Virus record (IMG/VR): IMGVR_UViG_3300022682_000033
Coordinates: 3,893-67,892 of that record
Source: a virus
Length of the DNA stretch: 64,000 bases
Reading direction: 5' to 3' (one strand)
The notes beneath the pieces are model-generated. The model made no database searches, was not told where the DNA came from, and was given only the letters and a program-made list of their open reading frames with translations. Position 1 is the first letter of the stretch, and every line of letters begins with the position of its first letter. The translations under genes were made by a program, and so were the position numbers. Positions 1 to 64,000 of this stretch are shown here, piece after piece.

Positions 1-44
1 TTGAGCGTTTTTCAAGTGAGTGTTCCATAAAATCGAAAGGAATT

Positions 45-593
45 GTGGTTATGGGAGCTAAAATTGATGAAAAGGATGAACAAAAAACACGCGATGCCGT
101 CGCAAACGACGACCCGCCTATCAAAAAACATGAGAGTGCAATCGCCTTTGTGAAGGAAACTGTGTTTGGCAAAAGCAGTGGCAGCAGGGTTATTGAGGCG
201 TTGTCTGCTTCCGTTGACGCTTCTGGATTTGTTCTCGAAGACGGCTCTTTTGACGCCAGCGGGTATGCGGCCGCCTTGACTGAAATCCGCAACGGATTGG
301 ATGAGATTGTTGATGACGCCGTGACAAAAGCTGTCTCCGGAGCAGCATTGTCAATTATTAACGACGGTGACGAAAAACAAGTCGTTTTGAGCGTTGCCGG
401 AAAACAATACCCTATTTCATTGCCGAATGATTTTGTCGATACGCCCGAACCCAAAAAAGAGGCTGCCGGTAAAAAACAAAAAGACACTGCCGCCGCTTCT
501 CAAACAGTTAGCGGTGTTGGTTCTGTTGTCGGTGACGGCAATGCCAGTGACGGCTATGATAAGGATTATATCAAACGTCTGAGAAATAATTAA
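45..593 (+). CDS. Putative capsid scaffolding/head assembly protein
   Basis: Charged, low-complexity ORF directly upstream of decoration and capsid genes; position only. Confidence 0.4.
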   Translation: MVMGAKIDEKDEQKTRDAVANDDPPIKKHESAIAFVKETVFGKSSGSRVIEALSASVDASGFVLEDGSFDASGYAAALTEIRNGLDEIVDDAVTKAVSGAALSIINDGDEKQVVLSVAGKQYPISLPNDFVDTPEPKKEAAGKKQKDTAAASQTVSGVGSVVGDGNASDGYDKDYIKRLRNN

Positions 594-653
594 CCCAGGG
601 GATCAAACGCACAATCTTGATTTTTTGGTTATATAAAAAAGGAGATTAAAATT

Positions 654-1901
654 ATGTTAAGCAATTTCCCCGGTGGACCGGGATATTTCAAAAGCGGCCA
701 GGTTCGCGTTGAAGACCTTTGGGAATCGCCACAAGAACAAGCGATGTTGGCCTCAATTATGCTGGATGTCGGCTATGGAGTCCTCGTGCCTGGCATGGTT
801 TTGGCCATGAAAAGAACCGCCGCGAGTGGTGTTGGTAATAGAGTTCACGTGCCTTATGTTCCGGCTGTTTATGACGCAATGGTAACAAACCCGTACATGC
901 TTGCAGGGCGCATCTTTTTGACCGCCGATGCCGCTGATGGCGCCACGGTTGTATACGTTCCGATTGAGGATTCTTATCGTCTGAGCGTTGGCGATGAATT
1001 GATTGTGGCCGATGACGGAACCACTACACCTGAAAACCTCGGGCCGATTACAGCAATCGACAGAACGACCTCCGCCATTTTTGCCGGTGTAACCGCAACT
1101 TATCCGATTACTGCAAGTGGTGGGTTTACGACTTCCAATACCGCGTGTTGTTATCCGAATGGCAACCCATCCGCATTGCTTGCGAGTGATTTTGGGGCCG
1201 CAGCGAAACAGGTTGACACGCTCACATTAACCGGAACGAGTGGAACCGCGACCATTTCTGGCGCTGGTGATCTGACAAGAACCGCAACATTCGACACTGA
1301 TCTTACCACTACCGCGGGCAATTTTGTGACTGCCTACGCATCCGATTATCTCGGCCAGGATATCGTCCTGACCAGTTCCGGCGCCGATTTGGTTTTTACG
1401 GCACTGGTTGCCGGTGTGGGCTTCACCTCGCCGTCGATTGCGAATGCAACGACTGATTTGGCCGGTTCTGTTGTCAACACAACCGCGAACTCCACCGGGA
1501 AAAATGCGGTGGTTGCGAACGCCAATGCCGTTGGGTTAAAGGTCGGTCAAACCCTTGTCATTGTTGATGATGATTCCGACGCTGTCAATATCGGCACGAT
1601 TACCTCAATCACGAAGGGATCAACCAACACCACTATCGCTGTTTCAAATGTCCCGACCGGAACGTTTACAACCGACGCCGATGCAATGATTTACGTGTAC
1701 ACTCCGACGATGCAAACCGCAGTATGCATTCTCGGAAGAGAACGAAACACAGGCTATGGCAAGCTGGCTTCCGCTAACACCGCATACGGCCAGGGTATTT
1801 TTAAGAACGCAAAACTCAAACGCGCAGCGCTTGGCAATATTGACGCCGATGCCGTGAATGCGCTTGGTGCAAAAGAATTCGCCGGGTATTTGATGGTATA
1901 G
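654..1901 (+). CDS. Head decoration-like protein with Thr/Ala-rich insertions
   Basis: GYGVLVPGMVLA...AVCIL...FKNAKL framework, position before the major capsid gene, GGAGA RBS. Confidence 0.55.
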   Translation: MLSNFPGGPGYFKSGQVRVEDLWESPQEQAMLASIMLDVGYGVLVPGMVLAMKRTAASGVGNRVHVPYVPAVYDAMVTNPYMLAGRIFLTADAADGATVVYVPIEDSYRLSVGDELIVADDGTTTPENLGPITAIDRTTSAIFAGVTATYPITASGGFTTSNTACCYPNGNPSALLASDFGAAAKQVDTLTLTGTSGTATISGAGDLTRTATFDTDLTTTAGNFVTAYASDYLGQDIVLTSSGADLVFTALVAGVGFTSPSIANATTDLAGSVVNTTANSTGKNAVVANANAVGLKVGQTLVIVDDDSDAVNIGTITSITKGSTNTTIAVSNVPTGTFTTDADAMIYVYTPTMQTAVCILGRERNTGYGKLASANTAYGQGIFKNAKLKRAALGNIDADAVNALGAKEFAGYLMV

Positions 1902-1944
1902 CCTGGCTCAAAATTTTAACAAAAAGATATGAAGGAGATAGGTT

Positions 1945-3159
1945 ATGCCAATTCCTAAAATTGTAAGAACGTCAACAATTAACGAGGTTGTAAAAGACGC
2001 CATGCCGGATGAAGGCATGTACTTTTCAACCAAGTTCCCATCTCAGGTTAATTCGCCTACCAACGAGATTAAATATCTCATGCTGCACGGTACGAACGGG
2101 ATGGCCCCGATTACTGATCGTGGTGTCGCTGCTCCGCAGTACAGAGGCGGCGGGGCTTCCTGGGTGACGCAAAAAGGATGTCTGATCAATGAAAAAATCG
2201 TCTACACGGAAGAAGATTTGAATTTGTGTTTGAACCCCGATCCGGTCGCAAGACAGGCCGCTGAGGTTGCGTGTCTAGAAACCGTTGATGATTTGACTCG
2301 ACGTGTTATGCTGCGCCGTGAATGGCTCGCCGCCAGCATTCCATGCAATAAGGGTGTGATCGCCTACAAAGATCAAAGCGGGATGACGTTTAATGTAAAT
2401 TATCGCATTCCGTCAACTCACAAAGAAACTTTGACGGGCAATTATGTGTGGGGAACGGGCTCATCGAGAGACCCTATGGGCGATGTCAACACCAAAATGG
2501 ACGTTGTGAGAAAATCTTGTGGTTCCCCCGTAACCGCGGTGATCTGCAATTCAACTACGTTTAACACGTACATCGCCGGCGACACAACGCTTCGCGATAT
2601 GATGAAAAACAGCGCATTCAGGGGAGCCTACAATCCTATTACGCAACCCTGGGAAGCATACAAAGATTTGTTCAAGGTGCCGTTTGTGAGGTTTGACCAG
2701 GCGCACCAGGTTATTGCTCACATGACGAGTACAATCGTTTCTGATAAGTTCACAGTCGACAACGCCATTGACCTTCGCGCCGGGGCCACATTGCAGTTTT
2801 GCCGTGGTGATGAAGACAATTTTGAGGTTGTTGAAGAAGAAACCATTTCAAGCATCTCTGGAAATGAGATTACGCTTTCGGATTCCCCGAGCGAAACGTT
2901 CGTTCCGGGCAGGGATTTCGTGAAAGCCACCATTGAGTTTCTGCCTGACAAACGCCTTGTGTTTATGGCCGAGACAGTCGGCGGCAAGCCGCTGCTGCAA
3001 TGGAATAACGCCCCGATGGGCATTGGCGCCACGCGGTATGGTATGCTGCCCAAGACGTGGGAAGGCAACGATCCGGATGCGGTCAAAACTCGTATTCAGT
3101 GGCTTGGGATTTGGGCGTTGCGATCCAACCAGGCCATTGCCACTCTCGACGTAGCCTAA
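1945..3159 (+). CDS. Major capsid protein (lambda gpE-like)
   Basis: GMAP, DDLTRRVMLRREWLAA, W...SSRDPMGD and KTWEGNDPDA motifs typical of major capsid protein E. Confidence 0.8.
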   Translation: MPIPKIVRTSTINEVVKDAMPDEGMYFSTKFPSQVNSPTNEIKYLMLHGTNGMAPITDRGVAAPQYRGGGASWVTQKGCLINEKIVYTEEDLNLCLNPDPVARQAAEVACLETVDDLTRRVMLRREWLAASIPCNKGVIAYKDQSGMTFNVNYRIPSTHKETLTGNYVWGTGSSRDPMGDVNTKMDVVRKSCGSPVTAVICNSTTFNTYIAGDTTLRDMMKNSAFRGAYNPITQPWEAYKDLFKVPFVRFDQAHQVIAHMTSTIVSDKFTVDNAIDLRAGATLQFCRGDEDNFEVVEEETISSISGNEITLSDSPSETFVPGRDFVKATIEFLPDKRLVFMAETVGGKPLLQWNNAPMGIGATRYGMLPKTWEGNDPDAVKTRIQWLGIWALRSNQAIATLDVA

Positions 3160-3188
3160 ACCCAATTTCATAATGTGAAGGAGGGACA

Positions 3189-3593
3189 GTGATACTATTA
3201 CGGAACATAACTGGCGGTTACATTGTCGTTGATGGCAGTAAGGATGAGAACGGGCAATTGGGTCGGATGCGTATCAAACCCAATGGTACGTTTTGGTCTG
3301 AATCTAACATTGATGGTTACACCGAAATTGTTGAAAATAAACAAGAGCCGGTTTTGCAACAAATTGATGTAAAAGAAGAAGATGTTGATGATATTTCCGA
3401 ACCATCTGTTGTTGTGATTGATGATTTGCCGATTGATGACCTGCGCCAACTGGCAGTTGACATGGCGGAATCTAATCAGACGGTGCCGAAGCCGCATCCG
3501 AATATGGGCGCGGCGAAACTGAACAAGTGGGTCAGAAACTTCTTATACGAACACCCGCAATACGCCGATGAACAAGAAACAATTTATAAGTGA
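3189..3593 (+). CDS. Hypothetical virion/packaging protein
   Basis: RBS GGAGGG; acidic ORF following the capsid gene. Confidence 0.5.
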   Translation: MILLRNITGGYIVVDGSKDENGQLGRMRIKPNGTFWSESNIDGYTEIVENKQEPVLQQIDVKEEDVDDISEPSVVVIDDLPIDDLRQLAVDMAESNQTVPKPHPNMGAAKLNKWVRNFLYEHPQYADEQETIYK

Positions 3594-3978
3594 AACGTTC
3601 GAGGAATGGGCTGAATATCCCGACGCGAAGAAGATCGAGGCCGCCATACGCAAGGCTCAAACGACGTGTGGCGTTACCATTGAGTCCGCTTCCGAAGACA
3701 GCAACCAAAGGCTCTGGCTTGCCAACCGCGTTGAAAGAAACGTGATATGGTCATTGTTGCGTGATGAGGCAAGTTCGTATGATTATGCCGGTTCCCCGGT
3801 AAAGCAGGTGTTTGACTCGTATGAACGGCTTCTAAAAATGCTTGATGCGGAGTGGGAAGATGACTTTGCCGGTCAAGTATATGCCGGAAAGATTGGGTCA
3901 AGCCTGACTAATGGCACGGGAGTTTTCGGAGCCGTTGGTCCGGGATACCGATACGATAAGTTTGGCGTGCCGTTATGA
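3568..3978 (+). CDS. Putative head-tail adaptor
   Basis: Size and synteny. Confidence 0.45.
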   Translation: MNKKQFISETFEEWAEYPDAKKIEAAIRKAQTTCGVTIESASEDSNQRLWLANRVERNVIWSLLRDEASSYDYAGSPVKQVFDSYERLLKMLDAEWEDDFAGQVYAGKIGSSLTNGTGVFGAVGPGYRYDKFGVPL

Positions 3979-4583
3979 TTGATTATGGGCGCAGAGTCAG
4001 AACCATGATTGACAGGGTGGGCCGCAAATTTTATCCCCCTGGGGATTATCGTGCGGAATATGCGGCCTATCAGACAGTCGGAACAGGCAACCCTGATTAT
4101 TTAGGCGGGCATCAATGGCTCGGCAGGTTTTATTATGACACCGTTATCGAAGCCGGTGACGTGTTTTATTTTGCAGACGACGAAGATGTAAAATATTTAG
4201 TTGTTACAAAAACACCCATCAGACGCCAATCTAATGTGATTGAGAACCAATGCGGATTTATTGAGTCGAACCATATTGCCGATATATACCGCAAATCAAC
4301 TACACAGGACGCCACCACGGGCGAAAAGACAGACTCGTGGACGTTGACTAAGGGTGATCAAAATATCGTCTTATTTGACGCCTCGGCGGGCGTAACGGCT
4401 GCAATGTCAAATGCATTCCCGACCTATGCCGAACATGATGTCGCTATTTGGCTCCCGCATAGTGTTGGCGTTCAGAACGGTGATAGATTTGATGTTGATA
4501 GTGACTATTTCGTTGCAACAAAAATTTCAAAATATCAATCAGACGGCGTTGACGTTGTTTTTGCTGAGAGGGATGCGCGGTGA
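3975..4583 (+). CDS. Putative head closure protein
   Basis: Synteny; C-terminal GVQNGDRF..Y.V beta-barrel pattern. Confidence 0.45.
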   Translation: MIDYGRRVRTMIDRVGRKFYPPGDYRAEYAAYQTVGTGNPDYLGGHQWLGRFYYDTVIEAGDVFYFADDEDVKYLVVTKTPIRRQSNVIENQCGFIESNHIADIYRKSTTQDATTGEKTDSWTLTKGDQNIVLFDASAGVTAAMSNAFPTYAEHDVAIWLPHSVGVQNGDRFDVDSDYFVATKISKYQSDGVDVVFAERDAR

Positions 4584-5776
4584 AGCTTATACACGATGAT
4601 TGTTTAGACGTCCTAAGAAGTATGGAAGATAATACCATTGACGCAATCGTAACTGACCCACCATACGGACTTAAATTTATGTCAAAAAAGTGGGATTATA
4701 ACATTCCCGACGTTGATGTATGGCGCGAGTGTTTACGGGTTTTAAAACCCGGCGGTCATATTTTAGTTTTTGCGGGAACTCGCACCCATCACCGCATGGC
4801 ATGTGCAATTGAAGACGCTGGTTTTGAAATTCGCGATATGGTTGCTTGGGTTTATGGCAGCGGTTTTCCTAAGAATCATGATATAAGCAAGGCTATTGAT
4901 CGGAAACTTAGTAAAAAAAGAAAAATAATCGGGCGGAGGGTTTATGCCGATGGGACACCTGCGGGTGGAAGAAGATATGATTCTGTTGGTGAAGCTTGGC
5001 AGAGGCCTTGGAGAGCAAAACCACTAGAAAAGCAAGGCCAAGCATGGGAAACTGAGCCAGCCTCACAACAAGCTTGTCAATGGCAAGGCTACGGAACAGC
5101 CCTAAAACCAGCATTGGAGCCCATCACTCTTGCCCGCAAGCCGTTAAGCGAAAAGACGATTGCCGCAAACGTGCTCAAATGGGGAACCGGGGCGATAAAT
5201 ATTGATGGGTGTCGGGTGGAAATGCAGGCAGGAGACCAAAAGTCATTGTTTGGGCCGATAACACCACGCAAGCGTAAAGATAGCACAATTAATTGTTGTG
5301 GCAAAATAGATGCGCCACAAAAGCAAAACGTTGGGCGCTTTCCGGCCAATTTCATTCACGACGGCAGCGATGAGGTTGTTGGATTGTTTCCTGAAACAAA
5401 ATCCGGTTCAATATTGCCGCACCATAAGGCAAAAGAATCTGAAAACAGGGCCATGAGTGGCAAAAATTATGCCAGAACAGGGCAACTATTTGAAGGTTCA
5501 CAGGGCTCCGCTGCACGCTATTTTTACTGCGCCAAAGCAAGACCAAAGGAACGCGGGGAATACAACAATCATCCAACCGTCAAGCCGTTAAAGCTTATGC
5601 GTTATTTAGTGCGTTTGATAACGCCTCCGGGCGGTGTGGTTTTAGACCCCTTTTTGGGAAGCGGATCAACGGCAATTGCATGTGAAAAAGAAGGGTTTGA
5701 ATGTATTGGGATTGAAAAAGAAAAGGATTACATTGAAATTGCCGAGCGACGGTTGGCTGATTTTTTGCCAAATTAA
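4580..5776 (+). CDS. N6-adenine/N4-cytosine DNA methyltransferase (beta class)
   Basis: IVTDPPY catalytic motif, HPTVKP, VLDPFLGSGST SAM-binding motif. Confidence 0.92.
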   Translation: MKLIHDDCLDVLRSMEDNTIDAIVTDPPYGLKFMSKKWDYNIPDVDVWRECLRVLKPGGHILVFAGTRTHHRMACAIEDAGFEIRDMVAWVYGSGFPKNHDISKAIDRKLSKKRKIIGRRVYADGTPAGGRRYDSVGEAWQRPWRAKPLEKQGQAWETEPASQQACQWQGYGTALKPALEPITLARKPLSEKTIAANVLKWGTGAINIDGCRVEMQAGDQKSLFGPITPRKRKDSTINCCGKIDAPQKQNVGRFPANFIHDGSDEVVGLFPETKSGSILPHHKAKESENRAMSGKNYARTGQLFEGSQGSAARYFYCAKARPKERGEYNNHPTVKPLKLMRYLVRLITPPGGVVLDPFLGSGSTAIACEKEGFECIGIEKEKDYIEIAERRLADFLPN

Positions 5777-5781
5777 TTGAT

Positions 5782-6291
5782 ATGTTCACAATTGAGTTTG
5801 ATAAAACCGACATGAAGAAATATATCAAGTCTGTTGAAAATGTAAAAAAAACGATTGAAAAAGAGGAAAAAGAACTTCCCAAAAGCTGCGCTAAGGAGCT
5901 TGCAAATGCTATTTTAGAGAACATTTCAAATCAAGCATTTGCAATGGCTCCATACAATCAGCGTTATGCCCAATGGAAACAAGACCGTGTAGGACATCTA
6001 AAATATTGGTTGCTTGATGGTGATCTGTATGGATCAATAAAGGCTTTCAAGTATGAGGGCTTTTGGTTTGCCGGTATTCAACCGGGAATATTCGATAAGG
6101 GTGGGAAAAGCTGGCATAACACTGGCGGGAGGCCGATGGAAATTGTAAAATATGCACGCTGGCTTGAGAAAGGGCGTAAAGGGCAACCGGCCAGGCCATT
6201 GTTCGCTCCGACAACCGAGAATTACTCAAAAGCCGGTTTTATAAAACAACATGAGAAGTCAGCGAAAACGATAGAATCAAAATGGAGATAA
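5782..6291 (+). CDS. HK97 gp10-like neck/tail completion protein
   Basis: YARWLEKG...PARPLFAP motif and synteny. Confidence 0.65.
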   Translation: MFTIEFDKTDMKKYIKSVENVKKTIEKEEKELPKSCAKELANAILENISNQAFAMAPYNQRYAQWKQDRVGHLKYWLLDGDLYGSIKAFKYEGFWFAGIQPGIFDKGGKSWHNTGGRPMEIVKYARWLEKGRKGQPARPLFAPTTENYSKAGFIKQHEKSAKTIESKWR

Positions 6292-6297
6292 CGTCAA

Positions 6298-6774
6298 TTG
6301 AGCCTCGGAGCCAACCAAAAACTATCAAACATAAGGCGCTCAATACAGCGATATTTTGTTGAAACTATTGAAACACCTGATAACGGGATAAGTTTCTATT
6401 TTGACAATAACGCCTTTGACGTACCGACAACGGTTGCAAAATGGGTTGTTCTAAACTCAATTCGAGATGAAATTTCTGACTATTCAGGTTTTGAGTTTGA
6501 TTGCTTTATGTGTGCAAAAGATGATGATTATGGCCGGAAATGCTTGGCACTGAGAGATTTGGTTTATGATGCGATTACCGACTTCGACAATGATCAATGC
6601 GGCCTAAAGAGAATTACTCTATATGACATTGATAACGATTCTGGCACGTGGACTGATTCCGGGAATAAAATAGTATTTAACAATCTTATGCCCGGCGTCG
6701 GCCCATTAAACGGCCCTACAATTGGCCTAAAGTATTACAAGGCAGAAATAACTTCCAATATAATAACAGGATAA
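6298..6774 (+). CDS. Putative tail terminator
   Basis: Position before the major tail protein; size. Confidence 0.45.
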   Translation: MSLGANQKLSNIRRSIQRYFVETIETPDNGISFYFDNNAFDVPTTVAKWVVLNSIRDEISDYSGFEFDCFMCAKDDDYGRKCLALRDLVYDAITDFDNDQCGLKRITLYDIDNDSGTWTDSGNKIVFNNLMPGVGPLNGPTIGLKYYKAEITSNIITG

Positions 6775-6804
6775 AAAAACTTTATAATTTAGGAGAAAAA
6801 TAAA

Positions 6805-7716
6805 ATGGCTGGAGCAACTTATGTAAATCCTGAAAATGCGTTTGTCGGAAAATTCGACACTCGGCTTGGCCCGTGGGCGGCAAACATTGAGCAAACGACC
6901 GTGCAATTGACGAAATCAGCTAACAGTATAGGCGCCGTTTCCGAACAGGACATTGCCAGCGAGAAAGAGTTTTTGGATTTGATGCATGATTTTCCTGAGA
7001 CGATTGCATACACGATTCCGCTTAGCGAGTCATTCAAAGTCAATGTTTCCCCACAAGACATAAACCCTTTCAACATTGGCATTGCTAATGGTCTTAACCC
7101 TTATGATTCCGTTGCGGCGTCATATAGCGAGGTTGCTAAAAGCTCTACGTCCGGCACTTATGATGACACTAAGTTATCGTTTGACAATGACGGAACGCCA
7201 GCGGATACGTTTATTTTTGTGTTTACCGACGAGACAAATTTCAAATGCTATTCGGCATTGGATGGTTATCTGCAAGACGGCGGATCAGACGGCGCGGTAG
7301 CGTCCGAATTTGCGCCTGAAAATGGGTCTGACGTATACTTCACAATGGCCGCAAACTTCTTTACGGGTACTTGGGCCGCAGGCGACACATTAACGCTTCG
7401 TATGACTCCTTACGTTGCCGCTGGTAGCAATCTTTCGAGAACCACCGGCGAGGGTGGGGAGATAAAGCTTGGGAGTATTTTGGCTCCCGAAATTATGAGA
7501 TGCGAGTTGCATTTTCAGTACCCGAACGGAGATTATATGTATGTTGTTTTACCGCGTGCCCAGGTAAAAAGTCCTCTGTCTTTGGCAACTTCTATTTCCG
7601 AGGCATCCGCTATGTCTTGGGAAATTGTTGCTATCAGCGCCGATTCATCCGTCGATGGGATTAGCGTTACAACCTGGGATACGATGCCGCTTGGTAGAAT
7701 TTATTGGAGCAGTTAA
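6805..7716 (+). CDS. Major tail (tube) protein
   Basis: Synteny; IGAVSE and VVLPRAQV beta-rich motifs; AGGAG RBS. Confidence 0.65.
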   Translation: MAGATYVNPENAFVGKFDTRLGPWAANIEQTTVQLTKSANSIGAVSEQDIASEKEFLDLMHDFPETIAYTIPLSESFKVNVSPQDINPFNIGIANGLNPYDSVAASYSEVAKSSTSGTYDDTKLSFDNDGTPADTFIFVFTDETNFKCYSALDGYLQDGGSDGAVASEFAPENGSDVYFTMAANFFTGTWAAGDTLTLRMTPYVAAGSNLSRTTGEGGEIKLGSILAPEIMRCELHFQYPNGDYMYVVLPRAQVKSPLSLATSISEASAMSWEIVAISADSSVDGISVTTWDTMPLGRIYWSS

Positions 7717-7745
7717 TAAAAAAGACTAATGGAGGTTATTTAAAA

Positions 7746-8195
7746 ATGGCTCAAAAAAATAGTGTCAACCCAAAGATAAGAAAGTTCACCTTTGGGATTG
7801 ATGAATTGCAAACAGTCCAAATGTATCCGCTTTCGGTTGCAAATCAAAAACTTGTTTTGCAGTCTATTGTCGATGCATATTTTGAATTGGTTGGCGATAG
7901 CAGTAAACCAGAAGAACTTAAAAACGTAAGATATGTTGATCTTGCGCAAAAGGTTAAAGACGTTATTTTTGACAATGTTGATGATATCGCGAAGATGGTT
8001 TTTAGAGACTTTGATTCGGATATAACAACTGAAATTGACAATGACCAGCTTGTTCAATTCGTTGAAAATGTCTGGGAGCAAAATTTTGAGAACTCCTTAA
8101 AAAACGGGATGAGCCTCTTCAACAGGATCAAGTCAGCATTACCGAAGAAGAGGCCATCCAATTCGTCTGCGAGCACTACCCAGGATACCGATTAG
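7746..8195 (+). CDS. Tail assembly chaperone (gpG-like)
   Basis: Follows the tail tube gene; GGAGG RBS; slippery heptamer A-AAA-AAC at 8099-8105. Confidence 0.7.
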   Translation: MAQKNSVNPKIRKFTFGIDELQTVQMYPLSVANQKLVLQSIVDAYFELVGDSSKPEELKNVRYVDLAQKVKDVIFDNVDDIAKMVFRDFDSDITTEIDNDQLVQFVENVWEQNFENSLKNGMSLFNRIKSALPKKRPSNSSASTTQDTD

Positions 8196-8449
8196 AACAC
8201 TTTTACACGCTTTCCTATCTTGAAGGCGGCGTGACTTATGATCAGTTGTTTGGGCTGTACGAGCACAAGGTAAAATCGTTAAACAGGATGTATGGCGGCG
8301 ACGGCAAAAACACTGATGGCGACAATCAAAAAGAACAACCAAAGACAAAGGTTTACACCCAGGAAGAAATTGAGACCATGTCATGGGAAGAACGCGAAGA
8401 GCTTACGAGGCAAATGAAAGCCCATCATCGGAAAAGATTTTTCGGATAG
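8099..8449 (+). CDS. -1 frameshift extension of the tail chaperone (gpGT-like)
   Basis: The -1 frame is open from the slippery site into ORF 8231-8449. Confidence 0.7.
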   Translation, partial: KKRDEPLQQDQVSITEEEAIQFVCEHYPGYRLEHFYTLSYLEGGVTYDQLFGLYEHKVKSLNRMYGGDGKNTDGDNQKEQPKTKVYTQEEIETMSWEEREELTRQMKAHHRKRFFG

Positions 8450-8476
8450 ATAATCGTTTTATATATAATATTAACG

Positions 8477-8511
8477 AAGCCCGGCTGGTTTATCCTGTTT
8501 GGGCTTTTTTT
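8477..8511 (+). terminator. Intrinsic terminator after the chaperone genes
   Basis: AAGCCC...GGGCTT hairpin followed by a T-run. Confidence 0.6.
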
Positions 8512-8605
8512 ATTTTATTGACGCTTTTTGAAAACTTATGTTAATAGACGTTAATTAACGGCAATGACCATGCCAAAACAAAAGACCAAATTGAGGTAAA
8601 AAGCT

Positions 8606-10165
8606 ATGCAATATCCGAAAGATTATTATCCGACGCCAGAAAGCCTAATTGCGAAAATGGTTTCCAAAATTGACCGATTAAAGGAAAGCATATTAGAGCC
8701 ATCGGCGGGAGATGGCGCCATATTGGAATATTTGAAATCGTCTAAATATAAGTATCACGGTTTCAATGCAATGTGCGCAATCGAGAAAGATGAAAATCTC
8801 AGGTCAATTTTGACGGGCAAGGGTATAAGAGTAATCGACACAGATTTTTTGACATTCATAGGCCATGACAAGTTTGATCTTATAATTATGAACCCGCCCT
8901 TTTCAAAAGGAGCCGACCATCTCCTAAAAGCAATTGAAATTCTTTATTCAGGCCAAATAATTTGTCTTCTTAATGCAGAGACGCTAAAGAACCCGCATAC
9001 GAACAAGAGAAGGCATTTGGCAAGCGAACTTGAACGGCTTAATGCCGACATTGAGTATATCGAAGGGGCTTTCCTTGAGGCCGAGAGGCGCGCGGTGGTT
9101 GATATTGCATTGATTGACATTAGGGTCAATCGCAAGGTTGAAGATGATCTATTCGATGGTCTTTCAAAGCCTAAAGAAAAGAATATAGAAGTTGACACCG
9201 AATGCAAAGATGTCGCCACAAAAAAAACAATTAAGGATTTGGTTGCTGAATACAATCAATGCATGAGAATTGCACAGGAAACGCTTCTAAATTATTACAA
9301 AAATCATCGTAAAATTGGTGAATGGATAAGAATTAAAACATCGAAAGACGATTATTCAAAAGGGTCAACATTAACCGAGAAAATGCAAGCCGATATGAAT
9401 AATATATGTCAAGAAATGCGAGCATCCTTTTGGAAAAAACTTATTGATGTTGATATGGTCAGATGCCGATTGACTGGTAATAGATTTAAAGAATTTTACA
9501 GCAATATAGAAATTGTAAAGTCTCTTGATTTTACTGAATATAATTGCAATCAATTTATATTGAATACAATTAGAAACTTCCCAAAAACGATTGAAGAGGC
9601 CGTTCTTGAGATATTTGACATGTTCACAATCCGCCATGCTTATCATGAGGAATTGTACACCAAAAACATCCATTATTTCAACGGTTGGAGAACGAACAAC
9701 GCTTATAAGTGCAACAAAAAAGTAATAATTCCGATTAGGTCATCTTATGCAGAACCGTTTCAAAACTGGGGAAAATGGAGTCTTGACTATGAGGCTAAAC
9801 GTCAACTCAATGACATTGATTTGGTCATGAACTATTTTGACGGGATGCAAAGTAAGTATGCTCGTATGTCGGATGCTATTTCTGAAGCATTTGAAACAGG
9901 CCAAAACAAGGGAATTGAATCAACCTATTTCACTGTTGATTGTTTCAAAAAAGGAACCGCTCATTTAACATTCAATGACCATGACATTTTGAGACGATTC
10001 AATATTGCCGCTTGCAAAGGCAAAGGATGGCTTCCGAGAAATTACGGCGTTAAACCTGCAAAAGAAATTGAGACTCAAATTGTTGAGGAATTTGAAGGAC
10101 GTAAAAATTATAAAGTCGAAAACAATGTTTTGCAGACTGCTAATATTTTACGAATAGCGGCATAA
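8606..10165 (+). CDS. SAM-dependent methyltransferase with DUF4942-like C-terminus
   Basis: YYPTP, ILEPSAGDG and IIMNPPF motifs; C-terminal CFKKGTAHLTF. Confidence 0.8.
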   Translation: MQYPKDYYPTPESLIAKMVSKIDRLKESILEPSAGDGAILEYLKSSKYKYHGFNAMCAIEKDENLRSILTGKGIRVIDTDFLTFIGHDKFDLIIMNPPFSKGADHLLKAIEILYSGQIICLLNAETLKNPHTNKRRHLASELERLNADIEYIEGAFLEAERRAVVDIALIDIRVNRKVEDDLFDGLSKPKEKNIEVDTECKDVATKKTIKDLVAEYNQCMRIAQETLLNYYKNHRKIGEWIRIKTSKDDYSKGSTLTEKMQADMNNICQEMRASFWKKLIDVDMVRCRLTGNRFKEFYSNIEIVKSLDFTEYNCNQFILNTIRNFPKTIEEAVLEIFDMFTIRHAYHEELYTKNIHYFNGWRTNNAYKCNKKVIIPIRSSYAEPFQNWGKWSLDYEAKRQLNDIDLVMNYFDGMQSKYARMSDAISEAFETGQNKGIESTYFTVDCFKKGTAHLTFNDHDILRRFNIAACKGKGWLPRNYGVKPAKEIETQIVEEFEGRKNYKVENNVLQTANILRIAA

Positions 10166-10175
10166 GGAATAAAAA

Positions 10176-10361
10176 ATGCAATGTTCATTTTGTTCAATGC
10201 ATGCTTTAAGCGAGTCAGCGGAAGTGCCTGGAATATACTATTGTCGTAAATGTTTGATTGACCGGGTTGTTAATGATGGACCTAAAACAGCAATTTTGCT
10301 AAAAAACACCAATGAAATGGAGGAACAAAAAAATGAATCGAGATTTTATTACAACAATTGA
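10176..10361 (+). CDS. Small zinc-finger protein
   Basis: CSFC and CRKC pairs; AAGGA RBS. Confidence 0.55.
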   Translation: MQCSFCSMHALSESAEVPGIYYCRKCLIDRVVNDGPKTAILLKNTNEMEEQKNESRFYYNN

Positions 10362-11565
10362 GATGCTGAGACAAATCAGATTTGCCAGCGACATAAAAAT
10401 GAGCCGTAATTTCGCCGACTTTTTATCTGATCGCATTTTGCAGGCAGCCACTGAAAAAACATTGTTAAAGTTTTCTGAACGGTTATGCGTGCTTGTTAAC
10501 GCATCTGTCGGAAAGTTAAATCATGATATAAAAACAGATTTCATTCGGGTTGCAATGCAACCGGAATCAAATATCATGGTTTCATGGATGCGCGAATATC
10601 CCAAACTGGCCGCCATGCTATGCTTTATCAGAGACGATAAGGAACGGCGCGACATTATCTCAGGCATAGATATTGATATCGAGGATAAGCCACAAGGCGT
10701 GGCAGTGCAAAGAAAGCCGTTTGATATCGGTATTAATGTAGTTTGCAGCACTCCACTTTCTCATGGGTCAGACATAAAAGCAGGCAATGCAACGCTTTTC
10801 AGGCGCATGGGTGTGCTTTCAAATAAGGAGTCAGTCTTATCCCTACCTTATTACGCCGGTAATGCCATGAGAGGTCTCATGCGCGATTTATTGGCCGATC
10901 ATTTCCTTGAATCACTTGGATTGACGCCGCGCCGCGACACGCCTCCTGTCGAGTTGTGGTTTTTTCATGCACTGTATTCAGGAGGCGCACTATCTGAGCA
11001 AAGCAAGTCTTTAAGTGACATTATGAAAGTAGCTGGTAAAACAGCTATCCGAGCAGACGGGATCAAGCAGATTAGAGAAAACTTTCCAGCATTATCATTG
11101 CTCGGTTTTGCATTCGGGAACCGCGTATTGTCTGGACGTTGTAATTTTGGAGACCTAAGGCCGGTGTGCAAACAGTGGGGGTTTGATAGCGATATTGATG
11201 TTAATGATCTTTTCGAGTGGGTATTCCTCACACGACGCGAAGACCATGAAGGCCACAATGATGATGAGAACTCAAGTATGATTGCAAATTGTGAATGCCT
11301 AAAACCTGGTGTTGTGCTTGACGGGGGCGTTGATTACGGACCTTATCTGACAGATATCGAAAAGGGTGCGTTGGCGCGTGGATTATTATTGATATCTGAA
11401 AAGGGACGGCTCGGTGCGGAAGCAAGGCGCGATTTGGGAGGCGTTAATTTTGTTTTTGAGAACCTTCCAGACCCGAAACCGTATGATGATTTTTTGGTTG
11501 AAAAGAAAGATTCTATCATTGCTTTTTTGAATGAGATAAGCGCATTTAAGGAGGCTATAAAGTGA
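10333..11565 (+). CDS. csf2: Type IV CRISPR Csf2 (Cas7) with a ~110-aa helical, Cas11-like N-terminal extension
   Basis: RAMP motifs TPLSHG, LPYYAGNAMRGLMRD, LYSGGAL, FPALSLLG and Gly-loop RLGAEARRDLGGV; GGAGG RBS before the ATG at 10333. Confidence 0.8.
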   Translation: MNRDFITTIEMLRQIRFASDIKMSRNFADFLSDRILQAATEKTLLKFSERLCVLVNASVGKLNHDIKTDFIRVAMQPESNIMVSWMREYPKLAAMLCFIRDDKERRDIISGIDIDIEDKPQGVAVQRKPFDIGINVVCSTPLSHGSDIKAGNATLFRRMGVLSNKESVLSLPYYAGNAMRGLMRDLLADHFLESLGLTPRRDTPPVELWFFHALYSGGALSEQSKSLSDIMKVAGKTAIRADGIKQIRENFPALSLLGFAFGNRVLSGRCNFGDLRPVCKQWGFDSDIDVNDLFEWVFLTRREDHEGHNDDENSSMIANCECLKPGVVLDGGVDYGPYLTDIEKGALARGLLLISEKGRLGAEARRDLGGVNFVFENLPDPKPYDDFLVEKKDSIIAFLNEISAFKEAIK

Positions 11566-12194
11566 ATCTAAAAGTTATTTTTGAGCTTGACGGAACTGGT
11601 GTCGTGTATAGCCCATCATTTCCGCTTCACCTTGATGGACTTTTGGAATGGGCGGCCATGCCGATTGAGAAAATAGGAATTGTTGATCGCAATTCAGATG
11701 ATATTTTTCATCCCGAAATTCCGGTTGAAAAGTGGAAGGTTGGTGATACATGGGGTTGGAAAGCATCGGCGTTGTTCCCGGAGCCGGAACGACATCCTGA
11801 ATCAATCCAATACTGGAGAAAAAAATTTCGCCAAAATCGCTCACATCTTCTTGGTTGCAGTTTTAATACGATGTCCGGCGCTTACAGAGAGTATAATATG
11901 CCGATGGTTCTCTGTATGTGCAATCGGATGATTGCTTATGTTCGCGGAGAAAAATGCAAGATAAAAACTCTTTTGGAAAAGATAAAATACTTAGGTAAAA
12001 AGGGTTCTTACGGGAAAGGCCGTGTAAACAATATCCGAGTACGTGGAATCAATCACGATTGGTCTATTGAGAAGGATGGACGTTACATGCGCTTTTTCCC
12101 TAAAAAAGACGGTGTTCGTTTCGGTAGAGTAAGGCCGCCGTATTGGAATACAACGAACCGATTGCAAACGTGTTATGTGGGGGATGCGGTTTGA
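11562..12194 (+). CDS. csf3: Type IV CRISPR Csf3 (Cas5), copy 1
   Basis: LHLDGLL, WKAS, YLGKKGSYGKGRV Gly-loop, RPPYW. Confidence 0.8.
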   Translation: MNLKVIFELDGTGVVYSPSFPLHLDGLLEWAAMPIEKIGIVDRNSDDIFHPEIPVEKWKVGDTWGWKASALFPEPERHPESIQYWRKKFRQNRSHLLGCSFNTMSGAYREYNMPMVLCMCNRMIAYVRGEKCKIKTLLEKIKYLGKKGSYGKGRVNNIRVRGINHDWSIEKDGRYMRFFPKKDGVRFGRVRPPYWNTTNRLQTCYVGDAV

Positions 12195-12979
12195 ATTTCC
12201 ACAATTATTTCATGGAAGATATTGTTGCGGCTAAAATATACACCAACTATCTTGAGGCGAATGCAAAAAAAACAATCCTCAAAATAGAATCTTTTTTGGA
12301 TAGCTGTAAATCTGTTTGTTTTTCTCTATCTTTTGGAAAAGATAGTATGACGATATTACAGTTATTGCATGAAAGCGGTTTGATTGATAAAATATCTCTC
12401 GTTATGTTCAATCATTCCGGTATAGAAACAGATGATACTGAAATATTTATTGATTATGTAGTTGAATATTATGATATCAAAAGAAAATTTTATATGACCA
12501 AACCGGATGAGAATACATTAAAAAAATCACTATCAACAGTCGATTTTGATGCTTTTCATCCGATGCGAGATTTTGTGTATTATTGCCTTGAAAAGCCTCG
12601 TTGGGAATTAATGGATAAGTTTGATGTGGATGGAACGATTTTAGGTTTAAGAATTGACGAATCGAGAGGAAGAAAAATAAACTATTTTGTTCGTGGTGAT
12701 AATTATTATGCAAAGCGCGAACTGTCTAACATATTGACTCCTATTGTTAAGTGGAGAACAATAGATATATATCGTTTCGCGGCATTGCGAAAAATCCCTT
12801 TTCATCCGATCTATCGAAAAAAAGCACGACTCGGATATGACAAAATGCAAATACGCCATAATACACCGTTAGAGGTTAAATTTTCAAATAATGGCGATAT
12901 GTCTGTTTTGAAAGCACTGTATCCACGTACTTTTCAAGAATATGAACATATTTTACCACAAATATCGAATTTTTTATAA
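12143..12979 (+). CDS. cysH: CysH/PAPS-reductase-like PP-loop protein of type IV-B loci (start uncertain)
   Basis: SLSFGKDS PP-loop, LGLRIDESRGR, PIVKW...DIY. Confidence 0.8.
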   Translation: MEYNEPIANVLCGGCGLNFHNYFMEDIVAAKIYTNYLEANAKKTILKIESFLDSCKSVCFSLSFGKDSMTILQLLHESGLIDKISLVMFNHSGIETDDTEIFIDYVVEYYDIKRKFYMTKPDENTLKKSLSTVDFDAFHPMRDFVYYCLEKPRWELMDKFDVDGTILGLRIDESRGRKINYFVRGDNYYAKRELSNILTPIVKWRTIDIYRFAALRKIPFHPIYRKKARLGYDKMQIRHNTPLEVKFSNNGDMSVLKALYPRTFQEYEHILPQISNFL

Positions 12980-13036
12980 GGAGGTGATTGTGATGCAAAA
13001 AGCTACTGGAAGCGGAAGAGGCGGGAGAGGCAGATA

Positions 13037-13777
13037 ATGCACACCTTACAGCTAATCGGAAGGCAAATAAAAGACCATTGGAAAGAGTTGCCTTCCGAAC
13101 CACAAAAAGAAATATGCTGCGTTTCCGGTGATTATTGCGACTGCGTTCCGCGCAAAAAAACGTTTTCATCTGGCTTTACATCCCAAAAAAAATTGGCCGC
13201 GCCCGAATCGCAATGGGTGTCAGTCGAAATATACCAGGCCATGAAATACAGGCCGTCACGGTCGTCTTGGGTTGTTTCGGAAAACGGTTTTCAAAAACTA
13301 ACACGCATTGAAGCACGTGAATATGTACTTCACAACCAATTGTCGCCGCCGTGGGCGGGATATATAACAACCAGCTATAAGAAGCACGGCGGATTGATCG
13401 CTCCCTTTAATTCGGGTGATAAGGCTGTATGGCTGTTTGAGACAATGATTGTTGATTGTTCTGATTCAGAAAAGATCAATCGTTGGTATAATATCATGGA
13501 TGATGCTCTTAGGAATGGGATAGGGAGAACTATAATCGAAACGCTTGAAATATCACCGCTATACATACCGAAAATTGGAATTGACCGTTGGATTGCTTTT
13601 GAAAAGTGGGCGCGTCCAAAAATTAACGATCCGCTATATAAATTTTTGACCTATTTTATGAAGTCTCAGGAGGAATTGAAAGATGAAAAAAAAGAATCAG
13701 TTAATAAAGAAAGAAAAGAATATCAGAAAACTGAAAATGTTTTCGAAAAACAATTGCAAATGTTTCCCGATTCTTGA
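13037..13777 (+). CDS. csf1: Type IV CRISPR Csf1 (Cas8-like)
   Basis: N-terminal Cys cluster, FSSGFT, PPWAGYITTSYKKH; operon context. Confidence 0.7.
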   Translation: MHTLQLIGRQIKDHWKELPSEPQKEICCVSGDYCDCVPRKKTFSSGFTSQKKLAAPESQWVSVEIYQAMKYRPSRSSWVVSENGFQKLTRIEAREYVLHNQLSPPWAGYITTSYKKHGGLIAPFNSGDKAVWLFETMIVDCSDSEKINRWYNIMDDALRNGIGRTIIETLEISPLYIPKIGIDRWIAFEKWARPKINDPLYKFLTYFMKSQEELKDEKKESVNKERKEYQKTENVFEKQLQMFPDS

Positions 13778-13955
13778 AAGAATAATATGGTTTGATAGCG
13801 AGGTTGAAAAAGATAAATTCCCAAATGCGACTAAACTAGCTAAAAAATTTGAGATATCTGTTAGAACTGCACAAAGAGCAATAGAAACAATGAGAGATAG
13901 GCTTGAAATAGATATCCAATATGATCCTCATAAAAAAGGATACTTCTATGGATAA
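13683..13955 (+). CDS. Stand-alone winged HTH (HTH_11-like, as at the N-terminus of WYL regulators)
   Basis: PNATKLAKKFEISVRTAQRAIETMRDRL...IQYD...GYFY. Confidence 0.7.
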   Translation: MKKKNQLIKKEKNIRKLKMFSKNNCKCFPILERIIWFDSEVEKDKFPNATKLAKKFEISVRTAQRAIETMRDRLEIDIQYDPHKKGYFYG

Positions 13956-14571
13956 TCTAAAAATAATTTTTCATTTAGATGGTACTGGCGTTTTTTTGAC
14001 AGGCATACATCATTTAGATGGTATTTTGGCATATCAATATTTCGCAAATAATGGCTGTGATCGTCTAACCAATGCAAATGATGTGCCTGAAGACGCTGAT
14101 TTACCGTTAGAAAAATGGGAAATAGATGGCCATTGGGGTTGGAAGGCAAGCATGCTATTTCCAGGAGAAAAATTTAATAGTTCGATACAATATAGACGTA
14201 GGAGATTTAATATAAATCGAATCGAAATGTTAAATTGCTCTATTAGTACAATGGGATTCACGACTGGCAATAGAAATATGCCAATGGATTTAAAATTAGT
14301 TGATAAAATTTATTCTTATGCAGTTGGTGATAAAAATAAATTATTAAATTTATTAAAAAATATAAAATATATAGGCAAGGATGCATCAAGAGGAAAGGGG
14401 CGCGTTAATGATATTACGATCGAATATTTAGACAGAGATAAGTCTATGTATGATTCGGACGGGCATCCTGTCAGATATCTTCCAGATGAAAGCGGAAGTA
14501 GGTTTGGAAGGGTGAGACCGCCGTATTGGAATAACCATGATAGGTGCCATACAAAAATATTTATTCAATAA
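13948..14571 (+). CDS. csf3: Type IV CRISPR Csf3 (Cas5), copy 2
   Basis: Collinear with 11562-12194: LDGTG, HLDG, EKW, WGWKAS.LFP, IGK..S.GKGRVN, RFGRVRPPYWN. Confidence 0.8.
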   Translation: MDNLKIIFHLDGTGVFLTGIHHLDGILAYQYFANNGCDRLTNANDVPEDADLPLEKWEIDGHWGWKASMLFPGEKFNSSIQYRRRRFNINRIEMLNCSISTMGFTTGNRNMPMDLKLVDKIYSYAVGDKNKLLNLLKNIKYIGKDASRGKGRVNDITIEYLDRDKSMYDSDGHPVRYLPDESGSRFGRVRPPYWNNHDRCHTKIFIQ

Positions 14572-14588
14572 ATAGGATAAGATAAAAA

Positions 14589-17500
14589 ATGGCTGAAGCA
14601 GCATTAGGAACAAAATTCACAACTAAGGGCGCTAACGATGTTATCAATGCCCTTGACACGATTAAGAACTCAATGGCCGCATTGGATAGGATAAATGCGT
14701 CTTTTGTTAAAAATGCTGCTGCTGTCAACAAACAATTTGAGAATTTTAATAAGACCGCCAAAAGCGCCGCACAAAACATAAATACTTTTGTAAAAAGCGC
14801 TGACATAGCCTCAAAATCTACAAAGTCAGCTTCCGAAAATATCAAGAATGCCGGTGATAACGTAAAAAGAACCGGAAGCGAGTTTGACAAAACTTCAAAA
14901 AAGGTTGGCGGATTCTCAAAAGTTATTGAAACTCTAAACAATAATTTCGCGAGAATAAGCCAGGCCGGTAATGATGTCGCTAACATCGGGCAAAAGATGA
15001 TCGGTGTTTTGTCATTTCCAGTAAAAGAGGCCGCTGATTTTCAGAACAAGATGCAAGCGGTTAAGGCTGTCATGGCCGATGTGAGTGAAGAAGGCTTTAA
15101 GGCCATGTCAGATGAGGCTAAGCGGATGGGGGCCACAACCGCCGCCACGGCTTCACAGGCAGCCGAGGCACTTCAATTCCTTGCTATGGCTGGTCTTGAT
15201 GCAAGGGAAGCGACAGAGGCACTCTCAGGCACTTTGGCGCTTGCTCAGGCTGGTAACTTGTCAATGGCTAAGGCCGCTGATATTAGCACCAATGTTTTGG
15301 CCGGTTTGGGTCTTGAGGTGGAAGAACTTGGCCGCGTTGTGGATGTCATGGCGACCGCCGCCAACAAATCGAATCAAAGCGTTTCTGAACTTGGACAAGC
15401 AATGAGAATCGCAGGCCCAGCCGCAAAAGGCACAAACACCGAAATGGAGGACATGGTCGCTTTTTTGGGCGGGCTTGCAAATGCCGGTATAAAGGGATCG
15501 AATGCCGGTCATGCTGTCAAACGGATGCTTATATCGCTGTTAAGCCCGACCGGACGCGCCGCCGATAAATTGGAAGAATTGAACATCTCAACGGAAGATT
15601 CGGAAGGCAATTTCAGGGGACTAATACCGATCCTAAAAGACCTTCAAGGCAGGCAAGTTGACCTCGCCGATGCAACCGAAATATTTGGGAAATATACATC
15701 AACTGCGGCCATTGCAGCGGCCGGAGCGACAAATGACATTGAAGGATTGCAAGGTGCTTTTGAACAAGCGTCCGGAGCCGCAAAGAAGATGGCGAAAACT
15801 CGGTTGGATAGTTTTTTGGGTTCTTTGACGCTACTCAAATCAGCGGTTTCTGGACTATTAATTTCAGCGGGGGAGCCATTGCTTGGAATCCTTGCGAAAA
15901 TAGCAGGGGCCGCAACAAAGCTGATAGGAATAATTCAATCTGTTGGGAAATTTCTTGGCCCTGTTACTCCGATATTGTTGGCGATTGTAGGAGTTCTCGG
16001 AAGCCTTTTAGTTGTCATGGGGTCAACGGCTGTGGCATTGGCAGGGATGATAGCTGCATTCACAACGCTTTCAGGTATTTTGCAAGGCCAGGTTGCAACA
16101 AGCCTTTTCGGATATGTTCGTAACCTTGCGGTCGTTAATGCTGGAATGACAGTTACCACTACGGTTGTTGGAAAATTGAAATTAGCGTTCACAACATTGC
16201 TTCCGGTTTTGGCAGCGGTTGGAGCGGCTTGGGGAATTTCGAAAATATATGAGGCGATCAAAGCCTATTATTCAATGCGGGACGCTCAAAAGGCGGCCAA
16301 AGAATCAATTCAAAATCTCGTAACAAACAGTCAAAATCTGATTGATAAATATTCAGAATTTGGTGCAATGGATTTTTCCGGCAAAACCGTAAACCAATTG
16401 GTTCAAATGCAAACTGAATTAAAAAAAGCCCGTGTCTATTGGATTGCAATGAAAAACGTTGCCGAAACCAAAAAAGATTCGGAGGCTATTGCCGATGCAA
16501 CCGCTAAATTGAAAGAGCTTGATGGGATGCTTGTTCAGGTTTCTCAACAATCGGCGCTTGAAAAGCCACGAGAGGCAATTAAGGCAACCAAAGATGAGAT
16601 GCAGAAATTCAAGGAGGCCGCTCAGGATGCGTATGATAAGGCAATTGAATCAGCAAAAAAATATACAGACAAGGCGTTAGAATTTACGGAAAAAATAAGG
16701 CAAGCGAATCTTACCACAGAACAAAAGGTCGCTGAATTTAGGCGTCAAGGATTAACTGATGAAGAGAAAAGGGCTTCTCGTCAAAAAGAACTCGAAGAAA
16801 CACTTGCTAAACTGAAAGAAGCATCCGCCAATAAAGACTATGAAACAGCCGAGAGATTGGCTAAACACGCGGAGTCGCTGCAAGTCGCCAACATGCAAGG
16901 CCAAGATAAGGTCACTGAAAATCAAATTCAGGGTTATGAACAAATCAGGCAGGCGTATAATGATTATGTGTTAGAGCCTCAAAAACAAGCAAACGTTGAA
17001 CTCGCTAAAGGCGCTTCCGAAGCGGCAAAAACGATTCAGGAACAACTAAATGCAATAGGTGATAATCTCACAGCAAATGTAAGAATTGAGCTTTCAAACC
17101 TTCAGGAAATGGAAGAAACGTTAGATGCTCAATTCGCAAAAATAGAACCTGAAATTGATCTAAAAAAACCAGCATTGACCGCTCTTGATGAGGCTTTGAA
17201 AGCGATTGAAAATACCGATAAAAAGGTTGACGTTCCAGTGGATGCGGACGATGCCGAAGCAAAGAGAAAAATATCCGAACTTACGAAAACCGAAACGAAA
17301 ATTATAAAAGTTGTCACTCAAGAGGCAAAATCGGGGGGCGGTGTCGCAGGTGATTCAGGCCCGTTGAAATTATCGCGTGGGTTTAAGCTTCCTGGATATT
17401 CTCGAAAAGACACAGTACCAGCATTATTGACGCTTGGTGAGAGGGTCACAAACGCATTATCAACGCGAGTAATAGACGGTTTTATGCCCGGTCTTATGGA

Positions 17501-17825
17501 TTCAATCAATCGCCTAAGAACGCGCCAAGACGCTGTCAATTTGTTCTCAAAATTTATGCCGACAATAAAGGCTTCTCAAGGTGCTTTTATCGCTGCAAGG
17601 CGTCAACCGGTTATGAGACCGGTTCTAAAACTTGCCGATGGTGCGAAGGTTGGCGGCGGATCGACAACGATAAATAATAATGGTCTTAACCTTGATGACA
17701 TCAAAGACTTAGGCCGGATTATGGTAGTAACGCCTAAAGAGAAAGGTTCAATATTTGGGAATGAGTCAATCCTAAAACAACTGACTCGTGAAATGCAAAG
17801 ACAGAAAATGGCGGGTGCTTTCTAA
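14589..17825 (+). CDS. Tail tape measure protein (TP901-family core)
   Basis: 1078 aa, Ala-rich helical; AAEALQFLAMAGL, LANAGIKGSNAG. Confidence 0.92.
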   Translation: MAEAALGTKFTTKGANDVINALDTIKNSMAALDRINASFVKNAAAVNKQFENFNKTAKSAAQNINTFVKSADIASKSTKSASENIKNAGDNVKRTGSEFDKTSKKVGGFSKVIETLNNNFARISQAGNDVANIGQKMIGVLSFPVKEAADFQNKMQAVKAVMADVSEEGFKAMSDEAKRMGATTAATASQAAEALQFLAMAGLDAREATEALSGTLALAQAGNLSMAKAADISTNVLAGLGLEVEELGRVVDVMATAANKSNQSVSELGQAMRIAGPAAKGTNTEMEDMVAFLGGLANAGIKGSNAGHAVKRMLISLLSPTGRAADKLEELNISTEDSEGNFRGLIPILKDLQGRQVDLADATEIFGKYTSTAAIAAAGATNDIEGLQGAFEQASGAAKKMAKTRLDSFLGSLTLLKSAVSGLLISAGEPLLGILAKIAGAATKLIGIIQSVGKFLGPVTPILLAIVGVLGSLLVVMGSTAVALAGMIAAFTTLSGILQGQVATSLFGYVRNLAVVNAGMTVTTTVVGKLKLAFTTLLPVLAAVGAAWGISKIYEAIKAYYSMRDAQKAAKESIQNLVTNSQNLIDKYSEFGAMDFSGKTVNQLVQMQTELKKARVYWIAMKNVAETKKDSEAIADATAKLKELDGMLVQVSQQSALEKPREAIKATKDEMQKFKEAAQDAYDKAIESAKKYTDKALEFTEKIRQANLTTEQKVAEFRRQGLTDEEKRASRQKELEETLAKLKEASANKDYETAERLAKHAESLQVANMQGQDKVTENQIQGYEQIRQAYNDYVLEPQKQANVELAKGASEAAKTIQEQLNAIGDNLTANVRIELSNLQEMEETLDAQFAKIEPEIDLKKPALTALDEALKAIENTDKKVDVPVDADDAEAKRKISELTKTETKIIKVVTQEAKSGGGVAGDSGPLKLSRGFKLPGYSRKDTVPALLTLGERVTNALSTRVIDGFMPGLMDSINRLRTRQDAVNLFSKFMPTIKASQGAFIAARRQPVMRPVLKLADGAKVGGGSTTINNNGLNLDDIKDLGRIMVVTPKEKGSIFGNESILKQLTREMQRQKMAGAF

Positions 17826-18214
17826 TGATATACTCAATGTGGATAGACGACACAGTTGAATTGCCGGACTTATGGTTTCAAGATGAACTCTCATATTCTG
17901 GTGTTCATAATGTGTCAAAACGCGCTCTGAACAGGCAAAATCATATTTATGAGCAGGCCGAACCGGATCAACCGATAAACATAGTCGGAAGCGAACGGAG
18001 AGGCGTTTTAACGCGGTCTCAGATTGAGAGCATCAAAGCCTTGTCTGTGGCTCCGTTGGCGCAATATACGCTTTCTTACAACGGCACGGAGCGTAATTTT
18101 CGATTCCGAAATGAAGACCCGCCATCTGTTTATGCGGATAGAATTGAAACGAGAACTTTCCCAAACGATGAAGATCATTTCAACAATGTGATTATAAAAA
18201 TAGTGTTCATATAA
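17825..18214 (+). CDS. Putative distal tail protein
   Basis: Translationally coupled to the tape measure gene (TAATG). Confidence 0.5.
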   Translation: MIYSMWIDDTVELPDLWFQDELSYSGVHNVSKRALNRQNHIYEQAEPDQPINIVGSERRGVLTRSQIESIKALSVAPLAQYTLSYNGTERNFRFRNEDPPSVYADRIETRTFPNDEDHFNNVIIKIVFI

Positions 18215-18342
18215 ATTCCCGCATTGAGCTTTGCTCTTTTCTCTCAATGTAGGGTCCAGGGGCGCGGCTGGTCACCGTTAAAGGCCGGCGCCACCTCCAC
18301 GCCGGCCGGCCCCTAAACCAATTTTGAAAGGTAAAAAATATT

Positions 18343-19776
18343 ATGCCAACGGTTGCGGAGAGCGTAAAATATCACGCTGAAAGAATTTCAGATACTTCTT
18401 CCAATGGCGGGAGAAGGGGAACGAAAAAGATAATTGACAATTCAGAGCAGGCCCTTTTTCCTTATCCGACTCGTGGAGAAATGGTTGACGGGATTGCTGA
18501 TAAAATACGATTCATGTTCATGAAAAATGAGAATGCATCGAATGTTAGCATGTTCAATGTCATGGGCTTTCAGGAAATGCCTTCAAATGGTGATGACAAA
18601 TATCTTTATGCGGATGCGGATTGGCGTGAAACAAATGCGGATGTTGTCGAAGCCGATACCGCTTGGTGCGGATGCGGAAAGTTGAATTCGGCATTAACCG
18701 GAAGCGGGTCTGAGGTTCAAGTTGAACTTTTGATGGAAAGCAACGAGCCGAGTTTCATCAATGGCAACGAGCTTCACATTGCCGATTATTTTTTCACTTC
18801 TCAAACGATTGGTTCCGGTGTTACGGTTGGTGATTCTGTTGAATTGTCAGGCGGAACCTGGGGGAAAATCGCATTAGATGAGTCAATTATCTATCTCAAG
18901 GGCCGCTATATGGGTGACAATATCGTTATGTCATACCAGAGCGGTACGAATACCGAAGCGTTCGTTACAATCGCCGAGAATTTATATGAGGATGAAGATA
19001 TTGGCGATGGCGATGGCTCTGACACTTCCCCTACGCTGTCTGCCCTGGCGAACGCTACGAACGGGATTGTTGGGAATATACCAGATATGCGCCCGGTCGT
19101 TACGGTGACGGTAAGTGGCTCTCCTCAAACTGTTACGATTGGCGCGGATGGTACATGCACAGGATATTGTTCAGCCGGTCAACTAAATATGGCAGATGGC
19201 ACGTGGACTACCCCAATAACGTTCACAGCCGCGCCTGACAATGCCACCAATATAACGATCACGTACAGAGAAAAACCTTACTCGTACAGCGGAAACGTGG
19301 CCACCGTCGATCTTGATGACCCGATCCCGAACGCTTATGGGACATCAAACACCTATGCCGCCTGTTGTTTACAAAAAGACAACACCACGCCAGCGATTGA
19401 AAGTTGGGTTGAGACAAGTACTTCCGGCACATTCGATGAGTCCGGCAACCCGGTTCAATTGGATTGCTTGGGAACATTTGACGATGACATAACAATCACT
19501 TTTACCAGCGCGACCGCTTTTACGGTTTCCGGTTTGAACGCCGGTAACATGGGAAGCGGCACGACAAGCGCTGACTTTACTTATGTTGATCCTGAAACCG
19601 GAGCGGATGCACTCGTAATACCGAGCGCAGGATGGGGAGGAACTTGGGCCACAAACGAAACGATAAATTTTACGATGCGGCCGGCTGAGTTTCATGTAAA
19701 AGTCAAACAAGACTTGCCAAGCGCGGCCACGGCGGTTTCTGAAAATCAATTCGATTTAACGTGGATGTGGACATAA
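18343..19776 (+). CDS. Tail structural protein
   Basis: ISDTSSNGGR N-terminus; Thr/Gly-rich; GWGGTWA motif also in the tail tube protein. Confidence 0.55.
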   Translation: MPTVAESVKYHAERISDTSSNGGRRGTKKIIDNSEQALFPYPTRGEMVDGIADKIRFMFMKNENASNVSMFNVMGFQEMPSNGDDKYLYADADWRETNADVVEADTAWCGCGKLNSALTGSGSEVQVELLMESNEPSFINGNELHIADYFFTSQTIGSGVTVGDSVELSGGTWGKIALDESIIYLKGRYMGDNIVMSYQSGTNTEAFVTIAENLYEDEDIGDGDGSDTSPTLSALANATNGIVGNIPDMRPVVTVTVSGSPQTVTIGADGTCTGYCSAGQLNMADGTWTTPITFTAAPDNATNITITYREKPYSYSGNVATVDLDDPIPNAYGTSNTYAACCLQKDNTTPAIESWVETSTSGTFDESGNPVQLDCLGTFDDDITITFTSATAFTVSGLNAGNMGSGTTSADFTYVDPETGADALVIPSAGWGGTWATNETINFTMRPAEFHVKVKQDLPSAATAVSENQFDLTWMWT

Positions 19777-19777
19777 T

Positions 19778-21481
19778 TTGCCTGTTTCGAGAAACATATA
19801 TCCGACATCGGCGGGGGTGTTCTCAGAGAATATCTATCCGCAAGGATTCGGTGTTTATGATGCAAACATATACCCGACCAAAACATCGACTATGGCAAGT
19901 GTATCCGTATACAAAACGGCCTTTCCACGTTATGATGTCAATGTGTATGAGGTAAAACTTTCTCTTGGCGTCAAGTCTGTTAATATCTATCCGTATGCAT
20001 ATAGCACGACGGCATTGAAATCGGTCAATATATATCCTTGGCCGATACAAAATCCGATGATGCGATCTGTAAATGTCTATCCATACCAAATAGGCAGACT
20101 GTCGGACGTTCTCCACAATGACACCTATGAGATTTATTTGGATGAAAAAAACATCAAAGGTTACGTCGAATATTTTGAAATAGAATACTCGCAAGAGGCC
20201 GCCCACAACACAATATCAATAAGCGGCATCAACCCTGATCTCTATTATTACATAAGCAAAACCGGGAAAAGCAGTGATGCAAGAATTAAAGTTGTTACAA
20301 ATACAATTACGGAATGGTTTCTTTTGATAGATTGTGATGGCACGCCGTTCGCTTTCGACATTTTCGGGATATCTGTTAGCGGTCAATATGGAAGTGGTTT
20401 TTCTTATGTGGATGCTGAATATGATCCAAGCATGGTTTCGGATATGGCCGGTCAATTCATTTCCGGCATAACCTGGGATGCGGTCGATTGGATGCTATCC
20501 GATGCATATAGCCACACAGGAGACGCTGTAAGCGCCGTCAAGAGACTCGCTGATTCAATTGGGGCAGTTATGGAGTGCGATCAAGACGGGGCCATTACAG
20601 TGCGTCCTGCTTATCCTATCAGGCCGTTTGAAATGCAGACAGCAAATTACGTTGCAATATTCGATAGAGGATCAATTTTTTCAATCTCAAGCAAAATAGA
20701 CCATGGTGATAAGTACAATTCTGTTGAAGTGCTTGGGCCGACTTCTAACGTTGATGTTGATTTCAACATTGAAGTTGAATCCGATCCGTCGCCGGTTATT
20801 GGCGGTGATGCGATTGTTAGGGCATATTACCCACAACCGAATGAACCGGAGTCGATTACGTTAAGCGTAACAGCCGGGAAAATAGAGCGTCGAGGCGTTA
20901 CGGAATTGACAATTGAAGATGAGCAAGTTGTTTTTGACTCAGGATATGGAACTGCTCAAAAGCCGGTTGTCTCGATATCAGATGTAAAATGGCTTGGGAA
21001 TGATGGTGGCAATGTCACCTTTTTCCCGTATCGTAATTATCTCAGAAATAGCAATGAAATAACCGGCATTGCTAAGATAACCTATAAAACAAAATATCAC
21101 TCATACCGGTGCTTTGGTGCGAATGTTTCGCAGTTGATAGGTGAAATGTTGATACCGATACAGGGAGGGGATGACCTTATGGTATCAATCGGAGATGGGT
21201 CAAACGTCAACCCGGATTCTATTTCGGATGATCTTCTAACCGCTGAAATAGCAAAACTCGCAAGGGGGAAAGCTGAAATTGATTCCAATTATTATGACCG
21301 CGAAACCGTATCAATGGAAGCCGTTTACAATGAAGATGTATTCCCAGGGCGGCTAATATTAATTGATGATGTTGATGATGATATCCAAGGTGTATTCCAC
21401 ATAATGCGAGTCAAGAAAAAATATGACGGCCCTGCAATTTTTATAGACATCGAAGCCCAAAAATGCATAATTGAAACATGA
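19778..21481 (+). CDS. Tail hub/tip protein with N-terminal NIYP repeats
   Basis: Synteny; hub-like C-terminus. Confidence 0.5.
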   Translation: MPVSRNIYPTSAGVFSENIYPQGFGVYDANIYPTKTSTMASVSVYKTAFPRYDVNVYEVKLSLGVKSVNIYPYAYSTTALKSVNIYPWPIQNPMMRSVNVYPYQIGRLSDVLHNDTYEIYLDEKNIKGYVEYFEIEYSQEAAHNTISISGINPDLYYYISKTGKSSDARIKVVTNTITEWFLLIDCDGTPFAFDIFGISVSGQYGSGFSYVDAEYDPSMVSDMAGQFISGITWDAVDWMLSDAYSHTGDAVSAVKRLADSIGAVMECDQDGAITVRPAYPIRPFEMQTANYVAIFDRGSIFSISSKIDHGDKYNSVEVLGPTSNVDVDFNIEVESDPSPVIGGDAIVRAYYPQPNEPESITLSVTAGKIERRGVTELTIEDEQVVFDSGYGTAQKPVVSISDVKWLGNDGGNVTFFPYRNYLRNSNEITGIAKITYKTKYHSYRCFGANVSQLIGEMLIPIQGGDDLMVSIGDGSNVNPDSISDDLLTAEIAKLARGKAEIDSNYYDRETVSMEAVYNEDVFPGRLILIDDVDDDIQGVFHIMRVKKKYDGPAIFIDIEAQKCIIET

Positions 21482-21720
21482 TAAATCCATTTCAAGACAA
21501 AGATAAAAAAGTAGCTCAAGCAAGAGTTGTTGGCAAAACGAATACGGGCGAAATAATCGTTTCGGGTTCTGGCGGAAGGACGCAACGAATACCGAACAGC
21601 ACGGGCGCAAGTATAAGAATAGGCGCCAACGTTGTGGTTGTGAAAGACAAAAACAACCGTTCCGTATTAGGGTTTCATGGCTATCGCAACGCGCCTAAGC
21701 AGGTAAGGATTTCAGGCTAA
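21478..21720 (+). CDS. Small tail protein
   Basis: Coupled ORF in the tail operon. Confidence 0.45.
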   Translation: MINPFQDKDKKVAQARVVGKTNTGEIIVSGSGGRTQRIPNSTGASIRIGANVVVVKDKNNRSVLGFHGYRNAPKQVRISG

Positions 21721-21722
21721 AA

Positions 21723-22571
21723 ATGCCAGGACATGTAAAAAAACAATTCACGGTTAATTTCCAAGAACCGTCGGACGATTCGAGCGATGCCGGTCAACAA
21801 GAATTGGCACAATGGTATATTGATTTGCAATTGTCAGATCAAAATACCGTTGATGGATCCGTGTTCCCGTTGAACTCGGACGTTTATATTGATGTTTATC
21901 GGTGGCCTTATAACGATGTTCAGATCGAATCTATGGCCGGGACCCTAAAAAAGTCAGGGTCAAACATAAATGTAAAGTTGAGTAAAAATATTTCTTTCGT
22001 TCATTCTGATCAAGGCACCTTGGCGCAAGCGCCTTATGATGAATTTAGCTACGAATGGCAAAACAGAGAACGACCTGAACCAGCGATATCGGTGTTGGGG
22101 CGGTCATTAACACTAAACCGGGAAGTTTTTAATGTTCTGCAAGTAAAATATTCATCAAAAAAAGACACATACATACTCAATAATGTCAAGGAACCGACAG
22201 AAGTTGTTGTTTATGCATCAATGGGCGAAGTGTCCGCAAGTTTAACCGTAAGGTTTGGAACGATTGAAGAAGACGCGGAATACCCGGACGATTCAATTTT
22301 CGAAGAAACAGAGGAAGAAACAGAGGAAGAAACAAAGGAAGAGGTCGTTGATGGCGAGAAAATAGTCAAGGCAGTTCACACCTACGATTGCACAACCGGA
22401 ATTTCAGAATCGGGGTGGGCGGTATACGTCAACAACAAATTTCAGGGTTTGACAAATTCTCAAGGTAATGCTTCAATAGGCGAACGAACGGTAGGAGAAA
22501 CGGTTACAATACGATGCTCAAAAGACGGGCAAACAGTTACAACAGATAGGGTGATAGAATCAAGTGGCTGA
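21723..22571 (+). CDS. Tail protein
   Basis: Operon position; acidic EEET linker. Confidence 0.45.
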   Translation: MPGHVKKQFTVNFQEPSDDSSDAGQQELAQWYIDLQLSDQNTVDGSVFPLNSDVYIDVYRWPYNDVQIESMAGTLKKSGSNINVKLSKNISFVHSDQGTLAQAPYDEFSYEWQNRERPEPAISVLGRSLTLNREVFNVLQVKYSSKKDTYILNNVKEPTEVVVYASMGEVSASLTVRFGTIEEDAEYPDDSIFEETEEETEEETKEEVVDGEKIVKAVHTYDCTTGISESGWAVYVNNKFQGLTNSQGNASIGERTVGETVTIRCSKDGQTVTTDRVIESSG

Positions 22572-25380
22572 TATAGAAATTGGGATATGCTCTGACGCGG
22601 CAAGCGAAGCCAGAGATAAACCGGAGTTTCATTCCGAAAGCGGTCTGTCTATTGCTGTTCCCAAAGCAGGTTTTGGTGCGTGTCCTGACGGTGTAATCCA
22701 GATAGCTGTTCAATCGTCTGGAAGCCCATGCCCGTGCATCGACTGGAACGTTATTCAGGAATCGCAGCTTTCTCTTGAGTGGAAATCAGAGGATGAGGAA
22801 GTCCCAGACTATTCGACACCTGAACCTTCTGATACAAAAACCGAAACGACTTACGACGATCATCCGACGATTAGTTTTGACGCTGTGCAGGCGTGCAATT
22901 GGAACGGTGCGACGGTTGATGTTTTGATTGGCGAAAGCCGTGAAACTCTAATAACCTACACGCGGGGCGGAAGCGGATGCCCGGAAAATGAAGGGGCCGG
23001 GTACTCGGCACAGTGGCCAGACAACCGCATAATTCCGGGCGCAAAGCTGGAAATTACTCACTTTCTTGATTGCCCGGCCCCGAATCAAATCACCGGAAAC
23101 TATGTAATTTGGGAGTCCGTCTGTCTTACGGGTGGCGTTGTTACCGGCGTTATTGGTGAATATACAGACGCTAATCATTCCTATCGTGTGCAATTGATGA
23201 CGGATGAAATTATCGAGGTGGCGCCGGACGACTGGGTTGATTATCGCGAGGGTGACTGGGTGACGATTATCACCGTGGGCAGCGGTGCGGCGCAGTTCGG
23301 GAACAAGGGCGGAATCATTGCGGATGCTGGCGACAAGCAGTTGATCGTCCCGTTTGGATATGGCGACAACCCTGGCAACGGCGGTCTAACCTGGCAGCCA
23401 GTCGAATTTGGCGCTGGTGACAATCAATCGCTTTTGAATCTTCGAAATGTGGCCGGTGAAATAATTGAAATTAACGAAGACGACAACAAAGCGCTGGTCA
23501 ATATTCCTCATTTCGGACAGATAGAAGCTCAATTCGCCTGGCATTGTCCTGGCTCCGGGGACTGGGAGGACGCCTGGAAAGCATACGAAATAGGCGATAA
23601 AGTCAACGTGCTACTTCCCGGAATTGCCCACGACGCCCACGTAAACACGCCTAAAACGCCACCTGAAAAACCGCTAATTGCCGGTTGGGTTGCCCAGCAG
23701 TTACGACAATGTTCATCGCTATTATATTTTTTCGTTGACCCGCTGGAATGGCATGACGCCGACGGAAATGTTGTGCAATCAGATGATCCCACGGCGGAAA
23801 CTGTTGCGCGGGTGTTTGACTGTGAGGAAGTCAATAACTCAAGCCTAACGACGGTCGATATAACAGACGCAGCGGCAATCGGCTTGCCGTTCAACTCGTT
23901 CTGTATTGCCGGAAACACGGAAGACACCGAGCACGGCGACAGGATATGCCAATATCACGCCTCAAAAACGGTAGGCGATTACACCGCTCATGCGCTATCA
24001 TGGATGGTTCCGACAGGTTCAGGCACGTTTTTTTATTGGGGTGTTTGGGCCGAGCATAAAAACGAAAAATATATTTTTAAGCCGGACCCTAACGACGATA
24101 CGACATGGACGGATTTGTGGGATGATGATAACCCATATCCTGACCGCATTGTTTGCGATTCCGAGATAGAAGCGGGCGAATATACGCCAGTCAAGGCTTT
24201 TGATCTTTTCGAGTTACAAGCGGATCAGGATGCCTACGGCTGGCGCGCAGGTGATATAATCCTAGTTTCGTATGGCAACAAATCATCCGCCGATTTGTGG
24301 AATCTGACTCAAAACGACCATTTAACGCGCGCCGTTCCGATATATGCTCAAATACTGACTGATTACCCATCAGAAACACAGGCAGAGGACCGGACGGTTG
24401 CTCTTGGCATCAACCGCAATCTAATCTATATTGCGTATGCTCAAATGAGCGGCCCTCACATGTACGAATATTATGACTTATATGAGTTTGATGTCTTTGA
24501 GGGTTCATGGGAAAGGTGGGGCGAATCTGGAACCGGAGTTGTGTATAATCCGTTTACGAAGGAGATTATTTCGTTCGTAGTAGATTCGGAATCAGAATCG
24601 CTCGGTTATACAGCCGAGGCGCGCGACCTAACATTTAACGGCGTTGTATCCACTGACAATCGGATGAATTGTGATGGCAAAACATCACCATGCGCAACGC
24701 ACTATTTCAAAAGCCGTGATGACGCTGCAATAATTTACGCGGCTGGTTATGACAGTCTCACTATATTTTCACCTGGATATTGCCCACCTGGTTATTCTGA
24801 TTTGTCTGAATGCTGTGGTGTGACTTATACTTATTGGAAATTCAGAATGGTTGACGGTGAAAAATACAAACGTGGTGATGGCAGCTATAAATGGGTTGGT
24901 CATACAAATTATTATAGTACGACACGATGGACTAGATGGTATAATGATCCCGACTGTAGCAGCGTGAATGAGGGGATAATAGGGGGCGCGTGCAATGGGA
25001 TATATTATGAGGATTGGCTGGCTGATTGGGATGATTTCAGCGCGTCAATCCATCCCGATGGAACTGGATTCAGGTTGCCAGTGACACTGAAAAACGGCCA
25101 GGAATCATCCCAAACAGGATGCGACAACAATGTAATTGAAACAGCCGACAACTACGATTATGAGAGCTTAGATACTGATTATTTGATCCAAAACTGGCCT
25201 CACATGCCAGCCTACGCAATAGCCGAAAACGTAACCGACCGTGACGGGAATCAGTACGAGCAGCTAATCGCAATTCAAAATAATGACGGGGATATTATCG
25301 TTGACGGAGAGATAATTTCTGATCAGAACGGCTATTTTCAGTTCCGCCAACAAAAAGAGGAGGTTGAAATTAATGCCTGA
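22564..25380 (+). CDS. Large acidic Cys/Trp-rich tail tip/spike protein
   Basis: 938-aa ORF in the tail operon. Confidence 0.5.
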   Translation: MADIEIGICSDAASEARDKPEFHSESGLSIAVPKAGFGACPDGVIQIAVQSSGSPCPCIDWNVIQESQLSLEWKSEDEEVPDYSTPEPSDTKTETTYDDHPTISFDAVQACNWNGATVDVLIGESRETLITYTRGGSGCPENEGAGYSAQWPDNRIIPGAKLEITHFLDCPAPNQITGNYVIWESVCLTGGVVTGVIGEYTDANHSYRVQLMTDEIIEVAPDDWVDYREGDWVTIITVGSGAAQFGNKGGIIADAGDKQLIVPFGYGDNPGNGGLTWQPVEFGAGDNQSLLNLRNVAGEIIEINEDDNKALVNIPHFGQIEAQFAWHCPGSGDWEDAWKAYEIGDKVNVLLPGIAHDAHVNTPKTPPEKPLIAGWVAQQLRQCSSLLYFFVDPLEWHDADGNVVQSDDPTAETVARVFDCEEVNNSSLTTVDITDAAAIGLPFNSFCIAGNTEDTEHGDRICQYHASKTVGDYTAHALSWMVPTGSGTFFYWGVWAEHKNEKYIFKPDPNDDTTWTDLWDDDNPYPDRIVCDSEIEAGEYTPVKAFDLFELQADQDAYGWRAGDIILVSYGNKSSADLWNLTQNDHLTRAVPIYAQILTDYPSETQAEDRTVALGINRNLIYIAYAQMSGPHMYEYYDLYEFDVFEGSWERWGESGTGVVYNPFTKEIISFVVDSESESLGYTAEARDLTFNGVVSTDNRMNCDGKTSPCATHYFKSRDDAAIIYAAGYDSLTIFSPGYCPPGYSDLSECCGVTYTYWKFRMVDGEKYKRGDGSYKWVGHTNYYSTTRWTRWYNDPDCSSVNEGIIGGACNGIYYEDWLADWDDFSASIHPDGTGFRLPVTLKNGQESSQTGCDNNVIETADNYDYESLDTDYLIQNWPHMPAYAIAENVTDRDGNQYEQLIAIQNNDGDIIVDGEIISDQNGYFQFRQQKEEVEINA

Positions 25381-25591
25381 GATTAGTTTACGGCGCTGTC
25401 AGCACGATGTAACGATTGAGTTTTACGGCGGGAAAGCGGTGCGGATTTCGTTTGATTTTCGCGGCCCGGTCTCACTGTATCATGCGTTGCGTGCGGCGTT
25501 GGTGTTTCAGCGAAAAGCGATCCGAAATAGCGAAAAGAAAAAGGTGAAGCGACAAGGGAAGGTTTGGAAAAGACAAAAATAAGGCGCAATT

Positions 25592-25984
25592 ATGGGAAAC
25601 CAAATATCTAATTTTTATCAGGGCGAAACGCTGAAATATACGGTCTATGTTACTGATTCTAATGGTGATCCGGTGTCCGTGGACGGTGGAACACTTCTTT
25701 TTACAATGAAAAGTGAAATAGAAATGGCGGACGCGGATGCAGAAATCGCTGGCTTTGCGTATGGTTCAGAAGCAGACCCGGAAGACCCGGACGGCATTAT
25801 AACTTTGACGGTCGATAAAAGCCGTACAATTTCACTGCCGCCGGGAGAGTATTGGTATCAGTTCAAATACATTGATGTTGATGGGAATGCGTCATATTGG
25901 CTGCCAGAAAAAGACGCGAATCAGGATGAGAGATTTGTCGAGGTTTATAAAACGGTAACAACGCGAACTGAACCAATTGTGTAG
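25592..25984 (+). CDS. BppU-like Ig-fold baseplate protein
   Basis: YQGET...FTMK...GIITL...LPPGEYWYQ pattern. Confidence 0.5.
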   Translation: MGNQISNFYQGETLKYTVYVTDSNGDPVSVDGGTLLFTMKSEIEMADADAEIAGFAYGSEADPEDPDGIITLTVDKSRTISLPPGEYWYQFKYIDVDGNASYWLPEKDANQDERFVEVYKTVTTRTEPIV

Positions 25985-25993
25985 GGGATTCTC

Positions 25994-26488
25994 ATGCCAA
26001 GTCAAAACCTAAACATAAGAGTTTCCGAAAAGACAGTCATCAACACTGCAAATGGCCCAACGCCGATCAATGTCCGTTTTGGTGGGAATGTTATGCGGGT
26101 ATCACCATCAACCATATATGTTGGCGGCGGGCTTAATGGTGAGAACGTTGTATCTATACCAGCAGGGGTTGATATTGGCGGCCATAGGGTGGTTGTGCAA
26201 ACGGATATTGGTTTGGTGTATGCTGACAATACAAATCCGGCACATGCGGGGATGATTGTTGGGATAACTACTGCGGCGGTAACAGCCGGAAGCAATGCTT
26301 CAGTTGCGCTTAGTGGAAAGGTTGAGAATAGCGGTTGGAGTTGGGATATAACCAAAGGTCTTTGGCTTTCGACTAATGGGTTGATGGTGCAAGAAGAACC
26401 ATTGACTGGGTTTATTCTCGGCCTTGGCGTTCCGATATCATCAACTAAAATTGATTTTAAAAAAGGAATTTCATTAATAAGGAGTTAA
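25994..26488 (+). CDS. Virion structural protein
   Basis: IGGHRVV..YAD..GITT..WSW pattern of tail-fibre-associated proteins. Confidence 0.5.
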   Translation: MPSQNLNIRVSEKTVINTANGPTPINVRFGGNVMRVSPSTIYVGGGLNGENVVSIPAGVDIGGHRVVVQTDIGLVYADNTNPAHAGMIVGITTAAVTAGSNASVALSGKVENSGWSWDITKGLWLSTNGLMVQEEPLTGFILGLGVPISSTKIDFKKGISLIRS

Positions 26489-26492
26489 TCAA

Positions 26493-27014
26493 ATGGCTGA
26501 TAAGTATTTAGCAAAAAACGCTACAAATCCAGACACGATAAAAGAGGTTGAGGTAATTACCACAAGTTCTGGTGCGGCCGATGCAGGTAAAATGGCTGGT
26601 GTTGGTGCTAACGGTAGATGGGATGAAACTTTTATGCCTACAGGCATAGGTGCGGATGTAGCTACAGTCGAAGCTTCTGAGGATCTAAGCGCTGGAGATT
26701 TCGTAAATCTTCATATTTCCACTGGCGCAAAAGTTCGTAAGGCTGATGCTACAACTGCGGGTAAAGAAGCAGATGGTTTTGTAAAAGCTTCTGTAACTGC
26801 TGGTAATAATGCCACCGTATATCTTAGCGGAATAAATGATCAACTAACAAGCTTGACGCCTATGGATAAATATTTCCTTGGTACTACCGCTGGTGCTGCC
26901 GTTGCCGTTGGCTCTATTCCATCAGCCTCTGGAAACGTGCAACAATATCTTGGGAAAGCACTATCTGCAACTGAGATATTTTTTAGTAAGCAACCTGGAG
27001 TGGAATTAGCGTAA
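26493..27014 (+). CDS. Virion structural protein
   Basis: ASEDLSAGDFVN..RKADAT..ADGFV pattern. Confidence 0.55.
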   Translation: MADKYLAKNATNPDTIKEVEVITTSSGAADAGKMAGVGANGRWDETFMPTGIGADVATVEASEDLSAGDFVNLHISTGAKVRKADATTAGKEADGFVKASVTAGNNATVYLSGINDQLTSLTPMDKYFLGTTAGAAVAVGSIPSASGNVQQYLGKALSATEIFFSKQPGVELA

Positions 27015-28447
27015 TGGCTGATAAACGTCCTCTTTCCATATATTCTGGAATCCCTAAAGAGATTTCAGATACAGATGTCTCCGAAATTCCTGGTTTAAAG
27101 TGCATCGGTGGCGTTTCTTATTCTGTAGTTACTAAAATAGGAACTTATACAACTACACTTTCAGACCATACAATCAGATGCAATTCTACATCTGATTTCA
27201 CAATAGCACTACATTCTGCTGCAAGTGCATATAACTCAACAGACAACACCGGACAAGAACTCGTTTTCAAGAATGTAAATTCCGGCACTGTTACGATTGA
27301 TGCAAATAGCACTGAGACAATAGACGGTAAAAACACCGTCTCAATCGCTCAGTATGGCACTCTCACTCTCCGCTCGAATGGTACGAACTGGGATATAGTA
27401 GGCAATGCAGTAGCTACACAGAGAGACTATGCCTTGCTGACAATGTCGGCGAATCAGACAGCTGATGTAAGCATTGGTGATCCTATTAAGTTTGACACCA
27501 TAGATACTAATAATCTATCTTTATCTAGTTACAAAGTAACCTTGAAAGCTGGGAAGACTTACATGCTAACGGCTGAATCGCTAATCACTTTTGATTCCAC
27601 CGCTAATGCCAGAGCACAACTACAGTGGCATGATGGGACTTCTTATATTGGAAAAAGAAGTATGTCCATAAGACCGGATAGCACTGCTTTAGAGTTTAAT
27701 GAGGCTCCTACAGCTTGGGCTGTTGTTACTCCGTTGGTTGACACAGAGTATGAGTTGAGGATTGTATTTCTTGAAGGTTCAATAAGTGCCGTAAATAATC
27801 TTTTTTCCACCGCCTACATAGAAGAAATAGCCTCATACGAAGGCAATGGTCTGAGGAAATATACTACTGGGTGGGTAGCGTGTAGTGATTGGACGAATCA
27901 GAAGTTAGGAACTACTCTCGGTGGTAATGTGGTGCATAACTTAGGAAGGAGCCTGAAGGATTTACATGTAAAAGTCCTTTACTCTTCTGACGGTACCGAT
28001 GCTAATTCTTATGAATTATTGCCGAGTATGTACAACAGTGGTGAATATGGCTATGGTATAAAGCAGGTAGACAGTCTTAATAATAGCATCATAGTATCCA
28101 CGGCAACCGCAGGAACATTGTATCTTGACCCGACTGATGGGGATATAGAAATTTTAACAAATCAAAGTGGTTATTATAAGATAGAGGTCTATGATCTCCT
28201 GAGTGCCGGTGGAGACAGTTATTGGAGTCAAGACGATAACGATGTCGAGTATACTTCTGGATCAGTAAATTTAAACACATTGAAATTACTGGAAAGAAGT
28301 TCAGACCCAGGAACACCTGATGAGGGAAGTTCATATATTTGGCAAAGTGATGGAACAGGTTCAGGAGATGATGGAGATATTATGGTAAAAATTACAGCTG
28401 GCGGAACAACAAAAACTACTACATTGATTGATTTTTCAACACTATAA
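27014..28447 (+). CDS. Tail fibre/receptor-binding protein
   Basis: VTIDAN.ETIDG...SNGTNW fibre motif; modular Ser/Thr-rich. Confidence 0.6.
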   Translation: MADKRPLSIYSGIPKEISDTDVSEIPGLKCIGGVSYSVVTKIGTYTTTLSDHTIRCNSTSDFTIALHSAASAYNSTDNTGQELVFKNVNSGTVTIDANSTETIDGKNTVSIAQYGTLTLRSNGTNWDIVGNAVATQRDYALLTMSANQTADVSIGDPIKFDTIDTNNLSLSSYKVTLKAGKTYMLTAESLITFDSTANARAQLQWHDGTSYIGKRSMSIRPDSTALEFNEAPTAWAVVTPLVDTEYELRIVFLEGSISAVNNLFSTAYIEEIASYEGNGLRKYTTGWVACSDWTNQKLGTTLGGNVVHNLGRSLKDLHVKVLYSSDGTDANSYELLPSMYNSGEYGYGIKQVDSLNNSIIVSTATAGTLYLDPTDGDIEILTNQSGYYKIEVYDLLSAGGDSYWSQDDNDVEYTSGSVNLNTLKLLERSSDPGTPDEGSSYIWQSDGTGSGDDGDIMVKITAGGTTKTTTLIDFSTL

Positions 28448-28457
28448 GGATATAAAA

Positions 28458-29132
28458 ATGATAATTTTTACAAGAGGATACGAGCAACGTATTATTGCCA
28501 TTTTAAAAAATGACAACACCGATCCAAGCAATTTTCCAAAAAGAGATGTGATTAAATGGGATCAATGCGCTTATATCAGCAATTCAGCACTGAATGAAAA
28601 TAACCAGCCTATTGGAGTTGGGGATGCCTTTAAACCAGAATATCTTGAGTATTTGCCATCTCCTAATCCTAAATTATATGCTCATGTGTCAATATCACCA
28701 GGCGTTAATGGGACTACGGCATCTACAAATAACATCGTTGGTGCTCCCAATAATTTCGAAGGGTCAACGATCAATATACAAGCAAGCATTCGATTTGGTC
28801 CTTATTTGAACGACGCTATGGGGGAGCCGGACAGTCCTTTATTGCCAATAACAGATGCATGGATTTTTACAATCTCAAATAAAGACGGGCCTTTTTTCTC
28901 AATTCGAGTGCCATTTGAAAATGGCATTGCAAATATTGATCTAAAGACACACGGGAAAATATGCGGTAGGTACTTTATTGATGAGGAGCTTTTTAAACCG
29001 ATCTATTTGACTAATGCTACGCTGGTTTCACTCGGCCAAAATATGGATGAAAATGAAAACGAGATTCCTGATGGAAATTGGGATGTAAAGCTTATCGGTA
29101 CGCCAAGATTTGATATTTATGAAAGCCCATAA
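28458..29132 (+). CDS. Hypothetical protein
   Basis: AAGGA RBS and long ORF. Confidence 0.5.
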   Translation: MIIFTRGYEQRIIAILKNDNTDPSNFPKRDVIKWDQCAYISNSALNENNQPIGVGDAFKPEYLEYLPSPNPKLYAHVSISPGVNGTTASTNNIVGAPNNFEGSTINIQASIRFGPYLNDAMGEPDSPLLPITDAWIFTISNKDGPFFSIRVPFENGIANIDLKTHGKICGRYFIDEELFKPIYLTNATLVSLGQNMDENENEIPDGNWDVKLIGTPRFDIYESP

Positions 29133-29143
29133 GAGAGGGGAAG

Positions 29144-29521
29144 ATGGATTTAAATAAAATACTTGAAAATCCTATTTTTATATTGTTGGTAGTTCCTTTT
29201 TTGATGCCTCAAACAATCAATTTTTTGATCGCCGTTCAAGTCAATATTGTTGATTTTTTCTTAAAAACTCCTCAATATCGAATAGGGGTTATATATGATT
29301 GGGCGAAGCTTCCGAAGTCTGGTTCAAGATACCCTAAAAGCGTAGTCGTCAAAAAAGGGTTGCTTAGATGCTATTTGCTTGATATTTCAAAAGGCGATGG
29401 GGGGATGTGGAGCTTGCCTTGGTTCCGCATGAAACAATTAACCGCGAGCATAATAAAACCAATCCATAAATCAGAGGCTTTGACGTTGTTGAGTAATTAC
29501 AAATCAAGGACAAAAATATGA
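29144..29521 (+). CDS. Membrane-anchored hypothetical protein
   Basis: N-terminal hydrophobic helix. Confidence 0.45.
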   Translation: MDLNKILENPIFILLVVPFLMPQTINFLIAVQVNIVDFFLKTPQYRIGVIYDWAKLPKSGSRYPKSVVVKKGLLRCYLLDISKGDGGMWSLPWFRMKQLTASIIKPIHKSEALTLLSNYKSRTKI

Positions 29522-30309
29522 AATCGCATATCGGCATTCTTTTTTTTGCATCAATTGCATTGTTTTCCGGGTGTGCTTCAAGCAATTATCAGCAGTATGC
29601 AAGAAGCAACGCTGATCAAACATTATACAGAAGCACGAACCAACGGGAAACATTGAGAAATGTAACGACAACCATTAAGGATATTCTGAAGCCGTTTGAG
29701 GAGCAAGCGCAGGCAAAGATTCAGAATAGCATGGTTCAAGCCCAAAGAATGCCGATGCCGACAAATGATATCCAATACGCTTTTTACTCAATGTCACAAA
29801 TGGCAATTGAGGCTTCAAGGTGGAACGGTATGGCGAGGCTTGCTGATGCCAGGGAGCGCGCTGTGGCTCATTTACAGCCTATTGTTATGGCAATATACGA
29901 TAAACAGGATGCGCCTCTTAAAGCGCCTCTCACAGCCGCTGACGTGCTTAATAATTTCACAGATAAGATACCGTTTCTCGGAACCATAGGCGGTATGTAT
30001 GGGCTTGGTGTAGCTGCTATTGATAAGGTAGGCGATAAAATATCAGTCTCGATGCGTGATGGTGATAATAACGTAGGCAACGGAACTCAAGGAAATGCTG
30101 GGGGGAACACCGCGGTTGGCAGTGATAACAATCCAATATCAGGGCAACACTCCGTCAACAGCAATAGCAGAAATGCAAGCGGTCAAAGCACATACTCGCC
30201 CGCCGAAACAAACGTAAACGGTAATTTAGAAGAGCTGGCTGAGGAGCCCGAAGAAGAAATAGAGGAAGAAATTGACGGCGAAACGGAATCCGTAGAAGAA
30301 ACTGAATAA
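29518..30309 (+). CDS. Putative lipoprotein
   Basis: Signal peptide with lipobox FSGC. Confidence 0.55.
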   Translation: MKSHIGILFFASIALFSGCASSNYQQYARSNADQTLYRSTNQRETLRNVTTTIKDILKPFEEQAQAKIQNSMVQAQRMPMPTNDIQYAFYSMSQMAIEASRWNGMARLADARERAVAHLQPIVMAIYDKQDAPLKAPLTAADVLNNFTDKIPFLGTIGGMYGLGVAAIDKVGDKISVSMRDGDNNVGNGTQGNAGGNTAVGSDNNPISGQHSVNSNSRNASGQSTYSPAETNVNGNLEELAEEPEEEIEEEIDGETESVEETE

Positions 30310-30311
30310 AA

Positions 30312-30737
30312 ATGGATTTGTACAACCCGGATAAAAATATTTCTGTTTACGGAGACATGGTTTCACAGCAACTTGCACTTTTGCGTCTTGAATTTGAGAC
30401 TATGAAGGATGAATCTGATGCAAAAAGGGCCGCATACGAAAGAGGAATTGATGAAAAGATAGAATTATTGAGAGCGGAATCAAAGAGTATAATTGAAGCT
30501 TGTAAGGCCGATTCTGATTCACGGCTTAAGGTTTTGCAAGATGATAGTGATAAAAGATATTTGAAAAAAAAGACGATTGTGTATGTTCTTAGATTTTTGA
30601 TTCCGGCAATTATAATGATTACTGGGTTTTTGCTTCACCTTGGTATAAAAATAGAGGAACGAAGCCATGAAATTTCAACGTCGATAACTGAGATCAAAAC
30701 CAATTTGGGGATACATGATAAAAATGATTTACATTGA
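30312..30737 (+). CDS. Coiled-coil membrane protein
   Basis: Heptad pattern plus a C-terminal TM segment. Confidence 0.45.
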   Translation: MDLYNPDKNISVYGDMVSQQLALLRLEFETMKDESDAKRAAYERGIDEKIELLRAESKSIIEACKADSDSRLKVLQDDSDKRYLKKKTIVYVLRFLIPAIIMITGFLLHLGIKIEERSHEISTSITEIKTNLGIHDKNDLH

Positions 30738-31179
30738 TATTTTGCACGTATTAATCCTTATTGTTATCGTCGTAATTTGCTTTTTAATTTGCCGCAAACA
30801 ATTGGTAATATTAAACAAGTTATCAAAAATTGATAAATCAATAGTTGAATCAAGTGAAAATTTAAAAGTTGATTTTGATAAGCTTTCAGATAACCAAAAA
30901 AAAATGCTTAAAAACCAAACTGAGATTATGCTACAAATTGAACCTGCTTTGAGAGCAACTGTTAAAAACAGGAAAGATTTGACTTTGCTTGCTACAAAAT
31001 ATGAGGAGTGCCCACCGCAAAAAGTAAACGATATGATCTCAAAACGGATTGATTATTATGGCAGGAAACAGTTATCTGAAATAAAGGTGTGGGGTGAAAA
31101 AATAATTGAAGAAATTGTTGATAAATTGGTAAACGGAATATATGTCCGAATGGATAGGCGCGGCAAAAATAAAAGATAA
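30715..31179 (+). CDS. Membrane-anchored coiled-coil protein
   Basis: N-terminal TM segment. Confidence 0.45.
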   Translation: MIKMIYIDILHVLILIVIVVICFLICRKQLVILNKLSKIDKSIVESSENLKVDFDKLSDNQKKMLKNQTEIMLQIEPALRATVKNRKDLTLLATKYEECPPQKVNDMISKRIDYYGRKQLSEIKVWGEKIIEEIVDKLVNGIYVRMDRRGKNKR

Positions 31180-31206
31180 TATTTGACCAAATGGAGGTGA
31201 AAAGAA

Positions 31207-31800
31207 ATGAAAATTGTTGACCAATATTGGGAATGGATTCAGAGGCCCCGTAAGCCGTTAGAATTGATTGAGAAGGCCGGAAGGACTTGTTACAAGTCAG
31301 AAGACAAAATAAGCACAGGATCGGCCTTAAAATTCGTTCAGATGCTAAAGAAAAGCGGGCATGAGTCTGTCATTGAACATGCTGTTGCATCTGTAAGGTT
31401 TGTTACCAACCGCGGTGTTACCCATGAACTTGTGCGCCACCGGCTGGCCTCCTACTCCCAGGAATCGACCCGTTATGTTCGCTATGGCGGCGATATGGAA
31501 TTCATTAAACCTGTTTGGTGGGATGATTGGTCTAATACGGAAAAGCATGCTTTTAGGGCGTCTTGTGATTTTTCAGAAGAATCATATAAAGCGCTTATAT
31601 TGTCTGGAAGCAGTCCAGAACAAGCACGCGAAATTTTACCAAACAGTTTAAAAACTGAAATTGTGATGACCGCCAATTCAAGGGAATGGATGCACGTTTT
31701 CAAACTTAGATGCAGCAAAAAAGCGCATCCGCAAATAAGAGAACTAATGATTAGTTGTCGAGAAGGGTTCAAGAAAGAAATACCAATACTTTTTGATTAG
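31207..31800 (+). CDS. thyX: FAD-dependent thymidylate synthase
   Basis: GHESVIEH and the ThyX signature RHRLASYSQESTRY; AHPQIR. Confidence 0.95.
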   Translation: MKIVDQYWEWIQRPRKPLELIEKAGRTCYKSEDKISTGSALKFVQMLKKSGHESVIEHAVASVRFVTNRGVTHELVRHRLASYSQESTRYVRYGGDMEFIKPVWWDDWSNTEKHAFRASCDFSEESYKALILSGSSPEQAREILPNSLKTEIVMTANSREWMHVFKLRCSKKAHPQIRELMISCREGFKKEIPILFD

Positions 31801-31810
31801 GAGAATAAAG

Positions 31811-32377
31811 ATGAAAAAATTAATTTTTGTTTTCATGTTCATGGCTTTTTCTTATGGATGCGCTTCAATGCGCCCCGCAACGGATCATGTAATTGATATG
31901 AGCAAAGCCAATGAAGGCATATCAAGGCTTGAGCAAGATTTCAATAACACTGTTAGGTTGCTGACAGAATTGCATGACAAGTCAACCGCTGAAGGGAAAC
32001 CGGTGTTTACGGATCAGGAATGGGACGTTTTAGACGGGGAGGTTAGGCCGACTTTCTCATTGTTGATTGTTAAACTTAAAGGACGAAATAGCCTATATGT
32101 TACACTTGATGACATGAAAATGTTTTGGGGCCTGGCCGTCGATGCTTACAAAAAAGCAAGGCCTATTTTGCAGCGAAAATGGGGGATGCTTGACCGGGAT
32201 ACGAAAAGCCTTCTCTATGCTTTCGACAAAGAAGCTGTAAGCACGAATGAAATTATCCAAAAGATGCTTGACAACCCAAAATCTGAACAATATGATGAAA
32301 TTTTATCGTTGATTCTGAAACTCGGGAAAACAGGTCTTGGCGTTATGTCAACAACCGTTTTGCCGTTACTATTGTGA
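31811..32377 (+). CDS. Putative lipoprotein
   Basis: MKK + hydrophobic stretch + SYGC lipobox. Confidence 0.55.
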   Translation: MKKLIFVFMFMAFSYGCASMRPATDHVIDMSKANEGISRLEQDFNNTVRLLTELHDKSTAEGKPVFTDQEWDVLDGEVRPTFSLLIVKLKGRNSLYVTLDDMKMFWGLAVDAYKKARPILQRKWGMLDRDTKSLLYAFDKEAVSTNEIIQKMLDNPKSEQYDEILSLILKLGKTGLGVMSTTVLPLLL

Positions 32378-32644
32378 TTTTTCATAGAAAGGAGGGTCTA
32401 TGTAATCTACAAAAAATGGGTCAGCACAACGTGAATTAAATTAGGGAAATTATTAAGCCGGTCATGGTTTGAAGACATGATCGGCTTTTTTTGTTGCAAT
32501 AATAATTTAATCGTGATACAGCCCCTGAAAAAGGGGATAGGGAAAGCCTGTACAACTTTTCCGAAACCCGTCAACGGTGAGACGGCTTCCCCACAACTCT
32601 TCATTCACCTGTTATAAATCCTTAGCATCGAAAGGAACCCCGAC

Positions 32645-33487
32645 TTGTCAAAAAAAGATTTACCCATCGAGAAACCAGTCCAAAACTGGACAAAATTTCC
32701 AAATATTATTTTAGACAATATAGAAAAATTCACATCCGCTGAATTTAAAATTTTGGGTCTGATGGTTAGGAAAAACATTGGATATGATAAACCAAATAAA
32801 CGCTTTTCGATTAGTTATATAAGCTCTAAGACTGGTTTAAGCGATCCCACCGTTATAAAAGCAATCAATGGGCTTTTATCAAAAAAATCAATAAAAATTA
32901 TTGGAAGTGGTCAGAGAAGCGTAAGGCTATTCGATATAAATTGGATTGACCCGCAAACAACGACTACTAAAGAAACTTTACCGGTAAAGAAATTTAACCG
33001 GTCAAAAAACTTTAGTGGTACTACTAAAGAAACTTTACCAGAACCGGTAAAGAAACTTTACCCATTACAAGAAAACAAAAGTATTAGAAAACAAACTACA
33101 ACAACACAGCCGCCGCAGTCGCTTTTAAATATCTTTCCCAAAACCCTAAAACTAACACCGCGTAAAAAATTAGAGCTTGAATTGCTAATTGATGAACACG
33201 GTATTGATTACGTGAAAGCCAATGCGCTTTATGCTATCAATAATTTCAGGACCAATTTTTGGGCATATTTCAAAAAAAGCTGTGAAAACGATTATGCAAC
33301 TGAAAATGAAACCTTTGAAAACCCGAATGATAAACCACCTGAACACTTAAAAGACGGCACTGTTGTAATTTTCAGCGGAAAAGAATATACCGTCGAGGCT
33401 GGTGGGTTTCTGTATACCGATTACGGTTGTTACGCTCCCGGACAGGTTGCCGCGGCTGTTGCAAGCGGATTGATGGATATAAAATAG
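32645..33487 (+). CDS. Phage replication initiator (gpO-like)
   Basis: WTKFPNIILD start, wHTH (ISYISSKTGLSDPTVIKAINGL), internal DNA repeats. Confidence 0.7.
   Translation: MSKKDLPIEKPVQNWTKFPNIILDNIEKFTSAEFKILGLMVRKNIGYDKPNKRFSISYISSKTGLSDPTVIKAINGLLSKKSIKIIGSGQRSVRLFDINWIDPQTTTTKETLPVKKFNRSKNFSGTTKETLPEPVKKLYPLQENKSIRKQTTTTQPPQSLLNIFPKTLKLTPRKKLELELLIDEHGIDYVKANALYAINNFRTNFWAYFKKSCENDYATENETFENPNDKPPEHLKDGTVVIFSGKEYTVEAGGFLYTDYGCYAPGQVAAAVASGLMDIK
32963..33062. repeat. Iteron-like repeats (putative origin)
   Basis: TAAAGAAACTTTACC at 32968, 33025 and 33048 plus variants at 32985 and 33003. Confidence 0.7.
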
Positions 33488-33506
33488 ACATGAAACCACA
33501 TAGCTA

Positions 33507-33535
33507 TTGACAGCCATTTTAAAATTTTATATGTT
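33507..33535 (+). promoter_or_regulatory. Sigma70-type promoter for the antirepressor leader
   Basis: TTGACA-17-TATGTT. Confidence 0.6.
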
Positions 33536-33540
33536 GGTGG

Positions 33541-33669
33541 TGCTTGAAATTAGGAGTATCGGTAAAGCCCACGTCAGCGGCTTTTTATATTGTGTATTTA
33601 CCCGAGCTTCCACCATCCGTGAGGACGTGGGCGTCGATACTCCGACGTAAGCAAAGCTCGGGTTTTTTT
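33541..33669 (+). ncRNA. Structured leader/attenuator upstream of the antirepressor
   Basis: GGAGTATCG/CGATACTCC and GCCCACGTC/GACGTGGGC stems crossed by ACCCGAGCTT/AAGCTCGGGT plus a T-run. Confidence 0.55.
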
Positions 33670-33708
33670 ATTTTTCTAATGCTTTAAGCCTTGAAAGGAG
33701 GCAGAGTA

Positions 33709-34521
33709 ATGAACAATGAACTAATCAAGATCGAAAAAAAGACCATTGGTGAAGAAGAAGTTACTGCGGTTGATGCGCGTGAGCTACATGCATTTTTGGA
33801 AGTCGGTAAGGTCTTTGCAGCTTGGATTCAAGAACGTATTGAGCAGTACGGTTTTAAAGAAAATCTGGACTATGAGGTTTTTTCCAAAAGCGGAAAAAAC
33901 CCCACAGGTGGCCGACCTTCAAAGGAATACTATGTTTCCATCGACATGGCCAAAGAACTTGCGATGGTTGAAAGGAATGAAAAGGGCAAACAAGCCAGGC
34001 AATATTTTATAGAGTGTGAAAAGATCGCCAAAAAAGCTGCTATTGGGAATGCACCCAAAATAAAAAAACCTTCTATATCTCGCGTAAATTCAGATTTTAA
34101 TGCGTTCGTGAAAATGGCTAAGACTTTCGGCATTGAAGGGAATCAGGCATTGCTTACCGCGAATAAAAGCGTAATTAAGCTACATGGTTTTAATTGTATG
34201 GAAGCATTGGGCGTCACGCACTTGATTTCCAAAAAACAGGAGCTTGATCTTACACCTACAGCTATTGGAAATCGTTTAGGTGGCATTCCTGCTACACAAG
34301 TTAATAAACTGCTTAAAAGTGCTGGTTTCCAAAAATCATTTCGTGATGCTAAAAAAAAGCTGCAATGGGAACCGACGGAAAAAGGCAAACCGTATTCAAT
34401 GATCAAGGACACGAATAAAAAACATAGTGACGGCACACCGGTAAAGCAACTTTTTTGGACGGCGGATATCGTTCCATTCGTCGAAGATGAGCTTAACGGT
34501 TTGGATGGAATTAAAAAATAA
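33709..34521 (+). CDS. AntA/AntB-family antirepressor
   Basis: VDARELHAFLEV, DMAKELAMVERNEKGKQARQYFIECEK. Confidence 0.9.
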   Translation: MNNELIKIEKKTIGEEEVTAVDARELHAFLEVGKVFAAWIQERIEQYGFKENLDYEVFSKSGKNPTGGRPSKEYYVSIDMAKELAMVERNEKGKQARQYFIECEKIAKKAAIGNAPKIKKPSISRVNSDFNAFVKMAKTFGIEGNQALLTANKSVIKLHGFNCMEALGVTHLISKKQELDLTPTAIGNRLGGIPATQVNKLLKSAGFQKSFRDAKKKLQWEPTEKGKPYSMIKDTNKKHSDGTPVKQLFWTADIVPFVEDELNGLDGIKK

Positions 34522-34522
34522 G

Positions 34523-34553
34523 CCGGAATCTTCCGGTTAATCGCTGGTTATAT
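34523..34553 (+). repeat. Cassette-run leader motif (half-attC/attI-like), copy 1
   Basis: CCGGAATCTTCCGGTTAATCGCTGGTT; copies at 36246, 37693 and 40071. Confidence 0.7.
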
Positions 34554-34565
34554 GGAGGGAAAACA

Positions 34566-34790
34566 ATGATTTCAGACAAACTATATAGTGAACTCGAAAA
34601 AATGAAATGGAACGGCGGTGTTTACGGAGTTAGCCCAAAAGGACCTGCAAATAATGCGGTATGGTCACATTTACAGGATGCCGTTGATATTGGAAGCATA
34701 TCACCGATGGATGCGTATGACGCACTAAAACTTGGGTATTTGCCCGAACATTTGACGGTTCGTAAATCAAGATACGCACATTTATTATAA
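34566..34790 (+). CDS. Cassette ORF, hypothetical
   Basis: GGAGG RBS; stop codon within the attC R'' core. Confidence 0.6.
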   Translation: MISDKLYSELEKMKWNGGVYGVSPKGPANNAVWSHLQDAVDIGSISPMDAYDALKLGYLPEHLTVRKSRYAHLL

Positions 34791-34842
34791 CCTGTCATTC
34801 CAGCGGACCTAAAAAGCCGGCCGCTGAATTCAAACGTTATCA
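34785..34842 (+). repeat. attC-like site
   Basis: TTATAAC...ATTCCAGCGG/CCGCTGAAT...GTTATCA. Confidence 0.8.
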
Positions 34843-34940
34843 TGCTATCGAGATAGGGTCGCCACCGAAAAGCAAGTATCCTGTTCTTGTCTGCTCGATA
34901 GCTCATTAAAAACAGGAAACCCTGAACAGGAGGAGTCCTT

Positions 34941-35303
34941 ATGATTACGTATTTAGAAACAACACAGCCGAATTGGAAACCGTTTGAAGCAATTATCGCA
35001 CAAGTAACGCCTGATATTATCCAGTCGTCTCCGTTTCCACTATTCCAGAGAGATCCAGAATATTTTCTTCATGATTTTATGCACATGGGAACAATCACGG
35101 ATTCGTATTTACCAGAAAAACAGATAGAGATTTACAAACATTGTGATACGAGGCGGTGTTTGAATATTGATAATAGCGGACAATGTTATGCTTTCGGGTC
35201 AAAGGTTCTTGATGAAACGAAAGATCCCTGGGATGATGGATATGATGAGAGCATCTACACCCCCATTGAAACACAGTCGGCATTATGGATCGCATTATCG
35301 TAG
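34941..35303 (+). CDS. Cassette ORF, hypothetical
   Basis: AGGAGG RBS; cassette ends GTTATCAT/ATGATAAC. Confidence 0.65.
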   Translation: MITYLETTQPNWKPFEAIIAQVTPDIIQSSPFPLFQRDPEYFLHDFMHMGTITDSYLPEKQIEIYKHCDTRRCLNIDNSGQCYAFGSKVLDETKDPWDDGYDESIYTPIETQSALWIALS

Positions 35304-35310
35304 TCAGCAA

Positions 35311-35432
35311 TGATAACAATGCGTTTGCAGCCGACGCAAGCCCGCGCCCGCTGTAAAGCGCATCGTCATAAATAGCGTCGTCTCACCGCGCATGTCCTGT
35401 GTGGCTTGCGCGGCTGAAACGCGGCGTTATGC
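35311..35432 (+). repeat. attC-like site (long)
   Basis: TGATAACAATGCGTTTGCAGCCG...CGGCTGAAACGCGGCGTTATGC. Confidence 0.85.
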
Positions 35433-35506
35433 CGCAGTCGCCCAGTTGGCCGGGAGCACGTTTTGTAAGCGTGATGACGTCGGTTCGAATCCGACCTGCG
35501 GCTCCA
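35431..35506 (+). tRNA. tRNA-Thr(UGU), sole cargo of an attC cassette
   Basis: 76-nt cloverleaf: GCCGCAG/CTGCGGC acceptor, anticodon loop TTTGTAA, GTCGG-TTCGAAT-CCGAC T arm, encoded CCA; one D-stem mismatch. Confidence 0.85.
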
Positions 35507-35562
35507 TAACCCACCGCTCAAGCGGACGCAAAACAGCCGCGCCGCTTAATTGATCGTTAGCA
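35504..35562 (+). repeat. attC-like site
   Basis: CCATAAC...TCAAGCGG/CCGCTTA...GTTAGCA. Confidence 0.8.
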
Positions 35563-35586
35563 ATTTCAGAGGGGAAGGAGAAGACT

Positions 35587-35892
35587 GTGCCTATCAGACC
35601 TGAAAATAAGATGAGATATCCAAAAGATTGGAAAACCAGATCCAGATTTATACGGTTTTTCCGTGCCAAAAATCATTGCGAATGGTGCGGCGCTGAAAAC
35701 TACAAACCTCATCCGATTACAGGTTCAAAAGTGGTTCTCACCTGCGCCCATGTTTATGATCACAGGCCAGAAGCATCTAACTTGCTAAACCTTGCGGCAC
35801 TGTGTCAGAGATGCCACAATCGGCATGATGCCGGTTTGCGACGCAGTGAGCGCAGAAAAAGGCTTAATGCCAATCAACTGGAATTGTTTTGA
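35587..35892 (+). CDS. HNH-fold protein
   Basis: CEWC...AH..H...NLAALCQRCHNRHD. Confidence 0.75.
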   Translation: MPIRPENKMRYPKDWKTRSRFIRFFRAKNHCEWCGAENYKPHPITGSKVVLTCAHVYDHRPEASNLLNLAALCQRCHNRHDAGLRRSERRKRLNANQLELF

Positions 35893-35915
35893 CAAGCTAT
35901 AATAAGATCAGCCCG

Positions 35916-35945
35916 GTAGGGTGGGCGCGGGTGTTTGCGCCCACC
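35916..35945 (+). repeat. GTAG-family REP-like palindrome
   Basis: GTAG-GGTGGGCGC-loop-GCGCCCACC. Confidence 0.5.
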
Positions 35946-36147
35946 ACATCAAAACCGAACTATGATTTGTAGGATTTCAGAATTAATAGGATTAAGAGCT
36001 AAAAAAATGTCTATAGAATATAAATTAAGATCAAATGGAAAAACAAAATGTGAAAATCTTGATTGCGGCCGAACGATTTTATTAAACGAGGAATACGTAG
36101 TTGTAGAATTTAAAAACATTACCATAAAACTATGCAAAAAGTGCGCA

Positions 36148-36203
36148 TCTTAACCCATCTCTCCACCGGTCTAAAACCCGCGCCGGTGAGCTAATCGTTG
36201 AAC
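36148..36203 (+). repeat. attC-like site
   Basis: TCTTAAC...CTCCACCGG/CCGGTGAG...GTTGAAC. Confidence 0.75.
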
Positions 36204-36245
36204 GTTGAATGTTGAAAGTTGAACGTTCAACATCCAAACAAAAAC

Positions 36246-36269
36246 CTTCCGGTTAATCACTGGTTGGAC
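36246..36269 (+). repeat. Cassette-run leader motif, copy 2 (5'-truncated)
   Basis: CTTCCGGTTAATCACTGGTT. Confidence 0.65.
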
Positions 36270-36341
36270 GCCTTAAACGTGGTGAGGTTAGTTTTCCAAG
36301 CACGGTGCGTTTATCATAAAAAAACTAAATACCTCCGTGCC

Positions 36342-36397
36342 GCCCAACCAACCATACAAGCTGACGAAAAACACCGCTGCTTAACTAATCGTTGTGA
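36342..36397 (+). repeat. attC-like site (degenerate)
   Basis: GCCCAAC...CAAGC/GCTTA...GTTGTGA. Confidence 0.65.
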
Positions 36398-36404
36398 GGA
36401 GAAC

Positions 36405-36653
36405 ATGCAAATAATAAATACGGTTGAAATAATATGTATGAATTGTGAGAAACAATTATCGGTGGAATATCCAGGCCCAAAGCTACAAAACGGGAAGTGG
36501 ATATTCAGGGTGCTACCGTTCTGCGATAATTGCGCAGCACAACCCAACACTCAAGCGGAATCGCCGCCGTCAGTCGATCACGGTGTTCCGTGTTCTAAAT
36601 GCGGTGCAACTGATAACTGGATTTGCCTTTGCGAAATGCGGCAATCCGATTAG
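36405..36653 (+). CDS. Cassette ORF with CxxC pairs, reading into its attC
   Basis: GAGGAG RBS immediately after the GTT core. Confidence 0.5.
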   Translation: MQIINTVEIICMNCEKQLSVEYPGPKLQNGKWIFRVLPFCDNCAAQPNTQAESPPSVDHGVPCSKCGATDNWICLCEMRQSD

Positions 36654-36666
36654 TTCTATGTTATAT
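36537..36666 (+). repeat. attC-like site (long, degenerate)
   Basis: GCACAAC...TCAAGCGGA/TCCGATTAG...GTTATAT. Confidence 0.6.
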
Positions 36667-36719
36667 GCCTATGAAATGCGAACAACGCGCCGCCGCCTAA
36701 TTAAACATTCAACCACACA

Positions 36720-37133
36720 ATGACGAAAAACGAACTAAAAACAGTAGCCTTGCTCGCATTTGCAAAGGCAACACTCGAAAAAATTGGCAATTGCAAAAAC
36801 GCTGAAAATATTGTAGTAAGTGCTATGGACCAGTGGCCTGCCTTAGAACAGAAAAACGTTAATACGTTTTGCCGCTGGTTTGAGGCGTTTGAAAGGCAAA
36901 CATGGAATGGCGAATTGCAAGACCAATTTGTTAATTTGAGTTTTTCAATCGCTATTTTGGATGACATTTCAACATACTTTTCAGGTAAAAAACTTGGCCT
37001 GGTTGAAGATGTTATAGATTCACTTTCGAGATTGTACTATGAAAAAATAGAAAATCAGAATGACCATGAGGTTAATGAGAGCGCGGCTAATGCCGCCAAT
37101 GCATGGAGAAATATAATCAATGACGACTATTGA
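36720..37133 (+). CDS. Hypothetical protein
   Basis: ORF in a tightly packed run. Confidence 0.5.
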   Translation: MTKNELKTVALLAFAKATLEKIGNCKNAENIVVSAMDQWPALEQKNVNTFCRWFEAFERQTWNGELQDQFVNLSFSIAILDDISTYFSGKKLGLVEDVIDSLSRLYYEKIENQNDHEVNESAANAANAWRNIINDDY

Positions 37134-37368
37134 AATTTGTGATATATGCGGGAAGAAATGTGATAACAGATTGTTTTTTAGAACCGATAGAGCAATGGAC
37201 GCCGCCGGCAGTATGGAAGATGAAGGCGAAGTTTACGACCTGTGCGAAATACATGAGAACATGGTTTTAAAAAAAGTGCTTTTTAAAGGCACAAATGAAA
37301 TTGAAAAGCAAAATATAAACAAACGGCTTGTGATGGAAGTCGAAAATTTGAAAAAAAGTAAGGAGTAA
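37120..37368 (+). CDS. Small Cys-containing hypothetical protein
   Basis: CDICG...DLCEIH; GGAG RBS. Confidence 0.5.
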   Translation: MTTIEICDICGKKCDNRLFFRTDRAMDAAGSMEDEGEVYDLCEIHENMVLKKVLFKGTNEIEKQNINKRLVMEVENLKKSKE

Positions 37369-37371
37369 AAA

Positions 37372-37710
37372 ATGGTAAATTTGAAACCGGCATGGAAATC
37401 AATCGAAGGTCAAGGTTCAAGCGGTGTGATTGGTGTTTTGCTGTACTTTTTGAATGACGTTTTGTCAGGAGAAAGGTTCAGCAAAAATATTGTTGAACTG
37501 TTACAATCCATAGCAGGTACGATGGATTTTGACAAAATATTCTTGATCCAAGAAATTGCAACAATCGTAAAGACAGGTTTAATTCTTACAGCGGTTTGTT
37601 TTGTGCTGTTCAAGCTTGTAGAGCACCGGTCTTATTTGAAAAACGATGCGATCAAGGCAGCAGAGAACATCGAAATAGCAAAGATGAACACACCGGAATC
37701 TTCCGGTTAA
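37372..37710 (+). CDS. Membrane protein (holin-like candidate)
   Basis: Two hydrophobic segments; AAGGAG RBS; near the endolysin. Confidence 0.4.
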   Translation: MVNLKPAWKSIEGQGSSGVIGVLLYFLNDVLSGERFSKNIVELLQSIAGTMDFDKIFLIQEIATIVKTGLILTAVCFVLFKLVEHRSYLKNDAIKAAENIEIAKMNTPESSG

Positions 37711-37723
37711 TCACTGGTTAGAA
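37693..37723 (+). repeat. Cassette-run leader motif, copy 3
   Basis: CCGGAATCTTCCGGTTAATCACTGGTT. Confidence 0.7.
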
Positions 37724-37732
37724 AGCTTTTTT

Positions 37733-38449
37733 ATGAATAATTATTTATCATTCGGAGGCGGTGTCAATTCGGTAGCCTTGCACTTGTATTTGCTGAAGCA
37801 AGGCACTCAGTTTGAATCTGTGTTCGTTAATCATGGCGAAGATTGGCCCGAAACATACGAATATGTTAATATGTTTCAATCCTGGCTGAAGAAAAACGGA
37901 CATAGCCCAATAACCGTTTTGACTCCAAATATCAATGGATCAACAGATATTTATAATTACTGTGATAAATACGCAATGATCCCTTCCAGGATGAAAAGAT
38001 GGTGCACAGAAAAATTCAAAATACGGGCCTTGAAAAAACACTATCAAAAACCTTGCTTTGCCTTCATCGGTTATGATTTTGATGAGGTAAAACGGGCCAA
38101 AATTGTTCATGAAAAAGGCGTAGAAAAACGGTTTCCGTTAATTGAAGCTGAAATCACAAGGGCAGGTTGCAAAGATATAATAAAAAAAACAGGCTTGCCA
38201 GTTCCAATGAAATCAGGTTGCTATTTCTGCCCCTTCCAGCGGATAGGGCAATGGAAAGAGTTGAGACGTAAACACCCTGACCTGTTTTGCAAAGCAAACA
38301 AACTCGAACAAAAAACCAATGCAGACCGTAAGCGCAGGGGAAAATCAGAAATATATTTAATACATAAACCTTTACGGCTTGTTGTTGATGAAAAACAACG
38401 GCCTTTATTTGAAATTGATGCACTGCCTCCATGTGAGTGCGCTTTCTAA
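37733..38449 (+). CDS. PAPS-reductase-family PP-loop protein (cassette-borne)
   Basis: YLSFGGGVNS, RWCTEKFKI, RFPL, KSGCYFCPF. Confidence 0.8.
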   Translation: MNNYLSFGGGVNSVALHLYLLKQGTQFESVFVNHGEDWPETYEYVNMFQSWLKKNGHSPITVLTPNINGSTDIYNYCDKYAMIPSRMKRWCTEKFKIRALKKHYQKPCFAFIGYDFDEVKRAKIVHEKGVEKRFPLIEAEITRAGCKDIIKKTGLPVPMKSGCYFCPFQRIGQWKELRRKHPDLFCKANKLEQKTNADRKRRGKSEIYLIHKPLRLVVDEKQRPLFEIDALPPCECAF

Positions 38450-38541
38450 CCAGTCGCTCAACCGGAGCCATACTGTCACCGCTTTTGCAAAGGACAGCAA
38501 AAGCAGTGACAGCATGTCCCGGTTAGCTTAAATCGTTATAT
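38444..38541 (+). repeat. attC-like site
   Basis: TTCTAAC..GCTCAACCGG...CCGGTTAGC..GTTATAT with a long central hairpin. Confidence 0.85.
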
Positions 38542-38555
38542 TTTTTGGGGGATCA

Positions 38556-38741
38556 ATGGATAAAAAAATTGTCTATGGTGCTGTCCAGTGGATAAAAAAA
38601 GACATGCCGATATTAGACGGAATGCCTGCGTTTGAAACTAAAGAAGAGTGTTTGGAATATATTAACCGACACCAAACAAATCTTGGCGTATCAGAATGGA
38701 CAATTGTTAGGGTTGAAATAAAAATCACCGATAAAAATTGA
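38556..38741 (+). CDS. Hypothetical protein
   Basis: ORF directly after an attC core. Confidence 0.5.
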   Translation: MDKKIVYGAVQWIKKDMPILDGMPAFETKEECLEYINRHQTNLGVSEWTIVRVEIKITDKN

Positions 38742-38752
38742 GGAGACAACTT

Positions 38753-39235
38753 ATGCAAACGCAAACAGTTGAATTTAGTCGTGGATATGAAAAATTCAAA
38801 CTTGTTTTCCCTACAAGAGTAAAGATACCTTTCGAAGAAGTTGAAATGTACCCGGACTTCTGAGGCCCCGGAAACGCATGGGGGGACAGGTTGGTTCCCG
38901 AAGAAATGTGGGGTTTAAAAATTTCGGTTGCGTGCTTTTGCCATGACCTTATGTGGGCGATTGCGACGTTGAATGAGGACGAGTTTATTTCACTAAATGT
39001 GGTTTTTCTATCAAACATTGCAACGATCAACGCCCATTGCTCATCCAGCAAAATCTTATCCGCGTTACGGATGTACAGGGCGGCAACATATATGAATGCG
39101 GTTGGGTTGCCAGGTTGGGAGATTTTCAAACGCGATAAACTCAAACCGGTTTCACATCACATTGAAAAATATATTGATGACGATCTTGTCATTGAAATAA
39201 ACAAAAGAGCGGAGTGTTTAAGAAATGCAATTTAA
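38753..39235 (+). CDS. PLA2-like protein with an in-frame TGA (38861-38863): recoded or pseudogene
   Basis: GAGGAG RBS + ATG at 38753 in frame with ORF 38891; F*GPG...LVPE.MWGL.IS.ACFCHD. Confidence 0.55.
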
Positions 39236-39755
39236 TGAAATGCTTTTCGCGATGGCGGCAAGGTTCACGCTGTCCGAACGCATAGAGGGCGGATACGTCG
39301 ATGATCCTGACGATAGGGGCAGAGAAACGAAATACGGCATATCGAAGCGAAGCTATCCAAACGTAGATATAAAAAATCTCACAAAAAAGGATGCAATCGA
39401 AATATACAAACGAGATTATTGGGATGTTAATCGGACAGGTGAGATGCCCGTTACAGTTGGAATAGTGCTGTTTGATAGCTCCGTTTTATTCGGCCCGTCA
39501 AGACCCTCCAAATGGCTTCAGACGGCTTGTAATCTTTCAAGGTATGGTGATATAGCTGTCGATGGAGTTATAGGCCCAAAAACGATCTCAGCGGCTATGT
39601 TGGCAAGCGAGGCAAGTATTGTAGAAAACATGATTGCAATTCGGATAAAAGCTCACACTGACGACGTAAAAGAGAATAGGAAACAAATCAAATTCTTGCG
39701 TGGGTGGATGAATCGTATCAGTGAGCTTCTGAAATATATCGCAAAGATAAGGTGA
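39225..39755 (+). CDS. Endolysin, glycoside hydrolase family 108 with PG-binding domain
   Basis: EGGYVDDPDDRGRETKYGI, DGVIGPKT, KFLRGWMNR. Confidence 0.9.
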   Translation: MQFNEMLFAMAARFTLSERIEGGYVDDPDDRGRETKYGISKRSYPNVDIKNLTKKDAIEIYKRDYWDVNRTGEMPVTVGIVLFDSSVLFGPSRPSKWLQTACNLSRYGDIAVDGVIGPKTISAAMLASEASIVENMIAIRIKAHTDDVKENRKQIKFLRGWMNRISELLKYIAKIR

Positions 39756-39760
39756 AAAAA

Positions 39761-40069
39761 ATGAGCAAAACGTTAAAAATTATATTGGTATTGATGGTAT
39801 CCGTACTGTTTTTCGGATGTCAAAAAAAGCATGTTAGGACGCAACCAATAGACGTTCCGAACATAGGCGTTACTTATATCTTGACCGAATCAAATATTGG
39901 GACACGAAGCATCACAATTTACGGCAGGCTGTATAAAAGCGGTCTCCAAATTTACGGCTTCCACATAGGCCAAAAAATAAAAACGATGGACAACAGGACT
40001 TTTGAGTGGGTCGGATGCGATAACAGGAATTATGCTAATGGGTGGGTCGAAATTGATCCTATAAAATAA
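39761..40069 (+). CDS. Putative lipoprotein
   Basis: Signal peptide with FFGC lipobox; follows the endolysin. Confidence 0.5.
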   Translation: MSKTLKIILVLMVSVLFFGCQKKHVRTQPIDVPNIGVTYILTESNIGTRSITIYGRLYKSGLQIYGFHIGQKIKTMDNRTFEWVGCDNRNYANGWVEIDPIK

Positions 40070-40070
40070 G

Positions 40071-40101
40071 CCGGAATCTTCCGGTTAATCACTGGTTATG
40101 C
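40071..40101 (+). repeat. Cassette-run leader motif, copy 4
   Basis: CCGGAATCTTCCGGTTAATCACTGGTT. Confidence 0.7.
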
Positions 40102-40116
40102 GTAAAAGGATTTACT

Positions 40117-40344
40117 ATGGAATGCCAAAAATGTGGCAGAGAAAAAATATTCTGTGAACAGGCAATTACAGGGTTCCCAGACTATCATGTTGCCGGAAGC
40201 ATAGTTGAATATTGTGGTTTTTGCGACGAACCTCCAATTACCGCATTAAATCCTGGAGGTCGCAAAATTATTTTACAGCATAACCAGTCGCCGCTTAACT
40301 CAAACGTTAGCTGTATTGGTAGGGTTGATTTGAATGTACATTGA
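40117..40344 (+). CDS. Cassette ORF, zinc-ribbon-like
   Basis: CQKC and CGFC; AAGGA RBS. Confidence 0.5.
   Translation: MECQKCGREKIFCEQAITGFPDYHVAGSIVEYCGFCDEPPITALNPGGRKIILQHNQSPLNSNVSCIGRVDLNVH
40278..40312 (+). repeat. Internally deleted attC-like site (35 bp)
   Basis: GCATAACCAGTCG-CCGCTTAACTCAAACGTTAGCT. Confidence 0.6.
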
Positions 40345-40702
40345 TAAATTCAAAAAAGATGGTGGGTATTATTCCGAAGATGGTTGTTTCTACGAATCAT
40401 CAGAAGATTTTATTCAGTGTGAAATTTTAGGTTTTTGCGGTTGTGGTAATCCGGAATGTAATCTTGAATTTATAATGAATGGGTTGAAATATATTAATGA
40501 TCCACAACCAGAAGATCGTTCCAAGTTTGATGAGTGGATAGAAGATGGTATGAAGCTGTTCGGAAGCGAAGGCGCAAAATATTTCTTTTTTTATTGGGCT
40601 GATAAAGAAGGGTTGGCAGAACACGGTGGTTCAGTTCCTGGATGGCTTACTGAAAAAGGCGCGCAGTTATTGTCAGACTTAAAAGAAATTCACAACAGCT
40701 AA
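40334..40702 (+). CDS. Cassette ORF, hypothetical (FCGCG...EHG...WLTEKG)
   Basis: Cassette ends GTTAGCTG/CAGCTAAC; stop codon in the R'' core. Confidence 0.65.
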   Translation: MYIDKFKKDGGYYSEDGCFYESSEDFIQCEILGFCGCGNPECNLEFIMNGLKYINDPQPEDRSKFDEWIEDGMKLFGSEGAKYFFFYWADKEGLAEHGGSVPGWLTEKGAQLLSDLKEIHNS

Positions 40703-40788
40703 CGAGTCGTTCAACCGGACAGCCATCCGTCACGAAATTTGCGGAGCAAATTTAGCACCGGAGATTGCCGGTTAACACGGCGTTATAT
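40697..40788 (+). repeat. attC-like site
   Basis: AGCTAAC..GTTCAACCGG...CCGGTTAAC..GTTATAT. Confidence 0.85.
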
Positions 40789-40800
40789 TCTGGTGAAAAA

Positions 40801-40968
40801 ATGATATGCAAAGAATGCGGAGTAGATATGTTCATAGACACATGGGGCGGATGGGCGTGGACGTGTCCTCATTGTGATAGCATCGGCAGAATTGCAACAG
40901 ACCAAGAAGTTGAAGAGTATGAAAGAGAATTAAATGAACATATTGGAAGAAAGAAAACTTTGGAATGA
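40801..40968 (+). CDS. Small zinc-ribbon protein
   Basis: CKEC and CPHC. Confidence 0.5.
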   Translation: MICKECGVDMFIDTWGGWAWTCPHCDSIGRIATDQEVEEYERELNEHIGRKKTLE

Positions 40969-41128
40969 TAATCAAGTTTTGTACTCAGAGTTAGCTTGTA
41001 ATTATCAAGACCAGGTAATGCCGACTGAATGTTTTTGCGGTGTTCCATGGGAAAAAGACAATGAACTTTTTGGCTGTTGGGCTTGCGGATACGAATTGCC
41101 GGAAGAGTACGTTAGAATTGTAGATTAG
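40934..41128 (+). CDS. Small Cys-rich protein
   Basis: CFCG and CWAC. Confidence 0.45.
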   Translation: MNILEERKLWNDNQVLYSELACNYQDQVMPTECFCGVPWEKDNELFGCWACGYELPEEYVRIVD

Positions 41129-41603
41129 AATAGCTTTCAAGCGCTCCTTTAACGTCATAGGCGTAATTTACTTGTTGCAGTTTGGCATTGACAATGACAC
41201 CGTTCCTTTCTGCGAATTCCAGCGGGATGCTTTTACGGCCAGACGTTTTTTTATGAATTTCAATTTGATTTGCATCGAGGATGTACGTCAAATTCTGCTC
41301 GCGCCAATTTAGGCAGAAAATGCCGAATGCATTTTGGGGCGGATCGGATTGAATTTTAACCAAATCTTTCAATTGATTTTTGCCTATATTGTTATATGGC
41401 ATTGATTTTCCAAGAAAGCTTTTGCACTCCACAAAAAAAAGATGAATCCCAGTGAACACAACAAAATCCGATGCGTTTCGTGGCGTGAATCGAGAAGCAC
41501 CGGTGTTGCTCCATGACCCGGATGAATCTTTCAGCCTGTATACGAGCCATTCTTTGGGGACCGAATTTTTGAAATTATTTTGAAATCTTGCACCTGGTTT
41601 CAT
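41112..41603 (-). CDS. recU: RecU-like Holliday junction resolvase
   Basis: GARFQ..F, YRLKD, SDFVV, FVECKS PD-(D/E)xK motifs. Confidence 0.7.
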   Translation of the reverse strand: MKPGARFQNNFKNSVPKEWLVYRLKDSSGSWSNTGASRFTPRNASDFVVFTGIHLFFVECKSFLGKSMPYNNIGKNQLKDLVKIQSDPPQNAFGIFCLNWREQNLTYILDANQIEIHKKTSGRKSIPLEFAERNGVIVNAKLQQVNYAYDVKGALESYSNLQF

Positions 41604-41633
41604 AAACCAAACAATACGATATGAATTTATTAA

Positions 41634-43667
41634 ATGTCAACAAAAATACCAAGTTCAAAAATTGAATCGATGTGGCGAAACCTTGATCCGGAAATTAAGG
41701 CAGATTGGATACAGACCGCCATTGTGAATTATAATGTTCCTCGTAATGTTGCAGAAATAAAAGCCGTCGAGTTGTTCTGGGAAGCAGAAAATGCAAAAAG
41801 CAAAATGGCTGAGTATCAATCAGGCCCAGAAGGATGTATCCGCTGGATTAATGATAACATATACCAAAAGGTGATCCCGTATGGCGGGCATGTCCATCAA
41901 TGGGTTCCGATGGGAGAATTGCCAACAAAAAAAGATAAATATGGCAGGTCATACAAAACTATGTGGGAGGCTCAGCAAAAGGTTATTATGGAAGCCCTTG
42001 CCGTTGATAGCACCGGAACTTATAAGCATAACCTGATAGCTCTCGTTTGGCCTCGTGGCCTTGGAAAAAGTTTTCTCGCGGTGTGCATTGGGCTTTATCG
42101 TTTTATTTGTTTCAGCTATCAAAAAGTTTATTTCAGCGCGAATAGCTACGATGAGAGTGACGAGTTGCATTTCAGTGAGGCGAAAACGCTTCTTCTTAAT
42201 AGTCCTGTCTTGTGTGAAATAATAGGTGAAAATAACATACTATCAAATAAAATTAGATTCGTTGCCGGTGATAAAAATGTAATGAATGAGATAAAAATAA
42301 TATCTCAAAAACGCGGCATTGTTTCTAATGCTGCTGTTGTGACTCAAACAGAGGTTTTTAAACAAGAATCCGATACTTTTTTTGCTCAATGGTATGGAAG
42401 TTTGAGGATGACACATAATGCGCTTGGTATAATTGATTCAACCGTGTCAGACAAAAGCCATTGGCTATATCGTCTGTATAGAAATGCAAAAAAAGACCCT
42501 GGTGGGCCAGTATATTTCAACTACTATGGATGGGAGGACGCTAAGGCAAAATATTTCTGGCACCCTGGGATGACAGATCGTGATCTGGCCGGCTTTAAAA
42601 CAGCAATGTCCAGACGGGACTTTGACAGATATTATAATAACCTATGGGGGAAACAAGGGGTTGGGTTATTTGACAATATTGATATTGGCGCAATTGGATA
42701 TTTTGGGGCAAATGGAGTCCCGATATGCCATGAGGTTGTTAAGGATACACTGAAAAGGGCAAATAAGAAATCGCAGCGCATTGTGGTTCAGCAACTTCAA
42801 CAACAGCCTACGAGGCGCCAGGAGGTCGCAGCCGAATTGATTGGGTCTCTCATGCCGGTGGAAGACTTTTATTCTCTCGGCCAGCATTCGTTCGACAAAG
42901 AAACGACCATACGAAGGCCATCCATTATGCCGGGAATGAAAGAGGCCAGAAAGATAACCGATGCGCTGCAAACAAATTTGTTCTCTTTGCTGGTTGGTAT
43001 TGACCGTGCGGAACCAAACAAGTTCAGCACCACTGGTGCAAAAACAGTCGTGTCTTGGATGATTAAAGTTCCGGCCGGTGAAATGTTTACAGGATTCGCG
43101 GAAGACCCGTATATGTACGTTCTTTTCGGTTTGGCGGTAGTAGAAAATTCTATGAGCCACCCGATTATTACACTGTTGTCCGAAATACATAATTGTATGG
43201 GGATTGATTTTTTGTGTGGGGATCGATATAACTTTAGTGAGATATCGCCATGGTGTGATCAAAATGGAATCAAGTGGAGGTCTGTAAACCCGACGCTTGA
43301 AATTCAGAGGCAGGGGTTCGGGTTGTTTATCCGAGCCGTAAACAACGGTCTGTTTAAGGCTCCTCCAATGCCGGTAGCAGGTGTCACTCAAGCTGATATC
43401 TTGAGAGAAGAGCTTTCTGTGTTTGACGAGCTTGGGAAGCACAAGCAAACAGGCGTTTCAAAATACGGAAGCCCACAAAAACACAAAGCAAACGGTATTC
43501 AGGACGACGCTATGGATTCAATCGGGATCGGTATGTTTGGCGGGATGGGCATTACAAAAGCCCACATGATCGACAAGTTTGCTCAAAAGAAAAGCAGCCT
43601 ACCATATCTGAAAATGATCAATGGCCCGGCTTCCATTCAGGACACATACTCGTCTTTGTATATGTAA
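41634..43667 (+). CDS. terL: Terminase large subunit
   Basis: Walker A WPRGLGKS, R.Y.N.W linker, nuclease motifs VGID, GDRY and QDDAMDS. Confidence 0.75.
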   Translation: MSTKIPSSKIESMWRNLDPEIKADWIQTAIVNYNVPRNVAEIKAVELFWEAENAKSKMAEYQSGPEGCIRWINDNIYQKVIPYGGHVHQWVPMGELPTKKDKYGRSYKTMWEAQQKVIMEALAVDSTGTYKHNLIALVWPRGLGKSFLAVCIGLYRFICFSYQKVYFSANSYDESDELHFSEAKTLLLNSPVLCEIIGENNILSNKIRFVAGDKNVMNEIKIISQKRGIVSNAAVVTQTEVFKQESDTFFAQWYGSLRMTHNALGIIDSTVSDKSHWLYRLYRNAKKDPGGPVYFNYYGWEDAKAKYFWHPGMTDRDLAGFKTAMSRRDFDRYYNNLWGKQGVGLFDNIDIGAIGYFGANGVPICHEVVKDTLKRANKKSQRIVVQQLQQQPTRRQEVAAELIGSLMPVEDFYSLGQHSFDKETTIRRPSIMPGMKEARKITDALQTNLFSLLVGIDRAEPNKFSTTGAKTVVSWMIKVPAGEMFTGFAEDPYMYVLFGLAVVENSMSHPIITLLSEIHNCMGIDFLCGDRYNFSEISPWCDQNGIKWRSVNPTLEIQRQGFGLFIRAVNNGLFKAPPMPVAGVTQADILREELSVFDELGKHKQTGVSKYGSPQKHKANGIQDDAMDSIGIGMFGGMGITKAHMIDKFAQKKSSLPYLKMINGPASIQDTYSSLYM

Positions 43668-43720
43668 CGATTGAAGCCAGCGGCGCGGGGTTTTGCGTCC
43701 GGTGGATTGAATGGTTATGT
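43662..43720 (-). repeat. attC-like site overlapping the terL stop codon
   Basis: Minus strand ACATAAC..TCCACCGGACGCAAAACCCCGCGCCGCTGG..GTTACAT. Confidence 0.75.
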
Positions 43721-43835
43721 GCCGCCTGGAATTGAACCAAGACCGGGACACCTTCACGAACCGTCATTTAAGGCGGAGTCGAACCGCCAGGATCTCCCGT
43801 GTTCATGACCACTGCACCTGCTGTGGGTCAAGCAC
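43719..43835 (-). ncRNA. tRNA-like pseudoknotted RNA A (cassette cargo)
   Basis: Closing stem, D-like arm, two T-loop hairpins, crossing helices; same topology as 47772-47897. Confidence 0.65.
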
Positions 43836-43860
43836 ATAACGATTGAACTAACCGGCGCAC
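43834..43860 (-). repeat. 3' half of an attC-like site
   Basis: Minus strand GCGCCGGTTAGTTCAATCGTTATGT. Confidence 0.6.
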
Positions 43861-44058
43861 AACGCATTAATTAGTAGATTATCCTACGTAGCGCCTTTTC
43901 CGTTGGAATCCACGCCCAATCTCCAATCCTACGTCGCAGAAGTCCGAGTCTGTACAGGTCAATTTTGATTTGTTTCCAGCATTTCGCGCGGATCATTCGA
44001 TCATCACCTTTGGAAATTATGTGCCGCAACGCCTTTTTATGTTCGACTGAAAGATGTG

Positions 44059-44340
44059 TCATTTTATTGTGCCGCTTGGCATCAATCGGTAATACAAAGT
44101 TTTTGGAATGCACAGGTCGTCTGCGATATCTTTTTTACTCATTCCGCCAGCAAGCTTTCTTTTTATAGCCATTTTAAGGCACTCATGCTGCTTTCTGACG
44201 GCGTTCTTGTATGCACCCATCATTTGCACCGTGGTATATTGCGCGATACGTTGTCGTGACCGTCCTAAGATTCTCGCGCAATCAGCTTGCGGTATGCCTT
44301 CGGCCAGCATTTTTGATATGGTTTCTTTTGTGACTTCCAT
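44059..44340 (-). CDS. HTH DNA-binding protein
   Basis: GIPQADCARILGRSRQRI and GMSKKDIADDLCIPKTLYYR. Confidence 0.6.
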   Translation of the reverse strand: MEVTKETISKMLAEGIPQADCARILGRSRQRIAQYTTVQMMGAYKNAVRKQHECLKMAIKRKLAGGMSKKDIADDLCIPKTLYYRLMPSGTIK

Positions 44341-45110
44341 TAAGGCAACGCCTTTCGATATTTGCATAGTAAATTTTTATCTTCTTTAAGGTTTTGCTCA
44401 AATTGGTTTATTACGTCAACATGATATGCATTTACGGTATCCCATTCACTATCAGTTTTTATTTTTCTGATTTCGAATCCAAGAAAATTGGATAGATTAG
44501 TTAATTTTTTCCCTATTTGTTGGTAAGCAGGTTTGGGTTTGATTCTTAGATCGAAGTATTTTCGCAGCCAAGGGATTGCCTTTACCGTTTTGTATTTTTC
44601 GCCGTCCCCTAATTTTTCTTTTAGCTTTTTGTTCTGCCTTGACAATACGGATGCTGTAGCCATTGCCGTGGCCGTTTTCTTGTTGTTGATATGTGCCTTT
44701 GTTCTTATCGCCTCATCCCGTTGAGCAAAGGCAAGTTGTTTTTGATCGTAAATATCTGCCCACGCCCTGGCAGCCTCGGATGGATTTGTAAAGTCAGGTA
44801 TTGCAACCTGGTTTTTCATTAACTCGGATTCGAGTTCTTCAAGCATGTCTACTATTTTAGCACGAAGCGGAATAGAATAACCGGAAACAAGAATGATAAC
44901 CTCTCTCTTTGGAAGCAAGTAACAATTCTGTTCTCTGCCATAGCTGTCTTTATAGATGTGCCCAAAAATGGGCACATCTTTTCCGTGTAATTCAAGCAAC
45001 ATACGTTCAGCGTCTCTTTTTACATGCCTGTGTTCTTTTCCTGTTCGTTGAGCGATTTCAACCGTTGTCATAGCAATTTTATTTGTATTCGGTTTTGTTA
45101 CTTCATTCAT
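44340..45110 (-). CDS. Rha-family regulatory/antirepressor protein
   Basis: MTTVEIAQRTGKEHRHVKRD, LVSGYSIPLRAKI, PDFTNPSEAARAWAD. Confidence 0.85.
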   Translation of the reverse strand: MNEVTKPNTNKIAMTTVEIAQRTGKEHRHVKRDAERMLLELHGKDVPIFGHIYKDSYGREQNCYLLPKREVIILVSGYSIPLRAKIVDMLEELESELMKNQVAIPDFTNPSEAARAWADIYDQKQLAFAQRDEAIRTKAHINNKKTATAMATASVLSRQNKKLKEKLGDGEKYKTVKAIPWLRKYFDLRIKPKPAYQQIGKKLTNLSNFLGFEIRKIKTDSEWDTVNAYHVDVINQFEQNLKEDKNLLCKYRKALP

Positions 45111-45111
45111 T

Positions 45112-45297
45112 TCAACCCTCCTTTTGGTCATCATCTTTAAAACAATTCAATGCGATTATCGCACCCGCAACCATGTGCATGATAATATGAGATATCCAAA
45201 TTAAATCAAGTTCGGGCTCGATGCCCAATAAAACAGTATCTACAAATGTTGTTGTAAAAGCAAAAGCCATAACAATTACCACATGTTTCATAATCAC
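45112..45297 (-). CDS. Small membrane protein
   Basis: Two hydrophobic segments. Confidence 0.4.
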   Translation of the reverse strand: MIMKHVVIVMAFAFTTTFVDTVLLGIEPELDLIWISHIIMHMVAGAIIALNCFKDDDQKEG

Positions 45298-46108
45298 ACC
45301 TTATCATTATTAATTTCGGTTATGTTAAGTAATTTTTTCACGCCCGGAATGAAAGTTATCATCCGGTCAACGCATACGCAGCAGAGCTTTCTTCTTGGTT
45401 CATCCTCTATCCACGAATCAACATAGTATGCAACCGGGTGTTTTGAGCATGCTTCGCAATATCCAGCTTTCATTTCAGATTCCTTTCTTAATTTTGGTAG
45501 CAATGGCGCAATTCCGCAACCCGTTGAACACACACACCTGAAAAAGCATGTGCATTGAGGCTGGTATGACCTAACCTCTGGCATGATTGCATGAAAGAAA
45601 AGAGTTTTAAAAAATTTTCGTCGATTTTTTCATGCAACCAAGCGTACTACCAGATTTACCAGGGTACCTTTTAGACTGGGCCAGCAGCTGAACACCCCAC
45701 CGATTAAATGCCGTGGTCGCGGTAAAACATGTGCGTGTATATTGGGAGTCTTTAAAAACGAATCCCATCCCTGTATATCCCGAAAACGGGCGAGCGGGTT
45801 GATCACTCGCCTGGCAGTAACTTCTTCCGGTTACTACTCAGGTTGCGTATTTTTGTGGCTGAAAGCATACCTTTTTAAAAAACAACGCTGCATAACAAAA
45901 AAAGCGCTTTTATGAGAGGGGGCGACTCCACAGGGAAAAAGTCGCCTCCAAGGTGGAATTGCCAAGGAAACCCTCTCATAAAAACGCTTTATGTTATTCC
46001 CTATGGATGTTTTAGCAATTGAACTCAGCGTTTTCCAGGCGCGTCATCGTTCAAAAACTGTCAAAAGATACAATTTGTTTTTGGCTCTGTCAAGTATAAA
46101 AATATCTA

Positions 46109-46297
46109 TCACTTGTTGGATAAAACTTCGGGATTTAGTTTCAAAAATTCTAATATCCCCTGAGCGACACCTTCTTTGATAGCTTTTTGGACGTTTATTT
46201 TGTTACCACCAGCCCACCATGATTTGTCTTGTTCTTCCAAAAATCTTAAAAAGGCGTGCTCAATTCCTTTTTTAACATCTCTTTGATTGATATCCAT
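46109..46297 (-). CDS. Hypothetical protein
   Basis: AGGAGGG RBS directly after an attC core. Confidence 0.55.
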   Translation of the reverse strand: MDINQRDVKKGIEHAFLRFLEEQDKSWWAGGNKINVQKAIKEGVAQGILEFLKLNPEVLSNK

Positions 46298-46937
46298 TAT
46301 TCCCTCCTAACGCCTCAAATAACCGGCGCGGCTTTTTGCGTCCGGTGCAGCGACTGGTTATGTGACGCATTATGTATTCGCCCAATTCTGGCAAAATACA
46401 ATTTCTTAGAACTTGTCGCTTGTTTTTAATCTTGGACTGAGCAACGACTTCATATTCGGCAAAGTCGGATATTTTGTTTTTACTTCTGATTTTTACCGGT
46501 TTAAAATCCATATGCGGTACGGTATCACTTGACCAAAATAAATGACGATGCAGAATGAATGACGGCTCGACCAACGGTGTATAGTAAGGTTTTGTATTTT
46601 CAACGACCCATTGCCCCTCGAAATATGTTTTCAGGAAAACGATCTGTGCATAAAGCGACATATCCGGCATTATTGGGTCAAAACCTTTTCCGATGACCCC
46701 GACATTGTGCCGATATTGTCCGTGACTTGGGCATGGTGGCGAAGCCCATATAAAATCATATTCGGCATAGTGTTTTTCAAGATAGTGCAGCGCATCACCA
46801 ACAATTACCGTATCATTTGGGTAAAGTAATTGGTAAACAGCTGCAATATCAGGATCAAGTTCAACAGCGGTCACATGATGCCATTTCCATAATTTACGAT
46901 TGCCGCCGATTCCTGCATATAAATTCAAAACTTTCAT
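46272..46937 (-). CDS. C5-cytosine DNA methyltransferase (short, cassette-borne)
   Basis: LNLYAGIGG, WASPPC, VVEN; reads through its attC. Confidence 0.85.
   Translation of the reverse strand: MKVLNLYAGIGGNRKLWKWHHVTAVELDPDIAAVYQLLYPNDTVIVGDALHYLEKHYAEYDFIWASPPCPSHGQYRHNVGVIGKGFDPIMPDMSLYAQIVFLKTYFEGQWVVENTKPYYTPLVEPSFILHRHLFWSSDTVPHMDFKPVKIRSKNKISDFAEYEVVAQSKIKNKRQVLRNCILPELGEYIMRHITSRCTGRKKPRRLFEALGGNNGYQSKRC
46305..46363 (-). repeat. attC-like site
   Basis: Minus strand ACATAAC..GCACCGGACGCAAAAAGCCGCGCCGGTT..GTTAGGA. Confidence 0.8.
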
Positions 46938-46959
46938 AAACACCTCCGATATTAAGTCA

Positions 46960-47018
46960 ATCTAACGTTTCAAATAACCGGCGCTGGGGTTTGCGTCCGG
47001 TTGAACAGATTGTTATGC
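46960..47018 (-). repeat. attC-like site
   Basis: Minus strand GCATAAC..TTCAACCGGACGCAAACCCCAGCGCCGGTTA..GTTAGAT. Confidence 0.8.
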
Positions 47019-47037
47019 TACATCATCCCGATTATAA

Positions 47038-47152
47038 ATGCGTCTCCGTGTGTCCAGCTTTCTCATCGCGGCAGCACGTCTGCTTGCCGGGGTGATATTG
47101 GTCTCGCACCGTCCCTCACCTGGGCCATCATAGCGCAGTGACGGAGACGCAT
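47038..47152 (-). ncRNA. Structured RNA C (ORF-less cassette)
   Basis: 12-bp closing stem ATGCGTCTCCGT/ACGGAGACGCAT with internal hairpins. Confidence 0.55.
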
Positions 47153-47212
47153 AACGGTTAAGCTAACCAACGCGCGGCTTTTTGCGCGTCCGGGTTTAGC
47201 GAATGGTTAGCC
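47149..47212 (-). repeat. attC-like site
   Basis: Minus strand GGCTAAC..GCTAAACC..GGTTAGC..GTTATGC. Confidence 0.75.
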
Positions 47213-47428
47213 GACAGCAGTTATTTCAGCAACGTCCGCAATAATATTTAATGCTGCCCTCAGTCCAGGCACATAAATTCGGTCACGCCTGAGATCATGT
47301 TCAATGTGATTGACGATTACAGACGATATATTCCCCAATGAGATTGAATCAACCAATCCCCAGGTGAACTGTTCTGGAAATTCCTCATTGTAGCTATCGT
47401 GATCCTTCACCTTCATGAATTCTCCCAT
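47207..47428 (-). CDS. Cassette ORF, hypothetical
   Basis: AAGGAG RBS; cassette ends GTTAGCC/GGCTAAC. Confidence 0.6.
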   Translation of the reverse strand: MGEFMKVKDHDSYNEEFPEQFTWGLVDSISLGNISSVIVNHIEHDLRRDRIYVPGLRAALNIIADVAEITAVG

Positions 47429-47442
47429 GAATTCTCCTTTCT

Positions 47443-47500
47443 GGCTAACGATTAGCTCACCGGCGCTGGGGTTTGCGTCCGGTGGAGCGATTGGTTATTT
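47443..47500 (-). repeat. attC-like site
   Basis: Minus strand AAATAAC..GCTCCACCGG..CCGGTGAGC..GTTAGCC. Confidence 0.85.
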
Positions 47501-47704
47501 ATTAATTGCCAATGGCTCAATATCTAAATTAATTGAAAACGCATATCCACAATCCTGACATTCCAGCGGTATGACAACAAAAAGATTTTTATTATCCGCG
47601 AAAAAAGGTTGATCCGAAATATTCCGTTTCAAATTATCACATCCACAATTAATGCAAAACGGATTAAGCTTTTCCGTAAATGTCACCTCATCCGTAGGTA
47701 TCAT
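47495..47704 (-). CDS. Cassette ORF, zinc-ribbon-like
   Basis: CINC and CQDC; stop codon in the R'' core. Confidence 0.6.
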   Translation of the reverse strand: MIPTDEVTFTEKLNPFCINCGCDNLKRNISDQPFFADNKNLFVVIPLECQDCGYAFSINLDIEPLAINK

Positions 47705-47714
47705 TTCAGTTCTC

Positions 47715-47773
47715 CAATAACGTTAATGATCACCGGCGCGGCTTTTTGCGTCCGCTCGAATGTCGGGTTATGT
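47715..47773 (-). repeat. attC-like site
   Basis: Minus strand ACATAAC..GCGGACGCAAAAAGCCGCGCCG..GTTATTG. Confidence 0.75.
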
Positions 47774-47897
47774 GCCGTCAGAATCGAACTGACCTCAACC
47801 AGGGTTTTCACCCTACGGCTATTTCACGATGCCGATTTGAACGGCCACCCCTGGTTTTCTTTTCCGCAGTTGCCAGTCACCAGTCTGGCTTGGGCAC
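47772..47897 (-). ncRNA. tRNA-like pseudoknotted RNA B (cassette cargo)
   Basis: GTGCC/GGCAC, D-like arm, crossing CTGCGG/CCGTAG and AACCAGGG/CCCTGGTT, two T-loop hairpins. Confidence 0.7.
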
Positions 47898-48023
47898 ATA
47901 ACGCCCGGGTCAGTTGCCTGGCGGTTAAAATTAAAACGGTGGCTTGCCGATGCAAACATGATCAAGCACTTCATTATCAAAAACCGCATCGCCCGCCCGG
48001 TCCACTGCACCTGCTTGTTGGGG
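47896..48023 (-). repeat. attC-like site (long)
   Basis: Minus strand CCCCAAC..GTGCAGTGG...CAACTGAC..GTTATGT. Confidence 0.65.
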
Positions 48024-48155
48024 GGCGTGTTGCGCTTCTCTGATAAGCCTTAATGCGGTCTGATGTCTGTTTTCATTCGGATATTTATTTTCAACTGCCA
48101 TTATTAGTTCGTAATAGCTTTCAAGCTGTTCAAACTCTTTCTCTTGAATTTCCAT
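47931..48155 (-). CDS. Cassette ORF, hypothetical, reading into its attC
   Basis: GGAGG RBS right after GTTGGGA; YYELIMAVENKYPNENRHQTALR. Confidence 0.55.
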   Translation of the reverse strand: MEIQEKEFEQLESYYELIMAVENKYPNENRHQTALRLIREAQHAPQQAGAVDRAGDAVFDNEVLDHVCIGKPPF

Positions 48156-48389
48156 AAAGCCTCCCAACAGTTTTGATAGACGGAAAACATTTCCGTCTAT
48201 TCAGATATTATTGTCAAATTTACGCAGACCTATTAAAGTCTCGCAAAAGTTCCTTGTATTTCGCCAATAGCAGATTGTATTTCTTATAAAGATTCAAATG
48301 TGAGTCAATAAGCGCCCAACTGTATTGGAAGTGCTTTAGTTTTCTCAGATGTTTCAAGTGACTCTCTTCCAATAATTTTGGTTTGTTTT

Positions 48390-48935
48390 TTACCATTTTT
48401 TAACTCGAATTTTACCTGGCTCATACCCTATTGCGCCGATTTCATCAATTGTTTCATTAAAAGCTTCGACTGCTTCAACAAGCTCATCTGGGACGTCCGT
48501 ATCATCTGGCATTTCATCATACCAGCGATCAACATCAAGATAGCTTAGTTGCGTAGGAACGCAAACAACAAGCAGAAGGTTATCGAATCCGAGTTTGGTC
48601 TTCAACAAAAAATCTTTGACTTCATCCTTGTCATTAAAAAACATACCTAATTGGATTGAGTATGCTGGAAGTGACTGATCCCACTCCATTTCTTTTAATT
48701 TTCCATATCTTTTTATCTTTTCTGTGAAAGCGCAATTGTCGCATCTGAAATACTTCTTATCAATTATTGCGCCGCAATCATGACATTTTCGATGAGTGCA
48801 TCCATTATTTCTTGCAGCTTCTTCATTTGTTCCAAAAAATACTCCGTTTCTTGAAACCCATCCTTTTATATCTTCAACATATTTAGCGGCTTCGCCTGAT
48901 TCTGGCAAAATATTTTTCATATTAATTCCCTCCAT
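48390..48935 (-). CDS. Conserved phage hypothetical protein (Cys-rich)
   Basis: GWVSRNG.FFG..E..AR..GCTH..C..CG. Confidence 0.6.
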   Translation of the reverse strand: MEGINMKNILPESGEAAKYVEDIKGWVSRNGVFFGTNEEAARNNGCTHRKCHDCGAIIDKKYFRCDNCAFTEKIKRYGKLKEMEWDQSLPAYSIQLGMFFNDKDEVKDFLLKTKLGFDNLLLVVCVPTQLSYLDVDRWYDEMPDDTDVPDELVEAVEAFNETIDEIGAIGYEPGKIRVKKW

Positions 48936-48972
48936 TATGGTTGAGTTTTTGGCTATATATGTTCAAAACCTT

Positions 48973-49188
48973 TCATATTCGATCCCAAGACGCCAAACCA
49001 ATTACGATTGGCCCAAAAAGTAATTCTATTGTTTTAAAACCAGGTTTATAAACTTTGTTTATTGCAAAAAACACAGTCCTTCTAAAACCATTTGAATCAT
49101 AATAATACCACAGTTTGTTTTCTTTTTTATCTGGAAACCACAAAAATAAAACGTTGTTTTTGCCGATCTTCTTTTCAAATTTACGCAT
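48973..49188 (-). CDS. Hypothetical protein
   Basis: GAGGGG RBS. Confidence 0.45.
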   Translation of the reverse strand: MRKFEKKIGKNNVLFLWFPDKKENKLWYYYDSNGFRRTVFFAINKVYKPGFKTIELLFGPIVIGLASWDRI

Positions 49189-49327
49189 TCTGCTATCCCC
49201 TCATGTAACTCAATAAAATATGCCCGCCGAAGTATAAAACCGTAACGATTGAAGTCACGGTTACAATTGCAGGCATATACTTGTCTATAATATCGAACAT
49301 TGATTTTTCTTTGTCTATAAGCATTAG

Positions 49328-49582
49328 TTACCTCCCTTCCCTTAGCAACCCATATCTATATGGTTTTGTCTCGTTGATTTGATAGATCAGAAGCCACCGC
49401 GATCCCTCTCTCAAATACCGCAATGCTACAGGATAACTGCAATCTAACTCTAAAGCAATATCCTCTGTTGTAATGCCGCTTTTTGACTTGAAAAGCCGCA
49501 TAAACCGAAACGCCCTTTCGATGTTGTTGTGCTGGCGAACCGTCCGTCGTGACGCCAGCCGCTTCTTAATGCCGCCCATCGG
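49328..49582 (-). CDS. Small wHTH protein (start uncertain)
   Basis: GITTEDIALELDCSYPVALRYL. Confidence 0.5.
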   Translation of the reverse strand, partial: PMGGIKKRLASRRTVRQHNNIERAFRFMRLFKSKSGITTEDIALELDCSYPVALRYLREGSRWLLIYQINETKPYRYGLLREGR

Positions 49583-50183
49583 ACAATTTCTCCTTGTCAT
49601 ATTGATTGATCCCCCACACAATCGCGTGTAGGCACCAGAGAAAATGGTAACTGAACTCTGTTAGGTCCCATTCCCAGGTGTCATAAAACGTAAATGTGTC
49701 ACAATCATATCCGAATTTATATTCAAATCTATGTAGTTTTTCATGAGCATCATATTCATTTTCGGCATTGAGAATTTCTTTTTTTATGGTTTTCCAAAAC
49801 GTTCTGCGGGAATCAATCGGTATTAAATCGTCTTTACATCCATCTACAAATGCATCCCGCGCATAGGCCATTAGAGCGTCATGGCTAAACTTTTTAGCTG
49901 GTTCGTAGGTGCTATCAGCGACCATCTTTTCGTGCCAATATGAGGCGTCTATGGAGCCGTCTGGACGCCTGAAAAAGTTGAACATGTCATCCAATCTTCT
50001 GAATGCATAACTGCCCATGTCGCCGTTTATGATTAGCATCCCCTTTGCAGTGATTAATTCGAACCAGTGGTTGATACTGTTTTTGGCCCCGAAATACAGG
50101 TGCCGGTTCAGGCCATCGTCATTGACGATTTTGATCCGGTGATCTTTGACGTCATCAATAAAGAAGTCGCGGCTAAAATTCAT
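49566..50183 (-). CDS. Conserved phage hypothetical protein
   Basis: DDGLNRHL, FELIT..G.LII.GDMG.Y.F.R..DMF.FFR. Confidence 0.6.
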   Translation of the reverse strand: MNFSRDFFIDDVKDHRIKIVNDDGLNRHLYFGAKNSINHWFELITAKGMLIINGDMGSYAFRRLDDMFNFFRRPDGSIDASYWHEKMVADSTYEPAKKFSHDALMAYARDAFVDGCKDDLIPIDSRRTFWKTIKKEILNAENEYDAHEKLHRFEYKFGYDCDTFTFYDTWEWDLTEFSYHFLWCLHAIVWGINQYDKEKLSDGRH

Positions 50184-50485
50184 TTTTCTCCTCCTCTTTG
50201 GGATTCTTTCCTTTCAATCCGGTTGCATTTCATTGTTCTGCGATTATACCGCACGTTTTGAAATCCAGGCGGCGGCTTGTGTTTGGAATTATGCTTGAAA
50301 CACTCTCTTGGCCGAGGTGGTTTTGGTTTTGGATTGTCTTTGAAATAATCCGACAAATTATCGTTAGAAGTTGTGCAAGATGAGTAAACGTAAATTATCC
50401 ATTCAAGGTCGTCACTTGTAATAGCAGTACTTGTTCCATTGATAGTTTTGATAACCGTGCTGGTGCATGTATCATCAGGAATCAT
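50180..50485 (-). CDS. Hypothetical protein
   Basis: ATGA overlaps with both neighbours. Confidence 0.45.
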   Translation of the reverse strand: MIPDDTCTSTVIKTINGTSTAITSDDLEWIIYVYSSCTTSNDNLSDYFKDNPKPKPPRPRECFKHNSKHKPPPGFQNVRYNRRTMKCNRIERKESQRGGEK

Positions 50486-51579
50486 TTTCCGCGTCCGTAC
50501 TTTTTAAGGAAATCGTTTCTAAGATATGCGAGCTTGCGATGATCGGCCATGAGTATTGATTGAGGCCCACCCCAACTTTTTACGATTGCAATTGTAATAT
50601 TGTCATTTATTTCAAGATTCCCGTCCGTCGCGTTTTTTGCTGATTCTATTAAAATTTCCCATGCTTTATTTGCCTTGTCATCGTCATGTCTTTGGTCTCC
50701 CTTTTTCCTCTTTTCCATACATAGGCGGTCATAATGTTCACGAAGTTTTTTCGGGCTCAAAACATTCATGCACCAAAACCCGTCTCTCGATGCAAAGTTG
50801 ATTATTTCATGCACTTCAAGCGGGTTCCGCTTATCTATTCTAAGCATCAAGTCTATATCACCGGCCCACGATTGCATGTTTGGCTGCCTAAAATCAGGCT
50901 TGTTTTCACGAATTCTTGTTAGCAGGTGTTCAGCCAAGCGCATCTCTCGTGAGGTTTTTAAGAATTTCGGCTTTGGCCGTGTCTTATCAGACGATATGTG
51001 GTTTTCGAGTATGTTTTCCCACGCCTTAACCGCTTTTATACATAATTGCTTCGTTTCCTTATCCGCATCAGGCGGCGCGATAGATTCTCTTATTCGGATC
51101 ATGGCAACATCATCATTTCCCAATTTAGACAAGTGATTGTCTATAATTGACGCCGCAACCGCATCCCTGATGTTATCATCTTCATCTGGCAGTGATTTTT
51201 TCCATAATCTATTAATAAGCTCATTGGCCGCGTTCCGAACCAATTTAACCTCCGGTGCCGCCTGGGTTATCCCAGATGATGCGAGAGCATCGTTACATTC
51301 TTTTTTTGCTTTAGCGCAGAGGTTTTTGACGACAAAAACAGTAGCAGCATAGCAAAAATCCTTTTGTGATATAGTGGCGTTTATGAAAAAAATGCTTGGC
51401 GAGACATCAAACACATTGCATATTTTTAGAATGTAATCAATTTTTGGGCGGTTTCTTATGATCCGCCAATTAAATACAATTTGCCTTGATACGCCAAGCC
51501 GCCTGGCTATTTCTGATTCGCTCATCTTTTTGGCAGTGATTAGATCATCCAGAAAGGCAGTATTGAATAGTAACATCAA
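50482..51579 (-). CDS. XRE/Cro-like HTH fused to a replication-initiator-like C-terminal domain
   Basis: MSESEIARRLGVSRQIVFNW; WAGDIDLMLRIDKR...FWCMNVLSPKKLREHYDRL. Confidence 0.65.
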   Translation of the reverse strand: MMLLFNTAFLDDLITAKKMSESEIARRLGVSRQIVFNWRIIRNRPKIDYILKICNVFDVSPSIFFINATISQKDFCYAATVFVVKNLCAKAKKECNDALASSGITQAAPEVKLVRNAANELINRLWKKSLPDEDDNIRDAVAASIIDNHLSKLGNDDVAMIRIRESIAPPDADKETKQLCIKAVKAWENILENHISSDKTRPKPKFLKTSREMRLAEHLLTRIRENKPDFRQPNMQSWAGDIDLMLRIDKRNPLEVHEIINFASRDGFWCMNVLSPKKLREHYDRLCMEKRKKGDQRHDDDKANKAWEILIESAKNATDGNLEINDNITIAIVKSWGGPQSILMADHRKLAYLRNDFLKKYGRGK

Positions 51580-51644
51580 TGAACATCCTTTTTATTAAAG
51601 TGAAGAACATTTATAATCCGTAAATGTAAAAAGCTTGTACAATG

Positions 51645-51676
51645 TTCTTGACATTGTTGTCAAGAAATAATATAAA
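51645..51676. promoter_or_regulatory. Divergent promoter/operator palindrome
   Basis: TTCTTGACA-4-TGTCAAGAA; rightward TTGACA-17-TATAAA. Confidence 0.65.
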
Positions 51677-51734
51677 AAAACATGTTTTGTCAAAATTATT
51701 TTACTTTATTAATTTTTTATCATGGAGGTGTTAA

Positions 51735-53135
51735 ATGGAAGAAGTATACAAAATCAAACAAATCGGTATGAAAAATTTTGGAGCGTTCAAAGCTTTTCAG
51801 GCCGATATCGACCCAAACGTGACCTATTTTTGCGGATGGAATGGCAGCGGCAAATCAACTGCTGGTGTAGACGCAGTGTGGGCCGCTATGACAGGCATTG
51901 CAACGCGGGGTGATGCGTTGCCTGGGGAAAAATTTCGGTTTGTAGGTGACTACGACAGGACGGCTATGACCGAGTTGACGCTTGAAGAGATCAATTCGGG
52001 AAGGACAATAACCGTAAGCCGAAAGATTCTGAAGAACAGCACAATCTTGAAGGCTGAAAGCGATGACGGTAAAAAAATTGATCAAGCCGATATCAAGGAT
52101 ATGTTTTCAAGTCTGTTTGTCAATTTGTCAGCGTTCGCCCAACTAAGCCCGGTTGAACAGGCAAAGGCCATCGGTATTGACACGTCTGAGTATGACGAGT
52201 ACAATTCCGAATTGAAAAAGGCGCGTGCAGATGTTAACCGGGATCGTCTCCGGTTAAAAAAGGCGGTTGAAAGCTACGGTGATGTTGAGGCCGTCGAGGC
52301 GATTGACGTTGCCGCATTGAATGCTGAGTTGAAACAGGCGTATGAAACGAACATGCAACGCCAGCAAGAAGCGAGTGAATCCATTGCCGCCGAAAGAGCG
52401 GAAATTGATAAGTTTAACGCTGAGCAAGATAAAGTTTCAAGGGTGCGCGATTCAATTTCGGCGAGTATTAATACGCTTGAAGATCAAATCAAAGCAATTG
52501 AGCGGACGCTTGAAGAAAAAAAGCGACTTCTTGAAAGTCACAAAGATGAATTGCAAAAAACACCCTTGCCTGAACCTATGAAGGAATCACCGGAAGAGCC
52601 GGAAGTCGAATACATCGACACTGAGAAGATCGAGGTGCAAATTGAGAATGCCGCCGAACAGAATGAAAAGGCGGCGGTATACAAAAAATATAGCGAGCTG
52701 AAAGATCGGCTTAAAACCGTCGAAAAGGATTATGCCGGGTTTAACAAGCGGATTGATGAGAACCTGGCCAAGCGCAATAGATATATATCGGATGCCAAGC
52801 TCCCGTTTTCAAACATTTCGATTGATGAGAGCGGCGGCGTGATGATGAATGGGCGCCCGTTTTCGCCGAATTACTTTTCGCACGGTGAAATCATCAAATA
52901 CTCATCCATGCTTCTGGCATCGAACCCGCCCAAGCTGCGCTATGTGTTCATTGAGAACGCGAGTTTGATTGATCCGGAAAATCTGGATCAACTGTTGAAA
53001 TTTCTAAACGAAAACGGCTTTCAGGTTGTGTGCGAAATTGTGGACAACAGAAAGCGAGGCGATAATTCGGTTTTGCTCAAGGACATGGAAATCGTTGAAT
53101 CTTATGACGATGACGGCGCTGTGGAATTGAGATAA
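51735..53135 (+). CDS. Rad50/SbcC-like AAA ATPase
   Basis: MKNFGAF, Walker A GWNGSGKST, coiled coil, FSHGE signature, VFIEN. Confidence 0.8.
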   Translation: MEEVYKIKQIGMKNFGAFKAFQADIDPNVTYFCGWNGSGKSTAGVDAVWAAMTGIATRGDALPGEKFRFVGDYDRTAMTELTLEEINSGRTITVSRKILKNSTILKAESDDGKKIDQADIKDMFSSLFVNLSAFAQLSPVEQAKAIGIDTSEYDEYNSELKKARADVNRDRLRLKKAVESYGDVEAVEAIDVAALNAELKQAYETNMQRQQEASESIAAERAEIDKFNAEQDKVSRVRDSISASINTLEDQIKAIERTLEEKKRLLESHKDELQKTPLPEPMKESPEEPEVEYIDTEKIEVQIENAAEQNEKAAVYKKYSELKDRLKTVEKDYAGFNKRIDENLAKRNRYISDAKLPFSNISIDESGGVMMNGRPFSPNYFSHGEIIKYSSMLLASNPPKLRYVFIENASLIDPENLDQLLKFLNENGFQVVCEIVDNRKRGDNSVLLKDMEIVESYDDDGAVELR

Positions 53136-53198
53136 GTTTGCCTTCCGGTTGGGCTTATAATTTGGGCATGATAACTTAAGAATAGAGGTCTAATAATA

Positions 53199-53384
53199 AT
53201 GTTAGAAACAGAAACAGAAATAGAAAAAATTGAAAGTGAGTACATGAGCGCTGTCAGTGTTATAAACTCAAAGTTTGCCCCGTCTGATGATGATTGGAAA
53301 AGACTTGAAGTCGCAGAAAAAAAATATAACCAATTAATCCAGCGGAATCAGTGCCGGTTTGATTCCGCTGATCTTAACGTTTAA
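53199..53384 (+). CDS. Hypothetical protein ending in an attC-like site
   Basis: GAGG RBS; ORF track. Confidence 0.45.
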   Translation: MLETETEIEKIESEYMSAVSVINSKFAPSDDDWKRLEVAEKKYNQLIQRNQCRFDSADLNV

Positions 53385-53385
53385 C
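53324..53385 (+). repeat. attC-like site
   Basis: ATATAAC..ATCCAGCGGAATCA/TGATTCCGCTGAT..GTTTAAC. Confidence 0.7.
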
Positions 53386-53405
53386 TGATAATTAAGGAGT
53401 GTAAT

Positions 53406-53861
53406 ATGGGTAGAGAAATAAAAAGAGTGCCTCTTGATTTCGAGTGGCCAATCGGTGAAATTTGGCCGTTTTATTTGCACAATACATGTATTGACGATTG
53501 CGACAAATGCAAATTGGCGGCTAAAGAGATCGGTCTTGGAATGACAGAATATGGTTGTCCTGCATTTAAAAAATATAATCCACCGGAAGGCGTCGGATTT
53601 CAGTTGTGGGAGACGACGAGTGAAGGTTCTCCTATGTCTCCGGTTTTCGATACACCAGAAAGTCTTGCCGAATGGTTGGAGGCGAACAAGGTGAGTTCTT
53701 TTGCATCGTTTACATGCTCGTATGATCAATGGCTCGATTTTATACGTGGTCCGGGATGGGCTACGAGCGCCATCCTCGACAAAAACGGCTTTAGAAGCGG
53801 CGTTTGCGCCTCAGTCCAACCAGTCATTCAAGCGGACGGCAAAAAGGACGCCGCCGCTTAA
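53406..53861 (+). CDS. Conserved phage hypothetical protein (cassette-like)
   Basis: MGREIKRVPLDF.WP, G.QLWETTSEGSP.SPVF. Confidence 0.65.
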   Translation: MGREIKRVPLDFEWPIGEIWPFYLHNTCIDDCDKCKLAAKEIGLGMTEYGCPAFKKYNPPEGVGFQLWETTSEGSPMSPVFDTPESLAEWLEANKVSSFASFTCSYDQWLDFIRGPGWATSAILDKNGFRSGVCASVQPVIQADGKKDAAA

Positions 53862-53880
53862 TTCCACAGCCAGGTTAAAA
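53814..53880 (+). repeat. attC-like site with an eroded 3' end
   Basis: GTCCAACCAGTCATTCAAGCGG..CCGCTTAAT. Confidence 0.6.
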
Positions 53881-53895
53881 TTAAGGGAGGGGAAA

Positions 53896-54909
53896 ATGCA
53901 AAATCAAGACGGATTCGCTGTCATGGAAAAACCAAATGGCAGCGTGGCACAAACAAGGGAAATGCAATCGGCCATGACTGAGATACAGTCAAAGCTGGTT
54001 ATCGCGAAAAGATTTCCACGCGATGAAACAATCGCATATCAGAAAATTGTCGGAGCGTGCCAACGCTATGGGCTGGCCGCCGAGGCGCTTTATTCATATC
54101 CGAGGGGTGGCCAAAGAGTCGAGGGGCCGAGCATTGATCTTGCCAGAGCAATCGCCCAACGTTGGGGGAATCTCGACTATGGGACTCGTGTAGTGGAACA
54201 GGGTGATGACTCCACTCGGATGGAGGCATACTGTTGGGATTTGGAAACGAACGTTTGTGAACGTCGTGAATTTAATGTGCCGCATGTCAGAAAGGCGCGC
54301 GGCGCGATGAACAAATTGACCGACCCCAGGGACGTATATGAAATTACCGCAAACATGGGTTCCAGACGCCTGAGAGCTTGTATTTTAAACATTGTTCCTG
54401 GTGATATAGTAGAGGCGGCAGTCGGGCAGGTTAATGCGACGTTGAAGGCAGGGCTGAGCCAGGCAGGTAATTTTGAAGACCGCAGTCGGAAGATGTTGGT
54501 CATGTTTGGAGAAGTCGGCGTTACAAAGCCCATGATCGAGAAATACATGGGGCACAAGTTTGACTCAATAAGCCCGGCTGAATTGGCACGATTGGGAAAG
54601 GTATACAAATCGATCCGGGATGGGATCGCAAGAAGGCGCCAGTTTTTTGAGGTTGAAACGGATTTGGCCAATGAGATTAAACAGAAGGATGGCGGGACAT
54701 CTGCCAAGACAACGGAGGAGAATACTAAAGACGAAAAGCAGGATAACCATAAGTCAGAGGGCTTAGCGTTGCAAGACGTTTACGATGAATACGGAACAGT
54801 CGTTGACAAGGTTCTAAAAAAGGCCGGTAAGAAGCGGAACGACTTTACGGACAAGGATGCGGGGATGCTTGCGGATATGTGCCTTGAAGAATTGGATGGG
54901 GGTGAGTAA
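53896..54909 (+). CDS. Putative phage recombination (ssDNA annealing) protein
   Basis: AKRFPRD, YSYPRGG..VEGPSI.LA..IA..WGN; lies between the ATPase and SSB-like genes. Confidence 0.55.
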   Translation: MQNQDGFAVMEKPNGSVAQTREMQSAMTEIQSKLVIAKRFPRDETIAYQKIVGACQRYGLAAEALYSYPRGGQRVEGPSIDLARAIAQRWGNLDYGTRVVEQGDDSTRMEAYCWDLETNVCERREFNVPHVRKARGAMNKLTDPRDVYEITANMGSRRLRACILNIVPGDIVEAAVGQVNATLKAGLSQAGNFEDRSRKMLVMFGEVGVTKPMIEKYMGHKFDSISPAELARLGKVYKSIRDGIARRRQFFEVETDLANEIKQKDGGTSAKTTEENTKDEKQDNHKSEGLALQDVYDEYGTVVDKVLKKAGKKRNDFTDKDAGMLADMCLEELDGGE

Positions 54910-55259
54910 TGGAAATTGTGACAGTAAAAATAAAATCTTCTCAGTATGGTGAAGCTGCTATGGCTGAAGAATATAACGGGGCGTTCTCAATTGTTGCCGC
55001 GCAAGCAGGGAAAGATGGCAAAACATATAGCCGGTGGGCGTTCCCTCAAACAAAAGACCGCAAGCCAGCTAAAAAGGCTATTCCGGTTAAGGTGTCAATC
55101 GGAAACTCTCTTGACGAGGCCATTTCAACGGTAAGACAGATTTTGAGCAGTCTAGAAAAGGCCAAAAATCTTACTGGCGGTGCACCTCAGCCTCCAAAAC
55201 ATGATGACGGCGGTTATGATGGTTATGAGCCGCCTGTGCCTGATGACATCCCATTCTAA
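54909..55259 (+). CDS. SSB-like protein
   Basis: Acidic C-terminal DDIPF tail. Confidence 0.6.
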   Translation: MEIVTVKIKSSQYGEAAMAEEYNGAFSIVAAQAGKDGKTYSRWAFPQTKDRKPAKKAIPVKVSIGNSLDEAISTVRQILSSLEKAKNLTGGAPQPPKHDDGGYDGYEPPVPDDIPF

Positions 55260-55263
55260 TAAA

Positions 55264-55290
55264 AAATCCGTCGCTATATGCGGCGGATTT
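55264..55290. terminator. Hairpin terminator between convergent operons
   Basis: AAATCCGTCGC/GCGGCGGATTT. Confidence 0.6.
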
Positions 55291-55401
55291 AAAATTATGC
55301 TGGCTTCGGATCGCTAAAGAGATGGACAGGCACAAGAAAGCGATCTGATTGGGTTCCGGGACGGCCAGCGCGCCCGTGCTAAGGAGTCTTGTGCCAAACT
55401 A

Positions 55402-55731
55402 TTATTTTTTCTGGAATCTTTTGACTCCAAGAATATGCCCTTTGTCATTTCTGACAGCACTTTCTGGACCAGTATCAGGACACACCAGATCGGTTCTGTC
55501 TGATGCCTGAATAACGAGAACGCTTACAACTATCCATACGTCTTCTTTTTGTTCCGGCAACCCTGAAATATCTGTATATGCTTTACGCACTACAGGGATG
55601 CCCTCTATTTCAGGCTGTGTTGTAGTTTCTTCATTGATCCTGACCTGCACGCCTTCAGGCTCAATAGTTGTAATAATGTTCCCATTTTCTCCATAAACTA
55701 CCACCGGATGTGGTGTAAAGTTTCTAATCAT
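55402..55731 (-). CDS. Conserved phage protein (NxTPH family)
   Basis: NFTPH, GLPE, IVVS, PDTG..AVRN..G.I.GV. Confidence 0.65.
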   Translation of the reverse strand: MIRNFTPHPVVVYGENGNIITTIEPEGVQVRINEETTTQPEIEGIPVVRKAYTDISGLPEQKEDVWIVVSVLVIQASDRTDLVCPDTGPESAVRNDKGHILGVKRFQKK

Positions 55732-55746
55732 TTTTTATTATCCTTT

Positions 55747-55914
55747 CTATATATATTGTGGTAAAATTTTATTTTTTTGAATCATCAATCTTGCATCGTA
55801 ATTGTCAACCTCACTAAATCCATATAGGTTAGTAGTTATACCAATACGGTAAGAACCATCTTCCAGCTTAACTAATAGTGCATAATCTATTATCCAGCTA
55901 TCAACCACTTTCAT
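55747..55914 (-). CDS. Small hypothetical protein
   Basis: GGAGG RBS before MKVVDSW. Confidence 0.4.
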   Translation of the reverse strand: MKVVDSWIIDYALLVKLEDGSYRIGITTNLYGFSEVDNYDARLMIQKNKILPQYI

Positions 55915-56327
55915 ATTTACCTCCATATTATTTAAATAATAAAAACCGATTATGTATGTAATAGCCGATCTTGCATATCTTGGGCGCGCTCGCCTTCGCA
56001 TGTATGCTCGCTTCCATGGTGGCAGCCGCAATAGTGTCTTTTTGATCCAAGCTTGAATGGCTCTCGGTTTTCATATCGTTTTCGATAATGGTACCGGCAG
56101 AGGCCATTCCTATATTCATCTGCAGCGCACATACTGCAGAACCTCTTTGGCGGGTTGCGGTTCAATTCATCCCGCTTTTCGTATGCCTGGCGCCTCTTTG
56201 GATAGAAATAGCATGAGTGAACATGCCATATTCCCATGTTGTCAAGGCGGCCGATCTCAAAGAGCAATTTGCTCCGCGATACTTTTATTAAGTACATCTC
56301 TTGACTCCTTTTCTTGTTTTTACAATG

Positions 56328-56369
56328 CAAAAAGCCGAACCGCGCATTAAGCATAATTCGGCTTTTTTT
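56328..56369 (-). terminator. Repeated terminator-like hairpin (copy at 60890-60929)
   Basis: AAAAGCCGAA-ccgcgcatt...-TTCGGCTTTT near-identical at two sites. Confidence 0.6.
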
Positions 56370-56371
56370 AC

Positions 56372-56638
56372 TCATTTGTTATACCACACCCAATCAGCAT
56401 GTGGGACTTTAACTCCGAGACGGTATGCAAGGGCGCGAAATGCCCACAAATCCGCGCCGCAAGAAGTGGTAGCGAAATCCTCGACCTCTTCTTGTTTCAG
56501 ATTGAATGGGCCTTTGAAACCAAAAGCCCTACAATCTCCATTACCATCTAAACAGCAATTGTCCGGGTTTACTCTTTCCCGGACGACCTTAGCCAATTTT
56601 ATTAATGATCTTTCCATCCTTAGCTCCTTTGTTTTCAA
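56372..56638 (-). CDS. Hypothetical protein
   Basis: ORF ends at the hairpin. Confidence 0.45.
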   Translation of the reverse strand: MKTKELRMERSLIKLAKVVRERVNPDNCCLDGNGDCRAFGFKGPFNLKQEEVEDFATTSCGADLWAFRALAYRLGVKVPHADWVWYNK

Positions 56639-56792
56639 TATCGTAATAGGCCCTTAGCGCTTTTTCTATCGCCTGGGCCTGATTCGGTTGTGTCCGCAAC
56701 CAGGCCACCAGGTCTTTAGGCAGCTTGGTTGCGTATGGGATTTTGTTGACGCCGGGTTTTCGCCCGGCGTTTTTTCGTTTCCCGCCTCTCAT
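56589..56792 (-). CDS. Small DNA-binding protein (GGxRxxAGR hook + RHH-like)
   Basis: RGGKRKNAGRKP...LPKDLVAWL..NQAQAIEKAL. Confidence 0.6.
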   Translation of the reverse strand: MRGGKRKNAGRKPGVNKIPYATKLPKDLVAWLRTQPNQAQAIEKALRAYYDIENKGAKDGKIINKIG

Positions 56793-56983
56793 TTATTATC
56801 CTTATTTTTTCTGTAATGTTTTTTGGCCCAAGGAGGCGCAACCCTCATTCTCGGATGTATTGGTCTCCACATCTGATGGTCTGTCGAGTCATAACAGCTA
56901 TCATACTCGATAGGGCCTCGGCCATCGTCCCAATCATACATATAAACAGGTTCATATCCGAACAATCTCATGATTGAGTTCAT
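56789..56983 (-). CDS. Hypothetical protein
   Basis: AAGGAG RBS; coupled to its neighbours. Confidence 0.45.
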   Translation of the reverse strand: MNSIMRLFGYEPVYMYDWDDGRGPIEYDSCYDSTDHQMWRPIHPRMRVAPPWAKKHYRKNKDNK

Positions 56984-56984
56984 C

Positions 56985-57506
56985 TTATTCTCCTTTCAAA
57001 TGCCGATAAGCGGCATAAGCAACCGCCGAATCATACAGCGGGTTGTGTTCGCCTCCTTCGAATTCGCCAATATGAAGTTGATGCTTCTTACAATAAGCAT
57101 CAACCGATGTTGGATCTTCGCCAGCCTGGTCAAGGTTGCCCGCCACGTCAATCAACGGGAATGGGCCGTCCCGGTCTCCGATTAATCCAAGGTCATGCAT
57201 GTCGATAAGCAGCCTCGACTCTACCGGCATCCCCATGTGAACGATAATGTCAGCGCCTTCTTTGTGATTTATGTAGAAGGCCGAAAAATCATTTAGCATT
57301 GAGATGTAGTTCACGTGAGTCACCGGAATTGACTTGACTTCCGGTAACACATTGTCAACCACCCATTGATCGGTTACATGCTCATAAGAAAGGCGAGCTA
57401 CAAACCTGTCAATTTCATTGCCATCTTCGTCGTAAACAAGCGCCCCAATTGCGAACGCCTGTCCCCATAGCCCATTAGTCTCTGCATCAAAACTGAATGT
57501 TTTCAT
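56985..57506 (-). CDS. DEDDh 3'-5' exonuclease-like protein
   Basis: FSFDAETNG, LIDV, HNPLYDS. Confidence 0.7.
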   Translation of the reverse strand: MKTFSFDAETNGLWGQAFAIGALVYDEDGNEIDRFVARLSYEHVTDQWVVDNVLPEVKSIPVTHVNYISMLNDFSAFYINHKEGADIIVHMGMPVESRLLIDMHDLGLIGDRDGPFPLIDVAGNLDQAGEDPTSVDAYCKKHQLHIGEFEGGEHNPLYDSAVAYAAYRHLKGE

Positions 57507-57521
57507 TTTAGCTCCTTTTTT

Positions 57522-57722
57522 TTAACATTTTCGCTGGGCCCTAAGCGCGGGGCTTCCGTCTGACAATTCAGCGGAAGAGTAAAAAATCTTTCCCGACAGA
57601 GTAATGATTTCGTCTATATAAGATGAAATATCAGGAGTTTCTAAACATTTTTTATCGATTCTAATGGCGGCATCTTGTATCTTTGCCGCCATTTCTCTTA
57701 TTCTTACTAATTCTTTTAACAT
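57522..57722 (-). CDS. Hypothetical protein
   Basis: AGGAGG RBS. Confidence 0.5.
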   Translation of the reverse strand: MLKELVRIREMAAKIQDAAIRIDKKCLETPDISSYIDEIITLSGKIFYSSAELSDGSPALRAQRKC

Positions 57723-57772
57723 CTTTTCCTCCTTTCGCCGTTACGATGCCACGGCGGGGGCGTTAGTCGGAA

Positions 57773-58063
57773 TTAACGATTGTATTGGGCGTCTTCTTGC
57801 GCCCAATAAAACTCATACAGTTGATCGCCGTCAAACCCTTCATAACGATCATCCCAACAATCATCAACCTCATAGATAAAAACTCCGTTTTGGCCGTTTT
57901 TTGATTCATGTTCGTATATGATCATTTTATCTAATTCATCCTCAGAAATACCTTGATCATTGTTGTCACCCACCAGCCAAGTACAAGCCTCATCGCGAGC
58001 GTCTTTCAGCGTTTTACCAGCGCCCCAAACCGTCATTTGATCCATAATCATGTAGAAACCCAT
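57773..58063 (-). CDS. Hypothetical acidic protein
   Basis: AGGAGG RBS before MGFYMI. Confidence 0.5.
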   Translation of the reverse strand: MGFYMIMDQMTVWGAGKTLKDARDEACTWLVGDNNDQGISEDELDKMIIYEHESKNGQNGVFIYEVDDCWDDRYEGFDGDQLYEFYWAQEDAQYNR

Positions 58064-58241
58064 TTTCTTTCCTCCTTTGTTTTTAGTTTTAGTTTTCGTT
58101 TTCCCTATCGTTAAGTTCAATTTATAGCATAAAATACGCATTTATGCTTTATATCGAAAATATCTTTTCTCCCGGTCGCGCCAGCCGGAGCCCAATCGGG
58201 CTCCGGCGTGGGTGTTTTTTTTAGTTTTCACGTTTCTATAT

Positions 58242-58721
58242 CTATTCTTGTGCAATATTATCGATTAAAGCTTCCACTCGCGCGCCCCATTCGTGGCTAT
58301 TTTCATCATATGCAATTGGCAGAATATCACTGTATACGATGCCACAAGGCAGATAGGCCGCTAATGATTCGTATGGATTGTCTTTTTTCCATACGTCAAC
58401 GTCGTCTTCAGCCGCCCTCAAAATCGCAAGACGTATAGCGTTTTCTGGAACAATTGAGAGAATAAAATCTTTCCACGTATCGTTCCAATCATCCCATCCC
58501 CTGGTATCATCCAAATCGCAATTGACCAAAATTGTATTGTCATCGTTATATGCTGAAACAATCAGCCTATCAGAATAGATTACAACGGAAACCTCTTCGG
58601 CCATGTCAGCACCGTATGCAGAAATGTCATATCCGAATTGCAGCGCCAATTCCGAAACTGTCATAATTTCGTGCCAATCGCCATTTTTTTCTACCACGTC
58701 TTTGATCTCTTTGTAATTCAT
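58242..58721 (-). CDS. Hypothetical acidic protein
   Basis: Promoter and AAGGAG RBS upstream. Confidence 0.55.
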   Translation of the reverse strand: MNYKEIKDVVEKNGDWHEIMTVSELALQFGYDISAYGADMAEEVSVVIYSDRLIVSAYNDDNTILVNCDLDDTRGWDDWNDTWKDFILSIVPENAIRLAILRAAEDDVDVWKKDNPYESLAAYLPCGIVYSDILPIAYDENSHEWGARVEALIDNIAQE

Positions 58722-58756
58722 TTTCTTTCTCCTTTTTTTATGGTTTTAGCTTCCTG

Positions 58757-58802
58757 CCCGATCGTTAAGTTCAATATATACCCTGTTTTGATTGTTGTCA
58801 AG
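58757..58802 (-). promoter_or_regulatory. Sigma70 promoter with a shared ACTTAACGAT start motif
   Basis: TTGACA-17-TATATT then GAACTTAACGAT; the motif recurs near 58108 and 63531. Confidence 0.65.
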
Positions 58803-58843
58803 ACTTTTTTCATAGAAAAACAAAAAAAGATAACACAATGAAA

Positions 58844-59761
58844 CTATATACCAATATGTGTTCCGATTGTGTTGATTATATCATTTCCTGGGCGCTCAGA
58901 ATCCCACAGGACGCCATCAAGGACGTATCGCAAATCAGACGGCCTTGCCATGATATATCTATCCATGATGGATTCTACGGTCTCTCCGAGCATGTGGGCT
59001 ATGATTTCTATTCGTATCCCACGGAACAGCGCTTTGGTTGCGAGGGTGCGCTTGAAAACATCGAACGGATCATCTATTTTGAGGTTAATGTCCTTGCTCG
59101 CAGCAGTCACCAACCTCGTTACCTCCCTGACATTCAGGTCGAATAGCAGCGGAGTATCGTCGCTTTCGTTACATGCGATTCCCGCTGCGGCAATCTTTAA
59201 TTTCGTTTGGTTTGAAAACACCACAAATCTTGTCCTCAAACCATTGATAATGAACAGACTTCTTGTTTCGGCGGAAAGGTCGCATTTTTTTGACGTGGAA
59301 ATCTCGACCGCGTTTAACCCCGTGTCGATCAGGATTGCTATTATCGCACGGTTGCGCTCATTATCGCTTTTCCAGGTATACGCTTTAAGCTGAAGGCACT
59401 CATGGTCAGAAAGCACGACGCCGGATGCTGAGTGGCGAATGTGCGATAACTCTCTTTGTTGTATGTTATCAAATGCAATCGTGATATCTGACTCCTCTGC
59501 CCCGTTGAACATGGCGAACCTTTTTGCGAGATTCACCTTTGCTTTAACTGTTGATTTTTTGGCATAATTCGATTCAAGCCAAATCTCATATTCTGAAACA
59601 GTCGCCATGCTATCTATCGGTAATGTCCATTCATGTTCTGCTAAAAAGCTATAAAATGGTTTTATGGCTCCCCTCATACCATCTTTTGATGTAGACTTTA
59701 TTTTTAGAGAGTTCAAAAACACATTGAACTTCGTTGCTATCTTATTACGTTCAGAATACAT
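58844..59761 (-). CDS. Tyrosine-recombinase-fold protein with a degenerate active site
   Basis: RNRAIIAILIDTGLNAVE, DVFKRTLAT, MLGE, DRY. Confidence 0.75.
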   Translation of the reverse strand: MYSERNKIATKFNVFLNSLKIKSTSKDGMRGAIKPFYSFLAEHEWTLPIDSMATVSEYEIWLESNYAKKSTVKAKVNLAKRFAMFNGAEESDITIAFDNIQQRELSHIRHSASGVVLSDHECLQLKAYTWKSDNERNRAIIAILIDTGLNAVEISTSKKCDLSAETRSLFIINGLRTRFVVFSNQTKLKIAAAGIACNESDDTPLLFDLNVREVTRLVTAASKDINLKIDDPFDVFKRTLATKALFRGIRIEIIAHMLGETVESIMDRYIMARPSDLRYVLDGVLWDSERPGNDIINTIGTHIGI

Positions 59762-59773
59762 ATCAAACTCCTC

Positions 59774-60199
59774 CTAAAAATAAACCAGACTACATCTGCA
59801 ATTGCAGATGTCCTCATCCGTAGCGTTCTTATCACGCGGATACATTGGCCCTATGCTATTCGGGAATTGAATCGAAAACCTTTCATCAATATGAATCCGT
59901 TCACCGTTTCTGGCATCATGCTCAACCCTTTGACGCCCGTCGATTTCTGTCTCCCATTCTTTGAACTCGAACCCTGCTTCACGGGCAGCCTGAAAGTCAT
60001 CCTCATCCTTTTGGCTTGTTTTGTCGCTTATATTAATCAATCCTTGTTTTTCAAGAAAATTAGTCAATTCATACATCTTAAATCCACCGTCATCACGAAC
60101 GAATGACGGAGCGGTTTCTTGAACTGTTTTAAGGACCCTTCTATATTGCCAATCCCCGGCAATAAAACGGGCAAGCCTTTCTGCGTCAAAACCTTTCAT
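59774..60199 (-). CDS. Protein with a MuF/SPP1-gp7-like C-terminal motif
   Basis: KEW...DGRQR.EH...NG, YPRD, ICNCRC. Confidence 0.6.
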   Translation of the reverse strand: MKGFDAERLARFIAGDWQYRRVLKTVQETAPSFVRDDGGFKMYELTNFLEKQGLINISDKTSQKDEDDFQAAREAGFEFKEWETEIDGRQRVEHDARNGERIHIDERFSIQFPNSIGPMYPRDKNATDEDICNCRCSLVYF

Positions 60200-60223
60200 T
60201 TTAATATCCTTTTGTATGGTTGG

Positions 60224-60400
60224 TTATTTGTAATAGTTATCCAACGCCGCCCGTACAATTGCGGCGGCGTTTTGCTCTTGTTTTAACCGTTCAATTTGAT
60301 CCCGGCGCAACCGGGTTTGATATCGGAAATATTTTTTTTCCCGGTTGCGCCAGCCGGATCCCGGGCGGGCTCCGCCGTGGGTGTTTTTCTTATTTCCCAT
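60224..60400 (-). CDS. Small DNA-binding protein (HGGARPGSG hook + RHH-like)
   Basis: Paralog of 56589-56792; partial copy at 58150-58225. Confidence 0.55.
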   Translation of the reverse strand: MGNKKNTHGGARPGSGWRNREKKYFRYQTRLRRDQIERLKQEQNAAAIVRAALDNYYK

Positions 60401-60450
60401 TATTCCAAAAAAGATGAAAAAAATACCCGCCATATAGACGGGGATTAAAA

Positions 60451-60684
60451 TTAAGTAATTCCGAAAGTGATTTTTTGGCTTTCAGGGATAATCACTTCAC
60501 GTCCACCAATGGCGGCCATGCCGTCATGCCATTTGCATTGCATGAAGAATTGTAGTTTTTGTTTGCCATCATAATCATCATATACCCTACCGCCGATGAC
60601 CCCTTCTTGATCAAGATACGCATCAAGAATATCTTGATCATTTGATTTTTCATCCAACTTTTCAGTAAATTGTATTGCCTTCAC
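60451..60684 (-). CDS. Hypothetical protein (start uncertain)
   Basis: GGAGG RBS before GTG-AAG-GCA. Confidence 0.4.
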   Translation of the reverse strand: MKAIQFTEKLDEKSNDQDILDAYLDQEGVIGGRVYDDYDGKQKLQFFMQCKWHDGMAAIGGREVIIPESQKITFGIT

Positions 60685-60707
60685 TTCTTCCTCCTTTTGA
60701 TTAGTTC

Positions 60708-60863
60708 CTATTCCCACATATACCGAAAGATATCCTTCGGGTTTACAACTTTTGGCATAAGTGGTTTTGCCGTTATATACAATGACGGCTTGGTTACATA
60801 ATACCAAAACCGCCATTGGCGACAATATTCAATCACTTCGCTTTCCAAATTTCTAATATCCAT
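60708..60863 (-). CDS. Small hypothetical protein
   Basis: GAGGGG RBS before MDIRNL. Confidence 0.35.
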   Translation of the reverse strand: MDIRNLESEVIEYCRQWRFWYYVTKPSLYITAKPLMPKVVNPKDIFRYMWE

Positions 60864-60931
60864 ATCATCCCCTCTCTCTCCCCCAACACAAAAAGCCGAA
60901 CCGCGCATTTAGCGCAATTCGGCTTTTAATT

Positions 60932-61360
60932 TTATTCAAAAGCATCACAGTCATCACAGTCATTGCAACAATTGCTACGACTGCGGCACCCATTGCAAAC
61001 ATGCTCGTAAAGAACATGTTCGCCTTCTTCTTTAGCTATAAGATAGATATTTTCGTCCTCCTCGAAAATACCTTCCCCCATCTCCCAATTTTCACAGAAA
61101 CCACTTGCGCGGTCTCTGAATTTCATCGCAGAAGCTGCGATTTTTTTCTTTTTCATTTGTTTCATTGTTTTTTCCTCCTCGGGTTTATACAGTCCGATGC
61201 AGCCGCCATAATTGGCGGCGTCGTCCTGCCAGTAGGCTCTCGCGATCGTGTCGCCGGAGCGGGTAAATTCATACCGAACGTCTATATCGGGATCATCCAG
61301 CAGATCCCACAGTTCAGTTAAACTATAACCAGAAGGCATCCCAACGATGCCTTCTGACAT
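60932..61360 (-). CDS. Hypothetical protein with a Cys-rich tail, 5' end abutting the IS
   Basis: ORF track; no RBS between its ATG and the IS end. Confidence 0.45.
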   Translation of the reverse strand: MSEGIVGMPSGYSLTELWDLLDDPDIDVRYEFTRSGDTIARAYWQDDAANYGGCIGLYKPEEEKTMKQMKKKKIAASAMKFRDRASGFCENWEMGEGIFEEDENIYLIAKEEGEHVLYEHVCNGCRSRSNCCNDCDDCDAFE

Positions 61361-61362
61361 TT

Positions 61363-63301
61363 CGTAATATTCCTTAAAAAGGGTGTTAAAACAATTTATT
61401 AAAAAGTAATTAAAAACAGTTGCTTAAATAGGAAAAAGCGTCTAGGGTCAAAAAAATTGAATAAGGATATAATCTGTTATCATTGAAAAAGGAACCCGAT
61501 CATGACGCACAAAGATATAAAAAACAGTGTCAGAAAGCAACTGAAAAAAGAATATCCAAATTGGAAAAGGCTTAGCAAAAAAGAAAAAAGAGCGATTGCC
61601 AAAAAAGTTTTGGATGAAGTTGAAAGTTGTTATGATTTTGAGCAACCCATCACGACGCCTTTTCCGGAATTGTTGGGTATTGAAAATCAAGTAGGCGTTG
61701 AAAACAAGATAATGAACTTGGAAACGATGGAAATGTTCATATCTGATTTCGACAGTGGCAATCTTTTTAAATTAGCGGGGGAAAAGGGTCATCCCGCGAT
61801 CAAGGATATCGAACTTCGATTGATAGATGAAATCTTAAATGATCAGATTATCAATCGGTTGCTATCGTATGAAGGCTTTACACCTTCGATGAGGGAATTT
61901 ATGCCGAGTGTGTTTCTGCGCGCGGAACTGCTGAAGGCCATAAAATATCCCGAAATAAGCTACCGCAAATTTTGCGGAGACAACGGCAATTACGAAGGCT
62001 GCAAGAAAAACAACCTTTTTACCGGAAAAGATCAGAAACAGAATAGGGCTTTTATCGGTTTGCCGTTGAACAAAAATCAATTTATCAGTCATGTACAAAT
62101 GAGCCAGTTTCGGAACAGTCTGACCTTCGAACAACAGGTGAATCTGACTGTTTACATATTGTATCATTTTAATAAGAGCGGTCTGTTGAAAGAGGGTGTT
62201 TTGCATTGTGTCGATTCCACGGAATTGGCGGTGGATAGCGCCCGACCGTTAGCCACTTTGAAAATCAAAGACAAAAAGATACGTATTTATAATGATATCG
62301 ACTGTGACTGTGGCAAGCGTCGCAATAAACGGGATAAGTCTGTATATGTAGTCGGATACAGGATGCATACGTTAACGGCAATTTGTCCGAAAAGCGGTCA
62401 CAGCTATCCGTTAATATCTTTATTGGCTCCGGCCAATCACCATGACAGTCTCTTTTTGCCATATCTGTCGAAACTTGGAAAAGCGATGGGCTTGGATGTG
62501 CGTCTCATCACGGCCGATGAAGCGTATCATGATAAAGAAGGCCAAATGTTAACGGAAACAGGTGTACATTTGGTAAAGCCGCCAAATGCGAAAGTGCGCC
62601 CACCGGAAAATGTCAGTACGGCAACAATGGAGGTCACTGCTGATGATTTTTGTGATATTCCAATGGATTATATGGGATTGACTGAAGACGGCCATGAATA
62701 TAAATGCGCCGCCGTTTCTGGTGAATGTCCGCGTTCGGCTATTTGTCCGCAATTCAGAATAGTGCCCATGGATAACGGATGCTTTCAGCCGATTATTCAC
62801 GGAAGCGCGGAAGTAGCTAAAGCAATGGAATTGCGCAAAAACGGTGAACGCCCCTTTAACTTGATTAAGAAACGTGAAGGGCTGGATGAAACCCGTGTTC
62901 GTAGCCAGCATGCGCTGCTTGCTCGATGCACGATCACAACAATGGCCACATTATTGTTAGAAATTATTGGCACCCGCGAAAAACAAAAGCGGAAAAAGAG
63001 TCAGGTTCAATTAGAACTGCCTTTGGTTTCCGGTTTTTGACAATTTAAAAAGCATATTAATAAAAACGCTCTGGTTTTCGGGTAGTCCCTAAAAAGCGGT
63101 GCAGGTTATCAAAAAGCACATAATAACCTTACGCAACCTATTGATTTTATTGACTCGCATTGTTTTGTAGGGACTACCGGTTTTCGTTTCTAATATGTCA
63201 ACGATATCTATCTTATCTGTCGATTTCAAATCCGTGTTTTTGTATATAAGACAGAATATATCAGTAAAGAGCAAAATGATATGGCACTATCTGAATTACG
63301 T
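61363..63301 (+). mobile_element. Insertion sequence (DDE, IS4-superfamily-like); ends approximate
   Basis: Transposase flanked by CGTAAT...ATTACG(T); opposes the surrounding minus-strand genes. Confidence 0.65.
61502..63040 (+). CDS. DDE transposase
   Basis: VDST, GYRMH, ITADEAY, RKNGERPFNLIK. Confidence 0.85.
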   Translation: MTHKDIKNSVRKQLKKEYPNWKRLSKKEKRAIAKKVLDEVESCYDFEQPITTPFPELLGIENQVGVENKIMNLETMEMFISDFDSGNLFKLAGEKGHPAIKDIELRLIDEILNDQIINRLLSYEGFTPSMREFMPSVFLRAELLKAIKYPEISYRKFCGDNGNYEGCKKNNLFTGKDQKQNRAFIGLPLNKNQFISHVQMSQFRNSLTFEQQVNLTVYILYHFNKSGLLKEGVLHCVDSTELAVDSARPLATLKIKDKKIRIYNDIDCDCGKRRNKRDKSVYVVGYRMHTLTAICPKSGHSYPLISLLAPANHHDSLFLPYLSKLGKAMGLDVRLITADEAYHDKEGQMLTETGVHLVKPPNAKVRPPENVSTATMEVTADDFCDIPMDYMGLTEDGHEYKCAAVSGECPRSAICPQFRIVPMDNGCFQPIIHGSAEVAKAMELRKNGERPFNLIKKREGLDETRVRSQHALLARCTITTMATLLLEIIGTREKQKRKKSQVQLELPLVSGF

Positions 63302-63320
63302 GACGATAATTTTTCCAGTT

Positions 63321-63491
63321 TTAAGTAGCTAAATTACAAAAACTGGCACAAAAAGCATCTTTAATCGAATGGAAAGCAAAATGTGTTTCAGAAATTTGGC
63401 CCAAATTGGGCTTATACTTCGCCTCATTCGTATGATGGAACATACTTTTTAACACCTTTTTAAACGCTTTTAACTCGAAATTTGTTTCCAT
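63321..63491 (-). CDS. Small hypothetical protein
   Basis: TTTACA-17-TATAAC promoter and AAGGAG RBS upstream. Confidence 0.45.
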   Translation of the reverse strand: METNFELKAFKKVLKSMFHHTNEAKYKPNLGQISETHFAFHSIKDAFCASFCNLAT

Positions 63492-63711
63492 TTTTATTCT
63501 CCTTTTTTGTTTGTTTAATTTGTTTCCCGCATCGTTAAGTACGTTATACACCGAAAAGTTTTATTTGTAAAGGGATAAAAAGCGTGATTAAGTTTACTTA
63601 TGAAAGGTTAAAGGCAATGAAAGCACTTTTTTAATATTTTTCATTGTTTTTCTATTATTTTCTAAGAAATGCTTAAAGCTGCTAATTAATGAAATTTTTC
63701 TTAATAATCCG

Positions 63712-63790
63712 AAGCTACAAAAATGTAACTACAATATGTAACTACAAATCAATATTCTGATAAAAACCAATGTTACAAAAATGTAGTATA
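63712..63790. repeat. Short direct repeats near the presumed prophage end (arm-site-like)
   Basis: ATGTAACTACAA twice in tandem plus TACAAAAATGTA twice. Confidence 0.4.
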
Positions 63791-63822
63791 CTGCACTCTT
63801 GGGTTGATGGCAATGACATATA

Positions 63823-63851
63823 TTGACAGATTATATATGAGATGGTACAAG
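63823..63851 (+). promoter_or_regulatory. Promoter of the tRNA cluster
   Basis: TTGACA-17-TACAAG with an extended TG. Confidence 0.55.
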
Positions 63852-63862
63852 AAAAATCTTTC

Positions 63863-63948
63863 GGAGGGATGGCCGAGTGGTTTAAGGCGGCGGTCTTGAA
63901 AACCGTTGTACGAAAGTACCGTGGGTTCGAATCCTACTCCCTCCGCCA
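63863..63948 (+). tRNA. tRNA-Ser(UGA)
   Basis: GGAGGGA/TCCCTCC acceptor, anticodon loop CTTGAAA, long variable arm, GGTTCGAATCC, GCCA end. Confidence 0.95.
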
Positions 63949-63976
63949 TAAACGACATAGACCTTTACGGACCACT

Positions 63977-64000
63977 GGAGAGATGACCGAGTTGGCCGAT
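63977..64000 (+). tRNA. 5' part of a second tRNA, probably Ser (truncated by the window)
   Basis: GGAGAGATGACCGAGTTGGCCGA start; anticodon not visible. Confidence 0.6.

What the first reader, a model, noticed from the sequence alone, without database searches (positions are those of the whole stretch)
8450..14588. Array-less type IV-B CRISPR-like operon inserted as a moron between tail chaperone and tape measure
Seen: after a terminator-like hairpin come MTase, Zn finger, Csf2, Csf3, CysH-like, Csf1, wHTH and a second Csf3, then the tape measure gene 17 bp later. No cas1/2, cas6, dinG or repeat-spacer array is visible in the window. Known: type IV-B loci pair csf genes with cysH, mostly lack arrays, and have no established function. 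The gene order, duplication, fusion and position inside a tail operon look atypical. Inference: an anti-defence or nucleic-acid-modifying RNP.
Basis: partly seen in the sequence, partly recalled or inferred. Interest (0 to 1): 0.8.

Follow-up and report, generated by a model that had tools for sequence, protein, structure and literature searches.

The report
Mosaic type IV-B module in phage
A tailed-phage genome carries a genuine CRISPR-array-less type IV-B Cas gene set, rearranged, with a second Cas5 gene and swapped-in accessory genes, wedged between its tail-chaperone and tape-measure genes; such sets are already known from phages, and their function is still unknown.

Summary
Window 8606-14571 encodes, on the + strand and tightly coupled: an N6-adenine MTase with DUF4942, a 61-aa CxxC ORF, a Cas11-Csf2 fusion, Csf3a, a CysH-like PP-loop enzyme, Csf1, a 90-aa HTH and Csf3b. 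The tape measure gene starts 17 nt later. The 67.9-kb virus record (CheckV 75% complete) has no array, Cas1, Cas6 or DinG.

The Cas11-Csf2 fusion is normal for a large, mostly viral clade: 576 homologues and 43 viral loci.

Three things are unusual:
- The gene order differs from relatives.
- A second Csf3 is present, sister to the first (UFBoot 98), and seen in none of 56 related loci.
- The position differs: 10 sampled relatives carry the module near replication or terminase genes.

The island is a mosaic. A metagenome contig shares Csf2-Csf3a and Csf1 at about 89-95% identity but has 1,992 other bases in place of CysH. The unshared segments have 32-37% GC against 42-43%.

Csf1 ends in QLQMF-PDS, which resembles a sliding-clamp peptide.

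Function is not shown. This scan has already noted phage IV-B modules in at least 118 other genomes. Verdict: a new variant of a known kind.

The parts
7704..8449 (+). Tail assembly chaperone-like pair: 163-aa ORF (7704-8195) and a -1 frame extension open from about 8090 to 8449. Slippery heptamer A AAA AAC at 8099-8105.
   Evidence: No PHROG or Pfam hit. Identified by position before the tape measure gene and by frameshift geometry only.
8476..8520 (+). Terminator-like hairpin with a U-run, 27 nt after the chaperone stop. A TTGACG hexamer follows at 8519.
   Evidence: -13.8 kcal/mol, z -2.38. Not listed by the consensus scan.
8606..10165 (+). Orphan N6-adenine-type methyltransferase with a C-terminal DUF4942 domain. 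Low-GC segment (36.8% together with the next ORF).
   Evidence: Homologues at 47-50% identity in 4 viral loci, none with csf genes nearby.
10176..10361 (+). 61-aa CxxC...CxxC ORF. Overlaps the Csf2 start by 29 nt. AGGA lies 6 nt upstream of its ATG.
   Evidence: No family hit. It was called as a gene in the protein collection and is identical on two contigs. Not conserved upstream of Csf2 in relatives: a CxxC-rich small ORF in 2 of 12 loci looked at.
10333..11565 (+). Cas11-Csf2 (Cas7) fusion, 410 aa. The helical Cas11-like domain spans residues 1 to about 125 and the RAMP domain about 130-410. The loop HGxDxKxGN is invariant.
   Evidence: PADLOC 4.5e-40. PDB profile hits Cas7c 1.2e-10, Csf2 7jhy 3.8e-7, Cas11c 1.2e-4. 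N-terminal-only profile hits Cas11c at 3e-5. AF2 pLDDT 83 with 7 helices then RAMP. Foldseek top hits are IV-A and IV-B Csf2 chains. GGAGGA lies 7 nt before the ATG at 10333.
11562..12194 (+). Csf3a (Cas5), 210 aa. Overlaps the Csf2 stop by 4 nt.
   Evidence: It is 35-52% identical to the Csf3 of relatives. It keeps 37 of 42 family-conserved columns.
12191..12979 (+). CysH-like PP-loop enzyme (CasCysH type), 262 aa from TTG 12191, or 255 aa from ATG 12212. Has the SFGKDS PP-motif and no conserved cysteine. Low-GC swapped segment (33.1%).
   Evidence: Replaced by 1,992 other bases in the closest relative. Nearest viral homologues lie beside distant csf genes. It is 42% identical to the CysH inside the IV-B locus L050.
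12993..13037 (+). 14-codon micro-ORF (MQKATGSGRGGRGR) with a GGAGG site. Its stop overlaps the Csf1 ATG (TAATG).
   Evidence: Read directly. Function untested.
13037..13777 (+). Csf1 (Cas8-like large subunit), 246 aa. Has a 32-aa K/E-rich helical tail ending in QLQMF-PDS.
   Evidence: PADLOC 2.8e-13. It is 23-47% identical to the Csf1 of relatives. AF2 pLDDT 93. The top 3 Foldseek hits are chains of about 240-263 aa in type IV-A effector complexes, best E 6.8e-5 and TM 0.53-0.57 for the top two. Tail statistics.
13683..13955 (+). 90-aa winged-HTH protein. AGGAGG lies 8 nt before its ATG. It overlaps the Csf1 tail by 95 nt in another frame. It begins the low-GC segment (32.2%).
   Evidence: Pfam HTH_11 1.1e-6, PADLOC WYL-regulator N-terminus 6e-5.. 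No homologue in 56 related loci at 1e-4.
13948..14571 (+). Csf3b, a second and faster-evolving Cas5 paralogue, 207 aa. Its start overlaps the HTH stop (ATGGATAA).
   Evidence: PADLOC 3e-31. It is 43% identical to Csf3a and sister to it, UFBoot 98 / SH-aLRT 96. It keeps 34 of 42 conserved columns. No closer homologue among 20 hits.
14589..17825 (+). Tape measure protein gene, 17 nt after Csf3b.
   Evidence: phrog_1533 4.3e-89..

Best explanation
SHOWN (about 0.95): this is a genuine, complete, array-less subtype IV-B Cas effector gene set (Cas11-Csf2 fusion, Csf3, Csf1, CysH-like PP-loop enzyme). It lies inside a mosaic accessory island of a novel tailed phage, between the G/GT-like tail chaperone ORFs and the tape measure gene. 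The island was built stepwise. A roughly 43%-GC core (Cas11Csf2-Csf3a ... Csf1) is shared with a close relative. Three low-GC pieces are not shared with it: MTase plus Zn-ribbon ORF, CysH, and HTH plus Csf3b. Every breakpoint falls on a gene border. Csf3b is a diverged duplicate from the Csf3a lineage.

INFERRED (about 0.35): how it works.
1. The Cas11-Csf2 fusion polymerises 1:1 along an RNA that is not a phage-encoded crRNA.
2. Csf3 and Csf1 cap the filament.
3. The particle acts as a platform that brings an interchangeable nucleic-acid-modifying enzyme to the bound or paired nucleic acid. Here that enzyme is the cysteine-less PP-loop CysH-like protein, which would act through an adenylated intermediate.
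4. This benefits the phage by marking or protecting nucleic acid, or by countering host defence, next to an orphan DNA methyltransferase that protects against restriction.
5. The Csf1 tail (QLQMF) may tether the particle to the host sliding clamp, that is, to replicating DNA.
6. The second Cas5 probably gives either a second cap or a second particle type.
For: Identity:
- Profile hits for all four Cas parts and for CysH.
- PDB profile hits to Cas7c, Csf2 and Cas11c.
- Folds match IV-A and IV-B Csf2 chains, and a chain of about 240 aa in IV-A effector complexes for Csf1.
- The same gene set occurs in 45 of 56 related loci, about 36 of them distinct.

Intact and used:
- All ORFs are open, with Shine-Dalgarno sites and overlapping stops and starts.
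- Both Csf3 copies keep 37 and 34 of 42 conserved columns.
- A second contig of 32,420 nt carries identical MTase, Zn ORF, Csf2, Csf3a and Csf1, with one amino-acid change each in Csf3b and CysH.

Mosaic:
- An 11,086-nt contig of run X1 matches 10330-12193 (95 differences) and 13036-13681 (70 differences). It has 1,992 other letters in place of 12194-13035 and nothing alike upstream of 10330.
- GC by segment is 36.8 / 43.4 / 33.1 / 42.4 / 32.2%.
- CysH-type and MTase-type homologues come from viral contigs of 27-31% GC.

Platform-for-modifier idea:
- In 9 relatives the slot beside Csf1 and Csf3 holds PAPS_reduct in 7 loci. In 2 of these it is fused to DUF3440; of those, L015, the one checked, has a ParB_N neighbour. 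One locus has a B12-radical-SAM enzyme instead.
- CysH has the PP-motif SFGKDS and no conserved Cys. This matches the CasCysH description in PMC8175902, section 7.
- Solved IV-C complexes pair Cas7 and Cas11 1:1 (PMC13676074, passages).

Clamp lead:
- 10 of 17 distinct long Csf1 tails have [LMIFV]F within the last 5 residues. Shuffles give a mean of 0.56, and 0 of 2000 reach 10.
- L024 ends in QLSLF.
Against: - No experiment or RNA data bears on function.
- The NCBIfam csf models all score below their curated cut-offs.
- The only solved IV-B particle bound heterogeneous RNA and showed no Csf1 or Csf3 density (PMC7937560, passages). Guided action is therefore doubtful.
- CysH is replaced by other cargo in the closest relative and was not found by Pfam in 2 of 9 relatives. 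The core does not strictly need it.
- The island has no room for a promoter before the tape measure gene and sits in a late structural operon. That is odd for a counter-defence function needed early.
- Promoter-like sites are no more frequent than chance: 23 found against 23.5 expected.
- The clamp-like ending is present in only 10 of 38 distinct Csf1 tails; 21 tails are under 10 aa. QLQMF is not the textbook QL[SD]LF, which I recalled rather than tested.
- The record is about 75% complete, so an array or a cas6 gene elsewhere cannot be excluded.
Confidence: 0.4

Rival explanations
1. Guide-RNA sponge (anti-CRISPR or anti-Argonaute-like). The Csf filament soaks up host crRNAs or other small guide RNAs and so blinds host RNA-guided defence. 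CysH would inactivate the captured RNA.
For: This is proposed in the literature for IV-B on mobile elements (PMC8175902 section 7; PMC7038947 discussion passages; 10.1101/2023.08.02.551345 passage). The system is array-less and lacks Cas6. It is carried by a phage beside an orphan MTase. The solved IV-B particle bound RNA without sequence preference.
Against: [quoted passage not shown] Pinilla-Redondo et al. judged such a complex Acr unlikely. It explains neither the swappable modifier slot nor the clamp-like tail. Its position in the late operon is also odd.
Confidence: 0.2
2. crRNA-scavenging interference. The particle loads crRNAs made by a host array, or by an array in the missing 25% of the genome, and uses them against competing phages or plasmids. 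This would parallel type IV-C, which recruits crRNAs from arrays elsewhere.
For: Type IV-C effectors use crRNAs from distant arrays (PMC13676074 passages). A full Cas5, Cas7, Cas8 and Cas11 set is present. Two Cas5 paralogues could read two repeat types. The record is only about 75% complete. One archaeal virus IV-B carries a mini-array (PMC10848311 passage).
Against: No array, Cas6 or nuclease/helicase effector is present in 67.9 kb. No array was seen by eye in the tblastn maps of relatives, but I ran no array search on those loci. IV-B did not load type I-E crRNAs.
Confidence: 0.15
3. Passenger with no present function. The island is a junkyard of recombined accessory genes that happens to sit in a tolerated spot, and the second Csf3 is on its way to decay.
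For: Mosaic structure with GC jumps. The Csf3b branch is twice as long as that of Csf3a. Csf3b has no orthologues. Csf3b lost the G-x-Y-R columns that are conserved in other Csf3 proteins.
Against: About 6 kb of uninterrupted, translationally coupled ORFs lie directly upstream of an essential gene. Csf3b keeps 34 of 42 conserved columns. Near-identical copies occur on two contigs.
Confidence: 0.07
4. Virion-linked role. Because the genes lie between the chaperone and the tape measure gene, some product (the MTase or the Csf particle) is made with the tail and delivered with the DNA to act at once on entry.
For: Position only: the genes are co-oriented and lie 17 nt from the tape measure gene.
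Against: In 10 sampled relatives the largest ORF near the module is a terminase, a replication protein, a transposase or a methyltransferase, never a tape measure protein. No homologue of this phage's tail genes lies next to any of 56 related loci. No packaging signal is known.
Confidence: 0.03

Closest known systems
Subtype IV-B CRISPR-Cas of Mycobacterium sp. JS623 megaplasmid (Csf complex, PDB 7JHY; PMC7937560)
   Same: Has Csf1, Cas11, Csf2 and Csf3 with a cysH-like neighbour. Has no array, Cas6, helicase or adaptation genes. The Csf2 fold and sequence match 7jhy.
   Different: Here Cas11 is fused to the N-terminus of Csf2. The order is Csf2-Csf3-CysH-Csf1-HTH-Csf3. There are two Cas5 genes. 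The carrier is a phage rather than a plasmid. Sequence similarity is low: NCBIfam matches fall below their cut-offs.
Virus-borne type IV-B sets already in print: Fuxivirus of Bathyarchaeia (PMC10848311), a Methanoperedens virus (10.1101/2023.08.02.551345), and 'prophages and some free phages' (PMC8730458, PMC7038947). I saw passages only.
   Same: An array-less or nearly array-less IV-B set with a CysH-like gene on a viral genome. Counter-defence is the proposed role and is untested.
   Different: The passages I read describe a separate cas11 gene and a single csf3. None mentions a tail-operon position, a second Cas5 or cargo swapping.
The phage clade of fused Cas11-Csf2 IV-B modules found here in public contigs (43 IMG/VR loci, 8 genome loci, 3 metagenome loci). 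This scan noted it before on other DNA (e1-6094109).
   Same: Csf2 is a fusion protein of about 410 aa, 38-57% identical, or 77% for P0002. Csf1, Csf3 and usually a PAPS_reduct gene are present.
   Different: Relatives have the order Csf2-Csf1-(0-4.2 kb)-Csf3 and one Csf3. They carry no MTase-DUF4942, Zn ORF or HTH homologue. Where sampled, they lie near replication, transposase or terminase genes.
Type IV-C effector of Pyrococcus abyssi (PDB 11fs; PMC13676074)
   Same: Best PDB sequence matches for both halves of the fusion are Cas7c at 1.2e-10 and Cas11c at 3e-5. Cas7 and Cas11 pair 1:1 in the solved particle.
   Different: IV-C has a Cas10-like HD nuclease large subunit and uses crRNAs. Here the large subunit is Csf1 and no nuclease is seen.
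Phage morons and orphan DNA methyltransferases
   Same: There is a hairpin plus U-run upstream, a GC drop against the flanks, an accessory function, and insertion between conserved structural genes.
   Different: No terminator or gap follows the island, so the tape measure gene must be transcribed through it. It is about 6 kb with eight genes from several sources, rather than a single gene.

Membership tests
Type IV CRISPR-Cas, subtype IV-B | Csf2 (type IV Cas7) backbone subunit | tested here: met
   PADLOC Csf2_0_IV 4.5e-40. PDB profile hits 7jhy Csf2 at 3.8e-7 and Cas7c at 1.2e-10. Foldseek top hits are IV-A and IV-B Csf2 chains. NCBIfam cas7_csf2 gives only 23 bits against a cut-off of 130.
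Type IV CRISPR-Cas, subtype IV-B | Csf3 (Cas5) | tested here: met
   Two copies. PADLOC 2.2e-36 and 3e-31. NCBIfam 8.3e-23 and 3.2e-22, both under the 140-bit cut-off. The precomputed Pfam PF27782 is carried by both copies.
Type IV CRISPR-Cas, subtype IV-B | Csf1 (small Cas8-like large subunit) | tested here: met
   PADLOC Csf1_0_IV 2.8e-13. The AF2 model matches chains of about 240 aa in IV-A effector complexes (7xg1_A E 6.8e-5 and TM 0.53; 8rc3_G TM 0.57). The output does not name these chains; I take them to be Csf1 from their length.
Type IV CRISPR-Cas, subtype IV-B | Cas11 small subunit | tested here: met
   Present as the N-terminal domain of Csf2. The profile of residues 1-125 hits Cas11c of PDB 11fs at 3e-5. 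The whole-protein profile gives 1.2e-4. PADLOC Cas11_0_IV is weak at 0.018. The model shows a seven-helix bundle. There is no separate cas11 gene.
Type IV CRISPR-Cas, subtype IV-B | Associated cysH-like gene with a PP-motif and no catalytic cysteine (as described in PMC8175902 section 7) | tested here: met
   PAPS_reduct 3.4e-14. SFGKDS is invariant and no Cys column is conserved in 9 homologues. The same CysH type lies inside or beside csf genes in L050, L058 and L059.
Type IV CRISPR-Cas, subtype IV-B | No CRISPR array, Cas6, DinG/RecD helicase or adaptation genes | tested here: met
   (no array). (no Cas1, Cas6_C, Csf4). This holds only for the 67.9 kb held, which is about 75% complete. Cas2 and RecD were not searched by profile.
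Type IV CRISPR-Cas, subtype IV-B | Assembles as an RNP on RNA | not testable with these tools
   Needs expression and purification.
Siphovirus tail assembly chaperone pair G/GT | Two overlapping ORFs before the tape measure gene, joined by a -1 frameshift at a slippery heptamer | tested here: inconclusive
   A AAA AAC lies at 8099-8105 and the -1 frame is open from 8090 to 8449. No PHROG or Pfam hit supports it. The frameshift itself cannot be tested here.
Phage moron | Own terminator and promoter, different base composition, dispensable insertion between conserved genes | tested here: inconclusive
   An upstream hairpin plus U-run is present and the GC is lower and mosaic. No downstream terminator is present, and promoter-like sites are not above chance. 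No close relative lacking the island was found.
Beta sliding-clamp binding peptide (QL[SD]LF type; consensus recalled, from no call) | C-terminal Q-L-x-L/M-F on a flexible tail | tested here: inconclusive
   The window tail ends in ...EKQLQMFPDS. 10 of 17 long tails in relatives end in a hydrophobic residue followed by Phe, against 0.56 expected. L024 ends in QLSLF. The tail is modelled as a helix. Binding was not tested.

The most novel reading that the evidence does not exclude
Phage type IV-B particles are replication-fork-docked carriers for interchangeable nucleic-acid-modifying enzymes. The Csf1 tail (QLQMF here, QLSLF in a relative) would hold the Cas11-Cas7 filament on the host sliding clamp. 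The gene slot next to Csf1 and Csf3 is a cargo bay that phages refill by recombination at gene borders. Its contents seen here are a PP-loop CysH, PAPS_reduct-DUF3440 (with ParB_N beside it in L015), a B12-radical-SAM enzyme, and unknown 2-kb cargo in the closest relative. In this phage a second, diverged Cas5 would let one backbone build two different particles or cap both ends. Placement in front of the tape measure gene would tie its synthesis to late replication and packaging.
Probability: 0.12. Interest if true: 0.85.

Novelty: new variant of a known kind. Interest (0 to 1): 0.5.

Why it matters
Type IV-B is the last CRISPR-Cas subtype without a known function. A 2026 paper still calls its biological function and full architecture unclear (PMC13676074 passage).

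This locus does not solve that, but it gives concrete handles:
- A natural swap experiment: the same core at about 89-95% identity with CysH here and with other cargo in a relative.
- A natural Cas5 duplication, which can show what Cas5 does in an array-less system.
- A fixed 1:1 Cas11-Cas7 fusion, which should ease reconstitution.
- A clamp-like tail on Csf1, which points to DNA replication as the place of action.

It also shows that a 6-kb island can sit between the tail chaperone genes and the tape measure gene, a junction that is usually tight.

Tried and rejected
Searches that found no close relative:
- Nucleotide search of the island against 50,697 phage records: no match.
- Major capsid protein against the same records: no match.
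- Csf2 against the same records: only a 29.5% partial hit in Skermania phage SPI1.
- Tape-measure relatives in IMG/VR are only 30-35% identical. No relative without the island could be compared, so 'insertion' rests on synteny logic, GC and the X1 contig.

Tools that gave nothing:
The contexts of the 77%-identical Csf2 (P0002), of the 32,420-nt contig and of the CysH homologues could not be fetched.
- hhalign of the Cas11-like domain against SPI1 Orf41: no similarity, probability 0.3.
- Complex prediction of Csf3a with CysH: 'no answer', score 0.00. This is not evidence either way.
- The look-up of sequencing runs: no RNA holder listed. There was one weak DNA holder study, with shares of 0.10, 0.04 and 0.00. 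Only the X1 contig was informative. The many short pieces under 90% likeness at 14107-14384 come from AT-rich low-complexity sequence and were ignored.

Ideas tested and dropped:
- That the island is one of the phage's attC-like cassette runs (lead from note e1-6189300). The 27-nt heading motif occurs only at 34523, 37693 and 40071, with a partial copy at 36253, and not near 8450-14588. Rejected.
- That the Zn-ribbon ORF is a conserved csf partner. It has no homologue in 56 loci, and a CxxC-rich small ORF lies upstream of Csf2 in only 2 of 12 loci. Rejected.
- That the MTase is IV-B-linked. None of 4 homologue loci has csf genes. Rejected.
- That Csf3b came from a distant IV-B lineage. The tree places it as sister to Csf3a. 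Its 32% GC, however, argues it spent time in a lower-GC genome, so this stays open.

Other limits:
- The promoter scan was not above chance.
- Supplementary files of papers were closed. The supplementary data of Pinilla-Redondo et al. may list fused or phage-borne IV-B variants that I could not see.
- Literature searches for IV-B in phages, CasCysH and Cas11-Cas7 fusions gave listings, and I read passages or one section only. None of what I read mentions a Cas11-Csf2 fusion in IV-B, two csf3 genes or a tail-operon site. This is not proof that it is not in print.

Full report
WHAT IS THERE

The window is bases 3893-67892 of a 67,892-bp linear IMG/VR virus record, GC 42%, CheckV completeness about 75%. 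Upstream of the finding lie structural genes:
- a major head protein gene (phrog_29, 5e-16);
- a DNA methyltransferase gene inside the head module (4580-5776, phrog_67, 6.4e-79);
- several ORFs without family hits, including a 303-aa ORF and then a 163-aa ORF (7704-8195).

The -1 frame is open from about 8090 to 8449, and a classic slippery heptamer A AAA AAC lies at 8099-8105. This is the geometry of the tail assembly chaperone pair G/GT, although no profile confirms it.

A hairpin of -13.8 kcal/mol followed by a U-run lies 27 nt after 8449. From 8606 to 14571 eight ORFs follow on the + strand. The tape measure gene (phrog_1533, 4.3e-89) starts 17 nt later.

IDENTITY OF THE GENES

Profile searches give:
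- DUF4942 (8.1e-33) plus a type II MTase N-terminus (PADLOC 1.1e-11) for ORF 1;
- nothing significant for the 61-aa CxxC ORF;
- Csf2 (PADLOC 4.5e-40);
- Csf3 twice (2.2e-36 and 3e-31);
- PAPS_reduct (3.4e-14);
- Csf1 (2.8e-13);
- HTH_11 (1.1e-6).

The NCBIfam csf models match, but all fall below their curated cut-offs. These proteins are therefore distant from the reference type IV proteins.

A profile of 24 Csf2 homologues hits PDB chains Cas7c (1.2e-10), Csf2 of 7JHY (3.8e-7) and, with its first 100 residues, Cas11c (1.2e-4). A profile of the N-terminal 125 residues alone hits Cas11c at 3e-5.

The AlphaFold model of Csf2 (pLDDT 83) shows seven helices followed by a RAMP fold. Foldseek ranks type IV-A and IV-B Csf2 chains first. 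The Csf1 model (pLDDT 93) matches only chains of about 240 aa in type IV-A effector complexes (E 6.8e-5; TM 0.53-0.57).

No array, Cas1, Cas6 or Csf4/DinG is present in the record. All defining parts of subtype IV-B are therefore present, with Cas11 fused to Csf2.

GENE JUNCTIONS
- Csf2 starts at ATG 10333 behind GGAGGA. This agrees with the 410-aa gene called in the public collection.
- Csf3a overlaps the Csf2 stop.
- CysH most likely starts at TTG 12191, overlapping the Csf3a stop. That gives 262 aa, as called in the collection.
- A 14-codon micro-ORF with its own GGAGG ends in TAATG, which is the Csf1 start.
- The HTH gene starts at ATG 13683 behind AGGAGG. It is read in another frame through the last 95 nt of Csf1.
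- Csf3b starts at 13948, overlapping the HTH stop.

Everything is intact and translationally coupled. There is no room for a promoter before the tape measure gene.

RELATIVES

The roughly 410-aa fused Csf2 has 576 homologues at E <= 0.001 among 8,000 scored candidates. The best 120 are 361-552 aa long and cover 86-98% of the query. Pattern scans returned:
- 43 distinct IMG/VR loci;
- 8 loci in 185,579 species genomes, mostly short MAG contigs plus Sulfuriferula multivorans TTN;
- 3 metagenome loci.

In all 45 loci where Csf2, Csf1 and Csf3 were all found (about 36 distinct sequences), the order is Csf2-Csf1-(0 to 4.2 kb)-Csf3. None of the 56 loci has two Csf3 places. None has a homologue of this phage's MTase-DUF4942, Zn ORF, HTH or tail genes at 1e-4.

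I scanned the largest ORF near the module in 10 loci. The results were:
- terminase large subunit in L015, L030 and L033;
- primase or helicase in L016 and L014;
- Mu-type transposase in L017, and weakly in L025;
- an SbcC-like protein in L013;
- an endonuclease-methyltransferase in L007;
- an unknown ATPase-like protein in L041.
None was a tape measure protein.

So the fusion is the norm in this clade. The order, the second Csf3 and the tail-operon site are not.

THE SECOND Cas5

Csf3a and Csf3b are 43% identical. In a tree of 41 Csf3 sequences they are sisters (SH-aLRT 96; UFBoot 98, with the bootstrap not fully settled). The Csf3b branch is about twice as long. They keep 37 and 34 of the 42 columns that are at least 85% conserved in the 39 other sequences. 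Csf3b has lost the G-x-Y-R columns.

A search of 5.8 billion clustered proteins found 20 hits for Csf3b. None is closer than Csf3a, apart from a one-residue variant on a second contig.

THE MOSAIC

One public run (coded X1) holds an 11,086-nt contig. It matches window 10330-12193 with 95 differences and 13036-13681 with 70 differences. It carries 1,992 other letters where the window has 12194-13035. It has nothing at least 80% alike upstream of 10330, and it ends 69 nt after 13681.

These breakpoints are the Csf2 start, the Csf3a stop, the Csf1 start and the HTH start. GC follows the same borders:
- structural genes: 46.2%;
- MTase plus Zn ORF: 36.8%;
- Cas11Csf2-Csf3a: 43.4%;
- CysH segment: 33.1%;
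- Csf1: 42.4%;
- HTH-Csf3b: 32.2%;
- tape measure gene: 44.6%.

The CysH subfamily is small, with 9 homologues. Its nearest viral members lie on contigs of 27-31% GC. Two of those three lie beside distant Csf2-like or Csf3-like genes. A 42%-identical copy sits inside the IV-B locus L050. MTase-DUF4942 homologues lie on four viral contigs without csf genes. Three of those contigs have about 30% GC.

A sister contig of 32,420 nt carries identical MTase, Zn ORF, Csf2, Csf3a and Csf1, with single substitutions in Csf3b and CysH. The arrangement is therefore not a one-off assembly product, although I could not read that contig.

ACCESSORY SLOT IN RELATIVES

I scanned ten ORFs from nine loci lying between or just after Csf1 and Csf3.
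- Seven carry PAPS_reduct. Two of these are fused to DUF3440; in L015, the one checked, a ParB_N protein lies next to it.
- One is a B12-binding radical-SAM enzyme (L033).
- One has no hit (L017).

Together with the X1 swap, this shows a slot that holds different enzymes of the nucleic-acid-modifying kind.

The window's CysH has the invariant PP-motif SFGKDS and no conserved cysteine. That is the CasCysH pattern described in PMC8175902, section 7.

Csf1 TAIL

A lead came from earlier notes of this scan (e1-5873473 and e1-3690851). The Csf1 core ends at LLPSQEEL. The window then has a 32-aa tail...EKQLQMFPDS, encoded in overlap with the HTH gene.

Of 38 distinct tails, 17 have at least 10 residues. 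Of these, 10 have a hydrophobic residue followed by Phe within the last five residues. Examples are QLSLF, KLLF, GTLF, ELF and SLF. Shuffled tails give a mean of 0.56, and 0 of 2000 shuffles reach 10. This resembles the sliding-clamp peptide, whose consensus I recalled rather than tested. The tail is modelled as a long helix. Binding was not tested.

WHAT IT MOST LIKELY DOES

Shown: a complete, intact IV-B effector set plus a PP-loop enzyme, an orphan MTase and a small regulator, on a phage.

Inferred:
1. The fusion protein coats an RNA 1:1, as Cas7-Cas11 pairs do in the solved IV-C particle.
2. Csf3 and Csf1 cap it.
3. The particle brings the slot enzyme to nucleic acid, perhaps at the replication fork through the Csf1 tail.
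4. The phage gains protection or counter-defence.

I put the identity at about 0.95 and this mechanism at about 0.35. The rivals are:
- a guide-RNA sponge (0.2);
- crRNA scavenging for interference between mobile elements (0.15);
- a functionless passenger (0.07);
- a virion-linked role (0.03).

The literature I could read still calls the IV-B function unknown.

NOVELTY

Type IV-B on prophages, phages and archaeal viruses is in print. This scan has noted it in at least 118 genomes, including a fused Cas11. New here:
- the two Cas5 genes;
- the Csf2-Csf3-cargo-Csf1 order, shared with one close relative;
- the gene-border cargo swap seen between near-identical cores;
- the site between the chaperone genes and the tape measure gene.

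Verdict: a new variant of a known kind, of moderate interest.

Noticed in passing
window 34523-34549, 37693-37719, 40071-40097 (partial copy 36253-36265): Exact 27-nt motif CCGGAATCTTCCGGTTAATC(A/G)CTGGTT in three places; none is expected by chance. It does not occur at the IV-B island.
   Followed up: partly
window 34846-34916: Rfam int-alpA RNA (RF02996) matches above its gathering score: 39.1 bits against 35.8.
   Followed up: no
window 4580-5776: A second DNA methyltransferase (phrog_67, 6.4e-79) sits inside the head gene module, so this phage tolerates accessory genes in its structural operon at more than one place. Its C-terminal part has homologues next to the IV-B module in several relatives (L002, L011, L022, L034, L036, L042).
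   Followed up: partly
window 12993-13037: 14-codon Arg/Gly-rich micro-ORF with a strong Shine-Dalgarno site. Its stop overlaps the Csf1 start. It lies inside the segment that is swapped in the X1 contig.
   Followed up: no
window 10762-10788 (Csf2 residues 144-152 of the 410-aa protein): The loop H-G-x-D-x-K-x-G-N is invariant in 24 of 24 homologues (H144, G145, D147, K149, G151, N152). It falls in the only low-confidence loop of the model apart from 301-317. It lies where type III Csm3 and JS623 Csf2 have their 'catalytic loop' (PMC7937560 passage). It could be an active site.
   Followed up: partly
L033 11900-13150; L015 12197-13944; L042 12098-13459: In relatives the slot between Csf1 and Csf3 holds a B12-binding radical-SAM enzyme (L033) or PAPS_reduct fused to DUF3440 (L015, L042). 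In L015 a ParB_N protein lies next to it. These replace the plain CysH-like gene.
   Followed up: partly
L017 1116-3392; L025 4920-7022: Two relatives carrying the module encode a Mu-type transposase (phrog_310, 2.4e-85 in L017). The module therefore also travels on transposable phages.
   Followed up: no
window 32963-33062: Three copies of a 20-nt repeat, ACTACTAAAGAAACTTTACC (two exact, one at 85%), spaced by 57 and 23 nt. It looks like an operator or iteron cluster.
   Followed up: no
window 8099-8105: Slippery heptamer A AAA AAC with an open -1 frame to 8449. This is a likely programmed frameshift in a chaperone pair that has no detectable family.
   Followed up: partly

Follow-up and report, generated by a model that had tools for sequence, protein, structure and literature searches.

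The window analysed here, a stretch of 64 kb, belongs to a 67.9-kb IMG/VR virus record whose gene content is that of an uncultured tailed phage. The record is linear and rated 75% complete (CheckV). No host genes were seen in it and its sole tyrosine-recombinase-like ORF is a weak match; the label of prophage given in a first-pass annotation is not supported. The small genes of its accessory set, along with RNA genes, are boxed into cassettes by about 20 integron-type recombination sites (Table 1). The runs of these attC sites are separated by core phage genes and phage genes flank every run, bearing out the earlier description of cargo interleaved with the phage backbone.

Table 1. Recombination sites, cassette contents and neighbouring backbone genes in the window.
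Feature	Position	Strand	Evidence and remarks
Half-site S0 (small hairpin, spacer, GTT crossover point)	34523-34549	+	Alignment; heads first short array, directly after stop of Ant-like gene; bases past GTT match next R'' over 6 nt
attC A1	34785-34842	+	R1 66.9 bits, R2 34.2 bits; TAA in R'' ends ORF 34566-34790
int-alpA RNA motif	34846-34916	+	Rfam RF02996, 39.1 bits vs gathering score 35.8; in second cassette, upstream of ORF 34941-35303
Long attC A2 (122 nt)	35311-35432	+	R2 34.2 bits, E=1.3e-6, no R1 match; closes second cassette; 5' hairpin fold z -3.2; R'' matches R' of A1 over 8 nt
tRNA-Thr(UGU)	35431-35506	+	ARAGORN; Rfam tRNA 53 bits; sole cargo of 129-nt cassette
attC A3	35504-35562	+	R1 66.8 bits, R2 30.5 bits
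attC A4	36148-36203	+	R1 58.6 bits, no R2 match at E≤0.1; TAA in R'' ends ORF 35935-36153
Half-site S1 (20-nt core only, left arm different)	36246-36265	+	Next R'' matched over 5 nt
attC A5	36342-36397	+	R1 61 bits, R2 29.5 bits; closes 127-nt ORF-less cassette
Half-site S2	37693-37719	+	Overlaps end of ORF 37372-37710; heads PAPS-reductase cassette; 10-nt match to R'' of A8
PAPS-reductase-like gene, single-gene cassette	37733-38449	+	PF01507 E=6.8e-6; phrog_424 E=4e-36
attC A8, long variable hairpin	38445-38541	+	R1 30 bits, R2 21.2 bits; bottom-strand fold z -8.2; TAA in R'' ends 238-aa ORF
Endolysin (GH108 + PG_binding_3)	39225-39755	+	Pfam; backbone gene separating two short arrays
Half-site S3	40071-40097	+	Directly after stop of ORF 39752-40069; 7-nt match to next R''
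Truncated attC A10 (35 nt)	40278-40312	+	R1 22.7 bits, E=1.2e-3, no R2 match at E≤0.1; ORF 40117-40344 reads through
attC A11	40697-40788	+	R1 30.1 bits, R2 32.9 bits; R'' matches R' of A10 over 9 nt
RecU-type Holliday junction resolvase	41112-41603	-	PF03838, phrog_843; backbone between convergent runs
Large-terminase-like gene	41634-43667	+	phrog_2; backbone between convergent runs
attC B6, last site of - run	43662-43720	-	R1 71.6 bits, R2 36.3 bits; abuts end of terminase-like gene
ORF-less tRNA-like RNA cassette	43717-43840	-	Fold z -1.0, not significant; 9-nt match between ends
Partial attC before RNA cassette	43834-43884	-	R1 15.5 bits, E=0.13
C5-cytosine-methylase-like ORF	46272-46943	-	PF00145 residues 3-80, phrog_363; N-terminal part alone matches; reads through attC B5
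attC B5	46305-46363	-	R1 68 bits, R2 43.1 bits
attC B4	46960-47018	-	R1 68.4 bits, R2 32.5 bits
ORF-less cassette, long closing stem (RNA candidate)	47015-47155	-	Fold z -0.8, not significant; 7-nt end match
attC B3	47149-47212	-	R1 49.9 bits; R2 17.3 bits, E=0.06
attC B2	47443-47500	-	R1 75.5 bits, R2 41.9 bits; bottom-strand fold with two single-base bulges on one arm
attC B1	47715-47773	-	R1 64 bits, R2 28.5 bits
ORF-less tRNA-like RNA cassette	47770-47902	-	Acceptor-like, D-like and T-like arms; fold z -1.9; no ARAGORN call
Possible long attC (weak)	47896-48023	-	R2 17.1 bits, E=0.07; R'' matches R' at 48168 over 6 nt
Hairpin + spacer + GTT heading - run	48165-48210	-	Reading and alignment; sequence unlike S-type
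attC D1, third run	53324-53385	+	R1 30.4 bits, R2 23.9 bits
attC D2, third run	53814-53880	+	R1 25.5 bits, R2 21.6 bits; directly upstream of gene 53896-54909 (phrog_3657)
Only tyrosine-recombinase-like ORF in record	58844-59761	-	PF00589 17.2 bits, E=1.3e-4; phrog_216 E=2e-7

The attC sites are imperfect palindromes bounded by AAC...GTT, and two covariance models were used to find them. Model R1 (16 pairs) was trained on 10 sites, starting at 34785, 35504, 36148 and 36342 on the + strand and at 47715, 47443, 47149, 46960, 46305 and 43662 on the - strand, and was applied to both strands of the window with filters off. It returns 15 matches at E≤1.2e-3, all in the orientation of the genes around them: 9 on the + strand (7 at 34.8-40.8 kb, 2 at 53.3-53.9 kb) and 6 on the - strand (43.7-47.8 kb). 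The matches outside the training set start at 38445, 40278, 40697, 53324 and 53814 (all +). R1 is strand-specific, with site B6 scoring 71.6 bits on the - strand and 10.2 on the +. Model R2 was derived from a bacterial source alone, namely 8 attC sites next to intI in an Alcanivorax MAG. At E≤5.2e-3 it recovers 13 of these phage sites and gives no match in the rest of the window; it also adds the two long sites on the + and - strands, the latter weakly. In the R1 training alignment 87.4% of cells are paired, and shifting the partners by 1-3 columns lowers this to 23-45%; both sides have changed at 4 pairs. Among the full sites whose bottom-strand DNA was folded, the single-base bulges always fall on the same arm, and at 6/15 sites a TAA inside R'' terminates an ORF of at least 75 codons. 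These sites are integron-type attC arranged as cassettes. Both strands of this single phage carry them, in at least six short arrays, with 15 model-supported sites and additional partial ones. The attC-like sites reported by the first-pass annotation are present at the positions given, beyond chance. It had described two convergent runs within 34523-48200; both strands do carry sites and the runs do lie there, but the supposed + run is really four short arrays with backbone between them, and the third run at 53.3-53.9 kb had been missed. The sites at 40278-40312, 46305-46363 and 43834-43884 are truncated, read through by an ORF or decayed, states that fit fossil arrays as well as active ones. 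A hairpin at 45894-45999 resembles a terminator more than an attC.

The first bases of a cassette complement the inverse core at its other end, overall far beyond chance. Over 17 consecutive pairs, the perfect-match sum between R' and the R'' of the next site is 112, compared with 72.2±4.7 after shuffling, and this value was never reached in 100,000 shuffles (maximum 98). Without the three tRNA or tRNA-like cassettes the sum is 87 vs 56.5±4.1 (0/100,000), and restricting it to the 8 pairs with model support at both sites gives 50 vs 35.9±3.0 (7/100,000). R' and R'' within one site match over just 3-5 nt. The earlier statement that cores co-vary thus holds overall, but in 4/17 pairs the match is limited to the shared first 3-4 bases. 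Besides its attC, each cassette, 130-820 nt long, contains a single small ORF, a single tRNA or an RNA-like stretch with no ORF. Their G+C content (0.39-0.46) equals that of the backbone (0.42) and so carries no mark of recent import. Most earlier cargo calls were recovered, namely the C5-methylase-like and PAPS-reductase-like genes, the tRNA and the ORF-less RNA-like cassettes; the zinc ribbons had been read by eye and no family was matched. The three ORF-less cassettes on the - strand gave no Rfam match (for 43717-43840, at E≤1).

Four of the short + arrays are each headed by a near-identical half-site of 20-27 nt (S-type). The 20-nt core occurs in 4 copies in the window, 3 of them exact and S0 with 1 mismatch; it was found in none of the loci compared with ≤3 mismatches allowed. 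In an integron, attI is the double-stranded primary insertion site. S-type half-sites may resemble it, as a lead only: they stand at the head of an array, end in GTT, are conserved where attC vary and are followed by the bases of the first cassette. Unlike attI, they have no adjacent intI or Pc promoter, are present in four copies rather than one, and look like the 3' half of an attC with a small hairpin.

The same site family is found in cellular genomes and in other viruses. A pattern scan across bacterial and archaeal genomes located it in at least 120 stretches. Among the matches listed, 77/80 loci have R1 matches, several with 3-6 sites, part of each R1 match being given by the construction of the pattern. 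Of five such genomes, four have an IntI that exceeds the NCBIfam cut-off. The Alcanivorax MAG (G006) carries a canonical, complete integron, in which intI at C2:5644-6579 (-) precedes an array of six R1 sites, all in one orientation, at C2:8190-12607. The sites of this integron reach 43-50 bits with R1, and phage sites reach 21-43 bits with R2, the model derived from the integron, so both belong to one attC family. In contrast to the phage, an IntI (387.7 bits, above the NCBIfam cut-off) lies beside the Alcanivorax array. In the phage record, rated 75% complete, TIGR02249 gave 0 candidates, in agreement with the earlier claim that an integron integrase is lacking; because of this incompleteness, such a gene could lie in the missing part of the genome. 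The PAPS-reductase cassette gene has homologues with 55-62% identity, and R1 sites occur near them in 14/80 metagenome loci and 9/77 viral loci, a few contigs being common to both collections. At 7 of the 14 metagenome loci, a same-strand site begins ≤5 nt from the end of the homologue. A distant phage relative, G011 (terminase-like protein 31% and portal 32% identical), carries a six-site array with a PAPS-reductase gene as a cassette. This cassette gene is present in arrays elsewhere. No close relative of the phage was found in the collections searched.

Taken together, the region is best read as CALINs (clusters of attC sites with no integron integrase nearby) in an uncultured tailed phage, with cassettes joined by IntI-type recombination, most likely by a host IntI in trans (probability about 0.75). 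Cassettes were probably joined singly, by recombination of the integron-integrase type at G|TT, since past every GTT come bases that pair with the inverse core closing that cassette. The likeliest recombinase is an integron integrase encoded by the host, which would act in trans on phage DNA in single-stranded form, in the course of infection or lysogeny. Joining may have occurred within the phage genome by this host IntI and may still be ongoing, and the phage would then both draw on and feed the environmental cassette pool.

It is unlikely that the arrays are instead fossils, that is, pieces of a host chromosomal integron copied en bloc by illegitimate or homologous recombination, static and merely transcribed, with no integrase acting. 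The truncated, decayed or read-through sites would suit such an origin, as would the absence of cognate matching in 4/17 pairs and the composition shared by cassettes and backbone. No excision product or recombination joint was seen in the one sequencing run with related DNA (X1; short contigs, 85-95% likeness), and illegitimate recombination is discussed as an entry route in Qi et al. (2023, PMC9892861). However, copying en bloc does not readily account for arrays that stand at six or more distinct locations, use both strands and always follow the direction of the phage operon around them, nor for one half-site heading four arrays with bases past its GTT that are cognate to the next R''. Some of the cargo is phage-typical (PAPS reductase phrog_424, methylase phrog_363, tRNA), and the distant relative has a different array with the same cassette gene.

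A recombinase of the phage's own is a far less probable agent. The candidates would be the divergent ORF at 58844-59761 and some gene encoded in the quarter of the genome that the record lacks; a recombinase-like ORF does exist, and the record is incomplete. However, the PF00589 score of this ORF is under the Pfam cut-off, hmmscan against Pfam gave no match, there is no PDB relative, and the catalytic Arg and His positions seem replaced (by eye only). It was rejected as an integron integrase for want of a TIGR02249 match. Nor does any IntI exceed the cut-off in 10 further viral records with attC sites, of which three are rated 100% complete. Hardly credible are the proposals that the sites are regulatory hairpins or terminators of the phage, or that assembly fused a phage and a bacterial integron into one chimeric contig. 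The attC sites are indeed hairpins positioned after stop codons, and two S-type hairpins are terminator-like when read on the opposite strand, but terminator-like sites occur at chance level (24 vs 19±4), and terminators would explain neither the cassette-specific end matching nor the fit to R2, a bacterial-integron model. In favour of a chimera, about 20 kb separate the terminase-like gene from the portal gene, an arrangement that G011 does not share. Against this, every run has phage genes to its left and right, phage genes also occupy the intervals from one run to the next, and backbone pieces from within the region, including 39078-39319 at the endolysin gene, are covered by a related population in run X1.

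CALINs in phages are already known from Qi et al. (2023, Front Microbiol, PMC9892861), whose survey reports 17 of them in 10,705 NCBI phage genomes and who showed that IntI1 recombines phage-borne attC sites. The present phage is therefore a large multi-array case and not a new kind. As described there, the published phage CALINs also combine attC in a phage genome with no phage integrase, an ORF-then-attC order, DNA-methylase cargo and a GTT-motif hairpin at the array boundary; site directions diverge in some phages, several ORFs lie between sites in others, and bacterial integrases are proposed to act on the sites. The examples shown have about 2-3 sites (TJE1: 3 attC, 4 ORFs), whereas this phage has 15 plus partial ones in at least six arrays. 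It also differs in its repeated half-site heading four arrays and in its tRNA and ORF-less RNA-like cassettes, the term 'tRNA' being absent from the main text of that paper. Bacterial CALINs and sedentary chromosomal integrons, as presented by Cury et al. (2016, PMC4889954), share the definition of two or more attC without a nearby intI and a cargo that is mostly unknown. The attC of one bacterial CALIN likewise resemble each other, and the proposed origins include secondary-site insertion by an integrase encoded elsewhere. Those elements reside on chromosomes, whereas the present set is carried by a virus, has its arrays distributed over different operons and consists of very short cassettes (130-820 nt). 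With 83% of CALINs having <6 sites and 6.6% having >10 (Cury et al., 2016, PMC4889954), the phage set falls at the large end, a large example of a kind first reported in phages in 2023.

Reading both strands of the window reveals a repeated element, 50-90 nt long, with AAC at one boundary and GTT at the other. In an alignment of the ten clear copies, mean column identity is 69%, the AAC and GTT columns are invariant, and the R-box pairs formed by the outer repeats R'' (ending AAC) and R' (starting GTT) are 100% paired. The inner repeats, L'' and L', form helices 2 and 3, which are 78% and 88% paired and show changes on both sides at three pairs. Under the hand-drawn structure (R box, spacer, L box and inner helix, the last two each with one unpaired base), 87.4% of cells are paired and four pairs in all show changes on both sides; sliding the 3' partners by 1-3 columns lowers the paired share to 23-45%. 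The unpaired columns of the alignment, 16 and 28, both lie on the 5' arm of the top strand, and full sites folded as bottom-strand DNA are predicted to carry single-base bulges on one and the same arm. In attC recombination, strand choice is set by extrahelical bases that lie on a single arm when the bottom strand folds.

A covariance model built from these ten sites (R1), run with filters off over the entire window and both strands, gives 15 hits at E<=1.2e-3, all spanning the full model and all on the same strand as the local genes; the first 4.5 kb of the record are free of hits. Five hits lie outside the training set (38445, 40278, 40697, 53324 and 53814, all +). Recognition is strand-specific: the site at 43662-43720 scores 71.6 bits on the - strand and 10.2 on the + strand. 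The first-pass annotation had placed two convergent runs of attC-like sites at 34523-48200. The observation is confirmed with corrections; two hits at 53.3-53.9 kb fall outside that region. The length of attC varies through its central hairpin, from about 55 to 140 nt; most hits measure 56-64 nt, two 92-97 nt and two 122-128 nt, and one shortened site of 35 nt is outside the usual range. At 6 of the 15 sites, an ORF of 75-253 codons has its stop in a TAA within R''. Over 34001-54000, terminator-like sites (24 vs 19+-4) and promoter-like sites (46 vs 47.9+-7.3) are at chance level. The hairpin at 45894-45999 was considered as a long attC and rejected, since its folding z of -9 and the T-run that follows it make a terminator more likely. 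Between this hairpin and the next gene lie about 370 nt without a convincing ORF (45520-45890, -), a stretch that could form a structured RNA or have a regulatory role.

Whether these units are true attC sites or look-alikes can be judged against bacterial integrons. The conserved-core pattern also occurs in bacteria and archaea, with at least 120 matching genome stretches; among the matches listed are many Desulfobacterota MAGs, together with KSB1, Planctomycetota, Alcanivorax, Shewanella and some archaeal MAGs. Full-length R1 hits occur in 77 of 80 loci among the matches listed (counted by hand), several with 3-6 sites, an agreement that arises partly by construction because the pattern fixes about one third of the model positions, the 3' half not being fixed. 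Integron integrase (IntI) above the NCBIfam TIGR02249 cut-off is encoded by four of five pattern-bearing genomes compared with 0 of 14 control genomes. One of these five genomes, the Alcanivorax MAG G006, has a textbook integron, with intI at C2:5644-6579 (-) and, after it, six R1 sites at C2:8190-12607 that share one orientation. A second model, R2, trained only on eight sites of this bacterial array, is the nearest stand-in for a check with the IntegronFinder attC model, and no attC family appears in the gathering-threshold scan of the window. At E<=5.2e-3 R2 recovers 13 phage sites, and at E<=0.1 the number rises to 15; it matches no further place in the 64 kb on either strand. It adds a weak long site at 47896-48023 (-) and reads 35311-35432 as one long site, so that an earlier division of 35310-35430 into two adjoining sites was dropped.

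Opening a circular cassette at G|TT leaves, behind the upstream GTT, bases that derive from the R' formerly paired with the R'' of that cassette's attC. In 17 consecutive site pairs, the upstream R' matches the reverse complement of the downstream R'' perfectly over 6, 8, 6, 5, 5, 10, 7, 9, 6, 10, 6, 7, 7, 4, 4, 9 and 3 nt. The sum, 112, compares with 72.2+-4.7 when downstream partners are shuffled (maximum 98) and is reached in 0 of 100,000 shuffles, which upholds the earlier claim that the first bases of each cassette complement its own last bases. The result holds (87 vs 56.5+-4.1, 0 of 100,000) without the three cassettes that carry a tRNA or a tRNA-like RNA, where acceptor stems could contribute pairing, and for the eight pairs in which both sites are model-supported (50 vs 35.9+-3.0, 7 of 100,000). 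The rejected hairpin at 45894-45999, which matches over only 4 nt, was retained among the 17 pairs as a conservative inclusion. Matches of 5-10 nt are counted in 13 of the 17 pairs, and four pairs, one of them in an initial reading, are without the footprint, at only 3-4 nt; R' and R'' within one site match over only 3-5 nt. Cognate end matching is an indirect sign that the sites may have recombined at G|TT. Together with the recovery of the sites by a model of a bacterial array, it supports the proposal that they are integron-type attC sites in cassettes, and the arrays are very probably genuine attC cassette arrays within a phage genome.

The + run consists of four short arrays, each headed by a half-site made of a small hairpin, a 10-nt spacer and GTT. 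The window has four copies of the half-site's 20-nt core, three of them exact and the fourth with a single mismatch; 27 nt are common to three copies, and the core occurs within 3 mismatches at no other place in the loci compared. Because the bases after the half-site GTTs match the next R'' over 6, 5, 10 and 7 nt, the half-sites either were crossover points or are remnants of full sites that were. Backbone genes separate the + arrays: three ORFs at 36720-37710 and a lysis region at 38556-40069 that includes the endolysin gene. The - run, from 48.2 to 43.7 kb, leads toward the terminase-like gene. Besides six strong sites it has one partial and one weak long site, and its hairpin-plus-GTT head differs from those of the + arrays.

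Features of the phage record (window coordinates unless labelled otherwise)
Feature	Position	Strand	Remarks
Head maturation protease	L248:3022-4485		coordinates of locus L248
Major head protein	1945-3159
Tape measure	14589-17825
Ant-like anti-repressor	33691-34521
int-alpA RNA motif	34846-34916	+	RF02996, just above gathering score; in cassette, upstream of 120-aa ORF
Cassette region with tRNA-Thr(UGU)	35426-35562		tRNA gene complete with encoded CCA; sole content of 129-nt cassette
GH108 endolysin	39225-39755
RecU-type resolvase	41112-41603	-
Large-terminase-like protein	41634-43667	+
ORF-less cassettes (three)	47770-47902, 43717-43840, 47015-47155	-	171-188 nt; 54-57% G+C
Rha regulator	44340-45134	-
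HTH repressor-like gene	50482-51579	-
Tyrosine-recombinase-like ORF	58844-59761	-	only one in record; PF00589 17.2 bits, below cut-off; PHROG integrase family E=2e-7
tRNA-Ser(UGA)	63863-63948	+	52 nt from record end

The cargo agrees in part with what the first-pass annotation had listed. It includes a PAPS-reductase-like gene (PF01507; phrog_424), a C5-methylase-like ORF whose family match is confined to the N-terminal part and which reads through its own attC, and RNAs, namely the tRNA-Thr and the RF02996 motif. Neither the 120-aa ORF downstream of that motif nor the other small ORFs of the cargo have a family match. The G+C content of the protein cassettes equals that of the backbone. The three ORF-less cassettes are candidate RNA genes: they are predicted to fold into tRNA-like or long-stem structures, two of them with acceptor-like, D-like and T-like arms. 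ARAGORN does not call them, no Rfam family matches at E<=1 over 43600-48300, and their fold z of -0.8 to -1.9 is not significant. The literature searched yielded no report of tRNA or RNA-only integron cassettes, which is not proof of absence.

The source, an IMG/VR virus record (67,892 bases, of which 3893-67892 form the window; linear, 75% complete according to CheckV), is a tailed phage, which also encodes thymidylate synthase and an O-like replication protein. The gene at 8606-10165 matches methyltransferase PHROGs and that at 10312-11565 a PHROG of unknown function. Counted round the record, a portal-like gene (record bases 1503-3065) lies about 20 kb from the terminase-like gene, the pair being adjacent in the distantly related viral record G011; this separation points to a rearrangement, to an uncommon gene order or to a fault in the assembly. 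The description of the element as a prophage is not borne out, because no host genes are seen in the record, the tRNA-Ser gene near its end notwithstanding. This gene could be the remnant of an attachment site or a phage tRNA.

The PAPS-reductase cassette has counterparts elsewhere. At E<=1e-20 there are 820 homologues of its protein, with identities of 55-62% among the best. R1 sites are present in 14 of the best 80 metagenome loci with a homologue and in 9 of 77 viral ones, with at least two contigs common to both collections; these counts are lower bounds because R1 was trained on one site family. At seven of the 14 metagenome loci, a same-strand site starts within 5 nt of the end of the PAPS-reductase gene, as in the phage, and some loci have gene and sites in opposite orientation. 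On the metagenome contig L291, the homologue is one cassette of a dense array of nine R1 sites in 4.1 kb. The 64-kb record G011, related to the phage by its terminase-like (31%), portal (32%) and Ant-like (47% identity) proteins, likewise has the PAPS-reductase gene as one cassette of a six-site array (L406 8450-11250, -), which begins directly after the stop of a long upstream ORF and shows end matches, by eye, of 6, 8, 3, 5 and 10 nt. The G011 sites have a long, similar central hairpin in common, a likeness to sedentary integrons. The same gene, in the case of PAPS reductase, is therefore found as a cassette in different arrays. A loose core pattern adds R1 hits in 13 of 118 matched viral loci (12 of them full length), two of the 13 records being complete genomes with terminal repeats.

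No close relative of the phage was found in the collections searched. The search gave no GenBank phage match and no match among viral contigs, and a complete 67.5-kb phage with attC hits (G001), considered as a relative, proved unrelated. Among 5.8 billion proteins, the terminase-like protein has two homologues only, with 55% and 33% identity, the former traced to no viral or metagenome contig. A marine-sediment run contained 8% of sampled words; over 33001-53000 it yields 54 short contigs, mostly of 85-95% likeness and without joints, and this related population covers parts of the inter-array backbone and of the resolvase and terminase-like genes. Local BLAST against the loci compared finds a single match to a cassette ORF, the 101-aa ORF at 35587-35892 (46% in L091, a locus without an R1 hit). 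The non-cassette gene at 53701-54909 has a homologue in L053 (40%), also by local BLAST, and a homologue of the flanking gene at 48390-48935 adjoins an attC in L346.

The first-pass annotation had found no integron integrase, and TIGR02249 indeed returns 0 candidates in the 67.9-kb record. With 15 attC sites and no intI, the record fits the definition of a CALIN, an attC cluster lacking the integrase, which asks for at least two attC sites without intI close by; a complete integron has intI with its specific extra domain, attI and Pc beside the array, and the record has no IntI. By eye, the tyrosine-recombinase-like ORF appears to lack the catalytic arginines and histidines, these positions looking replaced, and no PDB relative of it was found; its product may be an inactive DNA-binding relative. 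No IntI scores above the cut-off in ten other attC-bearing viral records, three of them rated complete. Since none of these records has IntI above the cut-off, a host integrase acting in trans on the phage attC sites is the economical reading, one in line with what Qi et al. (2023) saw in their assays. We assign a probability of 0.75 to the full statement, attC arrays on a phage genome served by host IntI in trans. As for the host, the tRNA-Ser gene, searched in one phylum, that of the Desulfobacterales MAG G008, has matches in 255 of 301 genomes at E<=1e-10, the best of 99% in a genome that has IntI. This may weakly hint at a host from that phylum; the terminase-like protein was not found in 401 of its genomes or in five genomes with the best tRNA-Ser matches.

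A stronger reading, that of a 'phage integron', appears unlikely. The half-sites would be attI-like landing pads at which host IntI loads phage-adapted cassettes, at several chosen points in the phage operons, as a regular engine of accessory turnover. Integron recombination would then be regular rather than an occasional accident, and a pool of tRNA, tRNA-like RNAs, small Zn-binding proteins and DNA-modification genes would circulate among sediment phages and hosts. If, as in the preferred reading, host integrases act in trans on phage genomes, phages would sample and spread the environmental cassette pool, as proposed in PMC9892861. Their short accessory genes, including tRNAs and possible counter-defence genes, would be swappable as ready-made units. 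With its many sites, RNA-only cassettes and repeated heads, the phage is a good substrate for studying cassette entry without attI, the travel of RNA genes and phage 'morons' as cassettes.

The term CALIN was defined by Cury et al. (2016, PMC4889954); in 83% of the CALINs reported there the number of sites is below six, and insertion by an integrase encoded elsewhere is one of the origins listed. According to Qi et al. (2023, PMC9892861), 10,705 NCBI phage genomes contain 3 complete integrons, one In0 element and 17 CALINs, and IntI1 recombined five of six phage attC sites with attI1. Among the phage CALINs described there, methylases occur as cargo, sites can point in divergent directions, and one array has a hairpin with GTT at its boundary. 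For attC sites of uncultured viral contigs, the literature searched contained no survey, which is not proof of absence. The positive viral loci, 13 of 118 by pattern and 9 of 77 by PAPS reductase, suggest that uncultured viruses hold many more cases than the 17 from isolates. Since phage CALINs have already been published, the present arrays belong to a known kind; the points of interest are their size, the presence of several arrays inside phage operons, a head site that recurs, and cassettes that are RNA-only.

Follow-up and report, generated by a model that had tools for sequence, protein, structure and literature searches.

Our favored reading, held with moderate confidence, is that the genome of a temperate siphovirus-like phage contains a cluster of true integron attC sites without an integrase, and that one 130-bp unit of this cluster is a gene cassette whose sole cargo is a predicted-functional tRNA-Thr(UGU). 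The unit lies in a window of 64,000 nucleotides (the whole stretch of DNA analyzed), which is part of a virus record of 67,892 bases (67.9 kb) estimated to be 75% complete. The evidence against this reading includes that there is a single case, that the record has no integrase, that the tRNA score is moderate, and that the tRNA contains a G10.A25 mismatch.

The record encodes a major head protein, a tape measure protein, a terminase-like protein, and replication proteins. It also encodes AntA-like, Rha-like, RecU-like, and C5 methyltransferase-like proteins and a GH108 lysozyme. The AntA-like protein has distant matches only, the best of them 60% over the N-terminal part, and no close relative of the phage was found. 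The integron integrase model TIGR02249 has no match in the entire 67.9 kb record. ORF 58844-59761 has a weak PHROG integrase match and matches no Pfam family. A complete integron has intI beside its array; here the array stands without it and is an integrase-less attC cluster (CALIN) in a phage, the minimum for a CALIN being two attC sites, as in section 3.4 of Qi et al. (PMC9892861).

The tRNA-Thr gene occupies positions 35431-35506 on the plus strand. ARAGORN calls it as a 76-nt tRNA with anticodon UGU (tgt) and an encoded CCA, and it is one of two tRNAs called in the whole window. Its Rfam score (RF00005) is 53.0 bits against a gathering score of 29, with model positions 1-71 of 71 covered. 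The ARAGORN drawing and the minimum-energy fold are both cloverleaves, in which the anticodon loop has 7 nt and the T loop is standard. A complete tRNA gene had been proposed here in a preliminary description of this DNA, and the ARAGORN call, the Rfam score, and the cloverleaf fold agree with it. The alignment, read by eye, shows U8, A14, G18G19, U33, the T-loop TTC, G1-C72, C2-G71, and G35U36, which we take to be positions that matter in a tRNA. In the Rfam alignment, G10.A25 in the D stem is the sole non-standard pair, and a C is found at the position that is usually A21.

The second tRNA of the window is a tRNA-Ser(UGA) at 63863-63948 (+), near the record end, with an Rfam score of 60 bits and no adjoining attC. 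TCA is the commonest Ser codon of the phage (27%), and the gene could belong to the phage or be a host tRNA gene at the end of a prophage.

The G10.A25 mismatch, the C at the usual A21, and a score of 53 bits that is lower than the 60 bits of the other tRNA could indicate that the tRNA-Thr is a decayed or decoy tRNA that is never charged, carried as a non-coding cassette like those of Vibrio. Two neighboring units with tRNA-like RNAs that are clearly not standard tRNAs (described below) point the same way. The gene nevertheless matches the full Rfam model with 24 bits over the cut-off, all four arms are intact, the anticodon loop has 7 nt, and CCA is encoded, and we consider a decayed or decoy tRNA very improbable. 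A functional tRNA remains the preferred reading of the gene.

A repeat finder identifies a family of GC-rich imperfect palindromes of about 59-60 nt in the window, with ends of the form ...TAAC and GTTA.... The repeats are on the plus strand amid plus-strand genes and on the minus strand amid minus-strand genes. Nine aligned copies yield a consensus fold in which an unpaired spacer separates an outer 4-bp helix from an inner stem. When a 16-pair structure is imposed on eight copies (alignment A2), 89.8% of the cells are paired; sliding the partners lowers this to 24-44%. Covariation in the eight-sequence alignment is weak, with 64 of 500 shuffles reaching the score. The bare heptamer GTTRRRY was dropped as evidence, with 114 occurrences found against 123 expected; since it is not enriched, the evidence rests on the whole structured site and not on the heptamer.

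A covariance model, R1, was built from eight window repeats alone and served as the probe for such sites. Run on the window with filters off, R1 gives 13 matches at E<0.01, which are the eight training copies and five more. The model is strongly strand-specific; the site at 43662-43720, for example, scores 72.3 bits on the minus strand versus 11.6 on the plus strand. In three class 1 integrons (L058, L198, and L199), R1 detects five of the seven expected cassette junctions, always on the cassette strand, and it has no further match at E<0.01 in those 34 kb of class 1 integron loci. Both junctions are detected in L058, an E. coli plasmid integron (3986-4044 at 42.4 bits and 2874-2945 at 27.4 bits). 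L058 first came up because one window repeat weakly matched its last attC in blastn, which missed the second junction. L198 and L199 are plasmid loci that were chosen through intI1 only and not by their likeness in attC; R1 detects three of four junctions in L199 (32.8, 31.7, and 19.4 bits) and none of one in L198. In unrelated loci R1 has no match in 107 kb at E<=0.1 and none in 140 kb at E<=1.

R1 also has six matches, at 30-48 bits, in a cassette-like array of plasmid pHRM2a (L059) of Desulforapulum autotrophicum. This array is a duplicated run of small same-strand genes that includes a RelE/ParE pair and a recombinase-family gene, and its attC type is the closest to that of the phage. Fifteen other viral contigs contain the attC subfamily of the window, all confirmed by R1. 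One of them (L073) has a run of five units, each a single small plus-strand ORF ending at an attC. In 615 kb around relatives of the 101-aa ORF that follows the tRNA unit, R1 has seven matches, which fall in 3 of 57 loci. The preliminary description took the flanks of the tRNA to be attC. They are attC by structure and by a model that detects true attC sites.

At least 14 attC sites lie between 34.8 and 53.9 kb, namely the 13 R1 matches at E<0.01 and the site upstream of the tRNA, referred to as site B. The first of the plus-strand sites, A (34785-34842; 68.7 bits, in the training set), closes the unit of a 74-aa ORF whose TAA stop codon is part of the left core TATAAC. Four nucleotides after its right core begins an int-alpA RNA motif at 34846-34916 (+) (RF02996, 39.1 bits versus a cut-off of 35.8). 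The motif precedes a 120-aa ORF (34941-35303) within the same unit; a cassette would here include an RNA motif of a known kind. For the 120-aa ORF, viral contigs yield no relative. Site B, the tRNA, and its downstream site, C, follow. The first gene of the unit after the tRNA cassette is a Cys/His-rich ORF of 101 aa at 35587-35892 (+), which is HNH-like by eye only and has no Pfam family at E<=0.01. Site D (36148-36203, +; 57.1 bits, in the training set) closes this unit.

Outside the training set, the plus-strand sites are 36342-36397 (34.3 bits, E 5e-7), 53324-53385 (31.9 bits, E 2.5e-6), 53820-53869 (25.3 bits, E 2e-4), and a truncated attC at 40278-40312 that has the cores and the right arm and no left arm (22 bits, E 0.002). 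On the minus strand the sites are E (47715-47773; 66.7 bits), which closes a unit with a tRNA-like RNA; F (47443-47500; 74.7 bits), with the stop codon of a 69-aa ORF in its left core; G (47149-47212; 35.4 bits, E 2e-7, outside the training set); H (46960-47018; 68.9 bits); I (46305-46363; 69.7 bits), which follows the C5 methyltransferase-like ORF and has blastn matches to a class 1 integron attC and to the pHRM2a array; and J (43662-43720; 72.3 bits), which ends the minus-strand array and abuts the stop codon of ORF 41634-43667.

Several other repeats are interspersed among the plus-strand units. At 35907-35947 (+), after the 101-aa ORF, a GC-rich hairpin is found that is present in many contigs of four public sequencing runs, the summed depth of its bin being 19-81 versus 1-11 for the adjoining 101-aa ORF. 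At 36197-36231 (+), right after an attC, four tandem heptamers of the right-core type (GTTGAAC, GTTGAAT, GTTGAAA, and GTTGAAC) are followed by an inverted copy; summed contig depths of 44-201 in the four public runs indicate a widespread repeat there. A second repeat family has four plus-strand copies placed after ORFs (34512-34551, 36228-36267, 37682-37721, and 40060-40099). Each consists of a short CCGGAA..TTCCGG hairpin and, after it, a segment that ends with GGTTAT or GGTTAG. The right part resembles an attC right arm and core, there is no AAC left core, and R1 makes no call.

All 13 R1 matches of the window at E<0.01 are co-oriented with the local genes, on both strands. This would also be seen if the tRNA were an ordinary resident phage tRNA and the attC-like hairpins were kept for a role in the transcript, as processing sites, stabilizers, or weak terminators between genes, with nothing moving and the cassette look a by-product. 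The absence of an integrase from the record fits such an account, as does the absence of evidence for mobility from scans of 57 loci, of viral contigs, and of public runs. The presence of weak terminators in attC sites is a view cited by Qi et al. (PMC9892861). Yet a transcript hairpin needs no AAC...GTT cores, no unpaired spacer, and no bulged bases, and these features carry over to true attC sites. A terminator scan of 32300-37000 lists nothing at site B or site C. Viral contig L001 (5158-6000) has attC sites that bracket a C5 methyltransferase-like ORF and a relative of the 101-aa ORF; these sites run opposite to the flanking genes, an arrangement that speaks against a strictly transcript-bound role. 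The boundaries of the units, examined below, bear further on this explanation, which we consider unlikely.

A unit of an integron array begins with the TT that follows the G in the previous unit's right core and ends on the G in its own. By this definition the tRNA cassette comprises positions 35427-35556 (+), 130 bp from crossover to crossover, bounded by G35426|T35427 and G35556|T35557. It contains just the tRNA and attC site C; the preliminary description had made the tRNA the only cargo of the cassette, as is indeed the case. ORFs of 51-80 aa that overlap the interval run over the tRNA and the attC sites.

Site B is a long attC of 122 nt at 35311-35432 (+), upstream of the tRNA, whose right core GTTATGC (35426-35432) contains the crossover G35426|T35427. 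The tRNA starts at the sixth base of this core, in agreement with the preliminary description, which had it beginning 5 nt into GTTATGC, so that the first two tRNA bases fall inside the core. The R1 score of site B is 12.7 bits, which is low because the central loop is long. Folded as the bottom strand, site B forms a 6-bp R (outer) helix that an internal loop of 2 nt separates from a long L stem, whose 3' arm carries two single-base bulges. Extrahelical bases have a role in the folded bottom strand of attC. The layout of the fold is that of the true attC L058:3986-4044 folded likewise. In alignment A4, the first 29 bases of the 5' arm are identical to L058:3986-4044 at 24 positions (hand count), and the arm also aligns with class 1 and pHRM2a attC sites. 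A contig of a public run (X1) carries site B at 105 of 112 positions. One X1 contig joins 35336 directly to 35410, giving a short form of site B that lacks the 73-nt center 35337-35409. The arms are therefore found without this center, and the long center of site B reflects an insertion or a deletion within an attC.

Site C is an attC of 59 nt at 35504-35562 (+), with the right core GTTAGCA and the crossover G35556|T35557. Its left core, CCATAAC (35504-35510), contains the CCA of the tRNA, as the preliminary description had it. Site C scores 68.8 bits with R1, being itself one of the eight R1 training sequences, and it is aligned in A1, A2, and A4; support independent of the training set comes from the class 1 attC sites that R1 detects. 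In the minimum-energy fold of site C alone the core helix does not form, and the inner stem has one bulge. The ORFs of neighboring units have their stop codons inside attC left cores, in the same manner as the CCA in the tRNA unit.

If a unit has once been circular, its left core is expected to pair with its own first bases and not with those of the next unit. Measured from the coordinates, the perfect-match prefix is longer with a unit's own start than with the next start in nine of ten units, with one tie. The tRNA unit has a prefix of 6 with its own start versus 4 with the next, and the corresponding values for ORF units are 8/5, 7/4, 6/4, 6/5, and 4/3. Two tRNA-like units have long prefixes of 10 and 9, which also reflect their acceptor-like stems. 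The tie (4/4) is the C5 methyltransferase-like unit, whose left core instead fits the start motif of the tRNA-like units. The tRNA unit bears the signature expected from a circle inserted at G|TT. An own-start signature in nine of ten units is expected from circle insertion and not from an RNA function of the hairpins, which argues against a resident tRNA with transcript hairpins and for the cassette reading.

The ORF of the tied unit (46272-46943, -) matches only the first 80 of 324 positions of the C5 methyltransferase profile, and its frame continues through the attC at 46305-46363.

Three other units, all on the minus strand, appear to contain RNA only. The unit at 47766-47900 (-), between attC-like sites, holds only a 135-nt RNA with a fold z-score of -2.5. 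In this RNA a 7-bp acceptor-like stem prolongs the core pairing; a D-arm-like hairpin and a standard T arm with the loop TTCGATT are present, and a large branched middle region takes the place of an anticodon arm. With relaxed settings ARAGORN models it as a tRNA-Ser with a 41-nt intron, and this model was not accepted. The unit at 43720-43836 (-) has no ORF; its RNA combines an acceptor-like stem with two T-arm-like hairpins, whose loops are TTCGACT and TTCAATT. Shuffled sequences fold at least as well (z +0.25), and the start and end motifs of this unit are common to the unit at 47766-47900. A poor tRNA-Ile that spans and exceeds it, called by ARAGORN with relaxed settings, was likewise not accepted. 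The third unit, at 47035-47155 (-), has no ORF of at least 50 aa, and a 12-bp stem closes a structure of about 115 nt (z -2.4); there is no Rfam or ARAGORN call for it. An Rfam search of 43500-48300 at E<=5 assigns no name to any of the tRNA-like RNAs, and in 11 related loci Rfam finds no family. A pattern combining the 3' end of the tRNA-like units with attC occurs in 29 viral loci, of which only L061 is an attC by reading and none has an adjoining T arm.

A consensus scan for sigma-70-like sites finds none on the plus strand between 33535 and 35992, and therefore the tRNA is probably read through from upstream along with its neighbors. In 61 phage ORFs, ACA (33%) and ACG (26%) make up 59% of the 968 Thr codons, and an anticodon UGU reads both. 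In the proposed mechanism, the unit would have been inserted by an integron integrase from the host cell, and would still be excisable by it; the integrase is assigned to the host because the phage record encodes none. The tRNA would be transcribed from upstream promoters together with the neighboring genes. Its 5' end would be freed by RNase P, and its 3' end by an endonuclease and exonuclease trimming to the encoded CCA. It would then be charged with threonine and read ACA and ACG, the commonest Thr codons of the phage. That the flanking hairpins might aid processing, as the preliminary description supposed, is something we infer only.

Phage tRNAs can counter tRNA-cutting defenses, and the preliminary description proposed a mobile tRNA supply of this kind. 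If the tRNA unit is a real cassette that serves counter-defense, the tRNA would replace a host tRNA-Thr cut by an anticodon nuclease, or would escape cutting by its own sequence, and the mobility of the cassette would let phages and hosts trade it. Indirectly in its favor, neighboring units hold typical arms-race genes such as the C5 methyltransferase-like ORF, and phage attC clusters are reported to include cassettes for methyltransferases (PMC9892861). No feature of the sequence, however, points to a nuclease target, and a literature search on tRNA-Thr and anticodon nucleases in phages gave no such case in the sources available. As UGU matches the commonest Thr codons of the phage, codon supply is the simplest purpose, simpler than counter-defense. 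Judged from the sequence, plain codon supply would explain the tRNA gene equally well as defense evasion. We regard the counter-defense function as distinctly unlikely and retain the cassette with a functional tRNA, codon supply being its simplest purpose.

The tRNA unit is a single case, with no second copy, empty site, or excised form found. A total of 57 viral loci encode relatives of the 101-aa ORF; only that ORF is common at the DNA level, and none of the 57 has an adjoining tRNA-Thr. No viral contig contains an exact match to a 39-nt stretch of the tRNA, and in none of the 15 other viral contigs with this attC subfamily does a tRNA lie between attC sites. A pattern combining the tRNA end with attC occurs at 15 loci in genome contigs, none of them an R1 match (chance matches). 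In metagenome contigs a stricter version has no match, and a looser version has 28 loci, none of them an R1 match. These patterns require CCA fused to the core and one attC subfamily, so the scans are narrow and their blanks weak. In cultured phages, blastn of 35300-35570 gives seven weak matches, of which six lie under annotated tRNA-Thr genes and one under no feature. Six public sequencing runs contain 7-10% of the sampled words from the region. Four of the six were compared; sites B and C, the 101-aa ORF, and two repeats are covered in them, and the tRNA is not. No RNA run with this stretch is among the public runs, which has no bearing on expression or its absence. With one case, and with movement and expression unproven, the tRNA cassette is a lead rather than a result.

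If true, the tRNA cassette would widen the range of cargo that integrons mobilize and would join phage tRNAs and integron recombination, fields that are usually apart. The 130-bp unit would be a very small natural model for the formation of cassettes, which is itself still an open question, and the way in which the acceptor stem fits the paired attC cores suggests how room can be made for an RNA gene. A more general proposal, which is tentative and on balance doubtful, is that cassettes are not limited to protein genes. In this proposal, tRNAs and tRNA-like RNAs, in up to four of the ten tested units here, would be packaged with the acceptor stem extending the core pairing and traded by host integrases between phages and bacterial arrays, as a plug-in tRNA supply possibly directed against tRNA-cutting defenses. 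Cassettes are cataloged by their ORFs, and RNA cargo is therefore easily missed.

The tRNA unit resembles a class 1 cassette in its G|TT bounds, AAC...GTT cores, unpaired spacer, bulged L stem, and own-start left core. The 3' end of its cargo enters the left core, which compares with the ORF stop codons in neighboring units. Unlike a class 1 integron, the phage has no integrase, attI, or Pc promoter at hand. A classical cassette consists of one promoterless ORF and an attC, whereas the tRNA unit is an RNA gene, 130 bp including the attC, whose acceptor stem directly extends the pairing of the two cores.

CALIN in phage genomes have already been published (Qi et al. 2023, PMC9892861), and in that study IntI1 recombined attI1 with five of the six tested attC sites of virulent phages. 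Like the phage CALIN of Qi et al., the window has several attC sites in a phage, no integron integrase nearby, and DNA methyltransferase cassettes; divergent site directions and units of several ORFs are also common to both. The cassettes of Qi et al. are ORFs, and the word tRNA does not occur in the main text, whereas the window has one tRNA-only unit and up to three further units with only structured RNA. Vibrio chromosomal integrons contain ORF-less cassettes that are conserved in sequence and have been proposed to make RNA (Boucher et al. 2006, PMC1382264). The tRNA unit is like these in having no ORF. The Vibrio cassettes have no assigned RNA family, and the word tRNA is absent from the text of that paper as available; the RNA of the window, in contrast, is a recognizable tRNA. 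In the portions of the IntegronFinder paper available, tRNA is mentioned only as an example of a covariance model, and the word is absent from the accessible text of a 2026 preprint on cassette recovery (10.64898/2026.03.17.712381). A literature search combining "tRNA cassette" and "integron" returned no paper. No description of a tRNA in an integron cassette was found in the literature, including the available text of PMC9892861, PMC4889954, PMC1382264, and PMC10865867; the supplementary tables of PMC9892861 and of the cassette surveys could hold one.

Like ordinary phage tRNA genes, the tRNA-Thr is a single tRNA that matches a much-used codon and is probably transcribed with its neighbors. 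To our knowledge, ordinary phage tRNAs are not framed by recombination sites; unlike them, the tRNA-Thr has both of its ends overlapping attC cores. The setting and the site are already known, and the tRNA cargo appears to be new.
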